Assembly (NCBI GenBank): GCA_001804315.1 | Contig: MHFT01000024.1 | Coordinates: 13,610 to 77,609, forward strand | Direction of reading: 5' to 3' | DNA: 64,000 nt | From: Omnitrophica bacterium RIFCSPLOWO2_12_FULL_50_11 | Lineage (GTDB): Bacteria; Omnitrophota; Omnitrophia; Omnitrophales; Danuiimicrobiaceae | Shown: positions 1 to 64,000 of the stretch, piece by piece | Layout of the letters: every line of letters begins with the position of its first letter | How positions within the stretch are numbered: position 1 is the first letter of the stretch | The notes under the pieces: model-generated | The model's input: the letters and a program-made list of their open reading frames with translations, nothing else | What the model was told of the DNA's origin: nothing | Database searches by the model: none | Program-made: the position numbers and the translations under genes

Positions 1-402
1 ATTGTCCCGAAGTGTGTTGTTTAAAACCGAGGCCAAGAGGATGAGCCGGATCTTCCTTTGTTCCATTTGTTCCTGAGCCTGGAGGCGTCCGGACTTTAAG
101 GTTTCAATCTCACGTGCTTGCACTCTGAGCTGTTCCTCAAGGGCTTTCTTTTCAGCTTGAAGGGCTTGAATCTGATCCTTGAAGTACTGATGATTGCCAC
201 AGAGCGAGTCAAGCGCCCCGTCGATTCGGCGCATCAGTGTCGAGCGGGGAATGTGGTAGCGCTCCGTGATTTCTTGAAGGATGCCATGTTGATCGGGGAA
301 ATGGAAGTAGGTGGCAATCGCAGCCGCGTCGTTTTTTAAACGATCAAGGTCATTTCGATTTAACAGTTGACATCGTTCGGTCGATAAGTAAGTTGGAAAC
401 AA
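1..402 (-). CDS. Partial CDS running off the window start: HTH followed by a leucine-zipper/coiled-coil (IS3-family OrfA-like transposase N-terminus, or an HTH regulator)
   Basis: Reverse-strand frame is open from a TTG at about 402 to position 1, with GGAGGTG 5 nt upstream. Translation LFPTYLSTERCQLLNRNDLDRLKNDAAAIATYFHFPDQHGILQEITERYHIPRSTLMRRIDGAL... then QIQALQAEKKALEEQLRVQAREIETLK shows an HTH plus heptad coiled coil, typical of IS3 OrfA. It is not in the ORF track because it is truncated by the window edge. Confidence 0.3.
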   Translation of the reverse strand, partial: MFPTYLSTERCQLLNRNDLDRLKNDAAAIATYFHFPDQHGILQEITERYHIPRSTLMRRIDGALDSLCGNHQYFKDQIQALQAEKKALEEQLRVQAREIETLKSGRLQAQEQMEQRKIRLILLASVLNNTLRDN

Positions 403-607
403 GGGAGCACCTCCTTGGTTTTTTACTTTCCAAGGTCATTATCGACCTGAACCGGGAGGTGCTTTCCTTCCTTCTCAAATTACCCACGAGCGACGCCCTT
501 TTAAAACCTACTTTTGTTACGATGCCTCTTTATCGACAAGGAATATGATATAACTTATTTATTTACAATATCTTACGTCATTATTCCCCCCATCTTGCTA
601 AACAGAC

Positions 608-636
608 TTGAAAAGAGCCTTTGATTGTGCTAGAAT
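608..636 (+). promoter_or_regulatory. Sigma-70-type promoter TTGAAA-17-TAGAAT upstream of the 752..3859 gene
   Basis: TTGAAA at 608-613, a 17-nt spacer, TAGAAT at 631-636, in an AT-rich 5' region. AAAGGAGG lies about 10 nt before the TTG start at 752. Confidence 0.4.
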
Positions 637-751
637 TTGTTTGTCCTCGAAAGAGGTATTTTTTTTACTCTCTCGACTTTAAATTTTTAAAAAAGTTTAT
701 AAACCTTCGATGAGTTTTTGTCCCAATGATTGAAAAGGAGGTTACCATAGA

Positions 752-3700
752 TTGACATCAGTATTAATTCAGCGAGCAGCCCTTATCACGGTTTCCTTTT
801 TCTTTACGAGCGGGCTAAATGTTTATCCGCAGCGGACTTCTCCGGCTGCTGAGACTGTAGCAGGCGTCAGCGGAGAGTCAAATCTCGCGCAGATCCAAAA
901 AGAGCTCGTACGACCCGGAACCCCTCTTGTTCGTCCGGATTTCAATCCCTATTTGATTACCGTCCCCGCGGAATACGGCAATATTGAAGAAGTCTACCAA
1001 GGCGCCCCGGACGCGCCTTTAATCGTTCACATCCAAAATGTCCACGCCAACTACAAAGCGCAGCTGAACATCAAAAATATCCTCGATCATTTAGTTGGGA
1101 AACACCAATTCTCACTCATCCAAATAGAAGGCGCAGTGGCCAAAGTAGATCCGGAAATTCTGAAACCTTCCTATTTGGAGGAAGCGAATTTGAAATTGGC
1201 TGATTTGTTGTTACGTGAGGGAAGGATCACCGGCGCCCACGCGTTTGCCATTGAAACGGACCGGCCTGTAGAGCTTTACGGGATTGAAGACTTCGGTCTT
1301 TACACCGAAAACTTGAAGATTTTTAAGGCGATTTACGCGCACCGTGAAGAGGTCAATGCTTACTTTTCCAATGCGCATCGTATGGTGAATCGGATTGGCC
1401 GGACATTGCTTACACCCGGAGCGCTCGACTTTACGAGGAAAAAAGAGTCGTTTTCGCGTGACGAAATCGGCCTACTCGATTATCTGGTGTATTTAAATCA
1501 AGTGGCCGAGAGAAGCGGACTCACTAAGCTCAGGGATTTAAAAGAAATGATCCGTTATCCAAATCTCGTTCGAATCTTACGGATTCACGAGCTTGAAGAG
1601 AGGCTGGACCGAACGGAACTAGAGAAGGAAGGAAAAAGGCTCAGAAGCGAATTTTCCAAAAAGCTTCCTCAAGCAGAAGCCGCACAGGAACTCCTTGGAC
1701 GCCTTGAGGCGCGGGAAAAAGGAGTGCGGCCGAGAGCATATTTCGTCGAGCTCACCAAACTTGCGGATCAAGCCGGAATCGATTTTGTCGGCTATCCTCA
1801 AATTCGACTCTTTGCCGAGTCTCTCATTTATCAGGATGAAATTGATCACCGCGGTGTTTTCCCCGAGCTCAAACGTTACGAAGCGGATCTCGAGAAAGCG
1901 CTTTTCAAAACCGAGGACGAGCAGGCGATTCTTGAAATCATTTCCTTTGTCAGTCTTCTCGAACAATTTTTCCGTCTCGAAATGAGCCGCGAGAAACTTG
2001 CGATCTATGTGCAGGATCGTGACAAGATGAAACCTTCTTGGATCCAAACGCGTTTGGCCGGGCTTGCGGAAGAGCAAAGCACTGCTTATACGCCGCTCGG
2101 AGCCGTTGAGCAATTGGATGCCTATATGAGTGAGCTCGAGGACTTTTATCGGCTTGTCTTGAAACGAGACGAATTTTTTATCGAAAAGATTCTCGCGAAA
2201 ATGAATGCGCTTGGCGAGAATAAGACCGTTGTCATTACCGGCGGGTTTCATAAGGATCCGCTCGTGGATGAATTTCGAAGGCAGGAAGTTTCCTATGTGG
2301 TGGTGAGTCCGGGCGTAGATATTACAGAGGGAAGCGAAAATTATGTGAAAGTGATGCTGGATGAAGACAGCGTCGCCGGTACTGTGTTTGCCGGCACCTT
2401 TGCGGTGGAAGTAGCAGATCTTGGCATCCCTGGACGAGAAGATGTGCTTTCAAACATCTTTGGTGCAGCGGATTTGCTTCAAGCTCACTTAGCTCCTACC
2501 GGCGTTCCCGAAGTTGAAATAACGAATAGGAGCAGAGAAAGATTTCGATCGCTGGTACAACGGTCGCGTGTTTGGTACGAACCTAGAAAAGTTGAGAGAA
2601 ACGATTATGCAGTCCGGGTGAGAGCCGAAGCGCGTTTCTTTAATGCAAAGGGCGAACCGATCCTACACGAAGTTGAAAGCAGGTTTGACAGAAGCGATCT
2701 TCGGTTTACGGTGCGGACCGTTCGCGAGAGAAAGATCTCGCCCGCAGAGCTGAGAAACATTGGAATTACTGAACCGCCAATGCCCGAGCCCATCCGCCGC
2801 GACGCCTTAACCGCCCTGAGCCGTGAAACTTTACGTGTTGATCGAGGAGTCCCTACAGCACAACGGAGTCAACTTACACCAGCGGAGCTTTCCACTTCTG
2901 AAAACTTCCCGGTCGGTACATTTGTATCTCCTAATGTGCCCGTTGTGCCGGAGGTGGAAGCGAGGTTGTTGGAACGCCTTTTTTCGCTAACGGCACTGGC
3001 AACGAAAGGGGTTGTTGACCAACTCCGAAGCGGCGGCGTATTGACGCTCGAAGGTGTGGAGCGTGCCAGTAGAGAAACCGGATTGGCTGGACCAATTACC
3101 CCAACCGATATTCAAAATATTGCTCAATTGAGCGAAGGAGAAAAGCGGCTTTTTATGGCTCTTGATGGTACCGCACCACAAGCGCCGCTCTTTTTGGTCC
3201 TCCCTGTGGATACGGTGAATCAATCGCACGCAAGCCGCGCGGCACTGCTGTCGCTTGTTGGAAGGATCCGGGCGAATGATCGCACGGCAGCGGCCGTTTA
3301 TGGAGTTAATGTTAAGAACTTTGCCTTGAGTTTGGGAATAAGTGCGGATGAGTTCGATAGAATTTTCTTTGTCGATCAAGACAAAGGTATTGAGCTTTCA
3401 ACTTTTGAAGGCGCTGTTGATCTCGTTGCGGCGCACGTCCAATCCAAACATGGCCTTTGGCTCAATCACTGGCTCGAGTCGGTGCCTGGAGCAACTCGGA
3501 TGTCAATCGATCAATTTATGAATCATCTGGCGATCTTGGTTCCAGCAGGCGAAATAGGAAATCGCTTGAGTGAAACAACTGCTCAAAGATGGCAAGAGGC
3601 TCTTCAGGTGATCGAGCTTGATCTTTCGGAGCCAGGGATTGTTCGCGATCAGGAACTCCAGCGAGCAGTCGGTGATTTTCTGGTTAAGGTGTTGGTGAAT

Positions 3701-3859
3701 CTTAGGAACGCGGAAGCCGTGGCCTTGCTTTATGAATTGAGCGAAGGCGCGATTAAGCAAGTAGCGCGCAACCTATGGCAGATTTCCGGCACTCCTACTG
3801 TGCTCAATCTCATCCTCAATCTTTACCGGGCTGAAGTCCAAATTCAAGCTGCGGCCTAA
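752..3859 (+). CDS. Large secreted/membrane-anchored protein whose N-terminal domain is paralogous to the giant ORF N-terminus (ChaN/TIKI/TraB-superfamily-like GxxH motifs); C-terminal 500 aa unknown
   Basis: 1035-aa ORF with a hydrophobic N-terminus (ALITVSFFFTSGLNVYP). IVHIQNVHANYKAQ...IEGA and VVITGGFHKDPLVDEFRRQEVSYVVVSPGV align with VVYLQDAHSNLGAQ...VEGG and ILVTGGFHAPGITTEFRKHKIPYVLISPKF of the giant ORF. The two-motif N-terminal xAH plus C-terminal GGFH pattern is reminiscent of the ChaN/TraB/TIKI family (family assignment is inference). Confidence 0.6.
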   Translation: MTSVLIQRAALITVSFFFTSGLNVYPQRTSPAAETVAGVSGESNLAQIQKELVRPGTPLVRPDFNPYLITVPAEYGNIEEVYQGAPDAPLIVHIQNVHANYKAQLNIKNILDHLVGKHQFSLIQIEGAVAKVDPEILKPSYLEEANLKLADLLLREGRITGAHAFAIETDRPVELYGIEDFGLYTENLKIFKAIYAHREEVNAYFSNAHRMVNRIGRTLLTPGALDFTRKKESFSRDEIGLLDYLVYLNQVAERSGLTKLRDLKEMIRYPNLVRILRIHELEERLDRTELEKEGKRLRSEFSKKLPQAEAAQELLGRLEAREKGVRPRAYFVELTKLADQAGIDFVGYPQIRLFAESLIYQDEIDHRGVFPELKRYEADLEKALFKTEDEQAILEIISFVSLLEQFFRLEMSREKLAIYVQDRDKMKPSWIQTRLAGLAEEQSTAYTPLGAVEQLDAYMSELEDFYRLVLKRDEFFIEKILAKMNALGENKTVVITGGFHKDPLVDEFRRQEVSYVVVSPGVDITEGSENYVKVMLDEDSVAGTVFAGTFAVEVADLGIPGREDVLSNIFGAADLLQAHLAPTGVPEVEITNRSRERFRSLVQRSRVWYEPRKVERNDYAVRVRAEARFFNAKGEPILHEVESRFDRSDLRFTVRTVRERKISPAELRNIGITEPPMPEPIRRDALTALSRETLRVDRGVPTAQRSQLTPAELSTSENFPVGTFVSPNVPVVPEVEARLLERLFSLTALATKGVVDQLRSGGVLTLEGVERASRETGLAGPITPTDIQNIAQLSEGEKRLFMALDGTAPQAPLFLVLPVDTVNQSHASRAALLSLVGRIRANDRTAAAVYGVNVKNFALSLGISADEFDRIFFVDQDKGIELSTFEGAVDLVAAHVQSKHGLWLNHWLESVPGATRMSIDQFMNHLAILVPAGEIGNRLSETTAQRWQEALQVIELDLSEPGIVRDQELQRAVGDFLVKVLVNLRNAEAVALLYELSEGAIKQVARNLWQISGTPTVLNLILNLYRAEVQIQAAA

Positions 3860-4878
3860 GATTTGCGGCTTGCAAAAGGTAGGGATTCCACTTTGGCGGC
3901 GACGGTTTTCTCCTGCGTCTGGATTGCAACTTCACAACCGACATCCCAAAACCCTTTTTTGACGTAACCAAGCGCGATCACTTTTTGAAGCGCCGGCGAA
4001 AATGCGCCGCTTGTAACGGTGCCTGCCTCTTGGCCTTCCGTTAAAATTCGGTCGTTTTTTTGCGGGATCGTTTCACCGTCGATCACCAAACCGACCAATT
4101 TCTTACTTACCCCTCCCCTGGAATCGAGCCGCGCCAGGATTTCTTGCCCAGGAAAGCAGCCCTTTGTGAAACTCACGGTTTGGTTGAGCCGTGCTTCCAG
4201 CGGAATATGGGACTCATCAAAGTCAATTCCGTAGCGCGGGATTCCCGCTTCAATGCGAAGGGTTTCCAACGCTTCTGCTTGAATCGTGGCTAATCCGAAG
4301 GGCACTCCTTTTGACTCAATTTCCTCCCGGACTTTCCCCGCCTGATTTTTTGGAATTAAAAATGCGTATCCAATTTCAGCAATTATATTGATTCGGATCA
4401 CGACCGCCGTAACAGGGCCAATCGCGATGCTCTTGTGATCCAATAATTCTGCCGTCACATCTTGCGCGGCCTGTGCCGCGAACAGATCTCCCAACAAATC
4501 TTTTGCTCTCGGTCCGTGGACCGAAATTAACTTTAATGTATCCGAACGGTCCGTTAATATAACTTCTTCGGTAAAAATCAGTTGGGCCAAGTGTTCGAGG
4601 ACTTTGTCCTTGAGGACATAATCCATTGCAAGCCACAGGTGTTCGTCGAAACAGAGTACATTCATACTGGCAATGATTTTGGCTTGGGCAGTCAGGAAGC
4701 AAGATGGATTTCCTTTGCCGGGCTGAAGGCTTTTCACGTCGCTTGAGAGGATATTGTGCAGGAACTGAACGCGATCCCGACCCGAAACTTCAATCACGCC
4801 GCGGTTCGGATGGTCGAACAACACACAATTCTTCCTCGCCGCGAGGCATTGTTCGGAAATTTGGCGGGTTACTCGCAT
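3856..4878 (-). CDS. Folate-binding aminomethyltransferase-family protein (YgfZ/GcvT-like)
   Basis: 340 aa. CVLFDHPNRGVIEVSGRDRVQFLHNILSSDVKSL matches the N-terminal signature of GcvT/YgfZ; the length fits YgfZ-type proteins. Confidence 0.7.
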   Translation of the reverse strand: MRVTRQISEQCLAARKNCVLFDHPNRGVIEVSGRDRVQFLHNILSSDVKSLQPGKGNPSCFLTAQAKIIASMNVLCFDEHLWLAMDYVLKDKVLEHLAQLIFTEEVILTDRSDTLKLISVHGPRAKDLLGDLFAAQAAQDVTAELLDHKSIAIGPVTAVVIRINIIAEIGYAFLIPKNQAGKVREEIESKGVPFGLATIQAEALETLRIEAGIPRYGIDFDESHIPLEARLNQTVSFTKGCFPGQEILARLDSRGGVSKKLVGLVIDGETIPQKNDRILTEGQEAGTVTSGAFSPALQKVIALGYVKKGFWDVGCEVAIQTQEKTVAAKVESLPFASRKS

Positions 4879-5948
4879 TGTTGGTGCAATATCCTGCGAT
4901 GTGGCACAGGAAAAGAAAATTTGCGTATTTCGTCTCTGTCGGCCCAGCGGATGGACCGCGTTTTAAATTTGTGTAGCCCGCTCCCCTTTAGTTCGACTTG
5001 GAAAGGGTAAATTTGAGCGAGGCGGTGCGTGAAACGATGTTCGATCGCCGGCAATTTCTTTTTAATCCGCACAGTGATTCCGAGTGCTTCCTGGAATTCC
5101 TGGGCAAGTGCTCGCTCGACCGTTTGGCCATTCGCGCAAACGCTGCCGGGAATTTCCCAAAGGCCGCCCCAGATGCCGCGGTCAGGCCGTTTGCGGATGA
5201 GAAGTTGACCGTTTTGATCAAGAAGGCCGACGACCATACGGATCTTCTTGACCTTCGCAGCTTTTGATTTGAGAGGTAACCGCGAAGGATTTCCTTCTTT
5301 GTATCCTCTACAGAGCTTGCGCACAGGACAGATCGTACATTTTGGCATTTCCGGCAGGCAGACAAGCGAACCCAATTCCATAAGTGCCTGGTTAAATGTG
5401 CCCGGGTCTTTTTGGGGCACAAGTGCTTTGGCGAGTTCATAGAGCGTCTTCTGCGTTTGGGGCTTTGCGATATCCCTTCGGAGGTAAAAAATGCGTGAGA
5501 GGACGCGAGCAACGTTGCCGTCTACGAGGGGAACCGGTTTCTGGAACGCGATACTTGCAACCGCACCTGCCGTGTATTTGCCGATGCCCGGAAGACGCTC
5601 GAGGAGCTCCGGCGTATTTGGGATTTTTCCGCCAAAGCTGCGGACGATTATTTTCGCCGCGTGATGCAAATTCCGAGCGCGTGCGTAATAGCCCAAGCCT
5701 TCCCAAAGTTTGAGAACACGGTCAATCGGTGCACGTGCGAGCGCTTTGATATTTGGGAACGCTTTAATCCAACGCTGGTAATAGGGAATAACGGTTTTAA
5801 TTTGGGTTTGCTGGAGCATGACTTCCACGACGAGGATACGGTAAGGATTTCCGTCAACTCGCCACGGGAGGAGGCGCTTATGCTTCGAGAACCACGAAAG
5901 GAGGCGCTTGCGGAACCGGCCGACGTTGACCTTCGTCATACAGCCCAT
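4869..5948 (-). CDS. mutY: A/G-specific adenine DNA glycosylase MutY
   Basis: HhH-GPD region (LPGIGKYTAGAVASIAF), 4Fe-4S cysteine cluster CLPEMPKCTICPVRKLC and a C-terminal NUDIX-like MutY domain; 359 aa. Confidence 0.9.
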   Translation of the reverse strand: MGCMTKVNVGRFRKRLLSWFSKHKRLLPWRVDGNPYRILVVEVMLQQTQIKTVIPYYQRWIKAFPNIKALARAPIDRVLKLWEGLGYYARARNLHHAAKIIVRSFGGKIPNTPELLERLPGIGKYTAGAVASIAFQKPVPLVDGNVARVLSRIFYLRRDIAKPQTQKTLYELAKALVPQKDPGTFNQALMELGSLVCLPEMPKCTICPVRKLCRGYKEGNPSRLPLKSKAAKVKKIRMVVGLLDQNGQLLIRKRPDRGIWGGLWEIPGSVCANGQTVERALAQEFQEALGITVRIKKKLPAIEHRFTHRLAQIYPFQVELKGSGLHKFKTRSIRWADRDEIRKFSFPVPHRRILHQQCE

Positions 5949-5976
5949 TATAATTCAAAGACTTGGGTTATTTCCA

Positions 5977-6534
5977 ATGCCAAAATTAGAAGACCTGAAA
6001 GCCGAGCTGCTCCCGTTAATCAAAAAGCACGCGCACATCAAACTTCCGGAGCCGATCAAACTTTCTTCTGGGAAGATGAGCGACCAATATTTTGACGGGC
6101 GCAAGATCACGCTTCATCCTCAAGGAATCACACTCTTTGCGCGCGCGATTTTAGAAATGATCAAGCCGGCCGATTTTGACGCGGTGGGCGGGCCGAGTCT
6201 CGGCGCGGATCCGATTGCGACAGCAGTTTCTATTTTTGCCTTCCTCGACCGGAAAATCAAACTTCCGGCGTTTCTCATCCGCAGCGTACAAAAACCATAC
6301 GGCCTGCAAAAACAAGTCGAGGGCGCGGAACTAAAGCCGGGCATGACGGTGCTCATCGTTGAGGACGTGATGACAACAGGCAAATCGATTCGAAGCGCGA
6401 TTGAAGTGGTGGAACAAACAGGTGCCAAAGTCGGTCAGATTATTTGTTTGATTGACCGCAATGAAGGCGGCAGGGAAGCGCTTGCATCGTACCAGTTAAG
6501 CCCATTATTTACAAAAGATGAGATTGGAGCGTGA
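5977..6534 (+). CDS. pyrE: Orotate phosphoribosyltransferase
   Basis: PRTase motif VLIVEDVMTTGKSIRSAIEVVEQTGAKV; LSSGKMSDQYFDGRKI is OPRTase-like. The start is set at the ATG at 5977 (MPKLEDLK); the ORF-track start at 5908 overlaps mutY. Confidence 0.75.
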   Translation: MPKLEDLKAELLPLIKKHAHIKLPEPIKLSSGKMSDQYFDGRKITLHPQGITLFARAILEMIKPADFDAVGGPSLGADPIATAVSIFAFLDRKIKLPAFLIRSVQKPYGLQKQVEGAELKPGMTVLIVEDVMTTGKSIRSAIEVVEQTGAKVGQIICLIDRNEGGREALASYQLSPLFTKDEIGA

Positions 6535-6656
6535 TGCAAGCAAGAACCGTCATTGCGAGGCAGCAATCCAAGCGATGCCGAAGCAATCTCGAAGTTGTGA
6601 GATTGCTTCGTCGGCGCTGCGCGCCTCCTCGCAATGACGGCGGCTTTTGTAAAGGC

Positions 6657-7025
6657 GTGTTGCTATGTTTCGTGTGCATGTTCGTTTTTCTGCCGAGCAA
6701 TTTCAGCGCTGCGGAGATGATTTACAAGCTGGACGGCCGTGTGACGAAAGTGGAAGAAGCGGAGCGAATACTCTATGTGGAGTTCAAGCACCCTGCTACG
6801 GAAGAAGTCACGGAGAAAAAGTTTAAGGTATCAGAGACGGCCGGTTTTAAACACATCAAAAAATTAAGCGATCTTAAGAAAGGTGATCTCGTCAGCGTTG
6901 ACTATTTGGATCACGGCGAAGAACTGGTCGCAATTTACATCGCTCACATCCCCCTGAAAGAAATTGCTGTCACGACGCCTGCGGAGGTTACGAAAACCTT
7001 ACTGAAATTGAGGGAATCAGAATAA
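6657..7025 (+). CDS. Small hypothetical protein with a hydrophobic (signal-like) N-terminus
   Basis: The ORF-track frame 6531..7025 begins inside a GTCATTGCGAGG palindromic repeat. The likely true start is the GTG/ATG at 6657-6678 (VLLCFVCMFVFLPSNFSAAEM...). No recognised domain. Confidence 0.35.
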   Translation: MLLCFVCMFVFLPSNFSAAEMIYKLDGRVTKVEEAERILYVEFKHPATEEVTEKKFKVSETAGFKHIKKLSDLKKGDLVSVDYLDHGEELVAIYIAHIPLKEIAVTTPAEVTKTLLKLRESE

Positions 7026-7046
7026 GCAAGGGGCAGTTTCTTTTTT

Positions 7047-7868
7047 TTACTCGACGATATTCTCGCCGCCGTCTACGCGGATCGTATTCCCGGTCATCCA
7101 AGCCGTGCGGCCATTTGAGAGTGCCGCAATCGCTTGGGCGACATCTTGAGGTGTTGTGGTACGACCGCTTGGGTTTTTCTTACTCGCGGCCTCAATCATA
7201 TATTCATTTCCGGGAATTTTCCGGAGGGCAGGTGTATCCGTCACGCCTGCCATAATGGCATTGGCCGTAATGCCAATCGGGGCGAGTTCTAAGGCAAGCT
7301 GGCGGATGTGAGATTCTAGCGAAGCCTTGGCAGCGGAGACAGCTCCATAGGTTTTCCAGACTCGGCTGCTGCCAGCGCTCGTCATCGCGTAAATTCTACT
7401 TCCAGCGGTCAACATTTTTTTCCGTACAAGACGTTGGACCCAATAAACAAGGCTGTGGGCCATGACGTCGACCGTCATATCCATCTGGGCCTTTGTAATC
7501 GCTTGGGTCGGCTCATCAGCGATGAACGGTTTGAGCGTCCCGAATGCCAGCGAATGAAGCAAGACAGCAATTTGCCCGGGCTGTTCCTCGAATTTCTTCT
7601 CGACCGCGCTTACCACCTCGTCTATTTTGGCTTCGTCTGAGGCGTTGACATTAAAAAAGATCGCTTCACGGCCTGCGTTCTTGATCTCGTTTACGATCTG
7701 CTCCACATTTGGGAGGGTAGCTCTTCGGTCGAGGTGGACGCCAAAAATGTTAAATCCTGTGCGCGCTAGCTCTATCGACGTAGCCCGCCCAAAGCCGCTC
7801 GAAGCTCCTAAAATGAGTGCCCATTTCTTGGATTCCGTCATGATGCCCCTCCTGTGTGTAGGTGCCAT
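7047..7868 (-). CDS. SDR-family NAD(P)-dependent oxidoreductase (possibly enoyl-ACP reductase-like)
   Basis: N-terminal Rossmann ALILGASSGFGRATSIELA, catalytic Ser (AMTSAGS) and YxxxK (YGAVSAAK); 273 aa. Confidence 0.7.
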   Translation of the reverse strand: MAPTHRRGIMTESKKWALILGASSGFGRATSIELARTGFNIFGVHLDRRATLPNVEQIVNEIKNAGREAIFFNVNASDEAKIDEVVSAVEKKFEEQPGQIAVLLHSLAFGTLKPFIADEPTQAITKAQMDMTVDVMAHSLVYWVQRLVRKKMLTAGSRIYAMTSAGSSRVWKTYGAVSAAKASLESHIRQLALELAPIGITANAIMAGVTDTPALRKIPGNEYMIEAASKKNPSGRTTTPQDVAQAIAALSNGRTAWMTGNTIRVDGGENIVE

Positions 7869-8031
7869 TATAATTGTGATGCGAAAAACCGCAATAGGAA
7901 AGAGATCTGGTACATACCACTTGACACGTTACGCCTTATCTTCTACTGTCTTGCGCGATGCCTAAGAATTATCTGAGGGGTCGGGGTGTTTTCCCGACCC
8001 CTCATCCCGAGCGAAGCGAGGGATCTCATCA

Positions 8032-8679
8032 ATGAGATCCTTTCGGCCCTTCGGGCCTCAGGATGAGCCGTCTTTATCTGAAAAAACTCCCCGACGGCTC
8101 AATTATCTGGTCCTGGATTTAGAGACGAAAAGAACGTTCGAAGAAGTTGGCCGGAACAACCTCCATAAGCTAGGGGTTTCCGTCGTCGGGGTTTATGACG
8201 ATTTAACCGGTGAATACAGGGCTTATGAGGAGGCCGAGATACCAGATCTTGAAGGCCGGTTGAAATCGGCGGAACTGGTCGTTGGTTTTAATATTCGGCG
8301 CTTTGACTTTCCGGTTTTAGCACCTTATCTTTTCTTATCTGTTGATGGCCTTCCCGTTTTGGATTTGATGCTCGAAATCGAAAAAGTGAGAGGCCATCGT
8401 GTCAGCCTTCATAGTGTTGCCCAGGCGACGCTGGGCGCTCCGAAAACAGGGCACGGAATAGAGGCGATTGAACTTTTTCGTGGGGGGCGCATGGAGGAGC
8501 TAAAGCGGTACTGCTTAAACGACGTGAAACTGACGAGAGAAATTTACGATTTCGGTTGCTCTGAAAACCGCGTGTTCTTCATTTCGAATCGTGATTGGAA
8601 GAAATATGAAATTCCAGTAAACTGGAAGGAACCAGAAACTGTAAAAAAAGGCGTTTCCTTTCCAACCAGTTTGTTCTAG
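8032..8679 (+). CDS. DEDDy-type 3'-5' exonuclease-fold protein (PolB-exo-like/RNase H-like)
   Basis: Exo I LVLDLET, Exo II GFNIRRFDFPVL, Exo III YCLNDVKLT. The N-terminal roughly 25 codons read through a GTCATCC...GGATGAG palindromic repeat, so the true start is uncertain. Confidence 0.55.
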   Translation: MRSFRPFGPQDEPSLSEKTPRRLNYLVLDLETKRTFEEVGRNNLHKLGVSVVGVYDDLTGEYRAYEEAEIPDLEGRLKSAELVVGFNIRRFDFPVLAPYLFLSVDGLPVLDLMLEIEKVRGHRVSLHSVAQATLGAPKTGHGIEAIELFRGGRMEELKRYCLNDVKLTREIYDFGCSENRVFFISNRDWKKYEIPVNWKEPETVKKGVSFPTSLF

Positions 8680-8757
8680 TCCCCCACCACTTTAAGGTTT
8701 GTCCCAAGGGACATTCCTTAAAGTGGTGGGGGACTAGGTTTTGTTGGCTCAAACGCT

Positions 8758-9132
8758 ATGAATAGGCCTTGGTTATTGGTATTTGTAGAAGATCCCGACC
8801 TGCGCACTTTGATCGAAGAGATCGCGCAGGAAAAACAGCTCGACTTTCACTTTGCGGCACAGGGCGAGCAGCTGCTGCAGTCTGTGAAAACGCTCCGGCC
8901 GATGATGATGATCGCCGATCTTTCAGGCCTGAATACGGAATGGCTGTTTAAGCACATCGCCGAGATTGCGAACCTTCAACCCGACTTTCCAATAGTCGCT
9001 TTTCTTGCCTCAAGGGAAGAAGGGGCGAGATATCGCTTGGAGCATGCTGGGTGCAAAATGGTTCTTCACAAGTCGGAGGTTGAAAAAAAACTCCCAGAAG
9101 CCATTGAAAATGTCTTGAAGGGGCGCTTTTGA
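8758..9132 (+). CDS. Single-domain CheY-like receiver protein (possibly degenerate)
   Basis: 124 aa. LLVFVEDPDLRTLIEEI ... MMMIADLSG ... PIVAFLAS ... HKSE matches the acidic pocket, phospho-Asp, Thr/Ser and Lys positions of REC domains. Confidence 0.5.
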   Translation: MNRPWLLVFVEDPDLRTLIEEIAQEKQLDFHFAAQGEQLLQSVKTLRPMMMIADLSGLNTEWLFKHIAEIANLQPDFPIVAFLASREEGARYRLEHAGCKMVLHKSEVEKKLPEAIENVLKGRF

Positions 9133-9324
9133 GAAAAAACAGAGTACGGAGAACAGAGTACAGAGAACAGAAAAAACATGTCAGCGACATGGCAGTTCGT
9201 AGAAAAAAGGGTCTTATTTTTTCCTCCCCCTATTCTTCCCCTCTACGCTCTTTCTCTGTCCTCTGACTTCTGTTCTCTGTTTTCCGTACTCTCTGCCGAC
9301 AGATTTTCGGCAAGGCTCGCAGCC

Positions 9325-10554
9325 ATGAAACTTCCCATTTACATGGACCATCAATCGACAACGCCGGTAGATCCCGCGGTTCTTGAGGCAATGCTGCCTT
9401 ACTTAAAAAATGAGTTTGGCAATGCGGCGAGCAGGCACCACTCCTTTGGCTGGCGAGCACAGGAAGCCGTTGAAGACGCGCGTCGGAAAATTGCCCGCCT
9501 GATCGGCGCAGAAGATCCGGCCGAGATCATTTTTACAAGCGGGGCGACTGAGTCGAACAATCTTGCGATCCTCGGCATTTCCAAAATGTATCGTGAAAGG
9601 GGCAGTCACATCATTACGACCGCGATCGAGCATCGAGCGGTACTCGACACGTGCAAATATCTTGAAACGCAGGGATTTCAAGTCACCTATTTGCCGGTGG
9701 ACAAAAATGGCCTGATTCGTTTGCGGGATCTTGAAGGGGCGCTGACGAAGAAAACGATCCTCATTACGGTGATGTATGCGAATAATGAAATTGGTGTCCT
9801 CCAGCCTGTCAGTGAAATCGGGAGAATCGCCAAGGAACGGGGCGCCTTCTTTCATTGTGATGCTGTGCAAGCAGTCGGAAAAATTCCAGTCGATGTAGGC
9901 ATGATGAATATGCATCTCGTGAGCATTTCAGCGCACAAGATGTACGGACCGAAAGGGATCGGCGCTTTGTATGTCAGGAGCCGAAAGCCCAGAGTGAGGA
10001 TTTCTCCGCTGATCCACGGCGGAGGCCACGAGCACGGGCTGAGATCTGGCACGCTCAATGTTCCGGCGATCGTCGGTTTCGGAAAAGCAGCTGAGGTTTC
10101 AGCGCAAGTGATGGAGGAAGAATCAAAGCGGCTCCTCAGACTGCGCGGGCGGCTTCGGAAAGGAATCTCGGAGAAACTCGACGAAGTTTATGTCAACGGC
10201 AGCCTGGAGGAGCGGCTTCCGGGCAATTTGAACATAAGCTTTGCCTTTGTCGAAGGCGAGTCACTTCTGAAGGGCATCACCGAGGAAATTGCGGTTTCGA
10301 GCGGCTCCGCTTGCACTTCGGCCGCGGCTGAGCCGTCCTACGTCTTAAAAGCGCTAGGTGTTAGTGAGGCTTTTGTACATACCTCTGTACGTTTCGGATT
10401 GGGGCGGTTCAATACCGAAGAAGAGGTGGATTACACGATTCAAAAGGTGGTCGAGGTGGTGAAGCACCTTCGCGCGCAATCGTCATTGTATGAAATGCAT
10501 CGGCAAGGAAGTGATCCTCCTCTTCGCCTCCCCTCTGAAAGAGGGGTAGCTTAA
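9325..10554 (+). CDS. iscS: Cysteine desulfurase (class V aminotransferase, IscS/NifS)
   Basis: [23 protein letters not shown]..., PLP-lysine region [19 protein letters not shown], active-site SSGSACTS. The start is set at the ATG at 9325; the ORF-track start at 9178 lies in an inverted-repeat leader. Confidence 0.9.
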
Positions 10555-10555
10555 G

Positions 10556-10993
10556 GTGCGGGGGCTGAAACGCAGGATCTTCCTTTATTCTTTTCTCATT
10601 TTGCTCGCGTGGGGGAGCTATCAGTATTTTTGGGGCCGGCATTTGTATCTCGTGACGGCCTATTGCAATTGCCCAATATGTATTAACGTCGAAAAGCATC
10701 GGGACGGCAAATTCGCCAGCGGGAGGCCGGTTTATTGGGGCGGCGCCGCTAGCGATCCAGGAGTATCTTTTGGATCCAAGTTAGAACTGATGCCTCATCT
10801 GCCTCAAGACTGGCTTGCTGTTTTCACGGCGCTTCGCGGGCGGCGCGATTTTCGTGTGGAAGACCGCGGCGGGAAAATTACGGGGCGACACATCGATCTT
10901 TTTATCCCGGACGACCTGGGTGGTCACAAAACAGCCATAGCGTGGGGTGTCAGGCGGATGAGAATCAAGCTGAATGGGATTTTGGCAGAATGA
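10556..10993 (+). CDS. 3D-domain (MltA/YocH-like) protein with an N-terminal transmembrane/signal segment
   Basis: LVTAYCNCPICINVEKHRDGKFASGRP...AASDP is the 3D-domain signature; hydrophobic N-terminus IFLYSFLILLAWG. Confidence 0.6.
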   Translation: MRGLKRRIFLYSFLILLAWGSYQYFWGRHLYLVTAYCNCPICINVEKHRDGKFASGRPVYWGGAASDPGVSFGSKLELMPHLPQDWLAVFTALRGRRDFRVEDRGGKITGRHIDLFIPDDLGGHKTAIAWGVRRMRIKLNGILAE

Positions 10994-11825
10994 TTTGCAT
11001 CAATTCAGCCGGCGCCGAACAAACAAAATCGGCACCTGCTTTCTTTAACCTCCGCTTCATTTCACATGGCGAAGCCGATGCGGCCAAAAATCCGCAGGAA
11101 AAGATTTTGACTTTTTTCTTTGCCCCTCTTGTTGCAAGCATGTCATCAGGCAAGTCTCCTACGTACAGGTAACGCAGACTTCTGCCGAGCCGCGCGGCAA
11201 TTTTTAAAAGCCCGTAGGGATTTGGTTTCTTTTTCGTTTTCGGTGTGTCATCTTGTGTGGTGAGCGCATCGATGAGCGAATCGATCCGAAATCTGCGGAG
11301 CGCAAAGTGCGCCTCTTCGCCGTTGCGCCCTGTCAAAACTCCTACTTTCAGGCCTTCGCGCTTCAGCCTCTTTAAGGATGAAATCGGGATCAGCATCTTT
11401 TCGTTCCATACGAAATCGCCGAGATAAAATCTTTGAAACATGTCCGCAATTTTTTCCATCGATACGACCGTATGCTTCCCTGACTTTTTTTCGATTCCTG
11501 CCACACCGAGCGGCCCTGACCGCGCGATTCGCACAAGCTCAGGAATGTTTTTCTGCTTCCGAAGTTCATTCAGCCTGCGGCGCTTGGGTTTCAAAGAAAG
11601 GAAGTAAAGCAAGAAGCCGTAGCAAGTGTCCCAGTCGTCGTTAAAGCCGCCGAGCGATTTGAATTGTTCAACATCTTGGCGCGTCAGGAGTGGAGTACGA
11701 GAGGGCTGGAAACCCAGTACCGCCGCGAGATAAGTTTCTACCGTTTTCCGAATGCAGTCGGTGTACGAGGCGCGCGTGTCGACAAGAACGTTATCGATAT
11801 CAAAAATGACCGCATCAAAGTTCAT
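10965..11825 (-). CDS. HAD-superfamily hydrolase
   Basis: Motif I DAVIFDIDNVLVDT; C-terminal KKKPNPYGLL and YVGDLPDDM motifs. Confidence 0.75.
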   Translation of the reverse strand: MNFDAVIFDIDNVLVDTRASYTDCIRKTVETYLAAVLGFQPSRTPLLTRQDVEQFKSLGGFNDDWDTCYGFLLYFLSLKPKRRRLNELRKQKNIPELVRIARSGPLGVAGIEKKSGKHTVVSMEKIADMFQRFYLGDFVWNEKMLIPISSLKRLKREGLKVGVLTGRNGEEAHFALRRFRIDSLIDALTTQDDTPKTKKKPNPYGLLKIAARLGRSLRYLYVGDLPDDMLATRGAKKKVKIFSCGFLAASASPCEMKRRLKKAGADFVCSAPAELMQIILPKSHSA

Positions 11826-12012
11826 AAATTAAAATAACCAAATCTCAATGACGACGTTGTTGCAATTGCTTGACGCCCTACGGACGCTCGCAATGTCATA
11901 TTAAGATTACTGCATGAACTGGGGCGTAATCAATTCTCTCATCAAGGTCGTATTTGTTCTTTCGTTTATTGTTCGTTGAAATTTCATTCGTCATTGGGAT
12001 TTGGTTATTTCT

Positions 12013-13722
12013 TTATGACGTTATCGCTCCTTTCGATGCGGACGACACCAGCCGGGCGTATTTTGCCATCACGCCGCTTGTGTAGCGCGGTTTGGGAGGC
12101 TTCCAAGTTTTGAAACGATCCGCGATTTCTTTTCGCGAGAGCGCTGCATCGAGCTTACGATTCGGGAGATCAAATGTGATTTGGTCTCCGTCTCGGAGAA
12201 TAGCAATCGGTCCGCGATCTACGGCTTCTGGCGCCACGTGGCCGGCCATTAAACCGTGCGTAGCGCCGGAAAAACGACCGTCGGTCACGAGCGCAACGGA
12301 GTCGCCAAGGCCCTCACCGACGATTGCTGCGGTGACACCGAGCATCTCTCGCATTCCAGGACCCCCTTTTGGTCCTTCGTATCTGATGACGACCACATCG
12401 CCCGGTTTAATTTTCTGATTTTTGACGGCATTAAATGCATCCTCTTCGCAATCAAAAACGCGTGCGGCTCCTGTATGAGTCAGGCGCTTCTCGCCGGCAA
12501 TTTTTAAAACACATCCTTCCGGTGCCAAATTTCCTTTCAGGATGACGAGGCCGCCCGATAGGTTGAGCGGATTCTTAAGCGGCCGAACTACCTCTTGGTT
12601 CGGTGTTTCTTTCGCTCGCACGATTTCGTCGCCAATTTTTCTTGTCGTTACGGTAAGTGGATCAAGATGAAGCAGCTTCGCATCCGCGAGGCGTTTCAGT
12701 AGAAGACAAATTCCGCCGGCTCGGTAAAGATCGTTTGCAACGAATCGGCCGCCCGGTTTTAAATCACCAATCAGGGGGGTTTTACGGCTGATGCGGTCAA
12801 AATCATCGATGGAGATGTCGACGCCTCGTTCGTGCGCGACCGCAAGGAGATGCAAAACCGCATTGGTGGAACCGCCGGTTGCACAAACCGCAGCAATCGC
12901 GTTTTCAATCGATTTTCGATTAATGATTGCACTTGGCCGGATGTCTTTCTTAAGTAGTTCGATCACAAGTTTGCCCGCTGCGTAGCACGCTTCGTCTTTT
13001 TTGGGGTCCATCGCGGGAATGTCATTGACGCCCATCGGTGAGATTCCCATCGCAGCAAATGCTGTGGACATCGTATTCGCCGTAAATTGACCGCCACATG
13101 CCCCCGCAGCAGGACAAGCGCGATCCTCGAGATTTTTTAATTGCTCCGCACTCATCTTCCCCGCAGCAAATTTGCCAACACCTTCGAATACATCTTGTAT
13201 CGTGACGTCGTGTCCCTCGAAAGTTCCTGGTGCGATCGAACCGCCGTAAATCATGAGACTCGGGGCGTCAACACGGCAAAGCGCCATCACGGTTCCGGGA
13301 ATCGTTTTGTCGCATCCTGAGATGGCAACGAGCGCGTCGAAATAGTGGCCGCGCGCGACGAGTTCGATTGAATCGGCAACCACTTCTCGGCTGACAAGAG
13401 AAGTTTTCATGCCCTCTGTGCCCATTGTGATGCCGTCGGAGATCGCAATCGTATTGAATTCCTGCGGCGTGCCGCCTGCGTCGCGCACACCCTGTTTTAC
13501 TTTTTCTGAGAGCCGGCGGAGATGGAAATTACAGGGCATGGTTTCGATCCAAGTGTTCGCAATGCCAACAATTGGACGACGAATCTCTTCATCACGAAGC
13601 CCCATCGACTTCATCATCGCCCGTGCCGGAGCGCGAGAAGGGCCTTCCGTAATGACTGAACTACGTTTATTTAACCGGTGTTTCATTTTGCGGCCTCGAG
13701 GAAAGGGGTAGTCCCCCACCAC
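12013..13722 (-). CDS. ilvD: Dihydroxy-acid dehydratase
   Basis: ALVAISGCDKTIPGTVMAL (Fe-S cluster Cys region), SLMIYGGSIAPG and full-length IlvD/EDD-family similarity. The probable start is MKHRLNK at 13686. Confidence 0.9.
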   Translation of the reverse strand: MVGDYPFPRGRKMKHRLNKRSSVITEGPSRAPARAMMKSMGLRDEEIRRPIVGIANTWIETMPCNFHLRRLSEKVKQGVRDAGGTPQEFNTIAISDGITMGTEGMKTSLVSREVVADSIELVARGHYFDALVAISGCDKTIPGTVMALCRVDAPSLMIYGGSIAPGTFEGHDVTIQDVFEGVGKFAAGKMSAEQLKNLEDRACPAAGACGGQFTANTMSTAFAAMGISPMGVNDIPAMDPKKDEACYAAGKLVIELLKKDIRPSAIINRKSIENAIAAVCATGGSTNAVLHLLAVAHERGVDISIDDFDRISRKTPLIGDLKPGGRFVANDLYRAGGICLLLKRLADAKLLHLDPLTVTTRKIGDEIVRAKETPNQEVVRPLKNPLNLSGGLVILKGNLAPEGCVLKIAGEKRLTHTGAARVFDCEEDAFNAVKNQKIKPGDVVVIRYEGPKGGPGMREMLGVTAAIVGEGLGDSVALVTDGRFSGATHGLMAGHVAPEAVDRGPIAILRDGDQITFDLPNRKLDAALSRKEIADRFKTWKPPKPRYTSGVMAKYARLVSSASKGAITS

Positions 13723-13907
13723 TTTTGATTTTGGCGGTTTGAACAGCTTATATGACGCATCATTTCAAAAGTGGTGGGGGAGTAGTGTAATAGAAAAGAA
13801 ATGCATTGTCATTACAGGGTTGGCGCGAAGCGAACCCACGGCAACTCCTTCAAGACGTTCCTTCACTAGTTCAGCAAAGCCTCTGAAATTACGCAAGTCT
13901 TGGAGTT

Positions 13908-14321
13908 TTAAACCAAACGAACATGCGGAATGACATTTTTAGCCACTCGATGCAATCGGCGGTCCGAAGTCACAAAAATTTCAGAGCCCGAGAGAATCCC
14001 AGAAGCGAGCTGGACGGCATCCAAGGTTTTCAAGGCGTGTTGGCGGATGAGCTGAACGGCCTCATGTTCGAGATTTTCATTCCATACGGTCAGGAGAAAA
14101 TAGGCAAAATCCTTTTTAACCTCCACGCGAAGCCACTCAGCCTTTTCACGTGTCAACGTGTCCTCTCGCACGCACCGTTCAATGGTGGCATTCATTTCAA
14201 GCCACGTCACGGGAGAAACTACAATTTCCGCCGTTTTGGAGAGAAGCTTTTCAAAAGCCTCGCTTCCCGGTTCATCCGCATACTTTTTGAAAAGGGACGA
14301 TGTGTCAACAAATAGTCTCAC
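13908..14321 (-). CDS. vapC: PIN-domain toxin (VapC-like)
   Basis: MRLFVDTSSL..., acidic PIN residues and DAVQLASG...FVTSDRRL; 137 aa; 4-nt overlap with the upstream antitoxin gene. Confidence 0.75.
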   Translation of the reverse strand: MRLFVDTSSLFKKYADEPGSEAFEKLLSKTAEIVVSPVTWLEMNATIERCVREDTLTREKAEWLRVEVKKDFAYFLLTVWNENLEHEAVQLIRQHALKTLDAVQLASGILSGSEIFVTSDRRLHRVAKNVIPHVRLV

Positions 14322-14563
14322 CGTTCTTCGTTCCGCATCTGAGACACCGTTTGAGACAGCCCGGCACCTCTGACTTTAATCTTGGAAATTGGCCGCTTCC
14401 AGCCTGGGTGGGCTAGGTTCTCATTATGGGGAATCAAATCTGCAACTGGCGTACGCCGTTCCAGGATCACGATCCTCTCGCCCCGTTTGACCGCCTTAAT
14501 ATAACTGGAAAAACCGCGGGTCAACTGTCTAATCGTCACTTGAGTCATGTTCAAATCCTCCAA
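14318..14563 (-). CDS. Phd/YefM-family antitoxin paired with the PIN toxin
   Basis: MTQVTIRQLTRGFSSYIKAVKRGERIVILERRTPVADLIP is a typical Phd/YefM N-terminus, with tight translational coupling to vapC. Confidence 0.65.
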   Translation of the reverse strand: MEDLNMTQVTIRQLTRGFSSYIKAVKRGERIVILERRTPVADLIPHNENLAHPGWKRPISKIKVRGAGLSQTVSQMRNEER

Positions 14564-14729
14564 TGAGGATCATACATAATGTCATACATTTTGTCAAACA
14601 TAGCTCATTCTATGCACCCTGCCAGAGTCATGTCCTGCGGAATGAAGGCGCCGTTCTGAAACATCGGGAAACTCCCAAGCCTATGGATTTAAATAGCTTA
14701 TGTCTTTTAAATTGTGCACACTCGACCTG

Positions 14730-14758
14730 TTGAAAATGAACTTTTTTTAATGTATAAT
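14730..14758 (+). promoter_or_regulatory. Near-consensus sigma-70 promoter TTGAAA-17-TATAAT driving the giant ORF
   Basis: TTGAAA at 14730-14735, a 17-nt spacer, TATAAT at 14753-14758, and GGGAGG at 14784-14789 eight nt before the GTG start at 14798. Confidence 0.5.
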
Positions 14759-14797
14759 TAAGTCAGTATAAAATTAGGCTTTCTGGGAGGAAGCAAG

Positions 14798-17700
14798 GTG
14801 GAAGCCAGCTTAAAAGGCCAGGTTTTACCACATAACGCTCGGTGCTTTAGAAAGTCATTTTGGAGAGCGACGGCTTGCGTCGTCTTATTTTCTTTCGCGA
14901 CTACAACTGTCGCTTGGTCCGATCCTGGCTTTGGTTCACTCGACCCCTCTTCCTCTTATTCATCTTTTGCACAACACTCCCTCATTAACCCATTGAGAAA
15001 TATTGATCTCCCAGAGCGTCTTGGGAAGATCGACGAACTGTTCCTCCCAGAGAGAGTCTCTCCCGATTCTCCGTTCGTCGTCTACCTCCAAGACGCTCAC
15101 TCTAACCTCGGGGCTCAGCGCCGCATTGCGGAGGTGGCGCGCGAGCTGAGCGACAAGCTCCAAATCGAGGCCATCCTTGTTGAAGGCGGCACAGGCGAAG
15201 CCGATCTTGCGGATCTAAGATCGTTTCCGGATCAAGAAGTTAAAGAGCGCGCAACCGAATTTTGGCTCAAAGAGGCGATGCTCAGTGGAATTGAACGGGA
15301 AGCGATTGTCGGTCCAAAAGTCTACCGCTTCTTTGGCGTGGAGGACGAAGCACTTTACGAAGCAGGGGGGCGTAATTTTATTGAGGCACAAACCCGCTCG
15401 CAGCCCTTTTTGACTTCGCTCAAACCGCTGGTTCAAGAAAACGGCGAAAATAGGAGGCAATACCTTAACAAGAAGCTCTACGAGTTCGAAGAACGGGTCT
15501 CTCAGTTTGAGGAAAAGAACGAACTGATTGCCCTTGTCAGTTTTCTTGCGAGTAAAGCGCGTAACCTTCACATCAACCGCTGGAAATATCTCGAAATCGA
15601 AAAGTTAATCGACCTCATTCTGCTTGAAATGGAGGGGGGAAATAGTGAGCGCTTTTTCGAAATTCAAGAAATGCTCGATTCAAGAAAACTTTTCCGCGAG
15701 TTGGATTCCTTGAAGTCGGAAGTTAAGGAACGGTTGTTTCAAACGGACGCCGAGCGCGCCATTGACGAAGAGCACCAAGCGCTAAAAGCGTTGCAAGCGA
15801 TCGTATCACTTAAAGCAACCCCCGACGATTTTGATTATTTCCGCAAGCGCCGCGAATTGATCAAGAAGTATGCGCAGAGGGCAAAATTAGATTCCGAAGC
15901 GCTTGCGTCTGCCGAGGCCTTTTACCGATCTGCGCAGGAACGCGATCGGAAAATATTCGAAAATATCCAGGCGATTCTCGGCGAAAACGGAATCAAACGC
16001 GCGATTTTAGTGACCGGTGGCTTCCACGCTCCCGGAATCACAACCGAATTCCGTAAGCACAAAATTCCATACGTTCTGATCTCGCCCAAATTTTCTGACG
16101 AGGACAATTACTCGAACTATCTCGCACGCGTTTCCGGCAAACGTGCGAGTCTCGACGAATTCAAATCGAAGCATTCTAACCGTCATCTGGAAGGAAGCCT
16201 TAACGGAGTCGTCATCCTGAGGCAACGATCCAAAGAGGTGCCGAAGGATCCCGGTCGGGATTCGTCTTCCAAGGAGCCTGCCCTGAGGACGGGATCCTTC
16301 GGGCCTTCGGCCCTCAGGATGACGTCCGAAAGAGGGCTTCCCAATGACGGCGCATCTCATTCCCACGCCGCGGCGCACGCTGTTTTCAACCGCGCCGAAC
16401 TCCGCGTCATTCGTGAGTCATTTGAGTGGTTAAGAGAGGGTGTAAGTTCGGCCGAGAGTGCCACTTCTCCTCAGACAGGTTTACGACGCGCCGAAACGCG
16501 AACAGAAAAACCAAAACTTCGATTTACTTTGCGAAGTTTAATCTTTTGGGTGATTTGCTATGCCTTAATGTTAGCGTTTATCAAAGCGGTTTTTGGCGAG
16601 GTAGAGTGGGGAGAAGCGCTAGGAGTAATGTTAGGTGTAGGTGTATTGGCTAGGCTTTTTCACTTAGAGTATGTGGATCTATTCGACCTGACTGAAGGGG
16701 CTGGCATTGAAAAGTCAATTGACCGCAGATTCGGATTGAAAAGGGAATCACGCGATCTCGATCCGAAAAAGGACGGAGCGGAAAGCGGTCGTGACCCAGA
16801 GGAACCACCGTCCGAAAACGCGGATCCGGACCGCCGCGCAGAGATGCGTAGAGAAATTCAGGTGGAGGCTACAACGGCGGAAGATGGACGGAAAAGCGGC
16901 GACATCGCAGGCGCGGTCGATTCTCTTCCACCTTCCACCCTCCAGCTTCCAGTTTCTTATCGCCAAGCGGAAGTGCGGGCAGAAAGGAACGCCGAAGACG
17001 GAAACAAGGAGCGGAATCAGATTCCGATTTTGGATTCGAGACAGGCCACTCGTTTGGAAAGACCGGGAAGAGCGACGCGAACGGCACTTTCAACTCCCGA
17101 TAGACGGTTTTCGACAAAGAAGAGGCGATCTTCTACCGCAGAGAGACGTTCTTCTACTGCTGAGAAACGGTTGGGAAGGGGCCCAACGCCCTCCACAACA
17201 GCACGAAACTGGCCTCGAAGATCTTCGATCAATGTCCCTACTTCTGTGACGGTATATGAATCAGCCCTTTTTTTTGGCTTGGTAGGATTACCTTTGCTCA
17301 TTTCAAATCTCCTTGAGGATCATTTTGTGGGAACGGAAGGAATGGAAAGCACTGTATCAAGGCTGCCACAAGATGTCAAGGCGCCTTTTCAAAAATCGCA
17401 CCGCGCTGAAATCCGAAGTCGATCCGGCAGGGAGGACGGTTCGGAAATCAAAGCGACAAGCTCAGAGGAAGGACAAAACATCCGATCCGTCCGTTCGGAT
17501 AAAATGCAATGGCTTACAGTTAGCATTTTGCTTCCAGCCGTCACATTGGGCTTAGGGATCGGGGCAACTTTTCTGACCAAACGTTTCGAATCGCTTCCCG
17601 TTTCGATTTTATTCGTGAGGGGGATGCAATATATTTTGGGCACATTCGCAGACATAGGAATGAGTGCTGCTGCGAATTATGTTGGTCAGTGGCGTAAATT

Positions 17701-20700
17701 TAGGAGTAAGGCCAGCTGGGCGAGGGCAGTCCGTTTTGGCTTAATTATCCAAGTCGGTTTCTCGATCTGGTTTTTCGTCAAGCCGCGGCTTAGGATTCGA
17801 CTGGACCACTACGGGTCTGTCATGATGGTTGCTGCCGATACGGTGATTAGTTTGTTTACCCATCGTTTGTTGCTTCATTTGCTATATAGATCCGAGAGGT
17901 TATCTAAAGACGAGATTCGCGAAAAGATGAAAAACACATTTTGGCCTTCTTATGGGATGTTGGCGGGCGTGTGGGGCATTTTCAATTTAGGCATTTATGC
18001 TATTCCAAAAGATTGGGCCTTCGTTATTCCTATTATTTCATCGGTCGTGGCTTTTGTGAACAAAGTTATTTTGTCAGCTTATCTATATCGATCATCTTCC
18101 CGGACACTGATGATGAAGTTTGGGGGGACTTTCGGCTTGGTAGCTCCGATCATAAGCTTTGTTGCGATGGGTTCAGTCATCGGGCTTGACTTTTCATTTC
18201 GGCACGTGATTTTTGGGGGATTGAGTGGATGGTTAGTCGGAAGTGCGTTCGTTTACTTTGCAAAAAAATACTGGGGCTCAATCCAAACTGAAGGTGACGC
18301 GCTTCAAACGGGACCGGCATCTACAGGCAATGTCAATGATTTCCGGCCTGAGGTGCGGGGCAATGAGAAATTGAGTCGCACGCGGTGGGTCCGGCCATCT
18401 TGGATTGATTCGACCAGCTTGTTTTCACCGGCGGAAAGAAAACTCATTCGGGAACGCGGTCAATTGCTCAAGTTCGTGTACCCGCGCTTGAGCGAGAATG
18501 CGAAAAAAGTATTACTTTACCCTTCCTTCTTGCCCGTCTTTATGGGCGTCAAGCCGGCGTACCTGCGTATTACAGACCTTATTACTGGCCGCAAAGAACC
18601 GGATCCTATGATCCTTGCGAGAGAATTGAAAGATATTCCCAAGGCTTGGGATCAACTTGGGATAACGTTCAACGACATCAGAGCGATGTTAGTATTCGAT
18701 GTTTTTGATCAACTCAAGGCGCACATGAAACTTTTAAAAGACTTTGGTGTCCTGCCGCGCTATCCAAACGTCGACCTGATGAGCGAAGAGTGGAAAAGCT
18801 ATCAACCGAGCAAGTGGCAGGCGTTATCGGAAGAATTGGAATTGTTCATTGACGACTTAGACGACAATGTTGAGGTTAGTCAGAGTGCTGGGCATGTTCT
18901 TAACGGCATTGTCTTAGGTTATCCGGTGGCGGAAGTTCAGGCTCTAGGCGAATACATAACGGGCTTTTCGGTGAGTGTAACGCGGCTGTCGACAGAGTTT
19001 GAAGGCATTGAGCTCTTCGTTCGACTAGGAGAAAAGGGAGAAATTGCAGACGAAACGCATCGCTATCTCGCGCGGATGACCGATGCGCTTTATTATGCCT
19101 ATTCACTCCTACAGGAAAATGAGGACTTCGCGAGCATAGCTCAGGAACTCAACCTTCCCCCTAGAGTTCTTTCAGCCGAAGCTCCTGAGTCGATTGTCAG
19201 CCGTGGCGAACTTAGGCAAAGCGATTTTTTCAGGTCTGAGGTGCGGGGAAAAGAAAACGCTCAAGATTTACAATTGTATATTCGGCGTGCTCGCCATCCA
19301 GAGGTTCAAAGCGGAGAAACGAGTGATCAGGCGCCGGATTCTGCCGCCGTCAGCCTGTTGCCAATACCGCGAATTTCTTCTTTGAGCTCAGACCGCGTTT
19401 CTCCAAGTTCAGTCCGAGTATCACGGAGGTCCTTGGAGAGTTTTGACACGGCGTCTTCAAGGCGAGATGCTTTACCGTTGAGGACGTTGATTCGGAGTTC
19501 GATCGTATCTAGCCTTCGGCTGTTGCCGTGGACAGTTACCTCGAGCCGTTCCATCCTCGTATCGAGACCTGACTGGCCCTCAGCGAGGGTATCAAATTTC
19601 TTGTCCAATGCTTCCAGAAGTGTGCCCACTTCCGTGACTGAATATGAATCAGCCATTTTCTTTGGCTTGGTAGGATTACCTTTGCTCATTTCAAATCTCC
19701 TTGAGGATCAATTTGTGGGAACGGCAGGAATGGAAAGCAAGGTATCAGAGCGGCCACAAGATGTCAAGGTGCCTTTTGATGCCGGGCGCAAGACCGGAAT
19801 TGCGAACCCCAAAATCTTCTCCTCTCCCCTGTCGGGGGAGAGGATTTCCGCCAAAGGACGCGGCGGATCCGCCGCGCTGTATGGCGGAAAGGTGAGGGGG
19901 ACGAGTGAAAATAACTTGAACATCCACCCTCACCCAACCCTCTCCCTCCAATGGAGAGAGAGGGGAAAAGACTACAGCTACGGTCTTGTGACTTTTGATG
20001 CCGCCCGGCGTGCGGAGACCCGCGATCGAGTGCGGAATCCGGAGTTCAGGGTGCGGAGTGGACTTAAGTTCGGGAGTTCGCCCGTTCCGCACTCCGCACT
20101 CCGCATTTCCAACTCAAATCGGCGGGCCGAAGCGCGGGCAGAGAGCGATGGAGATCAACTTGTCAAACGATTCACAAGGTTAAGGGGGATGAATCTTTTG
20201 AGAGCTTTACCTGAATTAAACGGCGCGGTTCGACGGAAAGATTTGCCGGCTCGCACTTTGGAGAAGCTGAAAGAACAGCGCCGGATTAGGTATGTTCCTT
20301 ATGTACGCGGAGCGCTCAAAAGGCTCGCACGGAATTTAAGGAGCGAATTTCCAAAGGGGCGTGAGCTCATGAAAGCAGTTGCGGATGCATCAGGTGATCC
20401 TGAACTCTATGACCGTTCGGATGCCCTTCCGTTGCGAATTCTCCAGCAAATCGATCAACGAAAAGCGTGGGAGAGGGTGGCCTCTAACGACAACGTCGCA
20501 GAGCTTCTCCTCCGCGCGAAAGAAGCATTTGATCGGTATATGAGCACTGATGACGCATGGCTTTCAGAACATCTGCCTGAACTCAAGGATAAAAGGGCCG
20601 CCTACTTTTCGGCTGAATTTGCGGTTCCGCCGCTCCCGATATACACCGGCGGAATGGGGGTGCTGGCGGCTGATATCGTGGCGAGCGCGAGTGATCTGAG

Positions 20701-23700
20701 GATTCCGCTCACAGCGGTTGGACTTTTTTATCAGCTTGGCTACTTTCGGCAGCTCATCAGACCGTCTGGCGAGCAAGAGGAAGATAGAAGTTATGCCGGT
20801 ATCCGGAGAGATAAACGGACAGGACGGCCGCTTGATTTGCCGGTCGAAGATCCAAGAACAGGACATCCACTCATCCTGCAAATGAGAATGCCGACTGGAG
20901 GCCGTGTCGTCAAGGCAAAAGTCTGGAAGGCGCGGTTAGGAAAGGTCGATTTATTGCTTCTCGATACCAACTTGAAGGAGGAATGGGCAAACTGGAACAA
21001 CGCGTGGAATGAAGGTACAGACCTCTCTATCACAGAACAAGCTTATCGGGAACATTCGGGAACGCAGGAGCGCATGGAACAATATTTCGTGCTCGGCGTC
21101 GGCGGAATAAAGGCGCTAAAAGCATTAGGTCAAGAACCAGATGTCATCCATCTCAATGACGGCCATCCAGTATTTGCGGCCATTTCTGCTCTTGCCCAAG
21201 CGTTGGCGCGTGTGCCTCGCGCGATAGAAGATCCCAAGCTCCGGTTTGACGCAGCGCTTGAAGTAGTTCGAGCAAAGACGATCTTTACGACCCACACGCC
21301 GGTTCCTGCCGGAAATGAAGCGGTGCCGGAACATGTGATCCGCCCCTTCTTGGAGATACTTTTTCCTGGGGGAAAAGAAGTCGATCAATATGCGGTGGAT
21401 CGAATCCTCGAAATGGGACGGGCAGACGGCAACTTTAACATCACCAAATTTTCATTGCTGGTTTCAGGATTTCACAATGCCGTGAGCAAACTTCACGGCG
21501 AGGTAGCACGCAAGATGTGGCAAGGTCTTTACCCTGCTGTCCCGACAGAAGATGTTCCCATCAAAGCGATTGTCAATTCAGTTCACACGGGCGACGGCGA
21601 GCGGGAAGGAAAGTGGCAAGCTCCCCAAATTGCGGAACTGCTTCAAGAAACCTACCAGACTGCTGAAGTCCAGCGAGTAATGCACCTCGAACGAGACGAG
21701 ATGATGCGGTATCTTACGGATAACAAATGGCTGGACCAAAACGTTCCTGTTTCAACGCGAGAAAAGTTGTGGGCCGTCCATGTCGGTGTTACGAAGCTGC
21801 TCTTTAATGAGGCCGAGAAGCGGTTTACAAGGCAGGCCGCGCGGGGCGACGCGTCGCGGGAAGATTTGGCTTATCTGAAAAGTCTTGACCCACAGGCGCT
21901 CACGCTTGGTTATGCGAGGCGGTTTGCTGGGTATAAAAGGCCTGATCTCATTTTTCTAGATTTGGAGCGCTTAAGATCTATCGCCGCGAAGTCACAAGGG
22001 CTAGTACAAATCATATTTGCAGGAAAAGCTCATCCCAGAGATGACGTGGGCAAACGGTTAGTTGCTCGTGTAAATCAAATAGCGCGTGAGTTACGCAAGG
22101 AAAAGAAAATCAAAGTCATTTTCATCGAGGACTATGACGTAGCGCTGGCTCGATTGCTCGTTGCCGGAGTGCACGTTTGGCTTAACAATCCGATCCTGAA
22201 ACAAGAGGCGTCTGGAACAAGCGGACAGAAAGCACTTCTAAATGGGGTGCTGAATCTCACGATCCCCGATGGGTGGGCAGAGGGCATTGTAGACGGCGTC
22301 AACAGTTGGAAGTTTGGCGGAACGGACGTCGGGGACATCGATGCCAAGGATGCAGCTGCGCTTTACGACAAGTTGGAGAAGGAAGTGATTCCCACTTTTG
22401 ATAACAATCGGGAGGAATGGATCCGCATGATGATCCGGGGCATTCTTTCTATCGCGCATCATCACGGAGGCGAGCGGCTGCTTTTAGACTACGGCCGGGA
22501 ACTGTATGTGCCTGCTGTCAATTCAAGCGCGATGATCACGTCAGGCAACAATATTCTGACAAAGTTGCTTGCATACCGCGCGAAATCTAGCGTGGAAGAA
22601 GGAATGCTTTTTTATCTCCGGCTTCCACCCGAAGCCGAGGCAGAAAGGGTGTATTGGGCAAATAGAATTACGAACTGGGACTCTCAAGAAGATTTCGCGC
22701 TTGAGAAAATATCAGACGGCGTGTGGGCCATCGTGATTCCCGCAGAGAAAGTAGCTGGCGGTGATGTGGACTTTAAATTTATGGTATTTCCGGATCGAAA
22801 AGTCCACGGCGCGAGTAGGCCCATTTGGCTGCGGGGCGGATATCCTAACAGTTTGCGCAGCGGCATTTATCAGAATGGAAGCGTCAAAGTTGACATGGAC
22901 CACCCTTTGTTTCGTCGGGACGCAGCTCGAAAGCTGCTTGCTGCCATTCGCTCCGAAGCGCGGGATGATTGGACTGAGAGACTCGAAAACGTCATGAAGG
23001 AAATGTCCTACGTGCCGAAGTGGTTGAATGATCCAAAGTATTCGACACGTCCCGCTGTATCTCCCAAAGAGATCATTCTTCAGAGCGAAAAATTCGCCCG
23101 TTTCGCCGAAAGCCTCGCACCGGTTTTGACGCAAAAGCGTAGAGAAAAGTACGTCATGCGGCACGGGGTGAATGCATTGTCGCCTCTGAGATCTTTTGAT
23201 TTTCCTCCTCCCCTCCGGGAAGATTCCTACGGCGGCGCCGAAATCATCCTCAAAGAGGGATTTGACTGGAGCCGATTGACAGCCGGCGGGGTCATGGCCA
23301 ACATCGGGCCGTGGGAAGGCACCAAGATAACGGAAGCTGCCATCCTGGAATTTGATTTTGAAGGGGATGTCTTCACGAGCCTCGGCGCCGGCACTGACGT
23401 TAAGGATCAGCTGAGAAAATTTTTCGACACGAGCCTAGACGAAATCCATCTGCCCGAAGAACCACCTTTCTATCGGGGGCGGGGCGATCTTTTTAATTAT
23501 CTCCTCATCCTTTTATTACGTTTGTACGGAATCGACGGCGTGAATTTCGCTTATCCGGCCAAGGAATCCAACGAACCCAGATCTTTCGAATTTCTCGTGA
23601 CCCACCCCAAAGCCATCAGCCACATCCGGCTTGTTACCAGAAAACCCGGGCCAACGATTTCCAAGGAAAGAGAATCCGGCCCCCCCTCCGAAGTGCGTAC

Positions 23701-26700
23701 GGAGATTGTGCCGGAAGAGCTTGTCAAGGTTCGCTCACAGCTTGAGTATGAGCGAAGTGGCACTGGAGAAGTGTTGAATGTAAAGCCGGGAGGAATTCCT
23801 TCAGAATCGCGGAAACGAGGCCGGGAGTTTGCTTTTGACCTACGGCTGAATGCGGAGTCTCAAAACAGGAAAGCGGTCCAAAGAATCGCAGGCTTTCAGA
23901 AGAGGTTAGAAAAAATTGTCACTGCCGCCGAGCTTTTTATTCTTCCGAAAGATGCCTTCCACATTGCGTTAGGTGGCTTCTATCCTGGCGAAAGCTGGGA
24001 TTTGGATTCAAATGGGCCGATAGATTTACCAGAGGATGCGGTTGAGAACGCCCTAACCCTCTTCCAGCAAAAGCTCAATACCGCCTTCAAAGATTCGCCT
24101 GAACTCATCATTGCCATCATCGGCGCAAGGATGACAAATAATGGAACCGTGGTTCTTGATTTGAAAGAACATCATGGTGGAAAACTTGCCGGACTCCGTG
24201 GGCTGGCCTATTCCGCAATGGAGGAAGCGAACTGGCCGCCAGGAAAGTTTCGAATCAACCGCTCGAAGGATGGACAGGTAAGCGACAGCGGAATTGTGAC
24301 CTTGGCCCGGGTCATTCCTCACCCCGACAAAGATGAACCCTTGTCAAGCTCAGAGACGCTAATGCGAGTAGAAGGCAAAATTACCAAAATGGATCGTGAG
24401 CTGAAAAACAGTCCAATCACTCTCCGGTTCACTCAAGAAGATCAAGAAATAGCTCGGCTTGGAACGCGTGTTTTAATCGAAGAGATTGAGGGTTGGGCAT
24501 CCACAAATGATTTTTTGAAAGAGCGTGCGGATGAAATCGTCAAGCTTACTGCGAATGGTTTTGCCCACGAGACCTACGAAGCGGTCCGCCAAATAGAAGC
24601 AATGGATTGGGGAAGAAGAAAAGGGATTTATTCTCCTCAACAAGTTCAAAAAGATCTTCAAGGCGAACCTCCAGGAAGTCTATTGATGCTAAAGAGGCAA
24701 AGGCACAATCAAATACTTGCCACGCACGGAGAAAGGGTTGCACTTCTTGAGCTCGAATTGCGTCATTTGAGCGTCTTGACACTTTCACTCGCGTTAAAAG
24801 GAATCCCCATGGATGTGGCAAGGAGCAGCCATTATTACTATCTTTTACTTGAGATTGAGCGGTTCAAAAATTCCAACGGTATCGAGGGCCTTAACCCTGA
24901 GTTCATTTCTCCGGCGCAACAGATACTTGTCTTGAACGAGATAGCGAAATCTCAACTTCGTGGTGCACGGGAGCAACTTGGCAGACAAATCGCAGAGCAC
25001 TTAGACACCATTAGTTTTCGCTCGTCTGCCGAACGACTGTTACCCGAAATAGAAAAAATCATCGCGAGCTGGGAGGAACGTTATGTGAGAACAAAGCTTG
25101 AGCATGCTGTGTTGCAGGTAATTGGTCCCCTGAGACTAACTCGGGCGGCAGGAAAAAAGGTAAAAGATGAGATATCCCGTAGAAAAGTCGAGATCGTCGC
25201 ACACGTGGTGCGACAACTCACCCCAGACGTATTAAGTGGCCGTCGCATAACGACAAATAAGATTCGCGACGCCCTTAGAAGTAGCGGTCTCAGTTTTGAC
25301 CGTGTGAACCGGCTCAATCGTCCGGTGCGGTCCGGTATCACGAAGAAAGTCGACGAAATAGTGTTCAACATTGAAGAAAGCACGCACCGCTTGAAATTTC
25401 GTTCTGCGTTCCAAAACCCCCGCTCGGAAGCAAGGTGGCTCATAATGGCTGCGAAGATCGTTCTTATGGTCGCGGTTTTCGGTGCTCTGGGCTATTGGGC
25501 GCTCCGCGACACCAAAGATGATTGGGCCAAGGAGTTTAGTCAAATGACGGAACTTATTAAGGAGACCACCTCGACAGATGTTTTAATTGACATCGTGCGA
25601 GATACTCAAAATAACAGCATCCACCGCTGGTATGCGGTAAGACGATTAGTCGAAGCAGCCACAGTTAATGAATCTCTGAGAAAGGAAGTGGTGCCGGTGC
25701 TCATGGAAGAAATTACCCGCTATCTCAAAAAGGAGCTGGATCCACAGACGATGGTTGCGTCATGGGGGGTCGAGGTTGAGGCGATAGACGGTCTTGCCAA
25801 GTTCAAGGCGACGCGAGCAATCAACTTATTGAGACAAGTTTACACGGACGGCTCGGTCGATCAAACGGTGCGTGAAGCGGCGAGGGGAGCGGTAGAACAA
25901 TTGGAAGAGACACGATCCGGCCGCTCCAGAGTACAAGAAGGTCAATTGGACAGAGAAGAAAAATTGAAAACGTCTGGCCCGAGGAGCTCAAGATCCGAAA
26001 TTCGTAGTGAAATCGTCACTCCAAAGACGAAACTTGAAGAGAGGGGTACCCTTATTTTCCGCCGTATTCGGTATGAAATAGAGCAGATCATCCACGTGGC
26101 TGGAGATGATTTCATCCTGTTAAGAGCGAAAAAGAAGTACGCAGGGCAAAAGAGACAAAGGAGGGTTGACCGTCCCATTCATATTTCCAGAAGTAAGAGC
26201 GAGGTTACGAGCGGCCCTCTTTTACGAGTTTCCCTCAATGATGGAAACTGGAGTTACATTTCACCCAAGCGTGCTGAGGTGCGATCGCCGCAACAGAAGA
26301 AAAAAATAAAATACCCTGCCATTCATATACCCCTTGGAACGTATTTAAGGGTTTATTCTGGAATTTTTCTTCCGGCGATCTTTTTCATACTTAATGTATT
26401 AACCGTCGTAAAACTCGGGGCCCAGCTGGCAGGGGCGAAGATTTTGAATGGCCTCCCATTGGACGCTGTGATCACCGCATACGGGATTATTTTAGTCCCA
26501 GCCATCATCCATTTCGCAATGGAAAAATCTGTTTGGCTTCGGAAACGACAGCGTGCGCGAGAAGATCGGAGAAAAGCCGCTGGTATGCGCGGTGAGTCAC
26601 GCTCCCAGTCTGTTGAAGGCCGTGAACGTGCGAATGGAGATATTGGAGAACCAAAACAATCTGCAGTTCGAGACTCGGCGGACCGTGCGGAACTGCGAGC

Positions 26701-29700
26701 AGAATGGAAAGGTAAGAGTATTTTCGAAATTGGATTCGAAGCCAGTCTAATTCCTCGGGAGTTTAATTTGTTAGTGGATGCCGCGGTTAAGGGATTTAGC
26801 AATCTCAACGAGGCCGAACGAAATCAAGTGAAAAAGGTTCTTCGGAAGATTTTCGAAAAATTGGGCTTGCTCGAAACGGAAAAGCAAGAGGAGCGGCGCC
26901 GATTCCTGAGTCAAATCAGCGCGCTCATGATAAAGCTCAAAGCGCGGGGAAAGTTAGACAAATTAAAGTCAACGTTTCAAAAGAAATACTTGGACGAGAC
27001 ATCGTTCAAATTGGAGCGTGAGGTCAAAGTGTCAGGGCTTCAAACCGGTGATCAGGTACAGGAAGCAGCGGCGGAAATATCCGATGAAGAGCCTCTGGGC
27101 GCTTTGAGAAAATTGCTTGCTAAAAAACCCCGTGGGATTGAGGAAGCATATGCCTTGTCTATTTCACGAGGCGCATCTTTAGAAGAGGTTCGGAGGACAC
27201 TCAAAGAAGCTGGCTATGAGATGACGCAATGGAGACGCGACGGGTTGCTCGGCCTCTTTCGATTTAAACGAAATGTGTGGTTGAAAGTGCAAGAGCCCCG
27301 CCGGGCCGAGGTGCGGCACGAGCTGGTGCAGAGTGTGGAATTCGGAGTGCGAAGCAGACGCGAACGAGACGACTCGATCATTCCGTATTCCGCACTCTCC
27401 ATTCCGCACTCGGAAACACGGGCTGAGATGCGGGGACAATTGGAAGAAGATTGGAAAATAGCACGTTCTGCTGTGTGGTTTTTTTTGAGGAGAGGGGTTT
27501 ATTTTAAGCAGGACATCGAAGATGCTTTTCAGGATATCCATCTTGCGTTTGCGGAGGAGAGGCAGAAGGGAAAACCCTTATCAGAACTGGAGCTGAGAAA
27601 GATTGCTCTGGCCGCCCTTTCAAAACATGTGAGGGATTATCATAAGTACAAGCGTGTGGTTAGAGGGTTTCAAGCTGCATATAGATCGCTCGTCACAAAG
27701 CGCCGCGGCCCACGTCCTATGCTTGATGATGTCGATCTCTTGATACCTGAGGTAGGGGAAGAGACATTTGGGGACAGGCTTAGATCTCATTTCAGAAGGC
27801 GAGGGTGGTCCCAGCGACGAGGAGCGCGTGAATTAGGATTTTCGTACGGCTCCATTAAACCGTGGATATCAGGTAAGATTCCAAGCCCATTCTTTGTGAA
27901 ACGGCTTGCGACCGCACTGGACACGACGGTAAGTGAGTTGATGATAGGAATACCTAGGGAAGAGTTGCTCGCCATCAGGATTGAAGATGAAGAAAGTGGC
28001 GAATACAGAAAAATCTTGGGGTTGAAGGTCAAAGTTTTGAGATATGAAAAAGGATGGACAAAAAGCAGGCTTGCTCGCGAGGTGGGTATCAAGGATAACA
28101 CCATTATCAGACTGGAGGCAGGCGAACCTACGTTTCCCTATCGGTACATTGGAAAACTTGCCGAAACGCTGGGTACGACGATAGGCGATCTTATTGCAGG
28201 AATGCCTGACGAAAAAATAATGGCTATTCGTGTTTTTGACGAGAAAAGCGAGGAGCATCGTGAACTCTTTGGGCTCAAATTAAGAGTCCTCAGATATAGG
28301 CGAAGATTATCTCAGACCGGTTTCCAGGGCCAGAGTAGCACCTCCGCATGGGAAAGTGGGAAATGGTTCCCCTATCCCAGAAGCATGAAAATCATTGCGC
28401 GCAACTTAAAAACAACTGTGAGCGAACTTTTAGCCGGCATACCTGAAGAGAAGTTAATGAGCATGCGGGTCCGAGACGAGAAAAGCCGGGAAGCAAAACA
28501 AATTCTTGGATTAAAGATCAAAATTTTTAGATACAAACGGGGTTGGACCTTAACCGAACTTGCTCAAGAAATGCACGTGCATGTTGATACGGCTTCAGAT
28601 TGGGAAGCCGGACTGCACTTCCCTGCGATACGGCATTTCAAACAGCTAGCAGAACGACTGAATTCTACGGTGAGCCATCTTCTGGTGGGTTTGCCCGCAG
28701 AGGAGATAAAAACAAGATTAAAAAATGGCAATGACCCGGACTATGCCGACCTATTCAATCTCATGATCCGGGTTGTAAGATACGAGAACGGTTGGTCATC
28801 GGGCAAGCTCGGCGCTGAAGTTGGGATTCCTCGGGTAACCATCGATGGATGGTCATGGAGTCGAGCAGTTCCCGCCCCTAACAATTGGAAAAAATTGACT
28901 ACTGGAAAAGGGCACGTTCTTTTCGGTGACTACCTTCCTCCGTCACGGCCGAAACCCACAGAGCTTGATGAGACAGAACGTAAAGTTCATGAACTGTATC
29001 AACAACTAGGTCGATACAGTTCTGTCGCCAGAGCAATGGGATGGCAAGGAGCAGCAGGCGGCGTGAGGGCCCGGCACATATACCTGCGGTCTCTTCGGAA
29101 ATTGGGGGCTCAGAGCCGCGCTGAGGTGCGGAACGAACTGGTGCGGAATGCGGAATTCGGAGTGCGGAGTGGACGTCAACTCGAAGACTTGATCATTCCG
29201 CATTCCGCCCTCCCCATTCTGTACTCGGAACCACGGCCTGAACTGCGGATGGGGCTGGAAGAGATCGCGATCTATGAGGAAGACGTGGATCTCGAAGCGT
29301 ATCAGCGCGTGATGCGTTCTGCCGAGGTCCGTTTCTTAACGCGTGAGGAGGAAAAGATCCTTTTTCGTGCCCTTCATGCTCGAAATCTAAAAGGAGAAGA
29401 GCGCAGGACTCTCTTTGACTTTCTAGTCTTGAAATATCTTCCTAGGATTAAACGCGTGATCCGTAAACTCGTACGCGGTGAGGGGCGAGACAAGGACAAT
29501 ATGTATCAGGACGGTTCTTTGGGGTTAATGGAAGCAGTCTGTCGTTTTGATTACCGTCTCGGGACGAGGTTTGGTACATTTGCCGACTGGTGGATATGGG
29601 GCAAAATTCTAATCGGTTTGAATGACTTAGCCACTGGAAAGTTACCGTCTCAGGAGCGGGAACTCGTCCCCGCAATCTTGAGCTCTCAACAGGAATTAAC

Positions 29701-32700
29701 ACAGCTTTTCAAGCGTGAACCCACCATGGAGGAATTGGCCAAAGCGCTAGGGGAAGAGGAAAAAACGGTGATCCGCATCCTTTCCTTCTTCTCACGGGCA
29801 AAGTCCTTAGATGCCCCAGCAGGGAACGGTGAATTAAACCGCTATCAATTCCGCTCGGATCCAAAAGCGGAAACTCCGGAGGCGATCGCGGTTCGTGAGG
29901 AAGAACACCGCGAGATAGTCCCAGAGATTTCAAGAAGGCTAGCCCTTCTTTCCTCTTACCAGCAGCTCGTCATCAAACTGCGGTTTGGAATTGGCACGCA
30001 AAAAGAGGGCGGTTATACACTCGACGAGATTGGAACAATGCTGGGGGTCACAAGAGAGAACATCCGTCAGATCGAAGATCGTGCAATCAAAAATATGCGC
30101 AGCAACACTATTTCAGACGCCAAGACTCGTCCCGTATCCACTGAACATGGTGATGTTTACCTTGTGGAAGTCGTCGGCATAAAGCCGGATCATCCTGTTT
30201 TTGAGGACATGCGGCTCAAGCCACTTATCGAGATAAAAGAGCTTTACGAAAGGGGCTTTTTTGCCAATTTCATTCCGGCACAAAACTTGACGATGGGCAG
30301 GGTCAGAAATGTTAAGCCTCGTGTCGGCTACCGGAGACGCGTAGCGGCAACGGCCCGAGCAGCCGCTCACCGTGCTGAGGCGCGCAGTGGAAGCGTGAGG
30401 GAGTATGCGACGTGGGATCACTTCCATAGCTTGATTCATGTCCTCGCGATAGATAGCGAGGAAAAGAATCGGCTGGAAGCGTATAAGCGATTGAGAGAGC
30501 TAGCATTGTTTCAACCGTTCCACTTTGGCCTTGCTTTGGTGCGGCATGTCGGAGGTGAAATAGCTTCTTATGCTAAATCCATTTTGCTGGAGGTTGCGTG
30601 GGAAAACCCAGAGATCATGACTGGACCCATTGTGAGCTCACTTGAAGATCCGAGTCGGAATCCGCATGCTGAAGAACTTCTCGGCCAGTGGATTGACCTC
30701 ATCATCAAAAAGAAAGATCGAAACAAACTCAGTATTGTTGCCCGGCCTCTGATCGGCATCTTAGCTCTTGAGATAGCCCGCCCTGCTGCCGAAAGATTGA
30801 TTCAAAAAATTGCTCTTTTTGATCTCGGTGTAATTGTGAATCGATTCATGGGGGCACTCAAAGATCCCGCGAGGCGGGCGATCGTCGGGCACCTCCTTGT
30901 AGTCATTAGCCGTTATTCTGCTGGCGCAGCAAAGTTCGTCACCGAAACTGTCATTGAAAATCTTTATGACAATGAAATCGCCGAATACCTTATAGAAGTA
31001 CTTCTTGAGATTTCCAAGGATGCGGGCGAAAAGACGGTAAAACATATTTTGTGGTTATTAATGGATGTTTTGCATTTTGAGGATTACCTGAAGCGGGTTC
31101 GTTTTGTTCCGTTCAAGGAACGGCTAAGAGAAAATAAGGGAGATTTCCGTCGAAACGCAGCCGCGGTTTTATCGAGAATGCTGGTGACATATCCGGTCGA
31201 AACAGTGCACATTGTAGTCGGCCATGCTTTGAATCATGACGTCCGGCAGTACGCCGACGAAATCCTCGCTGAAATCGAGGATAAACAACCCCAGATTCTT
31301 ACTGATTCCTATGTGGCAGCTCAGGGCCGAATGAGTCCAAATGAATTTGTGGAAAGCGAGTTGATTCGTCTCGCTGCATCACATCGAGGGCCTATCCTCA
31401 ACTCGCTCATCAAATCGCTTAAGAGACAATCAAAAGCTCCGGCCTTAGTTTCGCTTCTGATAAAGATGGCGCGGTCTAACTCTGAGCTTTCAGGTTTCAT
31501 TCAAGAGCGCCTCAAGTCTGCGATGTCTGAGGTGCCGACGCATCGGAACCTCGATCGCTTCGGTCAACAAATTCTTGCCCAAATCCAGTCCCGCAATGAA
31601 GTGCGATTGGGATTAAATTTGGCCAAGGAGAGAAAAGTACTGCTCTCGGGAAATGCCAGCCGTGCGGAGGTTATTCAAAATGATGAAAACGGGCACAGCC
31701 CGATATTGAGGAATGACGATCGGACGGCTGACGCCAGGCTTGATGTAAACAAGGTGGTCGCCAGTTTGACGCACACGCCGAAAACCGGCCAATTCGAAGA
31801 CTCGACAAAGGTTTTGATACGGAATCGGAGTGATGCGGCTCATGGAGCAGGAGACGATTTAGAAAGTGACTTCGCTATGCTCGGTAGCAATAAGAGGAGG
31901 AGAAGTCCATTCGGTTCCAGCCGGATCTCGGGCAATGAAACCTTCTTCTTGAAGAATGTCCTTGAGCGTTCCCATTCTGGAACTTTCCTCAAGGAACAGC
32001 CGAACCGCTTCCATAAGCCTGCGCCGCGCATCGTCCACCGTATCTCCGCAGCTGGCAACGGACAATTCTGGGCAGACACTGACAAACGTCGGCCCCTCTC
32101 TAAAAATCAAGGAAGTGAATTCAATCTTTCTCATGGCATTCAAACTATAACACAGAACCGGGATGCCGTAAAGCAGCCCTCTTACCGCTCTGCAGTGCGT
32201 GAAAAATTCAGGGGAGAGGCGAGAGAGGAGAGGGAAGAGAAAAAGCGCTTACCTCTTACCGCTTCTCTCTCGCCTCTCACCACTCACCTCTCCCCTGATT
32301 CTTCCCGCCCCGCGGCACGCAAACGAGTGCGAAGCGGACATGAACTCGAAGACTCGATCATTCCGCATTCCAGACTTCCCAATCCGCACTCGGAAACACC
32401 GGCTGACGCGCGGGATCTCGTAGTTGCGCATGACGAATTGCCAGTGACGAAAGGTAGAAGACCTTGGCAGTACGAACGCGCGGATCTAAGGCACCGAGCG
32501 CGCTCTAGAGGTGTGAGTGCTTTTCGCGGCGGCGGCCCTGCCAATCGAGAAAGACAATTCCGAGAATTATTACAAGCAGGATCACAGCAAGAAACACAAC
32601 ATTCGCTGTTGCTCCATCCATTTTTGTTTCCTCTCGTCAGGATTGATCCAGAGAATGAAGGCAAAAGCAACAAGATAAATTATAACCCCGGCCACCAGAA

Positions 32701-35700
32701 GAAACAAGACAGGTCCGACTTGTTGGGCGCATCCGACTTCATACAGTTGTCATCGCGAGGCCAGCATCCCAAGAATGGGCTGAAGCAATACGATGCCTCC
32801 GTCATTACGAGGAAGCGTAGGGGCAATGACGAAGTAATCTCGGATGCGAGATTACTTCGTCATCCCTTGGGGTTGCTTCCTCGCAATGACGGTCAGGATG
32901 CAATTGCTTCGTCAACGCCTGGTCCGCTGCCTCGCGATAACGTTGGCATTGCTGCATCGAGCGGGATACGCGCCGCGGTGCAGAGTGGACAGGAACTGGA
33001 AGACTTGATCATTCCGCATTCCGCACTCCCCATTCCGCACTTGGAAACACGGCCTGAGGTGCGGAGCGGGGACAAATCACGAGGGGATGCGAGCGCTCCT
33101 CCTGACCGTGTCAAACAATGGGAAGAGAATATCGGTGCCGTGAAAAGGATGTTGAGCAAGTTTTTTCAGGAAGGCAATGACCTAAATTATGCCTTGCTTT
33201 TGTTTGGAAACATCCTCGTGAACGATCCCGTTAGAATCGATTACATGGAGAAATTGATGAATGCTTTGAAGAAACAAAAGGGGCCTCGTAGAGACAAAAA
33301 CGCAAGACACGGCGTAGAGCTTACGCCTGACGATCTTAGAGATTTGCTCGATTGGGTAATCGGAGACGTCGCCTATTTAAGCTCTCCGCCTAATAGGAAG
33401 GACGACGGACCTGTTATGTGGATGTGGGTTCCATACAGAGACCTACCCGAAGAACTCATAACCGAAATTGTGAAATATCGAACGCCTAAAAAGAATTTTG
33501 ATGATGCGGCTGACGCATGGAGAGCATATCAGGCGCAGGGTGATAAGAAGCTAATCGGATTTAAGTCATTCTATGATAAGCACTTTAAAAAAAGAGGGGC
33601 GATGGCGTCTGGCGATCAGGCTTTTGATTCGTATTCGTTTCATTTTTTACCTACGAGAAAGCATGATGATTTGAAACTAGGGATTGACACTGACTGGGCC
33701 GGCAGAGGATTGGGCAGAGGATTGGTTGCGTTCAGGGACGTACCTCGAGGTCGAAAACTTGTTGTAAATCGGCTCCGGCAATCTGAACAGGTTTATGGAA
33801 TGTCTCAACATTTGTTTTACATTGAATTAGAGCACGTCAAAAATCGGCTTATTGTTCACACCCACCAACACGGCGGTAGTCGGACGAGTCAATTGAGGAC
33901 TTCCGATCGTGAGTTGTATGATTACTTGAAACATGTACCGGATAAAGCCTTCGCTTTGTTAATAGACCGACTGGATGAGGTACTTGCAGCTTTAGGATGG
34001 TCGGCAGCCGATCAAATCCAGGATTTTGAGATTGTCTCAGCCAGCAAGGTCGCTTATGAATGGTCCACGGTCTCGGCCTCAACGGTTATGACAGCTTATA
34101 TGGATTTTCCACAGCGCCTTGGATTTCATATGGTAGAACGTAAGCCCAATGAGATCCGGAATGCGCCAGGCGACCAAGCCATGTGGAGAGAAAGCGTGTG
34201 GTACTGGAGCCGGCCGCTTGCGGATATGAAGAAACCTCCGAAAGTTCAGATCGAGACGCCGTCTTCTTTCCGTCCGGAAGTGAGAATCCTGGAGACGCGG
34301 GCTGAGGTGCGGGAAACAAAAGTAAGAAGCACGAAGCTGGAAGCAGGAGCGCAAAAGTCTCTCGCTTCAGGCCTCGCGTTTCACGCCGGCGGCAAAGCCG
34401 CCTCCCGCTCTGAAATGCGGATAAATCCGAGGAGCACTGAGGAATTGCGCGAACAGTTGATGACTCTTGTAAGGGAGATCGTCATTCTGCTTGATCTTCT
34501 CACGGTAGATCCCCGTCGGGAGAACCGGAAGGAACTTGAAACCGAGATTACGGAGCTGAGAAGGCAGCTCAGTGAACAAAAAGAGTTTGTGAACGAAGAT
34601 CAACATCAAATCTTTGACAAGCTTGTGGGAGAAGTTAAATCGCTCATTGATTTAGTATCGGCTTCCAAGCTGCCTCTTTCTACTCAATTGATACGAGAAC
34701 ATACTCAGCGTATTTACAGTAACATCCAAGAGCTGGAATTTAAGCCTACGGGGGAACAAAAAGATGCAATAAGTGCGGAAACAGAACGCTTCGAGCTCGC
34801 GAAGTTGATTAGAGCTAAGGATGTCGAGGGTATTGCTGACATGCTTTCGAGAAGCGACGAGGTGCCAATAAAGGTAGATGCGATCAGGGCACTGGGTCTA
34901 TTGAAGGCCAGTCAATATGCAGATTTGATCGTTCCATACTTAACCTTTTTCACACCACCCTTCGGCGAGGGTGTGCGGCTGACTGCAATTACTGCATTAA
35001 GAAATTTAAATGCAAAACAATATCTAACTGAGATTGCGAAGAAATTCACAGATCCCACACTAAGCGTTCGCAGTAGGGCAGCCGGAGTGATTGGGGCATT
35101 CGGGGATCCAACATACATCCCCCAACTGAAGGAACTATTGAATGACAAATCCGCCGCGGTGCGGCTTGCAGCGGCAAAAGCTTTGCAGAAATTCGGAGTG
35201 GACATTCCTGAAGAATACCGCTCCGAAGCGCGGAGCAATGATGATGTCTTTATGAGGATCGCAGCTTCTTTGCCAGAGGAGTGGCGGGAAAAAATTCAAG
35301 CAGTGCAGACAAAACCAGCTAACAGGGATGTTTTCCCCTCGTGGATACAAGCGCTGAATGAAGCGGAAGCGACGCGCCTACACTCCATTCTAACGGATCG
35401 CGTGCCAGTAGATGTAATTGAGTCCTTTTTCCTGAACAGCCCGCACTTTCTTGCAAGCGATCCCGATCAGCGTCATCAAGTGGCAGTTTCGATTGCAGAG
35501 ACGCTAGAGGATGTACGTCGGCTTTTAAGATCTTGGATTGAAGAGCTGGATCGCGACCCGCATGCGCGACGTCCTGCAGCGATCCCTGCGCGCCAGATGA
35601 CCACCCCTGCTGAGACAAGAGGTGTCCGGCCGCAAGAAGAACGAGAAGAGTGGGTATCAGAGGAGGAAGCTGCCAGACGCGCGCGCTTCATTGAGTGGGC

Positions 35701-37675
35701 TCGAGATGAAATGGGCATAGAGGCGACCAATTATGACGAGCTTGTCCGTGCGATGACGGAACGTTTCAGCTATGTTGTTCACGTGAATGCAGCTAGCATT
35801 GCGCGTACGCTTCCTCCACGCACGAGTTGGAACGACTTTGAGGATTTGGAGATCGCGGGCGTTTTGGGTCTGATCGATGCACTTGGCAAATACGATCCTG
35901 CTCGAGGCGTTCAGTTCGACTCGTATGCAAAGCATAGAGTAAGGGGAGCTATCTTGGATGAATTGAGAAAAATAGATCCTGAAAAGAGAGAAGTGAGGGA
36001 GCTTGCAAACGCTCTTCAAGAGGAGGGACGAACTCGTTCCACATCAGAAGAAGTGGTGGGGTCCTATGATGTCACACGCGCTGCCGTGTTAAGGGCTCTG
36101 CAAGTTGCTCGCGGCGGAGACATATCACTAGATAAAAAATTGTTTGAGACGGATACTGGAAAGAGCGTCACGATAAAGGATAGGCTTCTAAGCAACAGTC
36201 CGACTGGAGATTTTGTAGCAGAGCAGCGCGACTTAATCGAATATGTGATGCGGCCGTTGAGCCCCCGGGAGAAAGCGATATTGATTTTATATTACCACGG
36301 GAATTTGCCGATGAAGCAGGTCGGAGAAATTTTGGGTGTTAGCGAATCACGAATCTCTCAGATATTGAAAGATCTTCCTAAGCGGATAAAAGAACGAATG
36401 CATGAGTTTTTTGAGAGAGGAACTCTTATGCGGCTAGACACATTCGCGGCAAGAAGTCGATATGCGAGGCTAGCTACCGGCCTTCGTCGCAGGGACGTTA
36501 CGCAACAGCTCTACAGGAACGTCGAGAAAGGCTTGATGAGGCCGAGAGAGGAAACGTTCGTAAAATTAGCAGATGCTTATGGCGTTAGCATACAGTGGCT
36601 GAAGACCGGCCACAACATTCCTCCCTTTTTGAGTCCGGAGCATTTGGAAGTTGGTGCCAAAGCAATTGTGGCGATTGAAGAAGAAAGAATAAGAATGGCG
36701 CTTCCGATCGGCATCTTGGCGCACGAGGCAAAGGTATCTCGTCGCGCCTACCTATTTTACGTAGCGGGTAAAGTGATTCCGACCTCTGACGTCCTAAGCC
36801 GCCTTAGGAGTGCTCTTGAGACAGCAAAACCTGGCGGCAAGTATCCGACTCGAGAATCTGTCTTGGAGGGACTAGCAGCACGTGAGGCAAAGAAGTGGCC
36901 AAGTCATGTTAGGGCGCTCCAGATTGGTGAACATAAAGATGCGGCACTTCTGTATGCGGCCAGAAAATTTGGAATTGAACTACCTCGGCCGCCGAGAACT
37001 GGCGAACATCCGAAGGCAGAAAAAAGCCGCTCCAAAGACTCCAAGAAACCTCGTTCTGAAACGAGGGTCATTCCCACTTTCTCCAGCTTGCCGGAAGCTG
37101 AGCCACAATCGGCAGTCGAAACCGAAAATCGTTTGATCGTGACGCTTGGGGAACTTCGAATAAGCGGCGAGCTGCGGGCGAAATTGAAAGAAGCAATTCA
37201 GGTGAATCAAGCCAACCCAACGTTTATCCTGGTGATTGTCGATACGGAATTTAGACACGAGCTTCTAGCTGAGCGAGAGCTTTTTGGGCTTTTTGGGAGG
37301 GATTTCTTTATTCGTTATCCCGTGGAGCTTCACGGACGGGAGAGTCTTAAAATTTCGACCGAAATGTCGCCGTGGGTGGTACTCAATCGCGCGATTGGTG
37401 CGGCGCGTAAAGAAGTCGGTCTTAATGGTTCTTTCTTTTCACCCCAAGTGATTGCGTCGGGGAGCCACGATGTTCTCTCTCGTCTCGGCCGGCGTGATAC
37501 GCCACTCCTTGTAGCCGAACCGCTCCTATTCGATTTGGCGCGCCGCCTATTCGACCTTAAAGATGCTCAGGCGTGGTTCCGCCAGGCAGCTGGCCCCGAG
37601 GGAATTCTCCATCCGTGGGCGGAACACCTGCGTACGTTAATGCTGACTCGACAAGCGCAGGTCGCCGCTGCATAA
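14798..37675 (+). CDS. Giant mosaic ORF (7625 aa, 22.9 kb, stop-free). Order of parts: signal peptide, ChaN/TIKI-like domain, TM segments, GT35 alpha-glucan phosphorylase, 5x HTH_XRE, sigma-70 module, ARM/HEAT-like helical regions, FliA-like sigma module, HTH_XRE
   Basis: A single frame is open for 22,878 nt with many recognisable domains in that frame (listed as separate features); GTG start with GGAGG and a consensus promoter. It also contains in-frame palindromic repeats and nested antisense genes (see findings). Whether it is translated as one polypeptide is unknown. Confidence 0.75.
   Translation: [7625 protein letters not shown]
14990..16140 (+). other. N-terminal ChaN/TIKI/TraB-like domain of the giant ORF (paralogous to the 752..3859 protein)
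   Basis: [38 protein letters not shown] ... [31 protein letters not shown], preceded by a signal-like [15 protein letters not shown]. Confidence 0.4.
16211..16324. repeat. Palindromic family-A repeat (GTCATCCTGAGG ... GAAGGATC ... CCTCAGGATGAC) inserted in-frame in the giant ORF
   Basis: Same family as intergenic copies at 7975-8110, 43025-43100, 47908-48017, 50560-50935, 62118-62215 and 62922-63012. Confidence 0.7.
17017..17301 (-). CDS. Small coiled-coil protein gene nested antisense in the giant ORF (copy 1 of a duplicated module)
   Basis: On the minus strand, TTGACA-17-TACAGT then AAGGAGATTTGAA-ATG; MSKGNPTKPKKRADSYTVTEVGTLIEDL... followed by heptad repeats (LSAVEERLSAVEDRLFFVENRLSGVES). 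Confidence 0.5.
   Translation of the reverse strand: MSKGNPTKPKKRADSYTVTEVGTLIEDLRGQFRAVVEGVGPLPNRFSAVEERLSAVEDRLFFVENRLSGVESAVRVALPGLSKRVACLESKIGI
17500..18280 (+). other. Polytopic transmembrane region of the giant ORF (about 8 predicted helices); an additional helix pair lies at 16500-16690
   Basis: Hydrophobic runs [111 protein letters not shown]. Confidence 0.5.
19327..19689 (-). CDS. Paralogous small coiled-coil protein gene nested antisense in the giant ORF (copy 2)
   Basis: Same conserved promoter/RBS/N-terminus (MSKGNPTKPKKMADSYSVTEVGTLLEAL...) on a duplicated approximately 168-nt segment (19625..19792 versus 17225..17392); diverged coiled-coil body of 120 aa. Confidence 0.5.
   Translation of the reverse strand: MSKGNPTKPKKMADSYSVTEVGTLLEALDKKFDTLAEGQSGLDTRMERLEVTVHGNSRRLDTIELRINVLNGKASRLEDAVSKLSKDLRDTRTELGETRSELKEEIRGIGNRLTAAESGA
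19815..19970. repeat. Family-D repeat (TTTCCGCCAAA..GGCGGATCCGCC..TATGGCGGAA with flanking G/C-rich palindromes) in-frame in the giant ORF
   Basis: A homologous intergenic copy lies at 39150-39370. Confidence 0.6.
20190..22560 (+). other. glgP: Complete alpha-glucan (glycogen/maltodextrin) phosphorylase module, GT35, embedded in the giant ORF
   Basis: [51 protein letters not shown] (GT35 N-terminal hallmark); [37 protein letters not shown]; PLP-lysine motif [14 protein letters not shown] with the Lys retained. An internal AAGGGGG-ATG sits at about 20195 at the module start. Confidence 0.8.
27775..28890 (+). other. Tandem array of five HTH_XRE (Cro/C1-type) DNA-binding domains inside the giant ORF
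   Basis: Five roughly 80-aa repeats of the pattern (L/M)[20 protein letters not shown]...LGLKxKxxRYxxGWTxxxLAxExGxxxxTxxxWExG...KLAExLxTTVSxLLxG. Confidence 0.65.
29112..29252. repeat. Family-C composite palindromic element (CTGAGGTGCGG direct repeats flanking a tgcggaatgcggaattcgg / ccgcattccgc hairpin) in-frame in the giant ORF
   Basis: Near-identical copies at 20000-20140, 27296-27440, 32336-32425 (half) and 32975-33070, each translated as ...[44 protein letters not shown].... Confidence 0.7.
29330..30110 (+). other. Complete sigma-70 family sigma factor module (regions 1.2, 2, 3 and 4) embedded in the giant ORF
   Basis: [17 protein letters not shown]..., region 2 [33 protein letters not shown] (compare [33 protein letters not shown]), region 3 [21 protein letters not shown], region 4 [30 protein letters not shown]. 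Confidence 0.75.
31613..31843 (-). CDS. hicA: HicA-family mRNA interferase toxin nested antisense inside the giant ORF
   Basis: YQNLCRVFELAGFRRVRQTGDHLVYIKPGVSRPIVIPQYRAVPVFIILNNLRTAGISREQYFSLL is a YcfA/HicA dsRBD-like toxin with the catalytic His in the G(D/S)H motif; 76 aa. Confidence 0.7.
   Translation of the reverse strand: MSRITPIPYQNLCRVFELAGFRRVRQTGDHLVYIKPGVSRPIVIPQYRAVPVFIILNNLRTAGISREQYFSLLGQI
31859..32143 (-). CDS. hicB: HicB-family antitoxin (UPF0150 fold) nested antisense inside the giant ORF
   Basis: FTSLIFREGPTFVSVCPELSVASCGDTVDDARRRLMEAVRLFLEE matches the HicB N-terminal domain signature (partial RNase-H-like fold, GxTxEEA motif region). Lies 15 nt upstream of hicA on the same strand. 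Confidence 0.65.
   Translation of the reverse strand: MNAMRKIEFTSLIFREGPTFVSVCPELSVASCGDTVDDARRRLMEAVRLFLEESSRMGTLKDILQEEGFIARDPAGTEWTSPPLIATEHSEVTF
32747..32892. repeat. Palindromic family-B repeat (GTCAT(T/C)GCGAGG ... GAAGCAATCTCG/CGAGATTGCTTC ... CCTCGCAATGAC) in-frame in the giant ORF
   Basis: Same family at 6545-6640, 61378-61570 and 62625-62772. Translated copies give ...ARQQSKRCRSNLEVVRLLRR... / ...[13 protein letters not shown]... peptides. Confidence 0.7.
34840..35210 (+). other. HEAT/PBS-lyase-type repeats in the giant ORF
   Basis: Repeated approximately 30-aa units [23 protein letters not shown] / [75 protein letters not shown]. Confidence 0.55.
35700..36410 (+). other. Complete FliA/sigma-28-like sigma factor module embedded in the giant ORF, followed at about 36440-36620 by another HTH_XRE domain
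   Basis: [45 protein letters not shown] (compare FliA LLQAGGIGLLNAVERYDALQGTAFTTYAVQRIRGAMLDELRSRD) and region 4 [48 protein letters not shown]; then [44 protein letters not shown]. Confidence 0.75.
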
Positions 37676-37688
37676 TCATAGGCACAGT

Positions 37689-37976
37689 TTGGAGATTCTC
37701 ATCAACGAACTCACTGTGAGTGAGGCAAGGCAAAGGTTCTTTGAACTTGTGAAGAAAGCGGTCAGAGATCATTTGCCGATTCAAATTACTTCAAAATCTG
37801 GCGAAGCGGTTCTCATATCAAAAGAGGATTACGATAGTTTGCTCGAGACGCTCGAACTGTTTTCGACGCGGGGTATGTTGAGGAGTATTAGTCCGGTTTT
37901 CTCATCAATTTGGCGGATTGATGAGAAAACCGCTTTGGACGCACGAAGTTGCGTCCAAAGTTTTGCGCCCCTGTAA
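37689..37976 (+). CDS. Phd/YefM-family antitoxin (orphan; no toxin gene recognisable downstream)
   Basis: TTG start; LTVSEARQRFFELVKKAVRDHLPIQITSKSGEAVLISKEDYDSLLETLEL is a canonical YefM/Phd N-terminal domain. The C-terminal tail of the ORF runs into a palindromic repeat, so the true stop may be functionally earlier. Confidence 0.6.
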   Translation: MEILINELTVSEARQRFFELVKKAVRDHLPIQITSKSGEAVLISKEDYDSLLETLELFSTRGMLRSISPVFSSIWRIDEKTALDARSCVQSFAPL

Positions 37977-38260
37977 AAACGGGGCGCAAAAGACAACCCC
38001 TGTGGTACAAATGGACAAGCCCATTTGCACCACAGCCTCTTCGAGGGCATTTCTCATTGGCGATGAGAAATGCGGGTTAGAGAAGCACGTGAAGATATTA
38101 AGTCCGGGATGACGAAGTCTCTCAAAGAAGTTTTCGGGCGATGAAGCGCCAATCTTACACCATCCTTGTCTTAGATTCCTGGTAGTTCATGGCAATGAGG
38201 AACCGAGGGCGAATTTTCGGTACGTACCGAAAATCGAGTTGTCGGACGTAAGGACTAATT

Positions 38261-39097
38261 ATGACGGAAGTACTGACTAAGATTAGATTTGGGCACAGTC
38301 CGGATCCGGATGATGCGTTCATGTTTTATGCGATTGCGCGCGGGAAAATCGACCTTGCGGGATTTGAAATTGAGCACGTGGTCGAGGACATTGAATCGCT
38401 GAATCGTCGTGCGTTACGCGGGGAGCTCGAAGCAACTGCAGTTTCGGTTCATGCGTACGCGCACATTGCGGATGAGTACGCGATCATGCGCGCCGGTGCG
38501 AGTGTGGGCGAAAAATACGGGCCGGTTGTGGTTGCGAAAATGGGCGGGACGGAGAAGATTTGTGGAAAAACGATTGCGATTCCTGGAAGATTGACCACGG
38601 CGTATTTGGCTCTGAGGCTATTTGAGAAAAATTTTAACGAAGTTGTTGTCCCGTTTGACAAAATCATCGATTTCGTAGATGCAGGAAAAGCAGACGCCGG
38701 ACTTCTCATTCATGAAGGACAAGTCACGTACCAAAATCACGGGCTTAAAAAAATCATGGATCTGGGTGCGTGGTGGTGGGAGGAAACAAAGTTACCACTG
38801 CCGCTTGGCGTAGATGTGATTCGGAAGAATTTAGGCAGTGAGCCCATGAAGGCATTCGCGCGTGTCTTTAAAGAAAGCATTGAATACGCGCTCGCACACC
38901 GCGAGGCAGCGCTCGATTACGCGCTTCCGTACGGCCGGGGTCTGACGCGCGAAGCGGGCGATCGGTTTGTCGGCATGTACGTGAATGACTACACGCGTGA
39001 CCTTGGAACAGCGGGCGAGGAAGGCATCTGTCAATTGTTGGCACGCGGTTACGACGCGAGAATTTTGCCGAGGGCGATTACACCAGAATTTGTTTAG
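38261..39097 (+). CDS. mqnD: MqnA/MqnD-family protein (futalosine-pathway menaquinone biosynthesis; 1,4-dihydroxy-6-naphthoate synthase-like)
   Basis: IRFGHSPDPDDAFMFYAIARGKIDL matches the MqnD N-terminal signature (LGxSPCPNDTFxFYAL); 278 aa; periplasmic-binding-protein-like fold family. Confidence 0.65.
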   Translation: MTEVLTKIRFGHSPDPDDAFMFYAIARGKIDLAGFEIEHVVEDIESLNRRALRGELEATAVSVHAYAHIADEYAIMRAGASVGEKYGPVVVAKMGGTEKICGKTIAIPGRLTTAYLALRLFEKNFNEVVVPFDKIIDFVDAGKADAGLLIHEGQVTYQNHGLKKIMDLGAWWWEETKLPLPLGVDVIRKNLGSEPMKAFARVFKESIEYALAHREAALDYALPYGRGLTREAGDRFVGMYVNDYTRDLGTAGEEGICQLLARGYDARILPRAITPEFV

Positions 39098-39104
39098 TCC
39101 CTCA

Positions 39105-39420
39105 GTTTAATTTTGGTAGTTTCAGAGTACGTGTTTAGCGTTAGTCCCTTCCCCCCTTGTGGGGGAAGGTTTCCGCCAAAATACGGGGCGGATCCGCCAA
39201 GACTTATGGCGGAAGGATGGGGGGGTAATCAAACAAACACCCCCCCCACCTTCTCACTTGGGATACATCCTCCCCCATCCGCCACAAAACGCGGCGGGAT
39301 TCGTCCACAAAGCGTTTTGGGACGGATTCCGCCGACCCTTTGTGGCGAACAAGGGGGGGAGGAATAAATAAGGAAAGCAATTTGCAAAGCTTCACTTATA
39401 TCTCCCTCTGTAGTTCACAT
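39105..39420. repeat. Intergenic block of G/C-rich palindromes (family D plus ggggg/ccccc hairpins and a perfect 30-nt palindrome at 39392-39425)
   Basis: ccccccttgtggggg, tttccgccaaaatacggggcggatccgccaagacttatggcggaagg, ctgtagttcacatttaaatgtgaactacag. Confidence 0.6.
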
Positions 39421-39849
39421 TTAAATGTGAACTACAGGGGGAGGGCAGGAACTAGGGGACAACTCTCTTGGTAGCGCGGCCGCGGCAAGTTCGATCTCGA
39501 CACGAAATTCGTCGCGCCGTGAGGCCTCGATAAATTTGAGACCGGCTTCGTAGAGGCCGGTCTCAAGATTAAGCTTCCGCCAAACCACCTCCGCCAAAAT
39601 CCGGTTTGATGAAACCGCAAGGAGCTCGTCTTCCTTCACGTAATCGTCCATCGAGCTTAAGTCTACCTCGACGAGGGCGAACGTGCTCGGTTCGGGCGGC
39701 GACATGGCGGTAATTTTCATTCCGCCTTGACTTACATTCTTGGATTTGGCAATGTGGAGCGGCTTGTGCGGTGTTCGGTCAAGTCGTGTGAACCGAACCG
39801 GCAGGAGGCAAGACTCACGGGCGTGTCTGCGTCGTTCGGGGTTCATCAT
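39421..39849 (-). CDS. PilZ-domain c-di-GMP-binding protein
   Basis: ERRRHARESCLLPVRF (RxxxR motif) and KSKNVSQGGMKI (DxSxGG-type motif); 142 aa. The C-terminal tail overlaps the repeat block. Confidence 0.6.
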   Translation of the reverse strand: MMNPERRRHARESCLLPVRFTRLDRTPHKPLHIAKSKNVSQGGMKITAMSPPEPSTFALVEVDLSSMDDYVKEDELLAVSSNRILAEVVWRKLNLETGLYEAGLKFIEASRRDEFRVEIELAAAALPRELSPSSCPPPVVHI

Positions 39850-39902
39850 TCATTTGATCGGCTGAGACCGCAGAAAGTTAACAAGCGAAGGAGGGTATTT
39901 TT

Positions 39903-40295
39903 ATGAGAGCGGTTCAGGCGTTTGTTTTATTGACCATTTTGATTTTCTTGTGCCCTCGGACGAGCTTTGCCCAACAGGAAGAAAAGGATATTGAATACGC
40001 GCATTGCGGCCTGTGTGAATTCGCAGAAGCAGATCACTGGCTGAGGAGTGCGCCGGGGAAAATCTTCCGAGGTCTTACGAATGTAACGTTAGGTTGGACG
40101 AATTTATTCAGTCGCCCTGCAAAAGCTGTCACTGAAGGCGACAACATTCTAATTGGTATCGCCGATGGAATTGGTCACACCCTTGCCCGGACGGCTCAAG
40201 GGGCGGTAGAAGTTGTTGTCTTCTGGTTTCCGCCGGTAGAGGATGAGCCGCTTCGCAACTGCGCCCTTGGCGATTTAGGCTGGACGGGTCGGTAG
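39903..40295 (+). CDS. Small secreted protein (signal peptide; resembles the TIGR04073 exosortase-associated small-protein family, low confidence)
   Basis: Signal peptide MRAVQAFVLLTILIFLCPRTSFAQQ; conserved-looking KIFRGLTNVTLGWTNLF ... GIADGIGHTLARTAQGAVEVVVF. Confidence 0.45.
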   Translation: MRAVQAFVLLTILIFLCPRTSFAQQEEKDIEYAHCGLCEFAEADHWLRSAPGKIFRGLTNVTLGWTNLFSRPAKAVTEGDNILIGIADGIGHTLARTAQGAVEVVVFWFPPVEDEPLRNCALGDLGWTGR

Positions 40296-40407
40296 ATCGT
40301 TGGGCCATCAAGCGTGAAACATGCGCGGGTCAGCGTTTAAGTTCATCGAATGAAATATTTCCTAACCCTAAAGTGGTCAAATGGTTGCGTCAATTTAAAA
40401 AACCTTC

Positions 40408-40501
40408 TTGAAAACGAATGATTTTTGCCGTATTATTTGAGTGGAATCACGATAAGAGGCTAGCCAAAGGGTTTCGTCCCGCGGCAATGCCTCTCTTTTT
40501 T
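40408..40501 (+). ncRNA. Candidate very short transcript/sRNA: TTGAAA-17-TATTAT promoter followed by a hairpin plus U-tract terminator
   Basis: TTGAAA at 40408-40413, a 17-nt spacer, TATTAT at 40431-40436; hairpin AGAGGC...GCCTCT at 40455-40495 followed by TTTTTTG; no ORF. Confidence 0.3.
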
Positions 40502-40503
40502 GC

Positions 40504-41004
40504 CTATTTTCGTTCGTGAAATTCTAGCTTACCCCGTAGGTCGCTGAGGAATCCCATATCGGCCGCAAACCTTCTGAGCAACGCGGAATATTTATGTTTA
40601 TTCGGTATTAACAGCCGGCGTAACTTTCCTTGCTTTTTTAAGTATTCAACCAGACAGTGAAAATCTCCGTCGCCTGTCACAATAACGGCTTGATCGTAAT
40701 GGGGCTGCTCGATCATGGCGTGCAGGACGAGCTCTGCGTCAACGTTTCCTTTCACGCGTCCTTCCGATAAAGCAAGAGTAGGTTTGAAGATGACGACGTA
40801 GCCGTACTGTTGGAGCGAGGCGTACAAACTCTGCTGCTCGGCCACAAAACCAATGAATAAAAACGCCTTGACGACGCTGTATTTGTCCTCGAGGTATTTG
40901 CGAAACCGTTTAAAATCTAACTTCCACCCTTGTTCTCGGACTGACAAATTAAGATTCCGACTGTCTATAAACGCGTAATTTTTTTGATGTAGTTTCATCG
41001 TCAC
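40504..41004 (-). CDS. NYN-domain (LabA-like) protein, putative RNase
   Basis: YAFIDSRNL ... KGNVDAELVLHAM ... AVIVTGDGDFHCLV match the NYN/PIN-like acidic motifs. Confidence 0.7.
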   Translation of the reverse strand: MTMKLHQKNYAFIDSRNLNLSVREQGWKLDFKRFRKYLEDKYSVVKAFLFIGFVAEQQSLYASLQQYGYVVIFKPTLALSEGRVKGNVDAELVLHAMIEQPHYDQAVIVTGDGDFHCLVEYLKKQGKLRRLLIPNKHKYSALLRRFAADMGFLSDLRGKLEFHERK

Positions 41005-41083
41005 AAGAGATAATTCAATGGATGCAAGCTGCCGATTGCCTTGTGCTTAGCGGTAAGCACCGCCTCGTTGCCTTTCTTGTTTC

Positions 41084-42304
41084 TTAGATCTCGAGCACTT
41101 TGGGAAACCGACTCAGGTTTTTACAGCCATTTTTGGTCACGAGGACCATATCCTCGAGACGGACACCGCCCGCATCTAAGTAGTAAAGACCGGGTTCGAC
41201 CGTCACGACTTGACCGGCGCGCAGGATGTGGCAGACACTTGAGATTCGGGGTGGCTCGTGAATGTCAAGGCCGACGCCGTGGCCGGTTCCGTGGAAAAAA
41301 CCCTGCATGCGGCCGTCGATTTGGCCTGTCGGAAAGCCAAGCTTTTCGAATTGGTGCAAAATAGCATCGTGAATCTTTTTTCCATCTGCGCCATCTCGAA
41401 TCTGCCTGAATGCGATTTCTTGCCCTTCTTTGACCGCGCGGTACATCTTTTTTAATTTCTCTCCCGCTTTCCCGCGCACCACCGTTCGCGTCATGTCTGC
41501 GAAATAGCGGGAGGCGGTGGCGCGGGGGAACACGTCCATGACGATCGACTCGTGTGCGGGCAAAGGACCGGAACCTTGGTGATGCGGATCGACGCACTGC
41601 CTGCCTGAAGAGACGATCGTGTGTGCTGCGATGCAGCCCGATTCCATCAAGGAAACGTTTATGATTTGCTTAAGCGTTTCTGCCGTGAGGCGCTTTCCTT
41701 TGTACATTAAGTAACGGCCTTTGATCCTTGCTTTTGTCAAAACGTGTACCGCTTCACGAACCGCACGTTCTGTGTGCCGAAGGGTTTGGGTAATGGCGGC
41801 GACTTCTTTTTTGTTTTTGATCGTGCGCTCGCTGTAAAAAGGATCTGGCTTGAAACGAATTTTGTAACCTTTCTTGCGTAGGGCATCCGCGTGTTCGATG
41901 GGGAAATCGGAGGGAACGAGAACACATTTCACACGCCGCTCTCGAAAGAGTGCATGAACCATTTCTGCCGCGGTGATGGGTGTGACGCCGGCACGTTTTA
42001 ATTTCGCCGTGATTTTGCCCGTGGGGATGACTTCGTCCGCCTCGGCTTCCCGACGGGCGCGATCCAGCTCGAGTTCGCTCATGAGGACAATTTTCCGGCC
42101 TCTGATTTCGGCAAAAATAAAGGGGTCGGGGGCGAGAAAGCCTGTGGCGTAATAGAGGTTGGAGTCCCGCTCGCTCGCAGCGATGATGAGCGTTGCTTCC
42201 TCGTTTCGCACCATCTCTTTTATCTCTGATATACCTTGCGGCATTTCGGGTTCCCTTAAGGTATCCAAAATGGTATCATACCGGTTCTTCTTCGCAAAGT
42301 TCAA
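41084..42304 (-). CDS. M24-family metallopeptidase (Xaa-Pro aminopeptidase/prolidase)
   Basis: HGTGHGVGLDIHEPP, VVTVEPGLY, and metal ligands in DMTRT/VMDVF regions; N-terminal creatinase-like domain. Confidence 0.8.
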   Translation of the reverse strand: MNFAKKNRYDTILDTLREPEMPQGISEIKEMVRNEEATLIIAASERDSNLYYATGFLAPDPFIFAEIRGRKIVLMSELELDRARREAEADEVIPTGKITAKLKRAGVTPITAAEMVHALFRERRVKCVLVPSDFPIEHADALRKKGYKIRFKPDPFYSERTIKNKKEVAAITQTLRHTERAVREAVHVLTKARIKGRYLMYKGKRLTAETLKQIINVSLMESGCIAAHTIVSSGRQCVDPHHQGSGPLPAHESIVMDVFPRATASRYFADMTRTVVRGKAGEKLKKMYRAVKEGQEIAFRQIRDGADGKKIHDAILHQFEKLGFPTGQIDGRMQGFFHGTGHGVGLDIHEPPRISSVCHILRAGQVVTVEPGLYYLDAGGVRLEDMVLVTKNGCKNLSRFPKVLEI

Positions 42305-42339
42305 AGGAATTGTTCGTGGCTGAGACCAAGTGGATTCCC

Positions 42340-43014
42340 ATGACCGTGACCGAAGTCCATCAGGAGACTGAACAGATGGTGAGCCTCCGAATGCAGCCTT
42401 CGGTCGATCACGTTCAGTTCGACTTCAGAACCGGTCAGTATGTGAAAATCTTGTGTCCAGGCGGGCGAGAGGCGTATTTTGCCATTGCAAGCAACCCCGA
42501 GGAGAAAAAATTTATCGAGTTTTTGGTTAAAGACGTAGAAGGATCCCCTGCACACGATTTGAGTCAGGTCAAGCCGGACGATGAACTTCGGGTCAGTACC
42601 CCTATGGGAAAGGGATTCCCCCTAGAGCGTCTCAAAGGGAAAAATGTATTGCTCGTAGGGATGGGAAGCGGGCTTTCGCCGCTTCGGTCGGTAATGAAAT
42701 CGATTCACCGTCGGAAACAAGATTTTGGCAAGGTCGTGCTCGTTTACGGTGTCCGGCGTCCGGAAGACGTTCCGTTTATTGACGATTTCAATCTTTGGGG
42801 CATGAAGATTCGCGTCGAAATTGCGGCAAGCCAGCCCGGAAAATCCTACTGGAGCGGTTTTGAAGGCCGCGTCACAGAACTTTTGCCGAAACTTGCTCTT
42901 TCTTACGAAAAGATGGTGGCGTGCGTGTGCGGAAGCAAGGAAATGGAAGAAGAAGTGGCAAAATTTCTCGAAAGCGTAGGCATGCCGAAGGAAAATATTT
43001 TATTTAATTATTAA
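42340..43014 (+). CDS. FNR-like FAD/NAD(P)-binding oxidoreductase (PyrK/sulfhydrogenase gamma-like)
   Basis: FAD-binding RxYS-like GQYVKILCPGGREAYFAIAS, NAD-binding LLVGMGSGLSPLRSVM, C-terminal CGSKEM. The start is set at the ATG at 42340 to avoid overlap with the peptidase gene. Confidence 0.6.
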   Translation: MTVTEVHQETEQMVSLRMQPSVDHVQFDFRTGQYVKILCPGGREAYFAIASNPEEKKFIEFLVKDVEGSPAHDLSQVKPDDELRVSTPMGKGFPLERLKGKNVLLVGMGSGLSPLRSVMKSIHRRKQDFGKVVLVYGVRRPEDVPFIDDFNLWGMKIRVEIAASQPGKSYWSGFEGRVTELLPKLALSYEKMVACVCGSKEMEEEVAKFLESVGMPKENILFNY

Positions 43015-43133
43015 TAAAAGCTACGTCATCCTGAGTCCCGCCTTTGGCGGGACGAAGGATCTAGGTCGGGATTCTTCGGGCTTCGCCCTCAGAATGACGG
43101 TGTTGTGAGTGGCACTCAGAACGGAGGTACCTC

Positions 43134-43448
43134 ATGGGCAAGTTTGTTAAAGTAGCAGCGAGATCAGAGATTGCTCCCGGCACCGCGAAAAAAGTCGAAG
43201 TGAACGGCAAGGAAGTCGCCGTGTTTCATATCGACGGGCGCTTCTACGCGATTGGCGAAACGTGTCCGCATCGCGGTGGGCCTTTGTCGGAGGGAACCGT
43301 TGAAGAGAAGGTGGTGACGTGTCCGTGGCATGGTTGGCAGTTTGATGTGACCGACGGCGTCTCGCCGGTGAATCCAGCTGCGAAGGTTGACTGTTACCCG
43401 GTCAAGTTAGAAGGGGATGACGTTACGGTGTCAGACACCAGTGTCTGA
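43134..43448 (+). CDS. Rieske [2Fe-2S] ferredoxin (NirD-like)
   Basis: CPHRGGPLSEG...CPWHGWQF Rieske motifs; 104 aa. Confidence 0.8.
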   Translation: MGKFVKVAARSEIAPGTAKKVEVNGKEVAVFHIDGRFYAIGETCPHRGGPLSEGTVEEKVVTCPWHGWQFDVTDGVSPVNPAAKVDCYPVKLEGDDVTVSDTSV

Positions 43449-43469
43449 CACCAGTGTCTGACACCCTCT

Positions 43470-44288
43470 ATGGAAATAACCGAACTGCGTCATCGTGCGA
43501 ACGAGATTCGAAAAGATGTGATCCGCATGCTCGCTGAAGCCGGTTCCGGTCATCCGGGCGGGTCGCTTTCTGCCACAGACATTCTTACAGCGCTGTATTT
43601 CAAGGTGTTAATCCACGACCCGAAAAAACCTAGGGATCCCGATCGAGACCGAGTCGTTCTCAGCAAAGGGCATGGCGTTCCTGCCCTGTATGCAGCGCTT
43701 GCCCATGCCGGATATTTTCCACGGGAGCAACTGATGACACTCAGGAAGTTGGACAGCCCCTTGCAGGGTCATCCGGACATGCGCAGACTCCCGGGGCTGG
43801 ATGCGTCAACAGGTTCTCTAGGGCAGGGCCTTTCTATTGCTACGGGTATGGCTCTTGCGAGAAGGCTCGATCGAAAGGCCTATTGGACGTACGTGATCTT
43901 AAGTGACGGTGAGACGAATGAGGGGCAAACGTGGGAAGCCGCTAGTTTTGCAGGGCACCACAAGCTCGGCCATTTGATTGCAATTTTAGATTACAACAAG
44001 TTTCAACTGGATGATGCAGTGAAAAAGATTATTGACATGGAACCGGTCGTTGACAAATGGAGAGCCTTTCGATGGGAAGTGTTTGAGATTGACGGTCACA
44101 ATATGGAAACCATTGTCCGGACGCTCCAGCGCGCAAAACAGGTTCGTGAAAAACCGGTGATGATCATCGCCCACACGATTAAAGGCAAGGGCGTCTCCTT
44201 CATGGAGAACAACAACCATTACCACGGCGTCGCGCCCACAAAGGAGGAAGCCGAGCGCGCATTGAAGGAATTGGAGGCAAAATCGTAG
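43470..44288 (+). CDS. tktA: Transketolase, N-terminal subunit (split tkt)
   Basis: GHPGGSLSATDILTALYF ... SKGHGVPALYAALA ... ILSDGETNEGQTWEA (TPP-binding). Confidence 0.9.
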   Translation: MEITELRHRANEIRKDVIRMLAEAGSGHPGGSLSATDILTALYFKVLIHDPKKPRDPDRDRVVLSKGHGVPALYAALAHAGYFPREQLMTLRKLDSPLQGHPDMRRLPGLDASTGSLGQGLSIATGMALARRLDRKAYWTYVILSDGETNEGQTWEAASFAGHHKLGHLIAILDYNKFQLDDAVKKIIDMEPVVDKWRAFRWEVFEIDGHNMETIVRTLQRAKQVREKPVMIIAHTIKGKGVSFMENNNHYHGVAPTKEEAERALKELEAKS

Positions 44289-44299
44289 GGGAATGTCAA

Positions 44300-45250
44300 A
44301 TGCATCTTGAAAAAAGATTAGGCGCCGCGACGCGCGACGCTTACGGAAAAGCGCTCGCGGAACTCGGGAAAGAAAATCCAAACATCGTGGTTTTGGACGG
44401 CGATCTTGCCAAGTCGACGAAAACGGACCTCTTCCGCCAATCGTTTCCGGAGCGCTTTTTTAATGTCGGAATTGCGGAAGCAAACATGGTGGGTATTGCT
44501 TCTGGACTTGCTGCGAGCGGAAAACTGCCATTCATTTCAAGCTTTGCTTGTTTCATGATGTGCAAAGGTTACGACCAGCTCCGCATGTCGGTGGCTTTCC
44601 CTATTTTAAATGTGAAGGTCGTCGTTTCGCACGGCGGGATCAGCGTCGGTGAGGACGGGACGAGTCAACAATCGATCGAGGATTTGGCGCTTGCGACTTC
44701 GCTGCCAAACTTTACGGTGATCGTTCCGGCAGACGAAGTGTCAACAAAAGTTTTGGTGAGAAAAATGGCGGCGCGCGAAGGACCTATGTTCATGAGAACC
44801 TGCCGTCCTAAGACGCCACTGATTTACAAGGAGGGCACGGATTTTGAAATCGGCAAGGGTGTCGTGTTGCGTCGCGGCGAAGATGTGTCCATCTTTGCGA
44901 TTGGACTTCTCGTTTTTGAGGCGCTCGTGGCAGCTGAGGAATTGGCTGACAAAGGCATCCAGGCTGCGGTGATTGATCTTCACACCGTGAAACCGCTGGA
45001 TCGAGACTTGATTCAAGAACAGGCAGCCGAAACCGGTGCCATTGTTTGTTGTGAAGAGCACCAAATTTTCGGTGGGCTCGGAAGTGCAGTGAGCCGGGTG
45101 GTTGGAGAAGTCCATCCCGTACCTATGGAGTTTATTGCCATTCACGACACTTACGCTGAATCTGGCGCACCAGACCAATTACTTGACCGATACGGTTTAT
45201 CCGCGCGGCATATCGTGAGCGCCGCAGAGCGCGCCGTGAAACGGAAATGA
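44300..45250 (+). CDS. tktB: Transketolase, C-terminal subunit (split tkt)
   Basis: RDAYGKALAELGKENPNIVVLDGDLAKST ... FNVGIAEANMVGIASGLA; pyrimidine-binding and C-terminal domains. Confidence 0.9.
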   Translation: MHLEKRLGAATRDAYGKALAELGKENPNIVVLDGDLAKSTKTDLFRQSFPERFFNVGIAEANMVGIASGLAASGKLPFISSFACFMMCKGYDQLRMSVAFPILNVKVVVSHGGISVGEDGTSQQSIEDLALATSLPNFTVIVPADEVSTKVLVRKMAAREGPMFMRTCRPKTPLIYKEGTDFEIGKGVVLRRGEDVSIFAIGLLVFEALVAAEELADKGIQAAVIDLHTVKPLDRDLIQEQAAETGAIVCCEEHQIFGGLGSAVSRVVGEVHPVPMEFIAIHDTYAESGAPDQLLDRYGLSARHIVSAAERAVKRK

Positions 45251-45251
45251 G

Positions 45252-45728
45252 CTAGCGGGTTCGTCCGTAAAATGTTGCTTCAATTTTTGGACTTTCCTCC
45301 TGCAAGGTTTTCTTCCACTTTTCCTTGAAGCCTTTCGGAATTTCTGGGTAATATACGTCTCCTTCATACGCACGTGCGATTTTGGTAAGGTAGATTCCGT
45401 CTACTTGGCCCATCGTTTGCCGGAATAAATCTGCCCCGCCGATCACGAATGCTGTTTCTGTGGCGACGTGCTTGAGTGCTTCTTCGAGCGAGCAGAAGTA
45501 CTTCACGTTTGGGATCGTTTCCTGTTGCGCCCGGCTTAAGACAAAATTTTCCCGCCCGGGAAGCGGTTTTTTCCCTATGCTTTCAAAAGTTCTTCGTCCC
45601 ATGATGATGGTGCTGCCCATGGTCGTCTCTTTGAAATGCTTAAGGTCAACGGAAAAGTGCCAGGGGAGTTGGCCATTCTTTCCGATCATGCGATTCTCGG
45701 CACAGGCAACAATGTGGTAGAGTTTCAC
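45252..45728 (-). CDS. folA: Dihydrofolate reductase
   Basis: VKLYHIVACAENRMIGKNGQLPWHFSVDLKHFKETTMGSTIIMGRRTFESIG. The start is set at the GTG at 45728 preceded by GGGGGG; the ORF-track N-terminus reads into a G/C palindrome. Confidence 0.85.
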   Translation of the reverse strand: MKLYHIVACAENRMIGKNGQLPWHFSVDLKHFKETTMGSTIIMGRRTFESIGKKPLPGRENFVLSRAQQETIPNVKYFCSLEEALKHVATETAFVIGGADLFRQTMGQVDGIYLTKIARAYEGDVYYPEIPKGFKEKWKKTLQEESPKIEATFYGRTR

Positions 45729-45800
45729 ACCCCCCGCCTTGATCCTCCCCCCTTTTAGGGGGGAGGAAATAGGAGGGGGGTCATGTTTCATGGATATTGC

Positions 45801-46595
45801 TTAAACGGCAATGGGAGCTTTGATCGGTGGGTATGGATCGTAGTTTTCAATCTTAAAATCTTCGTATTTAAAGTCAAAGATATTCTTGACTTTCGGATTG
45901 ACACTCATTGTGGGCAGGGGTCGGATCTCGCGTCCCAGCTGTAACTTCACTTGCTCTAAGTGGTTCGTGTAGATATGAACGTCACCAAAGGTGTGGATGA
46001 GTTCAGCAGGTTCGAGACCGGTTACTTGTGCAATCATCATCGTAAGCAGTGCGTAGGACGCGATGTTAAACGGGACGCCCAAAAACACGTCCGCGCTCCG
46101 CTGGTACAGCTGGCATGAAAGCTTTCCGTTGTGGACATAAAATTGGAAGAGACAGTGACAGGGCGGAAGTGCCATTTCATCTAGGTCTCCCACGTTCCAG
46201 GCGCTCACGATCAAGCGGCGGCTGTTTGGATTTGACTTGACCGCTTCAATGACATCTGCGATCTGGTCGACCGTCCCGCCGTCAGGTTTTCTCCACGATC
46301 GCCATTGCTTGGAATAGATTGGACCCAGTTCTCCACGCTCGTCTGCCCACCCATCCCAAATCGTAACGCCATGTTCATTTAAGTACTTGACGTTTGTGTC
46401 GCCGCTCAGAAACCAGAGAAGTTCATAGAGGACAGATTTCAGGTGAATTTTCTTGGTGGTAAGGAGTGGAAAGCCTTCCGTTAGGTTTAGGCGCATTTGG
46501 TAGCCGAATGAACTGATGGTTCCAACTCCGGTCCTGTCTTTTTTTTTAACACCGGCGCAAAGTATGTGTTTTAAGAGATCGTGGTATTGTCTCAT
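45801..46595 (-). CDS. thyA: Thymidylate synthase
   Basis: [12 protein letters not shown]...[19 protein letters not shown]...[12 protein letters not shown]; near full-length identity pattern to ThyA. Confidence 0.95.
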
Positions 46596-46723
46596 GGGAG
46601 GCCATTGTACCAAAACCAGCTCGTGAATGCGATCCCCCACCACTTTAAGGAATATCGCCGGGAACAAACCTTAAAGTGGTGGGGGATTGACGCCGATTTC
46701 GACGGCAGGTATTATCCTTTCAT

Positions 46724-47369
46724 GGCGCGATCAGTACTTTATCTCAGGCAGATGGAACTCGGCCCCATGCAGAACTTTGTTTATCTCGTAGGGGATCGGG
46801 AGAAGAAGGAAGCTCTTCTCGTAGATCCGGCGTGGGATGTCAAAGCAGCCTTGGATCAAGCGGCGAAAGATGGTTTTTTAGTGAAAGGGGCGTTGATCAC
46901 GCATACGCATTTCGATCATGTCAATGGTTTGGAAGATTTGCTTCGTGCGACGGACGGTATCGTTTACGTCCACAAAGAGGAAGCGGAATTTTTGAGAGGC
47001 ATGAAGAAAAACATCAAGAGAATAGAAGGGGGAGAAAAAATTCAGGTTGGGTCCGTCGAAGTTACGTTTCTTCACACGCCCGGCCACACGCGCGGATCTC
47101 AATGTTTTTTGGTGAATGAGAAGAATTTGATTTCTGGAGATACCTTGTTTATTAACGCGTGTGGGCGTTGTGATCTTCCAGGCGGAGACGCGGAGGAAAT
47201 GTACCGGAGCTTGAACCGATTGGCGAGTTTGGATGAATCCACCGTGTTGTATCCCGGCCACAATTACGCGGACGATGCCACCTCCACCGTTGGAGATGAA
47301 AAGAAGTTTAATCCGTATCTGAAGATATCTAATTTGAACGATTTCTTGAAGTTTCGGATGGGGCAGTGA
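46724..47369 (+). CDS. MBL-fold metallo-hydrolase (glyoxalase II-like)
   Basis: ITHTHFDHVNG, HTPGHTRGS, GDTLFINACGRCD, YPGHNY. Confidence 0.75.
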
Positions 47370-47376
47370 GGAAGAC

Positions 47377-47862
47377 ATGACCGAAGGAGAAGCCAAAAAA
47401 ATAGCGCAGGAGCACTTTAAAAAGGCGTATGAGCTTCAAATGAGCGGTGAACTCCAGGACGCGATCGAAGAATATAAGAGGTCGATTGAAATTTTTCCTA
47501 CCGCTGAGGCCTATACCTTTTTAGGGTGGACGTACAGTTTTGAGGGGAGATACGATGACGCCATTCGCGAGTGCGAGGAGGCAATCAAGGTGGATCCGGA
47601 TTTCGGAAATCCGTACAATGACATAGGTGCTTACCTCATTGAAAAAGGGCGCCTTGACGAGGCCGTCGATTGGCTCAAGAAAGCTACGGTCGCGAAACGC
47701 TACGACAGTTATTGTTACCCCCATTACAATCTAGGCCGCGTTTATGAATACAGAGGCAACTGGCGCGAAGCAATGAAGTGTTATCAAGATTCAGTCGAGG
47801 CCAATCCAAAATACACATTAGCGCTCAAAGCCGTCAATCGCTTGAAAGCACTGTTTAATTGA
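47377..47862 (+). CDS. TPR-repeat protein
   Basis: Repeated 34-aa units with AYxxLGxxY / A...A patterns; 161 aa. Confidence 0.65.
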   Translation: MTEGEAKKIAQEHFKKAYELQMSGELQDAIEEYKRSIEIFPTAEAYTFLGWTYSFEGRYDDAIRECEEAIKVDPDFGNPYNDIGAYLIEKGRLDEAVDWLKKATVAKRYDSYCYPHYNLGRVYEYRGNWREAMKCYQDSVEANPKYTLALKAVNRLKALFN

Positions 47863-48023
47863 ACCATCGCAGAGTTGTTTAATCTAGGCTTTAACAACTC
47901 TGCGATGGTTCATCCTGAAGGAGGCCGTAGGCCGACTGAAGGATCCAGGTTGGGATTCTTCGCCCCGCACCTTCTCAGACACTGCTGAACCAAAACGTGC
48001 GGGGCTCAGAATGACGTGACTAA

Positions 48024-49349
48024 ATGCCAATTCAGATCCTTGGTTATTTCATTCTCTTCATCGGGGTGGCGCTTGCCTTTGGCGCTTATCGCGCCGTTAC
48101 GACGGGTGAGATTGAAACGATCACCGCTGTCTTAATTCCCGCCATCCACTTTTCAGCGGGCCTTGGACTCACGTACCGCCGAGATGACAGCCGCTATCTT
48201 GCCTTTGTCCTCGCGTGTTTTTACATCCTTCTGGGGATTCTTAGTTTTCGGGGGGCGGTAAGCGCAATTCATTTTATTCCGATCGTTCCTTTAGTTGAGT
48301 TTATCCCGGATACATTTCTTAGGTGGAACGTTTCTGTCATGGCGGCGGTTTCTTTTTTTGTGTTGCCAGCGTTGGGCGCCGTCTTTCTCAACTTGAAGGT
48401 AGTTGCGGCGAACTTTGACGAGGAGCTCGAAGGACTTTTTTCTTGGAGCGCTCCCTTGCTCGTGGTGTTCGTGAGCGCTTTTCCGGTCATTTACAGTTTG
48501 CTTCTTTATGGTCGGCTCGATTTTTTTGTGGATCCGGAAGCGCGCGTTATTTTCGGGTACTCAATTTTAGGATGGGCAAGCGGCGTTTTCAGCGCTTTAG
48601 TGTTTTTGCTGCCCATTGCTTTGGCTTTTGGCTTGCGCGGCGGAGAGCGGTGGGCGTGGGTCGTTACTCTCGTGTATGGAGGTGCGTGGTGGTTTCCTTT
48701 TTTTAGGGATGGAATGCCGGCTTCGAGACTTCGTCATTTTGAGTTTCTTTTTTATGGAGCTGGGTGGACAGCTGTCGCGTTCGTCCTTCTCATCCATTGG
48801 CAGTATTTTTGGCAATACGATGCGTGGCGGGAGAAAAGGGTAGCCAAAGCGCACCGTTTGGGCAAGGTCATTTCTCAGCAAACGGAGGTTGAAACAACTT
48901 CCACATTGGTTGGAACATATGGCCCTGCGTCAGAACCTCCTCGTGACCAACCGGCGTGCGTTGGGCGCCGAAAGGTCAATAAGAAAATGATTTTCTTGGT
49001 CTTGACTTTAATTGTCATCGTGAGCGGAATTACTTTTGTCGCCGTGCGGCGCGCTGCGCCGTCACTTGTCCTGTGGTTCCGAGCGGCTTTTCAGAAGTCG
49101 ATGGAACTCACTGTGCCGAGGAACGTGCCGCCAACGGATGCGGAAACGGTCGAGAGCACCGGTCTTCAAATTCGTCTCGAAGGGACTTCGATTGATTCCA
49201 AGGGTGCTTATGCCTTGATCAACGGAGAAGTGGTTCAAATTGGCGCACGCGTTGGGGACTATCGCGTGGAAGCAATCGAACGGCACCGAGTTCTTCTCTC
49301 CAAAAATGGTAATTCCCAGTGGCTCGATAAGGAGGGCAATTTCTCATGA
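48024..49349 (+). CDS. Polytopic membrane protein of unknown function
   Basis: 441 aa, about 9 hydrophobic helices in the N-terminal 300 aa, hydrophilic C-terminal domain. Confidence 0.5.
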   Translation: MPIQILGYFILFIGVALAFGAYRAVTTGEIETITAVLIPAIHFSAGLGLTYRRDDSRYLAFVLACFYILLGILSFRGAVSAIHFIPIVPLVEFIPDTFLRWNVSVMAAVSFFVLPALGAVFLNLKVVAANFDEELEGLFSWSAPLLVVFVSAFPVIYSLLLYGRLDFFVDPEARVIFGYSILGWASGVFSALVFLLPIALAFGLRGGERWAWVVTLVYGGAWWFPFFRDGMPASRLRHFEFLFYGAGWTAVAFVLLIHWQYFWQYDAWREKRVAKAHRLGKVISQQTEVETTSTLVGTYGPASEPPRDQPACVGRRKVNKKMIFLVLTLIVIVSGITFVAVRRAAPSLVLWFRAAFQKSMELTVPRNVPPTDAETVESTGLQIRLEGTSIDSKGAYALINGEVVQIGARVGDYRVEAIERHRVLLSKNGNSQWLDKEGNFS

Positions 49350-49401
49350 GCCATTGTAGCTGCCGGTCGTAGCGGTTTTGGATTTTTCGATTTGCGCGAT
49401 T

Positions 49402-50490
49402 TCATTCAACATAAATTGGATTAGAAGCAATCCAAAGTTGATTTTTCCGGTAAACTTCTACTCTCCAGACTCCCTTTTCTGGTGACGAATAATTCAGTGC
49501 TACACCGCGCGTTTGCTTGATGACCGCGCCGTCTCGCATCAGCCGAATGTCCGCATCTAATGGAACGGCGACCGTGAAAACAATCGCGGCTTGCGACGAC
49601 ACGGTTGATCCGGGCCCGTATGATTTGCCTTCTCTTTGAGCTAGGAACGAAAAGGATTGCGCCACACCGCGACTTTCATGGGCGATGAAACTTTGTCCGC
49701 GGGCAAGCGAGTCGATCACGCTGTCTTCGTTTAAATGTTCTGCACGAACGTACATGGTGACTGCTTGGAAGTAGAGCAAATAATTTTCGAGCGCAAAGCC
49801 AGCCCATTCCCATCGAAGATGCGCGTCTGGTGATGCAAAGGCGCTCAAGCGTTTGGAACGAAGCTCGCCGTCCCAAAGCCGGAGCGCTGATCGAGGCGTT
49901 TCAATCACCGAGTTGAGAAATTGTTTCGGAGGGAAAAACGCAGCCTTTACGGTTAACTCTTTAATATCCTCCGTGTAGTAAACATCAGGGAAGCTAAAAA
50001 TTTCGATCCCCTCGATTTTTTCCACATCCCATCGCGCCCAAGGTTTTCTGACGGATAAAGGATGTGCGACAATCGGATAGCCGTGCTTCTTCCGAATCCA
50101 GTCGGTCGTTTCGTGAGCGTCCCACAGGTTAGGCGGCTCCTCTTTTACTCCTAATGCAATGACGTGTCCAGCGTCGGTTGAAATTTCACTTGCGAAGATG
50201 AGTAGTGGCAGCTTCGGCGGATTCATTTTCCGGTATGCTTCTCGGCCCTTCATCGTGTTGTGATCGGTGACGACGACAAAGTCAAGGCCTGCTTTTTGGG
50301 CCGTGCGAATAATTCGATGAAGGGAAGCTTTGGAATCGTGTGAGAATTCACTGTGGACGTGGAAGACACCTCGAAAGAGATTTGGATCGGACGAACGCGG
50401 CACCGAAAAAGCGGGCAGGCGCACCACAAAAGCACAACCGGAACAAACCAAAAGACCAACCGCTGCGAACCAGTAGAACCTGTTTTTCAT
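49402..50490 (-). CDS. PHP-domain / CehA-McbA-family metallohydrolase, secreted
   Basis: Signal peptide; FRGVFHVHSEFSHDSKASLHRIIRTAQKAGLDFVVVTDHNT is the PHP His/Asp metal motif set. Confidence 0.65.
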   Translation of the reverse strand: MKNRFYWFAAVGLLVCSGCAFVVRLPAFSVPRSSDPNLFRGVFHVHSEFSHDSKASLHRIIRTAQKAGLDFVVVTDHNTMKGREAYRKMNPPKLPLLIFASEISTDAGHVIALGVKEEPPNLWDAHETTDWIRKKHGYPIVAHPLSVRKPWARWDVEKIEGIEIFSFPDVYYTEDIKELTVKAAFFPPKQFLNSVIETPRSALRLWDGELRSKRLSAFASPDAHLRWEWAGFALENYLLYFQAVTMYVRAEHLNEDSVIDSLARGQSFIAHESRGVAQSFSFLAQREGKSYGPGSTVSSQAAIVFTVAVPLDADIRLMRDGAVIKQTRGVALNYSSPEKGVWRVEVYRKNQLWIASNPIYVE

Positions 50491-50544
50491 TCTTTTGCTG
50501 ACAAAGTTGTCCCTATTCTATTGGTTCGTTCTAGAAGTGCAAGG

Positions 50545-50935
50545 TTACTTTGGGGGTTGGGAAACTCCCCGAAGGATCAGATCCTTCAGTCGCCCTACGG
50601 GCTCCTTCAGGATGAGCAGCCGGGTGTACCTCGCAACTCCCCGACGGCTCAGTTATTTTGATCATGTTGGTCGGACTTCCTCTAAGCCTTGCTAAAGTTG
50701 ATATTTACGGGCCCGCCTTGAACTCCCTCTTATTGGCAGGTACACTTAGTTGAGTGGTCGGGGTCTTTCCCCCCGACCACTCATCCTGAGCGAAGGCCCG
50801 CATTTGGGGCCGGAGCGAAGGATCTCATTGATGAGGTGAATGAGATCCTTCAGTCGCCCTACGGGCTCCTTCAGGATGAGCCGTCGGGTGTGCTCGAAAC
50901 TCCCCGACGGCTCACTTAGTTCACAGAGGAGCGTG
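50545..50935. repeat. Cluster of family-A palindromic repeats (two to three copies) in the intergenic region
   Basis: gatccttcagtcgccctacgggctccttcaggatgagc occurs twice, with CCCCGACGGCTCA ends. Confidence 0.6.
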
Positions 50936-51042
50936 GCCAGTGTTAGCTCCGTGCCTTCCGCACCTCAAATGAAAACAGACTGGAGGTGAAATACTCACTT
51001 CCGAGAAGAAGGATCTCCTCCAACTTCTCTCAGGTTGTGGCT

Positions 51043-53310
51043 ATGTGTCCAAACACTAGGAATGGGGCGAATGATGGTTCCCCGATTCAAGTATTGCTGA
51101 TCGAAGATAATCCCCAACATGCCTGCCTCGTTGAAGCCATGCTCGCCCCAAATGGGAGAGATTCCGCGTTTGCGCTCAAATGCGAACGACGTCTTCGCGA
51201 AAGCCTCGAACATCTTGCCAAAGGAAACACAGACCTGATTCTCCTCGATCTCACTCTTCCTGACAGCAACGGCCTCGATACTTTTCTTAAACTGCAGTCT
51301 GAGGTTCCGGAGATACCGATTGTCGTTCTCACCGGTCATGATGATGAAGAAATGGCACTCGAAGCGGTTCGACAAGGGGCACAAGATTATCTCGTAAAGG
51401 GGCAAGTCGATGGAAAAGTTTTGTCGCACGTGATGCGTTATGCGATTGAGCGGAAGCGAGCAGAAGAACAGCTGCGTCAGAGCGAGCAGCGGCTGCAAAA
51501 GCACAACAAGGTATTGGTGGAACTTGCAAAGAGCAGGAATTTGGCTACCGGTAGTTTGAATCTGGCGCTTCGAGAAATCACGAAAGCAGCAGCCCAAACG
51601 CTTGACGTAGAGCGCGTTGTGGTTTGGCTTTACGATCAGGATCACAAGTCGCTTCGTTGTGCCAATCTGTATGAAAAAAGCGCTGATGCTCATTCGGAAG
51701 GAAGGCGGCTCGAAGTAACAAAATATCCGAACTATTTTCAAGCGCTAGAACAGGGTCGTTTCATCGCTGTAGATGATATTCAGACAGATGAACGGACAAA
51801 AGAATTTGTAGAAAGCGAAGCTTCTGAAAACGGCGTGCGCGCTCTGCTCGATGCCCCCATTCGCTTGGGGGGGCAGACGGTCGGGATCATCGGTCATCGG
51901 CATGTGGATGGCCCTCGAGCGTGGACGTCTGAGGAACAAAACTTCGCTGCTTCCATGGCGGACTTGGTTTCCCTTGCTATGGAGGCAAGTGAGCGCAAAC
52001 GGGCGGAGGAACGTTTGAGCCGTTTGGCTTATTATGATTCGCTGACCGGTTTACCCAACCGGACGCTCTTCATGGATCGTTTGAACCGCGCGATGATGAC
52101 AGCCCGTCAGAAACAATTGCTCCTCGCGGTCCTGTTTCTTGGCTTGGATCATTTCAAGCGCATCAATGACACCTTGGGGCATTCTGGAGGCGACGATTTG
52201 TTGAAAGCCGTAGGAGACCGGTTAACGAGTGCGCTTCGGTACACGACGGATACAGTGAGTCGGATCGGCGGAGACTTGTTTGTCGTTTTGTTAAGCGGTA
52301 TTTTGAAAACGGAAAATGCGATCAAAGTGACGGAGCGAATTACGCACGCGTTCAAAAAACCTTTTTTGGTCGGCTCGAACGAATTTTTCTTAAGCTTTAG
52401 TATCGGTATCAGTTTTTATCCGACCGATGGCCGGGATGCAACAACGCTGCTCAAGAATGCAGATACGTCCATGTTTCGGGCCAAGCAGCAGGGAAGAAAT
52501 AATTACCAGCTGTATTCGCCGTCCATGAACGCCACGGCGCTGGAACGCCTGGTTCTCGAAAACAGTTTGCGTCATGCCATAGAGCGCGATGAGTTTCGTA
52601 TCCATTATCAACCGATCGTACATCTTGCGAGCGGCGCGATTACAGCTGTAGAAGCGCTGCTCCGGTGGGAGCATCCGAACCTAGGTTTAATTGCGCCTGC
52701 GGAATTTATTCCATTGGCGGAGGAAACCGGTTTGATCGTGCCCATTGGCGAGTGGGTGTTAGATACCGCTTGCGTCCAGAACAAAGCATGGCAATCTGCC
52801 GGGTATGAGCCAATCAAGGTTTCGGTCAATTTGTCCGCCCGGCAGTTTCAACAGCCGGGTCTTGTGGAGACGGTCCAAAACGCACTCCAGAAAGCACGAT
52901 TGGATCCTAAATATTTGGAGCTCGAATTAACGGAGAGCTTGATTATGCAAAATGCAGAAACGACGGTTGAAATCCTGCGCCAGTTGAGCGATATGGGGGT
53001 GACGCTTTCCATCGATGATTTCGGGACTGGATACTCTTCGCTCAATTACCTGAAACGTTTTCCGATTCACAGGCTCAAGATCGATCGGTCTTTCGTTCAT
53101 GATTTGGTTACGGATCCCGATGACGCAGCCATTGTGAAAGCCATTATCTCGATGGCTCACAGCTTAAAACTTGATGTGGTAGCTGAGAGCGTGGAAACGC
53201 AGGAACAACTTGAGTTTTTACGCCAAAACGGCTGCGACAAAATGCAGGGTTTTATCTTCAGCCGGCCGGTTCCCTCCGAAGTGCTTACTCAATTACTTTC
53301 CCGAAAGTAA
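51043..53310 (+). CDS. REC-GAF-GGDEF-EAL signalling protein (likely c-di-GMP phosphodiesterase; GGDEF motif altered to GGDLF)
   Basis: REC: VLLIEDNPQ...ILLDLTLPDSNG. GGDEF region: YYDSLTGLPNR ... SRIGGDLFVVLL. EAL: EALLRWEHP, QPIV, SIDDFGTGYSSL, KIDRSFV. Confidence 0.8.
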   Translation: MCPNTRNGANDGSPIQVLLIEDNPQHACLVEAMLAPNGRDSAFALKCERRLRESLEHLAKGNTDLILLDLTLPDSNGLDTFLKLQSEVPEIPIVVLTGHDDEEMALEAVRQGAQDYLVKGQVDGKVLSHVMRYAIERKRAEEQLRQSEQRLQKHNKVLVELAKSRNLATGSLNLALREITKAAAQTLDVERVVVWLYDQDHKSLRCANLYEKSADAHSEGRRLEVTKYPNYFQALEQGRFIAVDDIQTDERTKEFVESEASENGVRALLDAPIRLGGQTVGIIGHRHVDGPRAWTSEEQNFAASMADLVSLAMEASERKRAEERLSRLAYYDSLTGLPNRTLFMDRLNRAMMTARQKQLLLAVLFLGLDHFKRINDTLGHSGGDDLLKAVGDRLTSALRYTTDTVSRIGGDLFVVLLSGILKTENAIKVTERITHAFKKPFLVGSNEFFLSFSIGISFYPTDGRDATTLLKNADTSMFRAKQQGRNNYQLYSPSMNATALERLVLENSLRHAIERDEFRIHYQPIVHLASGAITAVEALLRWEHPNLGLIAPAEFIPLAEETGLIVPIGEWVLDTACVQNKAWQSAGYEPIKVSVNLSARQFQQPGLVETVQNALQKARLDPKYLELELTESLIMQNAETTVEILRQLSDMGVTLSIDDFGTGYSSLNYLKRFPIHRLKIDRSFVHDLVTDPDDAAIVKAIISMAHSLKLDVVAESVETQEQLEFLRQNGCDKMQGFIFSRPVPSEVLTQLLSRK

Positions 53311-53338
53311 ATAAAAGGGGACAGTCCCCTTTTATCTT

Positions 53339-53863
53339 TTATGCTGCGATGGCGATCGTTCCACAACCGGTTCGAGCTCCCGCATTGCCTGTTGGCTGGC
53401 CAAAATCATCTTCCTTTTCGTGAACAATGACGGTTCTGCCCGCCACCGAGTACTGTCCTTTGGAAACGGACAGTCCGGGAATGAGTGTTTCAAGTTTTCC
53501 AGTGCCGTCGCTTTTAATATCGATGTTGCCGAGGTCGCCCGCATGCGCGTTTTCGAAGCCATCCGTCGCGAGGTGTCCATGTGGAACGCTATGTGGATTA
53601 TAATGCCCGCCAGCCGCTTTTGCTTCGTTTTCACAGGAACCGTATTCGTGGATGTGGAAACCGTGTTTGCCGGGAGGAACATTTGTCAAGTCGGCCGTAA
53701 TTTTGAGCGCATCTTCAGTTTCTTCGAATGTCACTTCTCCAGATACGAGCGAGCCGTCTGCAGTTCCTCGAATGGCTGCTACCGCGCGCTCAGCCCTGAC
53801 TTGAGAATTGGCGAGAAAAATACCAAATGTGATGAGAAGACCCACGCGAATTATTTTCCTCAT
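53339..53863 (-). CDS. sodC: Cu/Zn superoxide dismutase, periplasmic
   Basis: GFHIHEYGSC, GGHYNPH, HAGDLGNI, GARTGCGTI; signal peptide. Confidence 0.9.
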   Translation of the reverse strand: MRKIIRVGLLITFGIFLANSQVRAERAVAAIRGTADGSLVSGEVTFEETEDALKITADLTNVPPGKHGFHIHEYGSCENEAKAAGGHYNPHSVPHGHLATDGFENAHAGDLGNIDIKSDGTGKLETLIPGLSVSKGQYSVAGRTVIVHEKEDDFGQPTGNAGARTGCGTIAIAA

Positions 53864-54090
53864 TTTGGACCTCCGTTTGTGGCAAGAAGCATTGTACTCA
53901 ACTTGACCGCTTTCGACCTAAAGCGTCATCCCCTCTCCCTTTATTAAAGGGAGAGGGAAAGGGTGAGGGTTTGAAAACAAGGGAACGATCGAACCCCCTC
54001 ATCCTTTCCTTCTCCCCCTTAAAAAAGAAAGGGGGAGAAGGGATCGTGCGGTAGTTCAAAAAACGGTCGGGTTGTGCATTGTACTACATT

Positions 54091-55497
54091 TTATGCGGTG
54101 AGTCTTGTCCCTTTCCGGGTGAGCCAACGAAAGTCTTCGTCTTCCTTCAAAGCCTCGTCGTAATGAATCGACCCATTTCCGGTGATGTCGATCTCCCGGC
54201 CTACCACGAATCCATAAAGATCGCTGTTTCCGGTGTAGTCAACGTCAGCATTGGGAGCGAAAACAGCTGCGTATAGAACAGCGTTTCCACTGAGCCTGCA
54301 ATTGTCGTTGCTCGCTAAGGCGCCCGTCATAAAGATCTTCAAATTGTTAGGGGTCATGGATTGGTTGACGATGCCGTTGCCGGATAAGTCAAAGTCGTCA
54401 TCGATGTAGATCTCGGTAGCGCTGGTTAAAAGTAAAGTGGCATTTCCTGTAACGCTGAAGTCCCTGTTGATGTGAAAAGAAGCGGGACCAGACACGGTGA
54501 CGTGAGCATTACCTGAAATTCCGAAATCTTTGAAGTGATATGTGCCGGAGGGGACCGTAATGGTGTTGTTTCCGGACAGCGCAAACGAATCGCCCTGGTA
54601 AGCTACATTTCCTTGATCTGAAAGGGGGATCAGATGGTTATCGTTGGGCACGGGTGGAGCATAAACCGCCGCCTGGTAGTCATCTAAGTCGACTCCGTTG
54701 CCATCGGGGCCGGACGATCCGCTCACGGAGGCATTGCCAGTCGTTTTGAGAGAAAATCCATCCCCGTAAAGGGCATTGCCGTTAACCCGGGCATTCCCAG
54801 TCAATCTAATCCCGTAAGAACTACCACTTGGACCTAACGTATTGGAGGTATCGAGATTCCCATTGACCGTTGCGTTACCAGACATTTCGATTTGTCCGTT
54901 GCTGCAGATACCGCCGCTCGCACCGGCCGTGGCCGCGTCATAGGGACCATCGTCAGAATTGAAACTGTCGGTGTGTCCGTTGCCGCTCATCTCAACCTCT
55001 TTAATCCCAATGAGGGGTCCACAAGGGCCGGGCAGTTTGACCAGAGCAGTAGCCATAGCGGTTATGTTCGCCGTATCAACGCCGATGAACGGGGCAAAAA
55101 AGAGTTCTAACGGGTTGTCATTTTCTTCGCTTCTATGTACGGTGACTCTTACCGCGTTGGCAGTTAGCGGAGTCCCGGTTGGCGTAAAAGTTTTGTTCAG
55201 ATCGTCCCAAACTCCGATCTCTATATTCGCGTCTTGGAGAATTGTTCCGCCATCGGGATAATTGAGTTGAGCAAATTCTTGTGCTGCTGTGATCACCTCA
55301 TCTTGCGACGGGAGTTCAAGCACAGCGGCTGACGCAGAAGCGTCTGCTGTAGCTTGCAATTTGGATCTAACTAAGAAGATGTAACCCATGTCAACGGCGA
55401 GAGCCGTCAAGCCAAGAAGCGGAATCAAAAGCAGACCTGCCAGGACAGTTACTGTCCCGCGGCAATGTTTCTTCGTTCTCGTAATGTGCTTTTTCAT
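54091..55497 (-). CDS. TadE/TadG-like Flp-pilus-associated protein with [ST]GN[AG]xV beta-helix-like repeats
   Basis: The N-terminus VTVLAGLLLIPLLGLTALAVDMGYIFLVRSKLQATADASASAAV is the TadE/G-like motif; at least 11 SGNA/TGNA repeats follow. Confidence 0.65.
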   Translation of the reverse strand: MKKHITRTKKHCRGTVTVLAGLLLIPLLGLTALAVDMGYIFLVRSKLQATADASASAAVLELPSQDEVITAAQEFAQLNYPDGGTILQDANIEIGVWDDLNKTFTPTGTPLTANAVRVTVHRSEENDNPLELFFAPFIGVDTANITAMATALVKLPGPCGPLIGIKEVEMSGNGHTDSFNSDDGPYDAATAGASGGICSNGQIEMSGNATVNGNLDTSNTLGPSGSSYGIRLTGNARVNGNALYGDGFSLKTTGNASVSGSSGPDGNGVDLDDYQAAVYAPPVPNDNHLIPLSDQGNVAYQGDSFALSGNNTITVPSGTYHFKDFGISGNAHVTVSGPASFHINRDFSVTGNATLLLTSATEIYIDDDFDLSGNGIVNQSMTPNNLKIFMTGALASNDNCRLSGNAVLYAAVFAPNADVDYTGNSDLYGFVVGREIDITGNGSIHYDEALKEDEDFRWLTRKGTRLTA

Positions 55498-55797
55498 ATC
55501 AGCTACCTAAGGGGGGACAGGTCGTTGACCTGTCCCCCTGCTCAACGTCATGCGTTACAGCCAATTTTCGGAGCGCTCGGAAAATTGTGTTATTTCGATA
55601 CACACTCAAAACATCGTAAGAGTAAGTCTTATCACAACTTAAGTTGTGTACGTGTTTAGCGTCCTAACCCGCATTTCTCATCGCCAATGAGAAATGCCCT
55701 CGCAATGACGGCTGCATGAAGTGGTATGTACCCGACAGGTCGTTGACCTGTCCCCCTCCACATCAGCACGACAGCCTTAAAATGAAATCGGGTCCTC

Positions 55798-56208
55798 TCA
55801 AACGAACAAGTACGCACGCAAGTACTTCAAGAGAGAGTTCTCGTCACCGTTTGAAGATTCCGAGGCGCCCTGAATGAACAGGGCGTCTCCGATCCTGGTA
55901 CTGCTCCATCTGATCGCGCCGACCGGAAGCTCAAGGACCGAGTTGCTCGTCAAGACAATGTGCCCAATAGAATTGGGAGGAAGTGGTTCTATGAGCTTCA
56001 GCACTTTTCCATCTCGGTCCAAATAAATCACATCAAGCGGATAGCGCATTCCGATCGTATGGATTCCCTTGCAGTAAGGGATGAGCAGTCCCTCACGTTC
56101 TCCAAGCGGCGGCGATCCAATGAGGCCGCGCAGCCGTTCGGAGAGGTTTCGCGCGATCTTCAGTCGCTCGACGACGATCGAATTTCTTGTTGTATTCAGT
56201 ACCGTCAT
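55798..56208 (-). CDS. DUF192-family protein within the tad locus
   Basis: LRGLIGSPPLGEREGLLIPYCKGIHTIGMRYPLDVIYLDRDGKV fits the DUF192 (COG1430) core. Confidence 0.5.
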   Translation of the reverse strand: MTVLNTTRNSIVVERLKIARNLSERLRGLIGSPPLGEREGLLIPYCKGIHTIGMRYPLDVIYLDRDGKVLKLIEPLPPNSIGHIVLTSNSVLELPVGAIRWSSTRIGDALFIQGASESSNGDENSLLKYLRAYLFV

Positions 56209-56224
56209 AGCCAGCCCTAGTCGT

Positions 56225-57118
56225 TTATATTGGCATCGCCAAGAGTCTCCATATATGAACGAGGCTTGGCGCTAAAATGAGAATTAAGAGCACTGGAAAA
56301 ATAAAAAAGAGCAATGGAAAGATTAACTTCACAGGTGCTTTTGAAATTCGTGACTGAATCTCCTGCTTTCTCTTTTTGCGGAGTGTTGTCGCATAACCAC
56401 GGAGTGTTTTAACAAGACTGCTCCCGAGACGGTTTGATTGAAGGACCGCTCGCACGAAACTTTCCACCTCTTGGATACCACAGCGCTTTGCGAGTCCCCG
56501 AAGCGCCTCCTCTCTTGGTTTTCCCACGAGAATTTCATGGTTTGTGTACAAGAACTCGCGGCTGATGTGTGTCGACAACCGGCGCTGCTCCTCACCGATT
56601 CGAAGAAGAGCACTGTCGAAAGAAAGTCCTGCTTCAAGCGCAATGACAAACAAGTCCAGCGTATCAGGCAGATACCGCTTAATTTCCTTTCGGTGTTTGG
56701 AAATAGCCCGCATTAACCAGATTTGGGGAATAATAACAAAACCAATGCCGATAACAGTAGAAGCGATCATTGCCGTTTGAAACGTTACATGGAGAAAAAG
56801 ATACATGACGACCAAGGCGACCAAAGGGGTGACGTAACAGATTCTCCGAAGCAAAAGTGATTTTTCAAGGTCTGATCGCCTTTTGTAGCCTGCCAGGAGA
56901 AGGTTTGCTCTGAGCCGCTTGACGGAGGGAGCTTCGTCGGAGCGCTCAGAAACCAAAAGCGTTTGCGCGTCCGTTTTTTTAACCCCCTCGACGGGTATCA
57001 GTTTGCTGAGGCGTTTGGAAACAGGGCTTTCTTCCTTGAAGAAAAACTCTCTGACCGAAAGGGCTGTAAAAAATGCAGTCCAGAATGTATAGACGAACAC
57101 CAGCGCAGCACTGCCCAT
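56225..57118 (-). CDS. tadC: Flp pilus assembly inner-membrane protein TadC (T2SS F-like)
   Basis: LPDTLDLFVIALEAGLSFDSALLRIGEE is the T2SSF motif; TM helices. Confidence 0.8.
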   Translation of the reverse strand: MGSAALVFVYTFWTAFFTALSVREFFFKEESPVSKRLSKLIPVEGVKKTDAQTLLVSERSDEAPSVKRLRANLLLAGYKRRSDLEKSLLLRRICYVTPLVALVVMYLFLHVTFQTAMIASTVIGIGFVIIPQIWLMRAISKHRKEIKRYLPDTLDLFVIALEAGLSFDSALLRIGEEQRRLSTHISREFLYTNHEILVGKPREEALRGLAKRCGIQEVESFVRAVLQSNRLGSSLVKTLRGYATTLRKKRKQEIQSRISKAPVKLIFPLLFFIFPVLLILILAPSLVHIWRLLAMPI

Positions 57119-57195
57119 GAAGCATCCTCCTTACTTACCCCACACCTTTTTCCTCCCCCCGCTCTGCGGGGGGAGGTTAGGAGGGGGGGGGTTCC

Positions 57196-58152
57196 TCATA
57201 ACTCAATGTGGACGATTTTTTGGATCGTCAAGATTCCTAAAACATAACCGATGACAGAAGCCTCTAAAAGTTTCCTGCCAAGGTTATCTTTGAAAAAGAA
57301 AAGGACGTAGTCAGGTTGAATCATAAACACAAGTGCGGCTACGAAAATCGGCAAAAGGCCTAGAATAAGACCAGAAAACCTCGCCTGCGCTGTAGCAGCG
57401 CTGAGCTCCCGTCTCATTTCCTGCCGGTCTCGTATCATGCCCTCAAGATTGTCCAAAAGTTCTGCGAGGTTACCGCCCGTCTCACGTTGAAGGACCACTG
57501 CCGAGATGAACAACCTCAGTTCCGGCGTATCCACATGACTCAAAATTCCTTTTAGCGCACCTTCGAAGTTTTGCCCAACTTCAATGGAGGATAAGACCTT
57601 TTCAAACTCAACGGAAAGGATGTCGCGACCTTCACCTATGACGGTTTGGATCGCCATTTGCAGACTATGTCCTGCTCTTAAGGAGCTGGCCATGAGATCG
57701 ATTGCGTCAGGAAATCGATCCGAAAACTTTTTCCTTCTCCGATTCCGCTTCCAGATGACGACCAAGGAGGGCAAGACGCCGGCGGCCAGAGCGGAGGGAG
57801 CGGCGAACCCAACGTGGACACCTAGAGCCACGATAAAGAGAAAAGTAAGGAGACCGAGGAGCGTTGAGAAGAGAATAAAACTTCCGATGAAAATTGAAAG
57901 GCCCGCCTGGCTCAGGCAATCTTGAAGTCTCTTTAGCGGAGCAATTCGTTTCAGAAATTGGTCGAGGAAAGGGAGGTCGATCAGCCGCCTTTTCCTCTCA
58001 ATTTGAAGGGGCGTCAGGGTGACGTCGCCGGCTTTCACCCGGTCGATCAGCTTTGCTCGTACCTCCTTTTCCTCAGCGCGGATCAGCTTTGAAACGCTTA
58101 GGGCGAGAAAGAAAATAAATAGGAAGGAAAAAATGCTTGCGGCAAGAATCAT
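57196..58152 (-). CDS. tadB: Flp pilus assembly inner-membrane protein TadB (T2SS F-like)
   Basis: FPDAIDLMASSLRAGHSLQMAIQTVIGE; three TM helices. Confidence 0.8.
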   Translation of the reverse strand: MILAASIFSFLFIFFLALSVSKLIRAEEKEVRAKLIDRVKAGDVTLTPLQIERKRRLIDLPFLDQFLKRIAPLKRLQDCLSQAGLSIFIGSFILFSTLLGLLTFLFIVALGVHVGFAAPSALAAGVLPSLVVIWKRNRRRKKFSDRFPDAIDLMASSLRAGHSLQMAIQTVIGEGRDILSVEFEKVLSSIEVGQNFEGALKGILSHVDTPELRLFISAVVLQRETGGNLAELLDNLEGMIRDRQEMRRELSAATAQARFSGLILGLLPIFVAALVFMIQPDYVLFFFKDNLGRKLLEASVIGYVLGILTIQKIVHIEL

Positions 58153-59504
58153 ATTCTGGCCACCCCCTGAAAGAGGTTGTAATCTTCCTTTTGGAGAAGT
58201 CCTGCGGTGATCAGCCGGTCGAGGAAGCGGGGCCTCACCCCCGTAAAGCGAAAGTCGCCGACCACCTTGCCTTCTCGTGAAACCCCTTTTTGTTCGAAAA
58301 CGACGATGTCATGCATTGCGACTACCTCTTCTTCCATTCCGGTCACTTCTGATAATGACACCATACGACGGACCCCATCACTCATCCGGCTCACCTGAAT
58401 GACGACATCAATGGCGGAAGCCATCTGCCGATTGATTGCCCATTCGACCAGGTTGCTCTCTGCCATCAAGATCATCGTCTCCAGCCGGTAGAGCGCGTCG
58501 CGGGGGGAGTTGGCATGAACCGTGGTGAGGGAACCTTCATGGCCCGTGTTCATCGCTTGAAGCATATCGAGCGCTTCTGCTCCCCGTACCTCGCCTACAA
58601 TGATTCGGTCCGGTCTCATACGAAGCGCATTACGTACAAGGTCTCGCTGATGAATAGATCCACGACCTTCTAAGTTTGCAGGCCGCGTTTCAAGACGGAC
58701 CACATGACGCTGCTGGAGCTGGAGTTCAGCAGCATCTTCGATCGTAATGATTCGCTCCGAGTTCGGGATGTAACCGGAAAGGATGTTGAGCATGGTCGTT
58801 TTACCGGAACCGGTGCCGCCTGAAATCATGATGTTCAATTTGGCTTTCACGATGAGTCCAAGTAGTTTTGCGATCGGTTCGTTGATCGTTCCGAAACTAA
58901 TCAAGTGCCCGGTTTTCAGCGGATCGGTTTTAAACTTCCGAATCGAAAGAGAAGGACCGTTCAGTGCCAAAGGCGGAATAATCGCGTTCATGCGCGAACC
59001 GTCCGATAGCCGGGCGTCGACCATCGGCTGCGACTCGTCAATCCGGCGGCCGACGTGTGAAACGATGCGGTCGATGATTTGCCTCAGATGCGCTTCGTTT
59101 CGGAACACAACATCTGTCAGCTCCAGCTTCCCGAAGCGCTCCACAAATACCTGCTTGGGATGGTTGACCAAGATATCGCTCACGGTCGGATCCGAAAGAA
59201 GCGGTTCGAGCGGGCCTAAACCGAACGTTTCGTCCTCGACTTCTCTGAGCAGTCTTTTTTCTTCGCCCCGGTTGAGTGGAATCCGTTCCTGGAGGAGCAG
59301 CTTTTCTAAGATCGCGCGGATTTCATGCTGAGCCTTTTCACGATCCAGTCGTACGAGATTGCTGACGTCGATCCGGTTGATGAGTTCGCTGTGAATCTTA
59401 GCCTTAAGCTCTTGAAATAGTTTTTCGCCCTTTGCGGATACGGCATCTCTCAGATTTCCGTTCTGAGGTACTTGCTCTGCTCTAAGGCGTTCGCGGAGTG
59501 ACAT
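58149..59504 (-). CDS. cpaF: CpaF/TadA secretion ATPase
   Basis: Walker A GGTGSGKTT, RIITIEDAAEL, Asp/His boxes; 451 aa. Confidence 0.9.
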   Translation of the reverse strand: MSLRERLRAEQVPQNGNLRDAVSAKGEKLFQELKAKIHSELINRIDVSNLVRLDREKAQHEIRAILEKLLLQERIPLNRGEEKRLLREVEDETFGLGPLEPLLSDPTVSDILVNHPKQVFVERFGKLELTDVVFRNEAHLRQIIDRIVSHVGRRIDESQPMVDARLSDGSRMNAIIPPLALNGPSLSIRKFKTDPLKTGHLISFGTINEPIAKLLGLIVKAKLNIMISGGTGSGKTTMLNILSGYIPNSERIITIEDAAELQLQQRHVVRLETRPANLEGRGSIHQRDLVRNALRMRPDRIIVGEVRGAEALDMLQAMNTGHEGSLTTVHANSPRDALYRLETMILMAESNLVEWAINRQMASAIDVVIQVSRMSDGVRRMVSLSEVTGMEEEVVAMHDIVVFEQKGVSREGKVVGDFRFTGVRPRFLDRLITAGLLQKEDYNLFQGVARI

Positions 59505-60651
59505 GGGCGGTCCCTTTCTTCGTTGTTTCCACGACGAGGGCAGCCAATTTTTGTAATTCTTTCGTCAAATTGGCATTTTTTGCAACCTCGTAAAACGACT
59601 TTCCGTGATTGAGGGCGGAAAAACATGTTGAGAGATCGTCTGGGAGGCGGAAAAATACGTCCGCCGAAAGACTTTTCTGAACGACCGATGGTTCCAGTCC
59701 TCCTTTCATTCCCGAACGATTGAGCACGACCTTGACTTTTTCCGGGCTGTAGCCCAAACGCCGGAACGTATCCAAAGCGTTGCGGGCATTACAGAGGCTT
59801 AAGACATCGGGCGTCGTGAGAAGGAGAATGAGATCAGCAGAATCTAGGTACGTAATGGCAGGTTTCGAAAATTCGTGACCAACATCTGCAATGACGAATC
59901 CAAAGACACCTTTAAGGAACTGGAAAATATCGGAGGTTTGACTCGAAACAATCAATTCACCGTCCTCAGGCTGCTTGGTACAGGGAAGCACGTAGCAGCC
60001 TGAAGGATGAGTGGCAAGCGACTTTTCAAGAAGATTGGTGTCTAGGCGCGCAAAGTTTTCGATCACGTCGATCAGGATGTAATGCGGAGGGAGGTCGAGC
60101 GCGTCAGCCACATTGCCGTGCTGCAGCACCAAATCAAGCAGTAATGTCTTTCCCCATTTGTTCCGTGCAATCTCAACGGCTAAATTGACCGCTGTCAACG
60201 TCGTTCCGGTACCGCCTTTGGTAGAGAAGACCGCAATGGAACGGTGCGTTTCTTCCTCTGTAGACGACGAGTCGCAGGCGCGTTCCAAGTCTACAATTTT
60301 TTGAATGAGTTGTCTGACGTCTTCCGGCCGGATCGGTTCTGTCAGAAAATCGACCGCTCCCATCCTGAAAAATTGAAGAACGCTGTCGACGTCCTTTTCT
60401 TTTGATACCACGGCCCAATGGATGCCTGGAAACTCCTCCGCGATCGCGGCAGCCGTTTGCTGCACCGAATCCGATTTCCCGTCGGTATTGTATATGACAA
60501 GTTGGGGGCGAGCTCGGTCGAGCACCTCCTTAAGGTGGGCAAACGAGATGAGCTCGAGATGAATCGGTACAAATTTCACCTTCCGAATTTCATCCAAGAC
60601 TTTTCCTACCTCTCGATCTTCTCCTACCAATACGACCGAAAGCTCTTTCAT
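59482..60651 (-). CDS. cpaE: CpaE/TadZ (receiver-like N-domain plus MinD/ParA-type ATPase)
   Basis: N-terminal REC-like LSVVLVGEDRE...; deviant Walker A AVFSTKGGTGTTLTAVNLAVEIA. Confidence 0.8.
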   Translation of the reverse strand: MKELSVVLVGEDREVGKVLDEIRKVKFVPIHLELISFAHLKEVLDRARPQLVIYNTDGKSDSVQQTAAAIAEEFPGIHWAVVSKEKDVDSVLQFFRMGAVDFLTEPIRPEDVRQLIQKIVDLERACDSSSTEEETHRSIAVFSTKGGTGTTLTAVNLAVEIARNKWGKTLLLDLVLQHGNVADALDLPPHYILIDVIENFARLDTNLLEKSLATHPSGCYVLPCTKQPEDGELIVSSQTSDIFQFLKGVFGFVIADVGHEFSKPAITYLDSADLILLLTTPDVLSLCNARNALDTFRRLGYSPEKVKVVLNRSGMKGGLEPSVVQKSLSADVFFRLPDDLSTCFSALNHGKSFYEVAKNANLTKELQKLAALVVETTKKGTAHVTPRTP

Positions 60652-60690
60652 GAACTTTTTTCTCCTTTCCGCTTCGCCGTCACGCCTGCT

Positions 60691-61347
60691 TCAACCGTTC
60701 CGAACGACCAGCTGAATCATCCCTTGCATCATTGCGGTAACAATCCACTTCGCTTCCGCGGGGCTCACAACGAGCATGACGTCCATCATTTGTTTCCGCT
60801 CGTCTCCTCTCAGCCCAGTGACAGCGGGCTTTTTGTGAACCGCGAGAACCCTGGCATTCTCAACAATCGTTTCTGCCGTCGTGACTCCAGTCGTCTTGAA
60901 GGTAAACAAGGTCACGACATCTACACGGGCTCCCAGCTCGAGCATCTGCAGCAGTCCCTCTGCATGCTCGACAGAAACCGTGACTGCTCTCATGCCGGAC
61001 GGAATCAAGCTCGATAAATTTTCCTCGTTGCGCAGCAGTTTTGATTCCAAGATCGGTTCCTGAGCCGTAATGCTGGTTCTCGCAGTCTTCCCGGAAACGG
61101 AGCGTGTTGACCGGTAGCTTGCCTCAGGCACATTTCCTGCCGGCCACGAAGCAACATCTAATTTATCTTCTGTCAGCTTCTCGCCGATGCCGATCGCATT
61201 TTTTGCTACCACTACCGGGATCGTTGTGACAGGCGCGGCGTGGGAGACAGCCGTACGATCCTTGAGAAGTTGGTACACACTGACGCTCGCAAGCATCGCG
61301 AAAATAACCGCAAAGGTAAGCGGAACGTAGCGCCTTAAACTTTCCAT
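60691..61347 (-). CDS. cpaB: CpaB/RcpC Flp pilus assembly protein (SAF domain)
   Basis: N-terminal TM; IPVVVAKNAIGIGEKLTEDKLDVASWPAGNVPEAS (SAF domain). Confidence 0.7.
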   Translation of the reverse strand: MESLRRYVPLTFAVIFAMLASVSVYQLLKDRTAVSHAAPVTTIPVVVAKNAIGIGEKLTEDKLDVASWPAGNVPEASYRSTRSVSGKTARTSITAQEPILESKLLRNEENLSSLIPSGMRAVTVSVEHAEGLLQMLELGARVDVVTLFTFKTTGVTTAETIVENARVLAVHKKPAVTGLRGDERKQMMDVMLVVSPAEAKWIVTAMMQGMIQLVVRNG

Positions 61348-61374
61348 GTTTTCTCCTTTCTTTGTCTTTGCGTC

Positions 61375-61570
61375 ATCACGAATCCGTCGTCATTGCGAGG
61401 CCAGCGATCCTAGCAATGGCCGAAGCAATCCGCACGATCCGTCATTACGAGGAAGTATGCCAAGCAATGACGAAGTAATCTCGGATGCGAGATTGCTTCG
61501 GCAACTCCTGGGATACTGCCTCGCAATGACGGGCGAGGGATCAGCCTGGATTGCATCCTCGCAATGACGT
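61375..61570. repeat. Two adjacent family-B palindromic repeats
   Basis: cgtcattgcgagg...cgagattgcttcgg...cctcgcaatgacg. Confidence 0.65.
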
Positions 61571-62088
61571 CAGAGCACAAACAAGACAAAAAGCGTTCCA
61601 CAGCCGATCGCGCAGGCATATGGAATTTTGAGGCGCTTATCGTTTTGCGCGCCTTCAACTTCAGGAAGCACTTTCCTCGTTAAAAAGAAAAATAAAGCCT
61701 TGTCCTTGATATTCCGAAGCGTTTTCCTGAATGCTTTTCCTTTGATCATCGCCGCGACTGAAAAAATCCCGCCAAACACAGCGCTCGCAAGGAAAATCTG
61801 GAATACGAGTGCGGGACCGAGAAGGCTTCCGACCGCTCCCACTAGCTTCACATCGCCTCCACCGACACCGCCCCACGCAAATGGGAAGTAAAGAAATAGA
61901 ATTCCCACAATGAGACCAAAAAAACTTTGCTTCAGTCCTGGAAGGCCTTCACTCCAATAACCTAGAATAAGACCGAGCACAATCATCGAGAGAGTAAGCG
62001 CGTTTGGAATTTTTCTCGTTTTCCAATCGCACAAAGCAGCAGCAGCTGCGCCCGTTACTGCAATGTAAATCTGAATCATTGTATTCAC
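61570..62088 (-). CDS. tadV: Prepilin peptidase CpaA/TadV (A24 family)
   Basis: AAAAALCDWKTRKIPNALTL and the second catalytic Asp region WGGVGGGDVKL. Confidence 0.8.
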   Translation of the reverse strand: MNTMIQIYIAVTGAAAAALCDWKTRKIPNALTLSMIVLGLILGYWSEGLPGLKQSFFGLIVGILFLYFPFAWGGVGGGDVKLVGAVGSLLGPALVFQIFLASAVFGGIFSVAAMIKGKAFRKTLRNIKDKALFFFLTRKVLPEVEGAQNDKRLKIPYACAIGCGTLFVLFVL

Positions 62089-62283
62089 CTCCTTTTGTCA
62101 CTCTCTTTTTCTGCTCCCTCTAAGCTGCCGTCATCCTGAGGCCCGAAGGGCCGAAGGATCTCGTCGTGGATCCTTCGGCAGCGCTTTGGTGAGCTGCCTC
62201 AGGATGACAGCGCCAAGTTGTGCCGCGCCGGATGGTTCGCGGACAAGCACGCGAACCATCCGGCATGTGACACATCTTCGCCC

Positions 62284-62478
62284 TTATGGTGCAGGTGGCG
62301 TCGGCGGCGTTGCGTCTTCGAGTGCAGAGTCTACTGCCGTGAAGAACCCCGCAATGCGCGGTCCGAGTACCACCAGAACGGCGATTACTGCGATCGAAAT
62401 GAGCGCGATCAAAAGACCATATTCCACCATGGTCTGACCGTTTTCATCTCTTAAAAGTCGCGTCAACATGTTTTTCAC
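62284..62478 (-). CDS. flp: Flp/Fap pilin
   Basis: LLRDENGQTMVEYGLLIALISIAVIAVLVVL is the Flp motif (G/XXXXEY) plus hydrophobic stem; 64 aa. Confidence 0.85.
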   Translation of the reverse strand: MKNMLTRLLRDENGQTMVEYGLLIALISIAVIAVLVVLGPRIAGFFTAVDSALEDATPPTPPAP

Positions 62479-62619
62479 CCCCTTTCAAGGGGCGAAAAAC
62501 AAAGAGCCGAACCAACCCCGAATTACTGCGGTTAGTTCGGCTCTGTTGTACGCGACTTAGAAGCGATTCACGGTCCGACCTAACACCGCACCTAACATTC
62601 GGCAACCTGCCTACCTTAT

Positions 62620-63012
62620 CCCCCAACCGTCATTGCGAGGATGCAAGCCCAAGCATGGGCCGAAGCATTACATCGCACCGTCATTGCGAGGCAGCAAACC
62701 GAAGCATTGCCGAAGCAATCTCGCGTTCTGAGATTGCTTCGTCATCGCCTGGATTGCATCCTCGCAATGACGGTTGGGGGACTTAGGCGCACGGCTTTGC
62801 GTCCCTGCCTTTCGGCGACCGCCCAAACCACTGGCGGAGGTTTGCTATTATCGTGGTTAGTTGCTGTGCTCTCTGCTCTTCGCCTTAAATTTTGCTACAG
62901 CTTTCAAAGAACATCTCTTTAGGTCATCCTGAGGCCGCGATCCGTAGGGCGGCCGAAGGATCCAGTCAGGATTCTTCGGCAATGCCTGGGTTACAGCCTC
63001 AGAATGACGGAC
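62620..63012. repeat. Repeat block containing family-B and family-A palindromes upstream of flp
   Basis: ccgtcattgcgagg... x2 (62625-62772) and gtcatcctgagg...cctcagaatgacgg (62922-63012). Confidence 0.65.
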
Positions 63013-63048
63013 GGCCTTTTTTGTGATCCACCCGACATCTGCTTTACA

Positions 63049-64000
63049 CTACAAAACAAGACGTGTTTTCTGTAAACTGTTGTTTTCCGGCGCATCCGGA
63101 TGTGTGATCAAAGCGGAGGAATTCACTGAAATTAATTCCGCCCTGACATAGCGCTCTGATTGTGAGCCTGTGAAATTCACATCCACTATTCTTACAGCCA
63201 AGATGGCGATGACGTTGTACAGGGCATTGGCACCTTGCCCGCTCACGCCGTTGTGCACCGGCAGAAAGACTTCTTTATCCAAGATGGCCTGAAAGGCTTC
63301 GGCAACCGATTCGCCCCTGATGCCGGTCGTTCCCTCTACCTCGACTGAGCCCCATACACCCACGCCGTCTCCGGCCGGAATCGCAAAGTCTTGATCGTAT
63401 CCGTTTTCAATCCAGTCTTGAAGCTCGTCGTTACTGTTTGAGCCGCCGTTGAAATCGAGATACCAAAAATTTCCAGGGGCCTCGTTTCTCGGAAGGATAT
63501 CGACAGTGAGTCCGAGATCAAATTCTCCGTCGCCGTCTTGATCCACGATCAAATCCCGCGCCGCGAGCGGAATTAAACCCCCTCTTGCACGCACACCGAC
63601 GACGCCGGATTCTGTGACGGCAATAGACACGGCCTGTACGTTTGAGGTGTCCTTTCCGAACAACCTTGCAAAAAAAAGTGTAAGCGGACCAGAAAGGGAG
63701 CCTTCCGTTCTTTTCGCATTCACCGTGATTGCGTTTGTAGGGGTTTCGCCCGGCAGAAATTGTTCTGCATTCAAGTCGTAATAGCCGAATGCGATATCGC
63801 CGGAATCAATGAGAATCGGGGAACCGGCTACTCGATGAGTTTCTCCAAAACTGACCGCTGTTTGGCGGGCTTGAGCCAGCCCGTTTTGGATGTCCACGAC
63901 CGCCGCAAGAGCAGCAGAATCTGCGACATTTTGAAGTTCGGCTTTCGTGACAAAAATATGTCCGAAATCCGCTACGAGTGCAAAGAACGTAATGAAGGCA
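63049..64000 (-). CDS. TadE/TadG-like protein (partial, runs off window end)
   Basis: The reverse-strand frame is open to the window edge; translation of 63898-64000 gives AFITFFALVADFGHIFVTKAELQNVADSAALAAV, the TadE/G N-terminal motif. Confidence 0.6.
   Translation of the reverse strand, partial: AFITFFALVADFGHIFVTKAELQNVADSAALAAVVDIQNGLAQARQTAVSFGETHRVAGSPILIDSGDIAFGYYDLNAEQFLPGETPTNAITVNAKRTEGSLSGPLTLFFARLFGKDTSNVQAVSIAVTESGVVGVRARGGLIPLAARDLIVDQDGDGEFDLGLTVDILPRNEAPGNFWYLDFNGGSNSNDELQDWIENGYDQDFAIPAGDGVGVWGSVEVEGTTGIRGESVAEAFQAILDKEVFLPVHNGVSGQGANALYNVIAILAVRIVDVNFTGSQSERYVRAELISVNSSALITHPDAPENNSLQKTRLVL

What the first reader, a model, noticed from the sequence alone, without database searches (positions are those of the whole stretch)
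14798..37675. Stop-free 22.9 kb giant ORF fusing secreted, membrane, metabolic-enzyme and transcription-factor modules
A single frame is open for 7625 codons. Chance is excluded: at about 3 stops per 64 codons the expectation is roughly 350 stops. Recognisable full-length modules of unrelated cellular compartments sit in that same frame. They are a Sec signal peptide plus a ChaN/TIKI-like domain (normally periplasmic), about 10 TM helices, a complete GT35 alpha-glucan phosphorylase with its PLP lysine, five XRE HTH domains, a complete sigma-70 module, HEAT repeats and a complete FliA-like sigma module. The ORF has its own near-consensus promoter and ribosome-binding site. This is either an extraordinary polyprotein or giant scaffold, as reported for giant genes of some uncultivated predatory/symbiotic lineages, or a locus where selection maintains an open frame across formerly separate genes. 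I know of no described protein that carries two complete sigma factors and a glycogen phosphorylase in one chain.
Basis: partly seen in the sequence, partly recalled or inferred. Interest (0 to 1): 0.92.

Follow-up and report, generated by a model that had tools for sequence, protein, structure and literature searches.

The report
Bacterial polyprotein-like giant gene with junction motif
A real 22.9-kb gene of an uncultivated Omnitrophota bacterium strings about 17 unrelated proteins and stretches of junk into one reading frame, separated by a conserved five-residue tag that looks like a cutting site, so it gives the first concrete, testable cleavage points for this phylum's puzzling giant genes.

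Summary
The 7,625-codon stop-free ORF (14798-37675, +) is real and is reproduced in three other metagenome assemblies. A related species has an orthologous, syntenic, stop-free ORF of 4,646 codons. The source is Omnitrophica bacterium RIFCSPLOWO2_12_FULL_50_11. Giant ORFs, including multi-enzyme ones, are already described for this phylum, so the bare observation is a new member of a known kind.

What appears new:
- About 17 protein-like modules evolve under purifying selection. About 1,190 codons of spacer evolve neutrally yet stay open. The spacers include REP-like hairpins and two conserved antisense genes.
- The peptide motif R-[A/S/P]-E-x-R marks the boundaries: 24 copies against 0.4 expected, none inside a recognised domain. 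R, E and R are invariant at seven orthologous junctions, with only synonymous codon changes.
- The N-terminal domain is a TIKI/erythromycin-esterase-fold hydrolase. It heads thousands of long ORFs, and other clades carry other recurrent motifs (A-x-S-L-G, RTSP).

Best reading: a cellular polyprotein cut at these motifs, possibly by its own leader domain. Cleavage itself is inferred, not shown.

The parts
14730..14758 (+). Sigma-70-type promoter TTGAAA-17-TATAAT of the giant ORF
   Evidence: 11 of 12 matches, the best plus-strand match in 14.4-38.4 kb. The region is conserved in the ortholog (homology block starts at 14727).
14798..37675 (+). Giant ORF: 7,625 codons, GTG start, TAA stop
   Evidence: Reproduced in independent assemblies.
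14798..16405 (+). M1: N-terminal hydrophobic helix (aa 12-40), a TIKI/Ere/ChaN/TraB-fold hydrolase domain (core aa 65-445) and a disordered tail ending at the first motif
16406..16849 (+). M2: small module with two TM-like segments
16850..17416 (+). M3: spacer (low coding potential) overlapping antisense gene 1
17017..17301 (-). Antisense gene 1: 94-aa coiled-coil protein with its own promoter-like site, SD and ATG
17417..18358 (+). M4: polytopic membrane module (about 5 TM-like segments)
18359..19246 (+). M5: soluble orphan module. It is conserved in the ortholog but sits at a different position there.
   Evidence: (dN/dS 0.16).
19247..20137 (+). M6: spacer with antisense gene 2, a palindrome at 19845-19890 and a hairpin cassette at 20003-20140
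19327..19689 (-). Antisense gene 2: 120 aa, paralog of gene 1, conserved in the related species
   Evidence: It is 44% identical to gene 1. The ortholog is 88% identical, with dN/dS 0.12 in the antisense frame. Third codon positions coincide with those of the giant frame.
20138..22963 (+). M7: complete GT35 alpha-glucan phosphorylase (DUF3417 type) with a C-terminal extension
22964..25435 (+). M8 and M9: orphan soluble modules
   Evidence: No homologs found and no Pfam match. Coding potential is positive.
25436..26698 (+). M10 (TM anchor plus HEAT-like), M11 (short, uncertain) and M12 (two TM-like segments)
   Evidence: M12 is conserved in the ortholog.
26699..27316 (+). M13: orphan module, conserved in the ortholog
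   Evidence: M12-13 dN/dS 0.41.
27317..27433 (+). M14: 39-codon motif-hairpin-motif cassette
   Evidence: -66.6 kcal/mol, z -4.4.
27434..29131 (+). M15: sigma-like N-terminal region plus five XRE-type HTH repeats
29132..29248 (+). M16: second motif-hairpin-motif cassette
29249..30385 (+). M17: sigma-70 family module (regions 2, 3, 4)
30386..31606 (+). M18: HEAT/ARM-like orphan module
31607..33064 (+). M19: 486-codon spacer with a REP-like palindromic element (32746-32892), other hairpins and two cassette copies
   Evidence: dN/dS is 0.89.
33065..34285 (+). M20: orphan module conserved in the ortholog
   Evidence: (dN/dS 0.30).
34286..35233 (+). M21 (45-codon spacer carrying an internal motif and ending in another, directly after the motif that closes M20) and M22 (coiled coil plus HEAT repeats)
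35234..37066 (+). M23: FliA/WhiG-like sigma module plus two HTH-like repeats seen by eye
   Evidence: for the sigma regions. The two C-terminal HTH-like repeats were read by eye in the translation and were not scored.
37067..37675 (+). M24: conserved C-terminal domain ending ...AAA, then the stop codon
   Evidence: It is 77% identical in the ortholog with dN/dS 0.12. It sits at the extreme C-terminus of four relatives. A terminal AA is enriched in the family.
16391..37066 (+). 24 strict copies of the junction motif R-[ASP]-E-[VMLTAI]-R. First bases are at 16391, 16487, 16835, 17402, 18344, 19232, 20009, 20123, 22949, 25421, 25991, 26270, 26684, 27302, 27419, 29117, 29234, 30371, 33050, 34271, 34298, 34406, 35219, 37052.
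752..3859 (+). Paralogous basic-form family member (1,035 aa): an M1-like domain, one RAEAR at aa 624, and a C-terminal part ending ...QAAA
   Evidence: (E 3e-16).

Best explanation
The ORF is a genuine gene that is translated end to end. It belongs to an Omnitrophota bacterium and works as a cellular polyprotein.

Proposed mechanism. One promoter and one start codon drive a chain of about 0.85 MDa. The chain begins with a signal or anchor helix and a TIKI-fold hydrolase domain (M1) and ends with a conserved C-terminal domain (M24). In between it carries about 15 self-contained protein units: a glycogen phosphorylase, two sigma factors, HTH regulators, membrane proteins, HEAT proteins and orphans. 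It also carries about 1,190 codons of functionless spacer. The spacer derives from intergenic-type DNA and is tolerated as long as it stays in frame and stop-free. Units and spacers are delimited by the peptide motif R-[A/S/P]-E-x-R. I infer that this motif is a site-specific proteolytic cleavage site that releases the units and discards the spacers. The leader domain M1 is the best candidate for the protease.

Shown here:
- the ORF is real and reproducible;
- modules are under purifying selection in this frame;
- spacers evolve neutrally but are kept open;
- the motif is conserved at peptide level at orthologous boundaries;
- M1 has the fold and the catalytic-type residues;
- the family is large, with clade-specific motifs.

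Inferred:
- cleavage at the motif;
- M1 as the enzyme;
- the cellular compartment where processing happens.
For: (1) Reality of the ORF. There are 0 stops against 237-408 in the other frames. Three other assemblies reproduce it. The orthologous, syntenic ORF of 4,646 codons is also stop-free, and it is identical in ENA and Logan assemblies.

(2) Translation in this frame. dN/dS is 0.11 for M1, 0.12 for M24, 0.16 for M5, 0.30 for M20 and 0.41 for M12-13. Ordinary neighbouring genes give 0.04-0.10.

(3) Spacers are neutral but kept open. The M19 stretch has dN/dS 0.89. There are 0 stops in 1,188 spacer codons (P about 4e-17). All 11 interspecies indels are multiples of 3. An intergenic copy of the REP-like element has an in-frame TAG and TGA. 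The in-ORF copy has AAG and a 2-nt deletion at those positions.

(4) The motif.
- There are 24 strict copies against 0.41 expected (maximum 4 in 2,000 shuffles).
- This is about 30 times the density in the window's other ORFs.
- It is confined to the ORF's frame.
- No copy lies inside a recognised domain (P 6e-4).
- It brackets every spacer.
- At seven orthologous junctions R, E and R are invariant while positions 2 and 4 vary.
- 14 of the 21 R/E/R codons differ between species, all synonymously.

(5) No sign of separate expression. There is no excess of internal promoters or terminators. Module starts show no systematic SD plus ATG.

(7) Generality.
- The M1 profile finds 8,541 representative proteins. 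In the 150 best hits listed, the domain starts within the first ~100 residues, on proteins of up to 7,376 aa.
- Ten other long members are enriched for R-x-E-x-R, 13 for A-x-S-L-G and one for RTSP.
- The motif classes are mutually exclusive and cluster on the M1 tree.
- Cargo in relatives is again unrelated cytoplasmic enzymes.
- Module content and order differ between orthologs while M1 and M24 stay about 75% identical.
Against: - No direct evidence of cleavage exists (no proteomics, no biochemistry).
- M1 carries an N-terminal signal or anchor. This predicts an extracytoplasmic location, whereas the sigma factors, HTH regulators and phosphorylase are cytoplasmic-type proteins.
- TIKI-fold enzymes include esterases and a haem-binding protein, so M1 need not be a peptidase.
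- Arg codons in the motif are biased to CGN (43 of 48 against 68% overall). About eight copies lie in DNA-level repeat cassettes, so the copies are not all independent.
- About half of the long family members examined (40 of 65) show no obvious motif.
- Only one diverged ortholog was available for the selection tests.
Confidence: 0.55

Rival explanations
1. Uncleaved giant multi-domain protein. The chain stays in one piece as a membrane-anchored scaffold. R-x-E-x-R is then a linker feature, such as a docking site for a partner, a modification site or a structural hinge, rather than a cleavage site.
For: - Omnitrophota giant ORFs are usually discussed as single membrane-associated proteins.
- The ORF has a signal or anchor and about 11 TM-like segments.
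- HEAT scaffolding modules are present.
- There is no evidence of cleavage.
Against: - About 1,190 codons evolve neutrally, or are the antisense of other genes, and would be carried as dead weight.
- Several modules look like complete free-standing proteins. One example is M10, which has its own N-terminal-type anchor directly after a motif. The full-length phosphorylase and the sigma factors are others.
- Sigma factors must bind RNA polymerase.
- Module order and content differ between orthologs.
Confidence: 0.2
2. The motif is primarily a DNA or RNA-level junction. It would be the core of a repeated cassette (direct repeats flanking a hairpin) that mediates in-frame recombination or insertion of modules. 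The peptide would then be incidental.
For: - Motif-hairpin-motif cassettes of about 132 nt recur four to five times.
- There is a CGN and GAGGTG codon bias.
- Module order is shuffled between species.
- Positions 2 and 4 are homogenised within a lineage, for example R[AS]ELR in all 8 strict copies in P0333.
Against: - The motif occurs only in the ORF's frame.
- At orthologous junctions 14 of 21 R/E/R codons changed, all synonymously.
- Most copies lie outside the DNA repeats and use different codons.
- No recombinase is present in the window.
- A recombination role could coexist with a peptide role.
Confidence: 0.1
3. This is not one translation unit. It would be a run of separate genes that only appears fused, through assembly or sequencing error, recoding, or internal initiation with some non-standard termination.
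For: - The spacers look intergenic: REP-like elements and hairpins, with antisense genes that have their own promoter-like site and SD.
- One public scaffold splits the ORF.
Against: - The split is only a run of 10 N.
- Other assemblers and samples give the same open frame.
- The frame is open in two species at 64-83% DNA identity, and every indel is a multiple of 3.
- The genome uses TAA, TAG and TGA normally.
- There are no internal promoters, terminators or SD-plus-ATG starts above background.
Confidence: 0.05

Closest known systems
Giant ORFs of Omnitrophota, especially the 'multi-enzyme metabolic cluster' class (Seymour et al. 2023, PMC10066038; West-Roberts et al. 2023, bioRxiv 10.1101/2023.11.21.568195; Nielsen & Lui 2026, bioRxiv 10.64898/2026.06.07.730766)
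   Same: - Same phylum.
- The ORF is longer than 20 kb.
- It has a signal peptide plus TM helices.
- Many unrelated Pfam domains tile one chain, including sugar-metabolism enzymes and HEAT scaffolding.
- Pilus and secretion genes lie nearby: a Tad cluster at 54-64 kb.
- Sequences are poorly conserved and largely orphan.
   Different: - At 7,625 aa it falls below the 10-kaa threshold of the published catalogue.
- Those papers report no cleavage points. [quoted passage not shown]
- They report no junction motif, no TIKI-fold leader domain, no neutral spacers and no antisense genes.
- Sigma factors are not mentioned in either preprint.
Viral polyproteins (picorna-, poty-, nidoviruses) with site-specific proteases
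   Same: One ORF encodes many mature proteins. They are separated by a short consensus site that co-varies with the lineage's protease. A protease is encoded in the same chain. (Own knowledge.)
   Different: - This is a cellular chromosome rather than a virus.
- Large neutral spacers lie between units.
- The candidate protease has a TIKI fold, not a chymotrypsin or papain fold.
- Processing is not demonstrated.
MARTX toxins of Vibrio and relatives
   Same: They are very large bacterial proteins that carry arrays of unrelated effector domains released by autoprocessing. One MARTX effector, RRSP, has the same fold as M1 and is a sequence-specific endopeptidase (PMC6254334; PMC6315884).
   Different: - No RTX or glycine-rich repeats and no cysteine protease domain were found by Pfam.
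- The cargo here is housekeeping-type: phosphorylase, sigma factors and HTH regulators.
- The TIKI-fold domain is the N-terminal leader here, not a cargo effector.
TIKI / TraB / ChaN / erythromycin-esterase superfamily
   Different: - It is below threshold for every Pfam family of the superfamily, and the profile finds no PDB sequence match.
- It has a helical insertion of about 210 residues.
- It is fixed at the N-terminus of long multi-module ORFs.
Chromosomal integron cassette arrays
   Same: Hairpin-forming imperfect repeats of about 130 nt lie between gene-sized units. Most units share one orientation, and a few reverse-oriented small genes have their own promoters. Toxin-antitoxin genes lie nearby. 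(Own knowledge.)
   Different: There is no integrase in the window. The units are threaded by a single open frame, which integrons do not require.

Membership tests
Omnitrophota giant ORFs | Encoded in an Omnitrophota genome | tested here: met
   Exact-sequence matches of three window proteins to OGX06339/06352/06360 of Omnitrophica bacterium RIFCSPLOWO2_12_FULL_50_11.
Omnitrophota giant ORFs | A single ORF longer than 20 kb (criterion of PMC10066038) | tested here: met
   22,878 nt. It is below the 10,000-aa threshold of the 2026 catalogue.
Omnitrophota giant ORFs | Many distinct domains tiling one chain, with a signal peptide and/or TM helices | tested here: met
Proteolytically processed polyprotein | Several self-contained protein units in one ORF with a single initiation site | tested here: met
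   Full-length phosphorylase and two sigma modules. No internal promoters or SD-plus-ATG starts above background.
Proteolytically processed polyprotein | A short conserved peptide motif at unit boundaries | tested here: met
Proteolytically processed polyprotein | A cognate site-specific protease | tested here: inconclusive
   M1 has the TIKI fold and catalytic-type residues. Activity, specificity and compartment are unknown.
Proteolytically processed polyprotein | Mature products with termini at the sites | not testable with these tools
   Needs proteomics or N-terminomics.
TIKI/TraB/ChaN/Ere superfamily (M1) | The alpha/beta TIKI fold | tested here: met
TIKI/TraB/ChaN/Ere superfamily (M1) | Sequence-level match to a family model | tested here: not met
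   Erythro_esteras 16.3 bits and ChaN 13.1 bits, both below their cut-offs. None of the 22 members matches any superfamily model above its cut-off (2 weak ChaN hits, best E 0.045).
TIKI/TraB/ChaN/Ere superfamily (M1) | The 2His/2Glu catalytic constellation | tested here: inconclusive
   H101, E129 and H410 are invariant and D99 is nearly invariant. The His-Glu spacing of 28 residues equals that in Bcr135 and RRSP (PMC6254334). No residue-level superposition was possible.
GT35 alpha-glucan phosphorylase (M7) | Full-length family match and the PLP-binding lysine | tested here: met
   TIGR02094 at 516 bits against a cut-off of 191.7, covering profile positions 2-599 of 600. EASGTSGQK is present.
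Sigma-70 family (M17, M23) | Regions 2 and 4 (plus region 3 in M17) above Pfam cut-offs | tested here: met
FliA/WhiG subfamily (M23) | NCBIfam TIGR02479 above its cut-off | tested here: not met
   143.2 bits against 189.6. It is FliA-like, but membership is not established.
MARTX toxin | RTX-type repeats and a cysteine protease domain | tested here: not met
   No such Pfam hits at E of 0.01 or better over the whole protein.
Integron | An adjacent IntI-type tyrosine recombinase | tested here: not met
   None among the genes of the window.

The most novel reading that the evidence does not exclude
The chain is exported through its N-terminal signal and is processed outside the cytoplasm by the TIKI-fold leader protease. 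It would act as a MARTX-like multi-effector array delivered to the host or prey cell of this putative episymbiont. Under this reading the highly diverged sigma factors, XRE regulators, glycogen phosphorylase and, in relatives, sugar kinases, FBPase, HPr and DnaJ are effectors. They would reprogram host transcription and mobilise host carbon stores. This would also explain why cytoplasmic-type enzymes sit behind a signal peptide next to a Tad pilus cluster.
Probability: 0.12. Interest if true: 0.95.

Novelty: new variant of a known kind. Interest (0 to 1): 0.8.

Why it matters
Whether the giant proteins of Omnitrophota act as one chain or are cut into pieces is an explicitly open question. The field states that no cleavage points are known. 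This locus supplies candidates that can be tested directly:
- a five-residue peptide motif conserved at module boundaries across species;
- alternative motifs in sister clades;
- a candidate protease of a fold known to give sequence-specific endopeptidases.

If this is confirmed, several things follow.
- It would establish a polyprotein strategy in cellular organisms on a large scale, since thousands of ORFs share the leader domain.
- It would change how these genomes are annotated. One 'gene' hides a dozen or more proteins, including sigma factors and central-metabolism enzymes, which affects metabolic reconstructions and completeness or contamination estimates.
- It would show that excisable linkers can serve as safe sites for repeats and even antisense genes.
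- It would provide new protease and cleavage-site pairs for biotechnology.

Tried and rejected
Searches that gave nothing useful:
- Modules M8-M12 (aa 2720-4170) gave no homologs.
- Phosphorylase relatives are ordinary proteins of 710-860 aa. The closest (42% identical, Omnitrophota) is cut off by its contig ends.
- M17+M18 gave only generic RpoD hits, and M18 is an orphan.
- Scans of GTDB representative genomes and of JGI metagenomes with the distal half found nothing.
- No tRNA genes or Rfam families occur in the window.

Explanations rejected:
- Recoding, because all three stop codons are used elsewhere.
- An assembly artefact. The only break is a run of N at a palindrome.
- Internal promoters or terminators, and SD-plus-ATG at module starts. 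None exceeds background.
- The motif as a Shine-Dalgarno or start codon. GAGGTG occurs in only seven copies and position 4 is often a non-start codon.
- The motif as a natural C-terminus of ordinary proteins.
- Membership of the MARTX toxin or integron classes (see the membership tests).

Ideas that did not hold up:
- A resemblance between the C-terminus of the 1,035-aa paralog and M24 is not supported by BLAST. It is only 17% identical in the alignment.
- The M24 structure model had pLDDT 51, too poor for a fold search. M24 has no conserved catalytic-type residues.
- Strain-level contigs (L003-L011) are at least 99.9% identical, so they are useless for selection tests.
Full report
**1.

The window has an ORF at 14798..37675 (+) with a GTG start, 7,625 codons and a TAA stop. 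It has no in-frame stop, while the other five frames of the same DNA carry 237-408 stops.

- DUF3417 plus Phosphorylase. This is a full-length TIGR02094 match at 516 bits, with the PLP-lysine motif EASGTSGQK at aa 2470-2478.
- Four significant HTH_3 stretches. A fifth repeat is visible by eye.
- Two sigma-70 modules: regions 2, 3 and 4 in one, and regions 2 and 4 in the other.
- HEAT repeats.
- About 11 TM-like segments.

A TTGAAA-17-TATAAT promoter (11 of 12 matches) and a GGGAGG Shine-Dalgarno precede the start.

**2. It is not an artefact.**

The flanking genes place the window in Omnitrophica bacterium RIFCSPLOWO2_12_FULL_50_11, a Rifle aquifer MAG.
- An independent MEGAHIT assembly from another sample calls the same 7,625-aa gene. 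Over the part I could fetch it is collinear, with 12 substitutions and no indels.
- A third assembly holds an open fragment of at least 5,964 aa.
- A public scaffold that splits the ORF does so only because of 10 N at a palindrome, window 19859-19891.
- Ordinary genes in the window end in TAA (10), TGA (9) and TAG (7), so the genetic code is standard.

**3. Anatomy: modules, spacers and a boundary motif.**

Reading the translation, I noticed a recurring R-x-E-x-R.
- The strict form R-[ASP]-E-[VMLTAI]-R occurs 24 times, against 0.41 expected (maximum 4 in 2,000 shuffles).
- This is about 30 times its density in the other ORFs of the window.
- It is confined to the ORF's reading frame. The other five frames have 0-2 copies of the looser pattern.

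Splitting the chain at the motifs gives 24 segments.
- About 17 have positive coding potential and look like self-contained proteins.
- Seven (M3, M6, M11, M14, M16, M19, M21; 1,188 codons) have coding potential near zero.
- These spacers contain very stable hairpins, -55 to -75 kcal/mol (six of the seven folds have z -4 to -8, the 32927-33070 cassette only -1.4).
- They contain a ~132-nt motif-hairpin-motif cassette in four to five copies.
- They contain a REP-like palindromic element that also occurs in true intergenic regions at 61.4 kb, 62.7 kb and near 6.6 kb.

The spacers have 0 in-frame stops, against 26-59 in each other frame (P about 4e-17). At aligned positions the intergenic copy of the REP-like element has an in-frame TAG and TGA. 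The in-ORF copy has AAG and a 2-nt deletion at those positions.

None of the 24 motifs lies inside a recognised domain, although such domains cover 26.6% of the chain (P 6e-4).

**4. Antisense genes inside the ORF.**

Repeat D3 (17223-17389 and 19611-19777) turned out to be three things on the minus strand. It is a promoter-like site, a perfect SD and the first codons of two paralogous minus-strand genes.
- The genes are at 17017-17301 (94 aa) and 19327-19689 (120 aa).
- They are 44% identical over 96 aa, well beyond the DNA repeat.
- The second gene is intact in the related species (88% identical). Its dN/dS is 0.12 in the antisense frame.
- The giant frame crosses both genes in the register where third codon positions coincide. 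Only two or three dicodons per gene could create a stop in that register. Each has a preceding codon that avoids one.

**5. A diverged ortholog gives the selection tests.**

Word-indexed searches found no relatives of the orphan modules. The collection scans found nothing either.

I then noticed that the neighbouring 1,035-aa ORF (752-3859) is a paralog of the N-terminal module M1 (E 3e-16). I searched all 1.84 billion representative proteins with a profile of the two.

Among the hits, P0260 (4,646 aa) has these properties:
- Its M1 is 75% identical and its C-terminal M24 is 77% identical to the window's.
- Interior modules are 35-77% identical where shared. Some are in a different order, and many are absent or different.
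- Its locus (L013, identical in an independent Logan assembly) is syntenic. Phd/ParE, MqnA and peptidase M24 lie downstream.
- Its ORF is also stop-free.

In the giant frame, dN/dS is 0.11 (M1), 0.12 (M24), 0.16 (M5), 0.30 (M20) and 0.41 (M12-13). The alignable M19 spacer gives 0.89. Ordinary neighbouring genes give 0.04-0.10. All 11 indels inside the ORF are multiples of 3, including those in spacers.

So the modules are translated and constrained, and the spacers are translated but unconstrained.

**6. The motif is selected as a peptide.**

At seven orthologous junctions the motif is present in both species. R, E and R are invariant and positions 2 and 4 vary:
- RPEVR/RAEMR
- RAEVR/RSEAR (twice)
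- RPEVR/RAEAR
- RPEVR/RAEVR
- RAELR/RAEVR
- RAETR/RAEVR

The flanking linker sequence diverges. Of the 21 R/E/R codons, 14 differ between species, and every difference is synonymous.

This argues against a purely DNA-level signal. There is a caveat: a CGN bias and the repeated cassettes show that some copies share DNA ancestry.

**7. The leader domain.**

M1 has no Pfam family and no PDB sequence match.
- An AlphaFold model built on 22 family members is confident in the core.
- Active members of that superfamily use a 2His/2Glu site. RRSP is a sequence-specific endopeptidase and TIKI is a Wnt protease (PMC6254334).
- M1's conserved residues D99 (nearly invariant) and H101, E129 and H410 (invariant) fit this pattern. 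The His-to-Glu spacing of 28 residues is the same as in Bcr135 and RRSP.

**8. A large family with clade-specific motifs.**

The profile finds 8,541 representative proteins, 3,680 of them at E of 1e-30 or better. In the 150 best hits listed, the domain starts within the first ~100 residues. Lengths run from about 500 to 7,376 aa.
- 110 of the 140 members that start with Met have an N-terminal hydrophobic segment. Controls give 1 of 120 and 0 of 120.
- 40 of 149 end in Ala-Ala. Controls give 1 of 120 and 0 of 120.

Among 65 long members (counting the window's ORF):
- 11 are enriched for R-x-E-x-R;
- 13 are enriched for A-x-S-L-G, for example 10 copies against 0.3 expected;
- one is enriched for RTSP, with 9 copies against 0.03 expected;
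- 40 show no obvious motif.

The classes are mutually exclusive and cluster on the M1 tree. The motifs recur at protein-sized intervals in linker-like contexts.

Cargo elsewhere includes the following:
- DnaJ plus a sigma region;
- a PfkB kinase;
- a GlpX FBPase, which sits exactly within one motif-bounded unit;
- an APH kinase plus another GT35 phosphorylase;
- HPr.

Basic members of about 1,030 aa, close to the window's paralog, usually carry one RAExR shortly after the M1 domain.

**9. Interpretation.**

The simplest model that explains all of this is a polyprotein.
- There is one initiation, and translation runs through everything.
- Release of the units requires cutting at the boundary motif.
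- The spacers are discarded. That is why they can drift, absorb repeats and host antisense genes, provided they stay in frame and stop-free.
- A nonsense mutation anywhere would remove all downstream units, including the strongly conserved M24. This explains the selection against stops.

M1 is the leading candidate for the protease, for three reasons. It has the fold and residues of site-specific endopeptidases. In the family members examined it sits near the N-terminus. Its phylogeny tracks the motif class.

The main difficulty is topology. M1's signal or anchor predicts an extracytoplasmic domain, whereas the cargo is of cytoplasmic type. Either another protease does the cutting, or the anchor holds M1 where it can act. 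A third possibility is that the chain is exported and the units act outside the cell, perhaps in a host. That last reading is the most novel one I cannot exclude.

No internal promoters, terminators or SD-plus-ATG starts above background support separate expression.

**10. Relation to what is known.**

Giant ORFs over 20 kb are common in Omnitrophota (PMC10066038). A 'multi-enzyme metabolic cluster' class has been described.

West-Roberts et al. speculate about cleavage by C39 or S8 domains but note that no cleavage points are known. Neither preprint mentions a junction motif, a TIKI-like leader, sigma factors or antisense genes.

The bare finding is therefore a new, smaller member of a known kind. 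The following appear to be new and make the cleavage question testable:
- the boundary motif;
- the leader family;
- the neutral spacers;
- the module turnover between orthologs.

**11. Surroundings.**
- Upstream on the minus strand lie a PIN toxin and a Phd-type antitoxin, then IlvD and housekeeping genes.
- Downstream lie a Phd-like remnant, MqnA, peptidase M24, transketolase, DHFR/ThyA and a c-di-GMP signalling protein.
- A Tad pilus cluster lies at 54-64 kb.

Noticed in passing
window 17017-17301 (-) and 19327-19689 (-): Two paralogous small coiled-coil genes lie antisense inside the giant ORF. Each has a promoter-like site, an SD and an ATG. One is conserved in the related species (dN/dS 0.12). 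Both overlap the giant frame in the register where third codon positions coincide. Their function is unknown.
   Followed up: yes
window 32746-32892, 61386-61532, 62628-62781, about 6546-6644; also L013 15739-15793 and 17594-17648: A dispersed palindromic REP/MITE-like element of about 150 nt (core GTCATTGCGAGG...CCTCGCAATGACGG). It folds at -75 kcal/mol (z -8). One copy is embedded in frame in the giant ORF.
   Followed up: partly
window 752-3859 (+): A 1,035-aa orphan protein (OGX06339.1) is the basic form of the same family. It has an M1-like domain, a single RAEAR at aa 624 and a C-terminal part ending ...QAAA. About 20 close relatives of 1,000-1,080 aa exist.
   Followed up: partly
C-termini of family members (window 37664-37672; 3848-3856): Complete family members end in Ala or Ala-Ala: 40 of 149 end in AA, against 1 of 120 and 0 of 120 in controls. 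This resembles the C-terminal determinant of ssrA-type degrons or a secretion signal. Its meaning is unknown.
   Followed up: partly
P0305, P0398, P0395, P0325 and others; P0345 (proteins): Other clades of the family carry different recurrent short motifs at protein-sized intervals. A-x-S-L-G occurs in 5-10 copies against about 0.2 expected, and RTSP in 9 copies against 0.03 expected. About half of the long members examined show no obvious motif.
   Followed up: partly
M1 family (alignment A3): A domain family with 8,541 representative clusters has no Pfam model and no solved structure detectable by sequence.
   Followed up: partly
window 13908-14548 (-) and about 37690-37900 (+): Toxin-antitoxin genes flank the giant ORF. 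A PIN toxin and a Phd-type antitoxin lie upstream. A Phd-like ORF without its ParE partner lies downstream, whereas the ortholog locus L013 has an intact Phd/ParE pair.
   Followed up: partly
window 19845-19890: A perfect-stem palindrome inside spacer M6 (-31 kcal/mol) coincides with the scaffolding gap (10 N) in ENA scaffold_928, which made gene callers split the ORF there.
   Followed up: yes
window 37267-37645: All 12 substitutions between two assemblies fall in M24, ten of them within 37267-37359, and 7 are synonymous. Contig L004 breaks in the same zone with further variants. This suggests strain-level recombination or a variable patch in the C-terminal domain.
   Followed up: no
window 54091-63897 (-): A Tad (tight-adherence) pilus gene cluster: TadE/G-like, two T2SSF, a T2SSE ATPase, a ParA/TadZ-like protein, RcpC/CpaB and Tad_C. 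It lies 16 kb downstream of the giant ORF. A response-regulator-GAF-GGDEF-EAL protein is at 50986-53310.
   Followed up: no
window 32203-32303: A long purine/pyrimidine-rich inverted repeat (GGGGAGAGGCGAGAGAGGAGAGGG.../...CCTCTCACC...) inside spacer M19. It folds at -60 kcal/mol (z -6.6) and has no counterpart found elsewhere in the window.
   Followed up: no

Follow-up and report, generated by a model that had tools for sequence, protein, structure and literature searches.

The window, by which we mean the whole 64,000-nt stretch of DNA that was analysed, carries on its plus strand a giant open reading frame (ORF) that is 22,878 nt long, above the 20 kb that marks a giant ORF in Omnitrophota. 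Genes flanking it encode proteins that match those of Omnitrophica bacterium RIFCSPLOWO2_12_FULL_50_11 exactly or almost exactly. The ORF starts at a GTG at 14798 preceded by the Shine-Dalgarno (SD) sequence GGGAGGAAG, and chains together a glucan phosphorylase, XRE helix-turn-helix repeats, two sigma-70 factors, HEAT repeats and membrane segments. Several of these modules hold full domain sets, so the ORF has the makeup of a polyprotein, with complete proteins in one frame and a recurrent boundary peptide. Two small ORFs on the minus strand are wholly contained within it and thus constitute nested antisense genes. The features of the locus are as follows.

14730 to 14758, plus strand: promoter of the giant ORF, sigma-70-like, TTGAAA-17-TATAAT, 11/12 match to consensus
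14798 to 37675, plus strand: giant ORF, 7625 codons, stop-free
16835 to 16849, plus strand: junction peptide RAEMR, giant-upstream boundary of the copy 1 module
17017 to 17301, minus strand: small gene copy 1, short subtype, 94 aa (56% identity to orthologue P0036)
17223 to 17389, no strand assigned: repeat copy 1, found by repeat search, with promoter, 5' UTR, SD, ATG and first 25 codons
17309 to 17314, minus strand: SD AAGGAG of copy 1, 7-nt spacer to ATG
17351 to 17379, minus strand: promoter of copy 1, -35 TTGACA (17379-17374), 17-nt spacer, TG-extended -10 TACAGT (17356-17351)
17402 to 17416, plus strand: junction peptide RAEIR, giant-downstream boundary of the copy 1 module
19232 to 19246, plus strand: junction peptide RSEVR, 81 nt past the stop of copy 2
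19327 to 19689, minus strand: small gene copy 2, canonical long subtype, 120 aa, with motifs VHGNSRRLD and RLEDAVSKLSKDL
19611 to 19777, no strand assigned: repeat copy 2, found by repeat search, 89% identity to copy 1
19697 to 19702, minus strand: SD AAGGAG of copy 2, 7-nt spacer to ATG
19739 to 19767, minus strand: promoter of copy 2, -35 TTGACA (19767-19762), 17-nt spacer, -10 TACCTT (19744-19739)
19821 to 19846 and 19845 to 19890, no strand assigned: G+C-rich hairpin and palindrome in the copy 2 module, which the giant ORF crosses in frame
20009 to 20023, plus strand: junction peptide RAETR, giant-downstream boundary of the copy 2 module
31613 to 31843, minus strand: hicA (Pfam HicA_toxin, 3.3e-07)
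31859 to 32143, minus strand: hicB-like ORF, 94 aa, adjoining hicA, no Pfam hit
32172 to 32144, minus strand: promoter-like site of the hic cassette

The original prediction had assigned to the minus strand of each repeated segment a -35 element, a -10-like hexamer, an SD-ATG region and 25 shared codons, and all of these were located in both copies, with the ATGs at 17301 and 19689 and bodies of 94 and 120 aa as described. Both small proteins begin with MSKGNPTKPKK(R/M)ADSY(T/S)VTEVGTL. The copy 1 promoter matches consensus at 10/12 positions and that of copy 2 at 9/12, with a weak -10 (TACCTT) and the same layout displaced by 2388 nt. The further claim that the strongest expression signals of the giant-gene region point antisense held within the ORF body but was overstated for the region as a whole, where the giant ORF's own signals, including its 11/12 promoter, fit consensus no less well. 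Read in the giant frame on the plus strand, the module translates as VPTSVT(V/E)YESA(L/I)FFGLVGLPLLISNLLED.

The two repeat copies lie in direct orientation, 2388 nt apart, and differ at 19 of 167 nt, in agreement with the roughly 90% identity first noted. Of the intervals given for them, 17225-17392 was right, while 19625-19792 was shifted by about 13 nt from the true copy. Neither the -35 hexamer nor the SD differs between copies, which share without mismatch a 47-nt core (17276-17322 and 19664-19710) that is unique to them within the window and matched in 0/100 shuffles. Identity drops sharply at both edges of the tract. The N-terminus of copy 1 is that of copy 2, unlike that of its own orthologue, and HGNSRR, the most conserved motif of the family, is absent from copy 1, for which one orthologue was found. 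Because of the sharp edges and the N-terminus shared with copy 2 rather than the orthologue, gene conversion between old paralogues is the best account of the common 5' end, although this process is not separable here from partial duplication of the 5' segment.

Boundaries between giant-ORF modules are marked by R-[APS]-E-x-R junction peptides. With all six frames counted, the giant ORF contains 24 instances of R[APS]E[VLIMTA]R and the remainder of the 64-kb window 6, and the junction pentapeptide is the commonest pentamer of each related giant ORF. Since both CGN and AGR arginine codons occur in the 15-nt motif, selection appears to act on the peptide. Each small gene with its promoter fills one module running from R-x-E-x-R to R-x-E-x-R; of the 12 homologue loci, 5 have a junction motif 12-21 nt past the small-gene stop and 10 have one 83-230 nt ahead of the ATG. 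The hicBA cassette (31613..32143, minus strand) is nested in the same way as the coiled-coil genes, and consists of a HicA domain (PF07927, 31616-31843, minus strand; 30.7 bits against a cut-off of 27) beside a small upstream partner ORF, as in HicAB systems. Palindromic REP-like elements are also present inside the giant ORF.

As originally suggested, we searched for homologues of the small proteins and retrieved more than 20 full-length family members with conserved start and stop. For the 120-aa protein there were 20 full-length homologues (102-151 aa, 48-65% identity) with both termini aligned, while a profile search of 1.84 billion representatives returned just 28 clusters at E<=1e-10. 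Signals and register were compared across 12 long-type homologue loci, with the window copies additional. In nearly all 12 loci the ATG follows an SD (AGGAG or GAGGAG) at a distance of 6-9 nt, locus L014 having AGCAG only, and 11/12 loci have TTGACA-17-TAnnnT 43-55 nt ahead of the ATG, within flanking sequence that is not conserved; the nested genes thus have transcription and translation signals of their own. Because full-length homologues, conserved starts and stops, SD, promoter and protein-level selection all coincide, the small ORFs are, by sequence comparison, genuine genes, which supports the original view of self-promoted antisense coiled-coil genes inside a giant ORF.

Searches of Pfam, NCBIfam and PDB returned generic coiled-coil matches below family thresholds. 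AlphaFold2 modelled the 120-aa protein as a disordered basic tail (residues 1-17) followed by a single helix (18-118) with a mean pLDDT of 84.6. XhlA, phasins and DUF1664 resemble the window proteins in being small and mostly helical with a heptad pattern. DUF1664 (PF07889) scored 24.0 bits, below its cut-off of 34.6. The proposed likeness to XhlA (PF10779) or phasins was unsupported, with no such match in Pfam or NCBIfam; XhlA would also be expected to have a C-terminal membrane segment, whereas the model of the small protein is one soluble helix without a transmembrane segment.

In 12/12 long-type loci examined and both window copies, the small gene lies antisense inside a giant open frame. 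The predicted coincidence of wobble positions was evident at 17299, which is codon position 3 on both strands, and recurred in all 12 family members tested. At 13/13 metagenome or MAG loci the strand opposite the small gene has a frame that stays open over it, the open stretch measuring from 1118 to >5478 codons or running from contig end to end. The antisense frame in position 3-against-3 register has 0 stops (12/12 members), whereas the two remaining antisense frames have 40 and 45. Conditioned on the protein and on codon usage in the family, the chance of such openness is 0.05-0.5 per gene; the product, ~1e-10, should be read as an order of magnitude because family members are not fully independent phylogenetically. 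The short-type orthologue P0036 serves as a natural control: it lies just outside a 9447-aa giant ORF and convergent to it, has its own promoter (TTGACA-17-TAGGAT), and has stops in the equivalent antisense frame. Since every relative nested in a giant frame shares the same arrangement, both DNA strands appear to be under selection. Stop avoidance suggests that the giant frame may be translated across the cassettes.

To determine which frame is constrained, we compared substitution patterns between the copies and among relatives, as the original prediction had proposed, and found protein-level selection on the small frame. In the family alignment, differences per small-gene codon position were 0.337, 0.225 and 0.595 for positions 1, 2 and 3; amino-acid identity was 58.5% in the small frame and 50.1% in the giant frame, and mean BLOSUM62 scores were 2.91 and 1.95, respectively. 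Aligned starts and stops, a most conserved second position and the higher identity and BLOSUM scores together indicate purifying selection on the nested frame. One could instead propose that both strands truly encode protein, the giant-frame peptide with its hydrophobic FFGLVGLPLLISNLL being itself functional, serving the giant protein as a membrane segment for instance, and the high module identity reflecting constraint from both products. We regard this as unlikely. The frame is open in 12/12 members, the 47-nt core is identical in both copies, and in all lineages examined the Lys-rich N-terminus gives a hydrophobic antisense reading (e.g. L005 VFRFSLFGLSFFISSLLL and L011 VFWVSFFFITTLL), but that hydrophobicity follows automatically from AAR-rich codons read in reverse. 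The giant frame is also the less conserved of the two, and its position 2 varies more than position 1, which is atypical of a coding frame. Codon usage is negative for it over the cassettes and favours the antisense frame at 16958-17130 and 19298-19560, and 8/8 differences between the window copies in the promoter and 5' UTR change a giant-frame residue, several radically (T>K, R>E, L>R). Of the dual coding first proposed, therefore, the stop-free giant frame stood, while conservation of its amino-acid sequence over the module did not. Because that sequence is not conserved, the giant frame over the cassettes behaves as a read-through spacer rather than a second functional protein, and the pattern shows an opposite strand apparently selected only to stay open.

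It is also improbable that the giant ORF is no real translation unit here and that the locus is a row of separate genes whose openness is due to chance or a gene-calling artefact. Over the cassettes its translation is rich in Ser and Arg and has a non-coding character, and one public assembly splits the ORF near 19860-19890; that split, at L003, is however a scaffold gap of 10 N and no sequence variant. A row of separate genes is difficult to reconcile with 7625 stop-free codons that hold every sense module in one frame, with giant frames that stay open in every related locus despite ~60% third-position divergence, or with the appearance of stops where the small gene lies outside the giant ORF (P0036). 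Nor was an SD with a start codon enriched after junctions for sense modules (8/32 sites, ~5.7 expected).

We considered whether the small ORFs might be spurious, a compositional by-product of a real giant-protein segment with promoter- and SD-like strings arising by chance. Long antisense ORFs often occur opposite real genes, and Pfam and NCBIfam give the family no functional assignment. This explanation is strongly disfavoured, and we hold it to be very improbable: start and stop are conserved in more than 20 homologues, SD and promoter keep a fixed distance within otherwise unconserved sequence, substitution patterns favour the small frame, and P0036 is free-standing outside a giant ORF. Scarcely credible as well is a mobile or non-coding MITE/REP-type repeat with chance promoter-like signals, for even though palindromic REP-like elements exist in the giant ORF, the 64 kb hold two copies, each exactly at the 5' end of a paralogous family gene, exact and pattern searches of 185,579 genomes and viral contigs gave 0 hits, flanking inverted repeats and an Rfam match were absent, and the fold was not significant.

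Collectively, we consider it highly probable that the locus holds paralogous, self-expressed antisense coiled-coil genes nested in a modular giant ORF, with homogenised 5' ends. Each small gene has a sigma-70-type promoter, a 5' UTR of ~40 nt, a strong SD and an ATG, in reverse orientation to the giant ORF, which crosses it with the third codon positions of the two strands opposed. Codon choice in the small gene is under selection against the few triplets that the opposite strand would read as stops (a Tyr codon following one that ends in T or C; a His or Gln codon following one that ends in T), so that the giant frame stays open. The genes represent old, separate subtypes (94-aa short, 120-aa long) whose 167-nt 5' segments were probably homogenised recently by gene conversion. 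Their products may be rod-like coiled-coil oligomers that act with giant-ORF products, and head-on antisense transcription from the nested promoters could modulate the giant transcript downstream of each cassette.

A broader and more tentative idea, to which we give less than even confidence, is that the giant ORFs of this Omnitrophota group are stop-less operons: single-start polyproteins read through reverse genes and REP-like elements, with nested promoters as valves. Whole proteins would be joined by a lineage-specific pentapeptide (RAEVR, RAELR/RSELR or AARLA); coiled-coil genes, hicBA and REP-like palindromes would be recoded to lack stops on the giant strand; and head-on nested promoters would form internal valves on the 23-kb transcript. 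If true, this would be an undescribed mode of bacterial gene organisation and expression.

Viral-type polyproteins likewise have one start, one frame, serial complete proteins and a short recurrent boundary peptide. In the window, however, no peptidase domain was detected in the giant ORF at Pfam E<0.01 and cleavage of its product is putative; moreover, to our knowledge polyproteins are normally without reverse-strand genes, which the giant ORF contains. Integron arrays such as Vibrio superintegrons occasionally include reversed, self-promoted cassettes, for example toxin-antitoxin genes. They share with this locus a row of unrelated modules, a recurrent junction and a few reversed members with their own promoter, toxin-antitoxin included, but the junction here is a 15-nt peptide-level motif with varied codons rather than an attC hairpin, and all modules lie in one uninterrupted reading frame.

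Convincing and evolutionarily conserved cases of antisense genes nested in others are few among bacteria, and they are disputed. In E. coli O157:H7, the embedded antisense genes nog1, laoB, pop and asa have been reported; they resemble those described here in being ORFs wholly within an opposite-strand ORF, with their own promoter and ribosome-binding site. In the window, by contrast, it is the nested gene of the pair that is well conserved (48-65% identity between lineages), the 22.9-kb host frame is apparently constrained just to stay open, and all relatives found nested in a giant ORF keep the arrangement, its register and its signals. The case for nested genes rests on this comparison of promoter, SD, start, stop and register, together with the natural control outside the ORF.

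The types of giant ORF described from Omnitrophota have mainly adhesion, carbohydrate-binding and peptidase domains, and post-translational cleavage of their products has been suspected (Seymour et al. 2023, PMC10066038; West-Roberts et al. 2023, bioRxiv 10.1101/2023.11.21.568195). Antisense or nested genes are not mentioned in the two giant-gene preprints or in the giant-ORF passages of PMC10066038, nor are HicA or its fusions in the giant-gene preprints. The ORF in the window shares with those described a length of >20 kb, an N-terminal membrane anchor and many unannotated stretches; it differs in that it lines up entire cytoplasmic proteins (glucan phosphorylase, sigma factors, XRE regulators) and in its recurrent junction pentapeptide and reverse-oriented autonomous genes. 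At least this class of Omnitrophota giant ORFs consists of whole-protein modules in series, with defined peptides at the junctions and autonomous reverse genes interspersed, and cleavage of giant-ORF products into several proteins becomes testable through predicted cleavage sites and predicted spacer peptides.

The giant ORF, 7625 codons long, contains zero stops. A repeat search of the window identified a direct repeat within it, consisting of two 167-nt copies that are 89% identical (19 differences) and 2388 nt apart, each coinciding with the 5' end of a small ORF on the opposite strand.

14798..37675, plus strand: giant ORF
17223-17389: direct repeat, copy 1
17017..17301, minus strand: copy 1 small gene, 94-aa ORF
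19611-19777: direct repeat, copy 2
19327..19689, minus strand: copy 2 small gene, 120-aa ORF
19821-19890: G+C-rich hairpin and perfect palindrome CGCGGCGGATCCGCCGCG, within the copy 2 module

The copies share an identical 47-nt core that is unique within the window, and the two genes have 25 codons from the ATG in common. On the minus strand, both copies present in the same order a TTGACA hexamer separated by 17 nt from a -10 hexamer (TACAGT preceded by TG in copy 1 and TACCTT in copy 2), a leader of ~40 nt, AAGGAG, a 7-nt spacer, and ATG. The original prediction located copy 1 of the repeat correctly and copy 2 ~13 nt too high, while the rest of its description of the repeat, signals, and ORFs was accurate. 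It also held the antisense signals to be the strongest of the region, which is true inside the giant ORF but not at its 5' end, where there is a good promoter, a Shine-Dalgarno (SD) sequence, and a GTG. Folding of the 5' UTR was no better than that of shuffled sequences for either copy (z -0.1 and -0.4), and we make no claim of a riboswitch or thermosensor in these leaders. An Rfam scan of the whole window gave zero matches, and a tRNA/tmRNA scan gave none.

The 120-aa protein has 20 full-length homologues at 48-65% identity, all of 102-151 aa and aligned at both their N- and C-termini. Only 28 clusters at E<=1e-10 were recovered when 1.84 billion cluster representatives were searched with a profile; the family is therefore small and rare, and a search of viral contigs found 0 relatives. 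Nearly every homologue, across 12 loci of different metagenomes, carries AGGAG or GAGGAG 6-9 nt before the ATG (one locus, L014, has only AGCAG), and a TTGACA-17-TAnnnT promoter is present 43-55 nt upstream in 11 of the 12, amid neighbouring sequence that is not alignable. Across the family, differences at the three codon positions of the small frame were 0.337, 0.225, and 0.595, a pattern normal for coding in this frame but abnormal for the opposite one. Amino acid identity was 58.5% in the small frame compared to 50.1% in the giant frame, with mean BLOSUM62 scores of 2.91 versus 1.95, and the antisense frame is also the better supported by codon usage over 16958-17130 and 19298-19560. This comparison of substitution patterns, which the original prediction had proposed, shows that protein-level selection acts on the small frame only. 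The aligned homologue termini, the conserved SD and promoter, and the small-frame substitution pattern exclude the possibility that the small ORFs are spurious. The comparative evidence instead establishes both as autonomous small genes with a conserved promoter and SD.

Using the family alignment, AlphaFold2 predicted a disordered basic tail (residues 1-17) followed by a single continuous helix (residues 18-118), with a mean pLDDT of 84.6. Searches of the small proteins against Pfam, NCBIfam, and PDB profiles produced generic coiled-coil matches only, all under thresholds, and no match to XhlA or phasins, the relatives guessed at initially.

By its flanking genes, the source organism is close to Omnitrophica bacterium RIFCSPLOWO2_12_FULL_50_11. 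In every analysable related locus (13 loci, drawn from groundwater and other metagenomes and a GTDB MAG), an open frame runs across the small gene on the other strand, over stretches of 1118 to >5478 codons or over the whole contig end to end. Register analysis bore out the claim that the third codon positions of the two strands coincide: position 3 always faces position 3, and this antisense frame has 0 stops in 12/12 genes, compared to 40 and 45 stops in the other antisense frames. In this register, a giant-frame stop arises where a Tyr codon follows one whose third base is T or C, or where a His or Gln codon follows one whose third base is T. When synonymous codons were resampled with family usage, the chance of an open giant frame was 0.05-0.5 per gene, with a product of ~1e-10 that is conservative in that the codon pool is already biased and optimistic in that the genes are related. 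A natural control is provided by P0036, an orthologue of the 94-aa copy 1 protein (56% identity), which lies just outside a giant ORF and has stops in the same antisense frame. The conserved open opposite frame in related loci contradicts the alternative that the giant frame is a product of chance or an artefact. The sole split assembly, ANAN16-1 scaffold_928 (L003), has a 10-N gap (19443-19452 of L003) exactly at the copy 2 hairpin/palindrome; gene callers consequently split its giant ORF into 1695 + 2040 aa, and the break is only apparent. Taken together, these comparisons demonstrate that the small genes are nested in a conserved register and that stops are avoided on the giant strand.

P0036 itself belongs to the short subtype and comes from a low-GC relative (L026 331-605), where it carries a TTGACA-17-TAGGAT promoter of its own and is convergent with a 9447-aa giant ORF, 15 nt past the stop of the latter. 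The arrangement gives a hint of how giant ORFs may grow: by read-through into a convergent neighbour after stop loss.

Between the two repeat copies, the -35 hexamer and the SD are free of differences, and each of the eight differences upstream of the ATG replaces an amino acid of the giant frame (T>K, R>E, L>R, E>A, H>Q, A>V). Of the 11 differences within the coding part, 7 fall at shared wobble positions; the others are conservative substitutions for the small protein (I/L, T/S, R/M), whereas those that they cause in the giant frame are not (I/R, V/E). The hydrophobic giant-frame stretch highlighted in the original prediction is an automatic reverse reading of the Lys-rich N-terminus, which is why it recurs in other lineages. 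Full dual protein coding of both strands is unlikely given that the giant-frame sequence is not conserved over the module. The giant frame is thus constrained to stay stop-free rather than to encode a particular peptide; VPTSVTEYESAIFFGLVGLPLLISNLLEDQFVGTAGMESK is an example of a predicted giant-frame spacer peptide. Elsewhere in the giant ORF, at 32000-32800, coding-like codon usage is absent in all six frames, yet the giant frame is stop-free.

Judged by their sequences, copy 1 and copy 2 do not belong to one subtype. The family motifs VHGNSRRLD and RLEDAVSKLSKDL both occur in copy 2, whereas copy 1 lacks VHGNSRRLD and groups with P0036. Identity falls abruptly at both edges of the 167-nt tract, and the copy 1 N-terminus, MSKGNPTKPKKRADSY, agrees with copy 2 and not with its orthologue P0036 (MKPNKHAKNMY). 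The evidence weighs against a mobile non-coding repeat, as there are only two copies in the window, both at gene 5' ends and without inverted repeats, an Rfam match, or a significant fold, and an exact search with the core gave 0 matches in 185,579 species genomes, as did the family search in viral contigs. An invertible cassette was rejected because flanking inverted repeats are absent and the small ORF ends at a stop codon of its own. The simplest account of the matching 5' ends is recent gene conversion between the two paralogues, which lie 2.4 kb from each other, although a partial duplication limited to the 5' segment would look identical.

Domains encoded in the giant frame include a complete DUF3417 + phosphorylase module, XRE HTH repeats, two sigma-70 factors, and HEAT repeats. 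Modules are parted by a junction peptide, R-[APS]-E-[VLIMTA]-R, which is found 24 times in the giant ORF versus 6 times elsewhere in the 64-kb window with all six frames counted; the module-boundary sites, 27 of them, span 16391-37066.

18344, 19232, 26270, 27302, 29117, 33050, 34298: examples of junction sites in the giant ORF, bounding whole-protein modules

The commonest pentamer of each related giant ORF is its junction, in a lineage-specific form (RAEVR, RAELR/RSELR, or AARLA). Since junction Arg codons include both CGN and AGR, the signal looks to be at the peptide level, such as a cleavage site; a literature search for RAEVR, RSEVR, and RAELR found nothing relevant. A small gene with its promoter, which we refer to as a cassette, forms exactly one inter-junction module (16835..17402 and 19232..20009 in the window). 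A junction lies 12-21 nt past the small stop in 5 of 12 loci, with another 83-230 nt upstream of the ATG in most. In sense modules, an in-frame SD and start codon were not enriched after junctions, and the junction was rejected on this basis as an SD for internal restarts; it was also rejected as a -1 frame TGA, as TGA occurs in only about half of instances. Because the giant ORF has such signals at its 5' end only, with none enriched after junctions, the reverse cassettes alone carry canonical initiation signals inside it.

Whole cytoplasmic enzymes, namely RmlD (2e-44) and SAM methyltransferases, are likewise encoded in frame by the giant ORFs of two related loci, L015 (1-15639, minus strand) and L014 (6796-18933, minus strand), so a mosaic, polyprotein-like make-up is general in the group. 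In the window, a 1035-aa ORF at 752-3859 (plus strand) has zero Pfam domains and one R-x-E-x-R motif (2621).

Other elements are nested in or neighbour the giant ORF.

31613-32172, minus strand: hicA and a hicB-like ORF (pair 31613-32143) with a promoter-like site; hicA Pfam 3.3e-07
27281-27443, 29096-29258, 32261-32423, 32912-33074: REP/MITE-like palindromic elements, with an MFE between -45 and -71 kcal/mol over 163 nt; a weaker one at ~20009-20137
13908-14563, minus strand: Phd/YefM-PIN toxin-antitoxin pair, divergent from the giant ORF promoter; TTGACA-17-TATGAT at 14597-14569
40504-41004: NYN ribonuclease gene, downstream of the giant ORF

The hicA/hicB-like pair is antisense in the giant ORF, where the giant frame is open and the register differs from that of the coiled-coil genes; a hicA/hicB-like cassette is also antisense in the related locus L005. 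Each palindromic element sits between two junction motifs, and the giant ORF reads it in frame as ...NAEFGVRSG..ELEDLIIPHSALPIPHSE....

We propose that translation of the giant ORF continues across the cassettes, which would serve as spacer, possibly within a polyprotein that is cleaved at the junction peptides. Head-on transcription from the nested promoters could interfere with or partition the giant transcript. The small proteins may assemble into coiled-coil rods acting together with the products of giant ORFs, a suggestion whose one support is the tie of the family to these ORFs, in which nearly every examined member is nested; the single exception immediately adjoins one.

In the Omnitrophota papers that were searched, there is no mention of a conserved, self-promoted antisense family inside giant ORFs with host-strand stop avoidance, or of a junction-delimited, whole-protein make-up for this giant-ORF class. 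In a more radical reading, these giant ORFs may be stop-less polyprotein operons with reverse cassettes. Giant ORFs in Omnitrophota and antisense genes nested within other genes are both already on record as separate phenomena.

Follow-up and report, generated by a model that had tools for sequence, protein, structure and literature searches.

The window, by which we mean the whole 64,000-nt stretch of DNA analysed here, contains a giant ORF that concatenates about 19 modules in one common reading frame, with 7,625 codons and no stop at 50% GC. It opens with a head domain, M1, for which Pfam holds no family, and is preceded directly on its 5' side by a promoter-like site matching the sigma-70 consensus at 11 of 12 positions. 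Pfam matches within the ORF comprise DUF3417 plus Phosphorylase, four HTH_3 domains, two sigma-70 factors and HEAT repeats, and the cargo also includes membrane proteins, an XRE-type HTH array and HEAT proteins. No excess of promoters or terminators was found inside the giant ORF, and no terminator at any of its repeats.

14730..14758, plus strand: sigma-70-like promoter, TTGAAA-17-TATAAT
14798..37675, plus strand: giant stop-free ORF
14798..16207, plus strand: M1, conserved N-terminal head domain, 470 residues, with a predicted N-terminal helix (residues 12-41)
20138..22948, plus strand: complete long-form alpha-glucan phosphorylase module (Pfam and homology)

M1 is the only part of the giant ORF kept in relatives, and its family (9,849 clusters) carries the domain N-terminally in proteins of up to 6,707 aa. 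The AlphaFold2 model of M1 has a pLDDT of 79; the domain resembles erythromycin esterase/ChaN (Tiki superfamily) only weakly (Foldseek E 0.02, TM 0.25), and the Pfam matches to these families fall under the curated cutoffs. Wherever the flanking sequence of a relative was long enough, M1 was seen to open a long ORF. Behind the M1 homologs (28-59% identity) these ORFs are stop-free for at least 3,776 to 3,879 codons, lengths that are lower bounds because the ORFs run to the end of each fetched locus; five distinct relatives reach at least 3,776 codons, L060 and L061 being duplicates. The cargo behind M1 varies among these relatives and includes a response regulator, sigma-70, 2-hydroxyacid dehydrogenase, CsrA, ROK and MutS.

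The junction pentapeptide and family C

The module boundaries of the giant ORF carry 27 copies of a pentapeptide, R-[ASPG]-E-x-R, where 0.7 would be expected and the maximum among 2,000 shuffles was 5.

16391..37066, plus strand: junction pentapeptide, 27 copies, with first codons as follows
16391, 16487, 16835, 17402, 18344, 19202, 19232, 20009, 20123, plus strand: copies 1-9
22949, 25421, 25991, 26270, 26588, 26684, 27302, 27419, 29117, plus strand: copies 10-18
29234, 30371, 32210, 33050, 34271, 34298, 34406, 35219, 37052, plus strand: copies 19-27

The motif is specific to the giant frame (27 copies, against 11 for the window's remaining frames combined), and its alanine and arginine codons vary synonymously. 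The preliminary description had taken CTGAGGTGCGG for a flank or terminus of family C; it proves to be the commonest codon spelling of R-[ASP]-E-x-R, copies of which are mostly distant from family C. The fourth residue is lineage-specific, with RAEVR in L060, RAELR in L062, RAETR in L064 (13/13) and mostly RxESR in L069. The response regulator of L060 and the CsrA of L064 start 0-2 residues past a pentapeptide, and stand-alone long-form phosphorylases terminate at residues 2713-2717, 1-5 residues ahead of the pentapeptide starting at 2718. R-[A/S/P]-E-x-R is a peptide-level feature at native protein ends. Neither R-x-E-x-R nor an obvious repeated 4-mer occurs in most M1-headed long proteins of a 50% identity library, so the motif characterises a subclade.

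20049-20138, 27345-27434, 29160-29249, 32325-32414, 32976-33065, all on one strand: family C, five copies
20009..20137, plus strand: copy 1, hairpin between RAETR and RAEAR; fold z-score -4.1
27302..27433, plus strand: copy 2, RAEVR, hairpin, RAEMR; fold z-score -4.0
29117..29248, plus strand: copy 3, RAEVR, hairpin, RPELR; fold z-score -6.9
32325..32414, plus strand: copy 4, partial, flanking motif decayed to TPADAR
32976..33064, plus strand: copy 5, left arm lost, RPEVR at its end; fold z-score -1.4, apparently decayed

Family C was described as confined, within the window, to the giant ORF, and this was borne out: further searches also found no copy outside it. Each copy carries or adjoins the junction motif, three have a motif on either side at a distance of 1-5 residues, and a sigma-factor module lies directly 3' of copy 3. 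The copy spacings are multiples of 3, placing all copies in a single frame. With five of five copies in one orientation and one frame and none elsewhere, mobility of family C appears unsupported; cassette duplication or a function fits this uniformity better than passive tolerance.

Such a function might reside in RNA hairpins at the junctions, family C especially, which could make ribosomes pause while the product folds or is cleaved during translation, be processed by RNases or stabilise the mRNA, with family C as a spreading linker cassette that promotes module shuffling. The uniform placement and paired motifs of family C, its confinement to the ORF and the strength of the structures agree with this proposal, and the module differences among relatives would suit recombination at shared linkers. 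We nevertheless regard it as unlikely: L060, L062, L064 and L069 share the motif-delimited architecture with almost no hairpins, copies 4 and 5 each lack one arm so that three intact copies are left, searches against Rfam gave no match, and RNA cut within the ORF would yield non-stop mRNAs.

Palindromic repeats and antisense genes in the spacers

Families A, B and D form strong hairpins, each with intergenic copies and one stop-free copy in the giant ORF.

16193..16341 (core 16211-16323), plus strand: family A palindrome in the ORF, in the M1 C-terminal tail; fold z-score -4.5
43025-43098, 47909-48015, 50780-50880, 62130-62208, 62923-63008: family A, intergenic copies
8001..8067, plus strand: A-like palindrome whose centre gives the ATG and first 12 codons of exonuclease gene 8032-8679
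32749..32941, plus strand: family B compound (nested) palindrome in the ORF, encoding the peptide ...NDEVISDARLLRH...
6549-6638, 61389-61568, 62629-62771: family B, intergenic copies
19820..19900, plus strand: family D double hairpin in the ORF; fold z-score -6.1
39145-39225: family D, intergenic copy
32203..32303, plus strand: low-complexity purine/pyrimidine hairpin I2 in the ORF; fold z-score -6.5

Four families had been said to occur both intergenically and stop-free in the ORF, which holds for A, B and D but not for C, with its ORF copies only. These palindromic repeats are genome-wide, and inside the ORF their copies keep the frame and contain no stop. Among the terminal motifs proposed as repeat ends, GTCATCCTGAGG (9 matches versus 0.25 expected), GTCATTGCGAGG (13 versus 0.40) and TGCGGAATGCGG (9 versus 0.53) occur far above chance, but TTTCCGCCAAA alone is not significant (8 versus 3.3), so that family D rests instead on the 81-nt pair. 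The repeats fold well beyond shuffled sequence, with z-scores of -4 to -11.8 except for family C copy 5 (-1.4). The lowest value belongs to the inner unit of the family B copy in the ORF, which is open in one of six frames and has its closest kin in the intergenic compound copy at 61389..61568 (D12, 77% identity over 70 nt). The giant ORF has seven strongly structured segments, every one at a module junction, and those elsewhere in the window are almost all intergenic. Intergenic copies are open in only 12 of 30 frames (family A) and 5 of 18 (family B), indicating that openness is not inherent to the repeats and reflects selection on the giant ORF.

The proposed comparison with relatives for presence or absence revealed an empty family A site in five of them (L059, L060, L062, L064, L069), in which an insert of about 55 residues is missing from the conserved M1 tail, and, in L065, another palindromic insert at this position. 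The family A insertion, which stands upstream of the first pentapeptide, probably has a length that is a multiple of 3. The loci of the relatives contain neither family A nor family B. Three further genes (6531, 8032 and 62641) were said to read through repeat copies. Only 8032 does so, its ATG lying in the centre of the A-like palindrome, and its orthologs in relatives start just 5 residues ahead of the LVLDLET motif; 6531 is ambiguous, and 62641 is spurious, an ORF composed of repeats.

In addition to the repeats, the spacers contain antisense genes, which are real.

17017..17301, minus strand: antisense small coiled-coil gene 1, 94 aa, in a spacer of the giant ORF
19327..19689, minus strand: antisense small coiled-coil gene 2, 120 aa, in a spacer; also flagged by a six-frame scan
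17223..17389 and 19611-19777: copies 1 and 2 of a 167-nt direct repeat (D3), 89% identity
31613..31843, minus strand: antisense hicA toxin gene (Pfam HicA_toxin, E 3.3e-7, 30.7 bits versus a cutoff of 27)
31859..32143, minus strand: antisense hicB-like antitoxin candidate upstream of hicA, from sequence and gene position

The two small genes are 44% identical, and the promoter and 5' UTR of the antisense small gene, together with its first 26 codons, fall within the direct repeat. Gene 1 reads best as coding in the minus frame and has a promoter (TTGACA-17-TACAGT, 17379-17351) and an AAGGAG ribosome-binding site; gene 2 likewise has a promoter and a ribosome-binding site of its own. The hicB-like candidate has a minus-strand promoter-like site at 32172-32144 and a stretch flagged by the six-frame scan (31868-32047); its sole homology match is weak (PDB 2yzt, E 0.31). 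The pair resembles type II hicAB toxin-antitoxin modules in its HicA, above the Pfam cutoff, and in the small antitoxin-like ORF directly upstream on the same strand, but it is antisense within another, open ORF and its HicB assignment is weak. Synonymous recodings keep the giant frame open in 17% of cases for hicA, and in about 6e-4 for the four antisense coding sequences jointly.

Rickettsia palindromic elements (RPE), which Ogata et al. reportedly described in 2000, create new segments inside working proteins. The repeats here are likewise palindromes of about 75-190 nt with stable hairpins, found between genes and in frame without stops in an ORF, and orthologs lack the insert in the case of family A. 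By comparison, the sequences are unrelated and come from another phylum, and the copies lie in the spacers of a polyprotein-like ORF rather than in a folded working protein, their peptides, if translated as we suppose, being probably discarded. An RPE-like reading of the ORF repeats is only partly right. The analogy as such was set aside, with copies usually bracketed by or beside R-x-E-x-R and none within a module. The specific claim that the repeats add segments to working proteins did not hold, every copy lying in a spacer between self-contained modules; with junction motifs beside them, the encoded peptides are more likely discarded than functional. That palindromes entered working proteins and that the peptides they encode remain in the mature products as added surface segments is quite improbable, even though the elements are in frame and stop-free, family A is inserted within the conserved M1 tail before its first motif, and a palindrome appears to supply the exonuclease gene with its start and 12 codons. 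No copy lies within any module defined by Pfam or homology, families B, C and D and hairpin I2 occupy long low-complexity inter-motif stretches beside antisense genes, the repeats are missing from relatives of the same architecture, and family C copies 4 and 5 are decaying.

A polyprotein-type reading of the locus

The locus is probably an operon of polyprotein type, and the palindromic repeats sheltered in its spacers would be ordinary selfish or structural elements that are tolerated there. M1 and then the self-contained modules would be read in one frame from one promoter, with R-[A/S/P]-E-x-R marking the module boundaries. The sole protein-level constraint on the spacers between motifs would be to stay in frame and free of stops, and they would otherwise evolve like intergenic DNA, having gathered hairpins of families A, B and D, the cassette of hairpin and motif that is family C, the two antisense small genes and the antisense hicA cassette. 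Ribosomes would read through the spacers to reach the downstream modules, so that insertions shifting the frame or adding stops would be purged by selection, and repeats inside the giant ORF would persist only where tolerated. Spacer peptides, including those encoded by repeats, would most likely be cut off at the flanking motifs. The repeats are present and lie in spacers; the whole ORF is presumably translated, and the pentapeptide may well be a cleavage site, in which case it could be the long-sought one of such giant proteins. M1 is a candidate for the protease; its predicted N-terminal helix would possibly place the domain outside the cytoplasm, making it ill-suited as a protease for cytoplasmic junctions.

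Viral polyproteins are cut at short conserved sites, as by picornavirus 3C and potyvirus NIa. The giant ORF resembles them in joining several complete unrelated proteins and in a short motif exactly at native N- and C-termini that differs between lineages. It differs in belonging to a cellular bacterium, in carrying housekeeping and regulatory cargo and in having selfish DNA and antisense genes in its spacers, and its protease and its cleavage are putative.

Giant ORFs of comparable length (>20 kb) are known from the same phylum, Omnitrophota (Seymour et al. 2023, PMC10066038; West-Roberts et al. 2023, bioRxiv 10.1101/2023.11.21.568195); their authors suspected post-translational cleavage and stated that cleavage points lacked information. 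The classes described are rich in transmembrane helices, are similar to adhesins or carbohydrate-binding proteins and have C39/S8 peptidase and SecA-like domains, whereas the present ORF carries cytoplasmic-type enzymes and regulators behind M1, together with a recurrent junction pentapeptide.

The giant ORF was recovered in two independent assemblies: in L046 the identity is 99.94% and the gene is called at a length of 7,625 aa, and the scaffold of the other, L056, is broken by a run of 10 N at the family D hairpin 19820..19900. That separate genes were fused in assembly or annotation, so that the repeats are merely intergenic, is highly improbable: spacers with repeats, promoter-bearing antisense genes and a toxin-antitoxin module do look intergenic, contigs often break at repeats, in L058 (a JGI contig) a deletion of 53 nt shifts the frame of M1 and in L010 the frame changes behind M1, but the concordant assemblies, the unbroken run of codons and modules, the five stop-free relatives, the frame-specific junction motif and an openness across antisense genes improbable by chance all argue against it. 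The ORF at 14798-37675 is a conserved multi-module giant ORF and no artefact.

The repeats share features with REP/BIME/REPIN elements, which have RAYT transposases, and with bacterial MITEs such as Correia and Nezha: they are mostly extragenic hairpin repeats of several related families, in nested or compound arrangements and with perfect 12-nt terminal inverted repeats. They are longer than REPs and without a GTAG-type head, and they show no visible target-site duplication. No Y1 or other transposase was found in the window. A Y1_Tnp gene adjoins the M1 homolog in the relative L010.

Content and reproducibility of the giant ORF

The giant ORF occupies 22,878 nt (7,625 codons) of the plus strand at 14798–37675. 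Its Pfam matches comprise a full alpha-glucan phosphorylase (DUF3417 + Phosphorylase), four HTH_3 domains, two sigma-70 factors and HEAT repeats. The phosphorylase module aligns end to end with stand-alone phosphorylases of many phyla. A genome scan with this module returned only stand-alone enzymes, from other phyla and at ≤38% identity, and no Omnitrophota relative; these enzymes were used to set the module boundaries. At 14730–14758 there is a promoter-like site that matches the consensus at 11 of 12 positions. Inside the giant ORF, promoter- and terminator-like sites are not in excess, and no repeat coincides with a terminator-like site.

The giant ORF is not an artefact, since two other assemblies reproduce it. 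The independent assembly L046 (ENA ERZ27254759) is 99.94% identical and ungapped over 20.8 kb, with the gene called at 7,625 aa, and the assembly L056 is identical except for 10 consecutive N within the family D hairpin. The only apparent indel, at this hairpin, was therefore rejected as a strain variant, being a scaffold gap. Over the 20.8 kb, L046 differs from the window by 12 SNPs only, all in the 3'-terminal part of the giant ORF (37267–37645), and 10 of them are packed into 93 nt, forming a local hypervariable patch. In a contig of the same species (L058, JGI 3300025311), 53 nt are missing between the direct repeats TTCCGCAAGCG and TTCCGAAGCG (window 15844–15900), inside the conserved 470-residue N-terminal head domain, M1; this loss would shift the giant frame, and could be either a true deletion allele or an error of assembly. 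In the interval that separates ilvD from the beginning of the giant ORF, the L056 gene calls include a 76-aa ORF and a PIN-domain gene (about 13908–14548, minus strand), which look like a VapBC-type toxin–antitoxin pair.

Palindromic repeats and their placement

Four palindromic families (A–D) had been described as translated within the giant ORF and shared with intergenic DNA, in the manner of Rickettsia palindromic elements (RPE). The terminal motifs proposed for them are strongly in excess in the window, with 9 matches against 0.25 expected for GTCATCCTGAGG, 13 against 0.40 for GTCATTGCGAGG and 9 against 0.53 for TGCGGAATGCGG. Family D is supported by an 81-nt pair, whereas its proposed motif TTTCCGCCAAA is not significant by itself. 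Pairing of termini yields the following census.

Repeat copies in the window
16211–16323, family A, in the giant ORF
43025–43098, family A, intergenic
47909–48015, family A, intergenic
50780–50880, family A, intergenic
62130–62208, family A, intergenic
62923–63008, family A, intergenic
8001–8067, A-like palindrome, listed with the intergenic family A copies
32749–32941, family B (compound), in the giant ORF
6549–6638, family B, intergenic
61389–61568, family B, intergenic
62629–62771, family B, intergenic
19820–19900, family D, in the giant ORF
39145–39225, family D, intergenic
20049–20138, family C, in the giant ORF
27345–27434, family C, in the giant ORF
29160–29249, family C, in the giant ORF
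32325–32414, family C, in the giant ORF
32976–33065, family C, in the giant ORF

The elements are 74–193 nt long and fold with z-scores of −4 to −11.8 relative to shuffled sequence; the exception to strong folding is the family C copy C5, which has lost its left arm. Their 12-nt termini form perfect or nearly perfect inverted repeats. No shared target-site duplication flanks the copies, and the palindrome just extends by C...G. An Rfam scan of the whole window matched no family, and a literature search with the termini returned unrelated primer sequences only. The structured segment 34265–34425 was dropped as a repeat (fold z-score −1.8).

Further hairpins were observed in the window and elsewhere. 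An additional family, TCCCCCACCACTTTAAGG ... CCTTAAAGTGGTGGGGGA, lies right at gene ends (8676–8737, 13709–13784 and 46632–46687) and was not found in the giant ORF. A long hairpin of AGAGAAC/AGAGTAC heptamers at 9132–9294 overlaps the called start of the aminotransferase ORF 9178–10554, which is 57 residues longer than the 401-aa counterpart called in contig L009; its true start probably lies downstream of the called one. In a Dehalococcoidales genome of an unrelated phylum (L013), GTCATYSYGAGG termini at 111–122 and 2378–2389 flank a stand-alone phosphorylase gene, and palindromes headed in this way may occur widely among phyla.

A sliding minimum-free-energy scan identified 24 exceptionally structured segments in the window. 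Those outside the giant ORF are almost all intergenic. Seven are inside it, each at a module junction, where a pentapeptide motif, R-x-E-x-R, recurs. The family A copy is positioned 23 residues ahead of a junction motif, and the family C copies C1, C2 and C3 each sit between two such motifs, within 1–5 residues. The copies of families D and B, C4, C5 and the hairpin I2 (32203–32303) are located in long low-complexity stretches between junction motifs.

Family C was found in the giant ORF only, with no further copy in the window or in the peptide database and metagenome searches. All five copies lie on one strand with spacings that are multiples of three, and thus share a single reading frame. 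A metagenome scan with the family C peptides gave no match, nor did a protein search with their alignment; the same protein database also failed to return the giant ORF's own sequence when queried with a 2,051-residue stretch of it, which found no match at all. We suspect that this database contains no giant proteins, so that both protein-search nulls say little. Family C resembles a linker cassette, made of hairpin plus motif, whose copies arose by duplication inside the giant ORF. Its hairpins might also serve a functional RNA role, but the lack of hairpins in the relatives argues against a general requirement.

Presence or absence in relatives could be compared for family A only, as the modules (cargo) at the B, C and D sites are not orthologous between relatives. 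In the alignment of the M1 tail, the window carries an insert of about 55 residues containing family A, which is absent in five relatives (L059, L060, L062, L064 and L069), as expected of an insertion; in the relative L065, another palindromic insert occupies this position. Because families A and B were not found in the loci of relatives, and four of the five giant ORFs of relatives are nearly devoid of hairpins, the repeats are lineage-specific passengers rather than part of the system. Palindromic elements from other families (GTCATTCCCGC type) lie in frame in the giant ORF of L065, at 11398–11499 and 14376–14473, and one of them encodes DSRLRGNDT directly ahead of an RSEAR motif; colonisation of the stretches between modules (spacers) has therefore occurred independently in another lineage.

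Stop-freeness is not an intrinsic property of the repeats: in the intergenic copies, 12 of 30 frames are open for family A, 5 of 18 for family B and 5 of 6 for the family D copy. The preliminary description also listed three other genes as reading through copies, of which one holds. The DEDD-type exonuclease gene 8032–8679 has its ATG at the centre of the palindrome 8001–8067 and takes its first 12 codons from the centre and right arm, and its orthologs in L063 and L065 start just 5 residues before the LVLDLET motif and lack the 20-residue extension. ORF 6531 is ambiguous, its ortholog alignment beginning only at residue 50, downstream of the repeat, and ORF 62641 is a spurious ORF composed of repeats.

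The likeness to RPE is partial. RPE are in-frame palindromic repeats of about 100–150 nt that form a stable hairpin, occur in many dispersed copies and lie within a folded, functional protein, whose mature form keeps them. The present elements share the size range and stable hairpins, the dispersed and intergenic copies (families A, B and D, family C lacking these in the window and searches) and, for family A only, in-frame insertion with insert-free orthologs. Unlike RPE, all copies lie between modules, adjoining or bracketed by junction motifs, and not within folded protein. REP/REPIN elements are short (20–40 nt) imperfect palindromes with a conserved GTAG-type head and a cognate Y1 (RAYT) transposase; by comparison, the units here are 74–193 nt long with GTCATCCTGAGG or GTCATTGCGAGG termini, and no Y1 transposase occurs among the gene calls covering the window. 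MITEs have terminal inverted repeats and a flanking target-site duplication, of which only the former are present, at 12 nt.

The junction motif and the M1-headed relatives

The flank CTGAGGTGCGG, which had been described as part of the repeats, is not a repeat terminus; it is the commonest spelling of the peptide motif R-[A/S/P/G]-E-x-R. The giant frame contains 27 copies of this motif, where composition predicts 0.7 and 2,000 shuffles gave no more than 5; the remaining frames of the 64 kb add up to only 11. Its alanine and arginine codons vary synonymously, which indicates conservation at the peptide level. For the same reason, a reading of the motif at the RNA level, as a Shine–Dalgarno-like GAGGTG or a small CGCG-GAAA-CGCG hairpin, was rejected.

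Relatives carry 9–13 copies of the motif each, and its fourth residue is lineage-specific: RAEVR in L060, RAELR in L062, RAETR in L064 (13 of 13 copies) and mostly R-x-E-S-R in L069. The motif coincides with native protein ends. The response regulator of L060 begins two residues past it, and the CsrA profile match of L064 begins immediately after it. Long-form stand-alone phosphorylases end at residues 2713–2717 of the giant ORF, and RSEAR begins at residue 2718. This pattern is that expected of polyprotein cleavage sites, from which we infer, at the level of sequence, that cleavage may occur there. Most M1-headed proteins do not contain R-x-E-x-R.

The nearest named homologs of M1 (first 470 residues) belong to Candidatus Omnitrophica genomes, and a metagenome scan with the M1 alignment returned relatives at 28–59% identity. 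In the relatives with enough flank (L060 and its duplicate L061, L062, L064, L065 and L069), M1 opens an ORF that is stop-free for 3,776 to 3,879 codons, which are lower bounds reaching the end of the fetched sequence. Only M1 is conserved across these relatives, and the cargo varies: a response regulator, sigma-70 and a 2-hydroxyacid dehydrogenase in L060, CsrA and ROK in L064, and MutS in L065. An exhaustive profile search yielded 9,849 M1 clusters at 50% identity; among the best 150 of these, 109 are at least 1,000 aa and the longest is 6,707 aa, with M1 N-terminal among the matches listed. One M1-headed example joins a GH5 cellulase, a B12-binding radical SAM enzyme and a GT2 glycosyltransferase.

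M1 corresponds to no Pfam family. Its matches to Erythro_esteras and ChaN, both of the Tiki superfamily, are below threshold, and its AlphaFold2 model (pLDDT 79) weakly resembles erythromycin esterase (Foldseek probability 0.89, E 0.02, TM ~0.25). M1, the sole conserved part, is a possible candidate for the protease. Its conserved residues include His101, Glu129 and the histidine of GGFH (about residue 410). A predicted N-terminal helix possibly places the domain outside the cytoplasm.

The M1 gene call in L010 (JGI 3300045072, positions 3100–3420; 43% identity to the query) includes a stop, and the conserved tail HAAHSSVFILSELMTIRDSFWLARRSELR goes on into the following gene in the +1 frame; either sequencing introduced a frameshift, or the frame truly changes at the first junction.

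Antisense genes in the spacers and a proposed polyprotein-type operon

A plain frame-0 codon score proved too noisy for delimiting spacers, and a six-frame comparison was used instead. It reveals exactly three regions of the giant ORF in which coding is better on the minus strand than in the giant frame.

Antisense features in the giant ORF
17017–17301, minus strand, small coiled-coil gene
19327–19689, minus strand, paralogous small coiled-coil gene
17223–17389 and 19611–19777, 167-nt repeat shared by the two coiled-coil genes
31613–31843, minus strand, hicA toxin gene (Pfam E 3.3e-7, above cutoff)
within 31613–32172, minus strand, hicB-like ORF and promoter-like site upstream of hicA

The two coiled-coil genes (MSKGNPTKPKK...) are 44% identical, with differences mostly synonymous in the minus frame, and have in common a conserved TTGACA-17-TACAGT promoter, an AAGGAG ribosome-binding site and an ATG; the giant frame over them reads as serine/arginine-rich filler. 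No homologs of these genes were found in any fetched locus, and no comparable antisense segments in relatives. The hicA/hicB-like cassette lies antisense in the longest spacer. Its codons are exact reverse complements of the codons of the giant frame, which stays open, and its genes must therefore avoid TTA, CTA and TCA.

The giant frame is open through all of the antisense genes. With the antisense proteins fixed and codons redrawn from window usage, 27%, 21%, 17% and 7% of recodings leave the giant frame open for the four antisense coding sequences, a joint probability of about 6e-4. Such improbable openness argues strongly, if indirectly, that the giant frame is indeed read.

In the best-supported model, the giant ORF is a polyprotein-type operon, in which M1 is followed by interchangeable complete proteins with R-x-E-x-R at each boundary. 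The spacers between motifs would be constrained solely against stops and frameshifts, and would for this reason collect whatever colonises the intergenic DNA of this genome; the in-frame repeats would be one visible symptom of this colonisation. A polyprotein is one ORF of several complete proteins, with a short motif at the mature ends and a cognate protease that cleaves it into products. Like a polyprotein, the single ORF joins complete unrelated proteins (the phosphorylase, sigma factors and HTH array in the window; the response regulator, CsrA, ROK, MutS and dehydrogenase in relatives) and its short conserved motif falls at native N- and C-termini.

The giant proteins described in Omnitrophota are adhesin-like and rich in transmembrane helices, with cleavage only suspected and cleavage-point information lacking; those of archaeovorin/dockerin type contain adhesion/carbohydrate-binding regions, a C39/S8 peptidase, and SecA-like or dockerin domains (PMC10066038; bioRxiv 10.1101/2023.11.21.568195). 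A survey of huge proteins leaves the same cleavage question open. Our ORF is likewise longer than 20 kb and has M1 homologs in Candidatus Omnitrophica; unlike these giants, its Pfam scan shows no C39/S8 peptidase, SecA-like, dockerin or adhesion/carbohydrate-binding domain. None of the papers in the library searched combines Omnitrophota with polyprotein.

A wider reading, which we advance tentatively and with clearly less than even confidence, is that M1 heads a large new class of bacterial polyprotein operons (the 9,849 clusters), of which a subclade is cleaved at lineage-specific R-A/S-E-x-R, possibly by M1 acting as a Tiki/erythromycin-esterase-like hydrolase. M1 would open ORFs of thousands of codons joining interchangeable complete cytoplasmic proteins. 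Because the spacers between cleavage sites would be discarded, they would shelter frame-keeping selfish DNA, and hairpin repeats, toxin–antitoxin modules and independently transcribed antisense genes could persist there if the frame is unbroken.

In-frame palindromic repeats are known from Rickettsia, and the repeats alone would add one more example; their interest lies in what they reveal of the host gene. The recurrent, lineage-varying pentapeptide at native protein ends provides concrete candidate cleavage sites. If confirmed, this would be an operon that a cellular organism expresses as one translation unit, and its spacers would evolve as intergenic DNA does and yet be kept open, a constraint that acts also on the codon choice of opposite-strand genes.

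In a distant relative (L005, 1–21494 of a 283-kb contig, JGI 3300035179), the M1 homolog is a stand-alone 497-aa gene, flanked by a 6,624-aa ORF (methyltransferases, SdhA-like flavoprotein, PrmA) on one side and ORFs of 983 and 2,010 aa on the other. Another junction-like motif, x-D-G-G-x, occurs there 12 times in one frame and is reminiscent of double-glycine leader cleavage sites.
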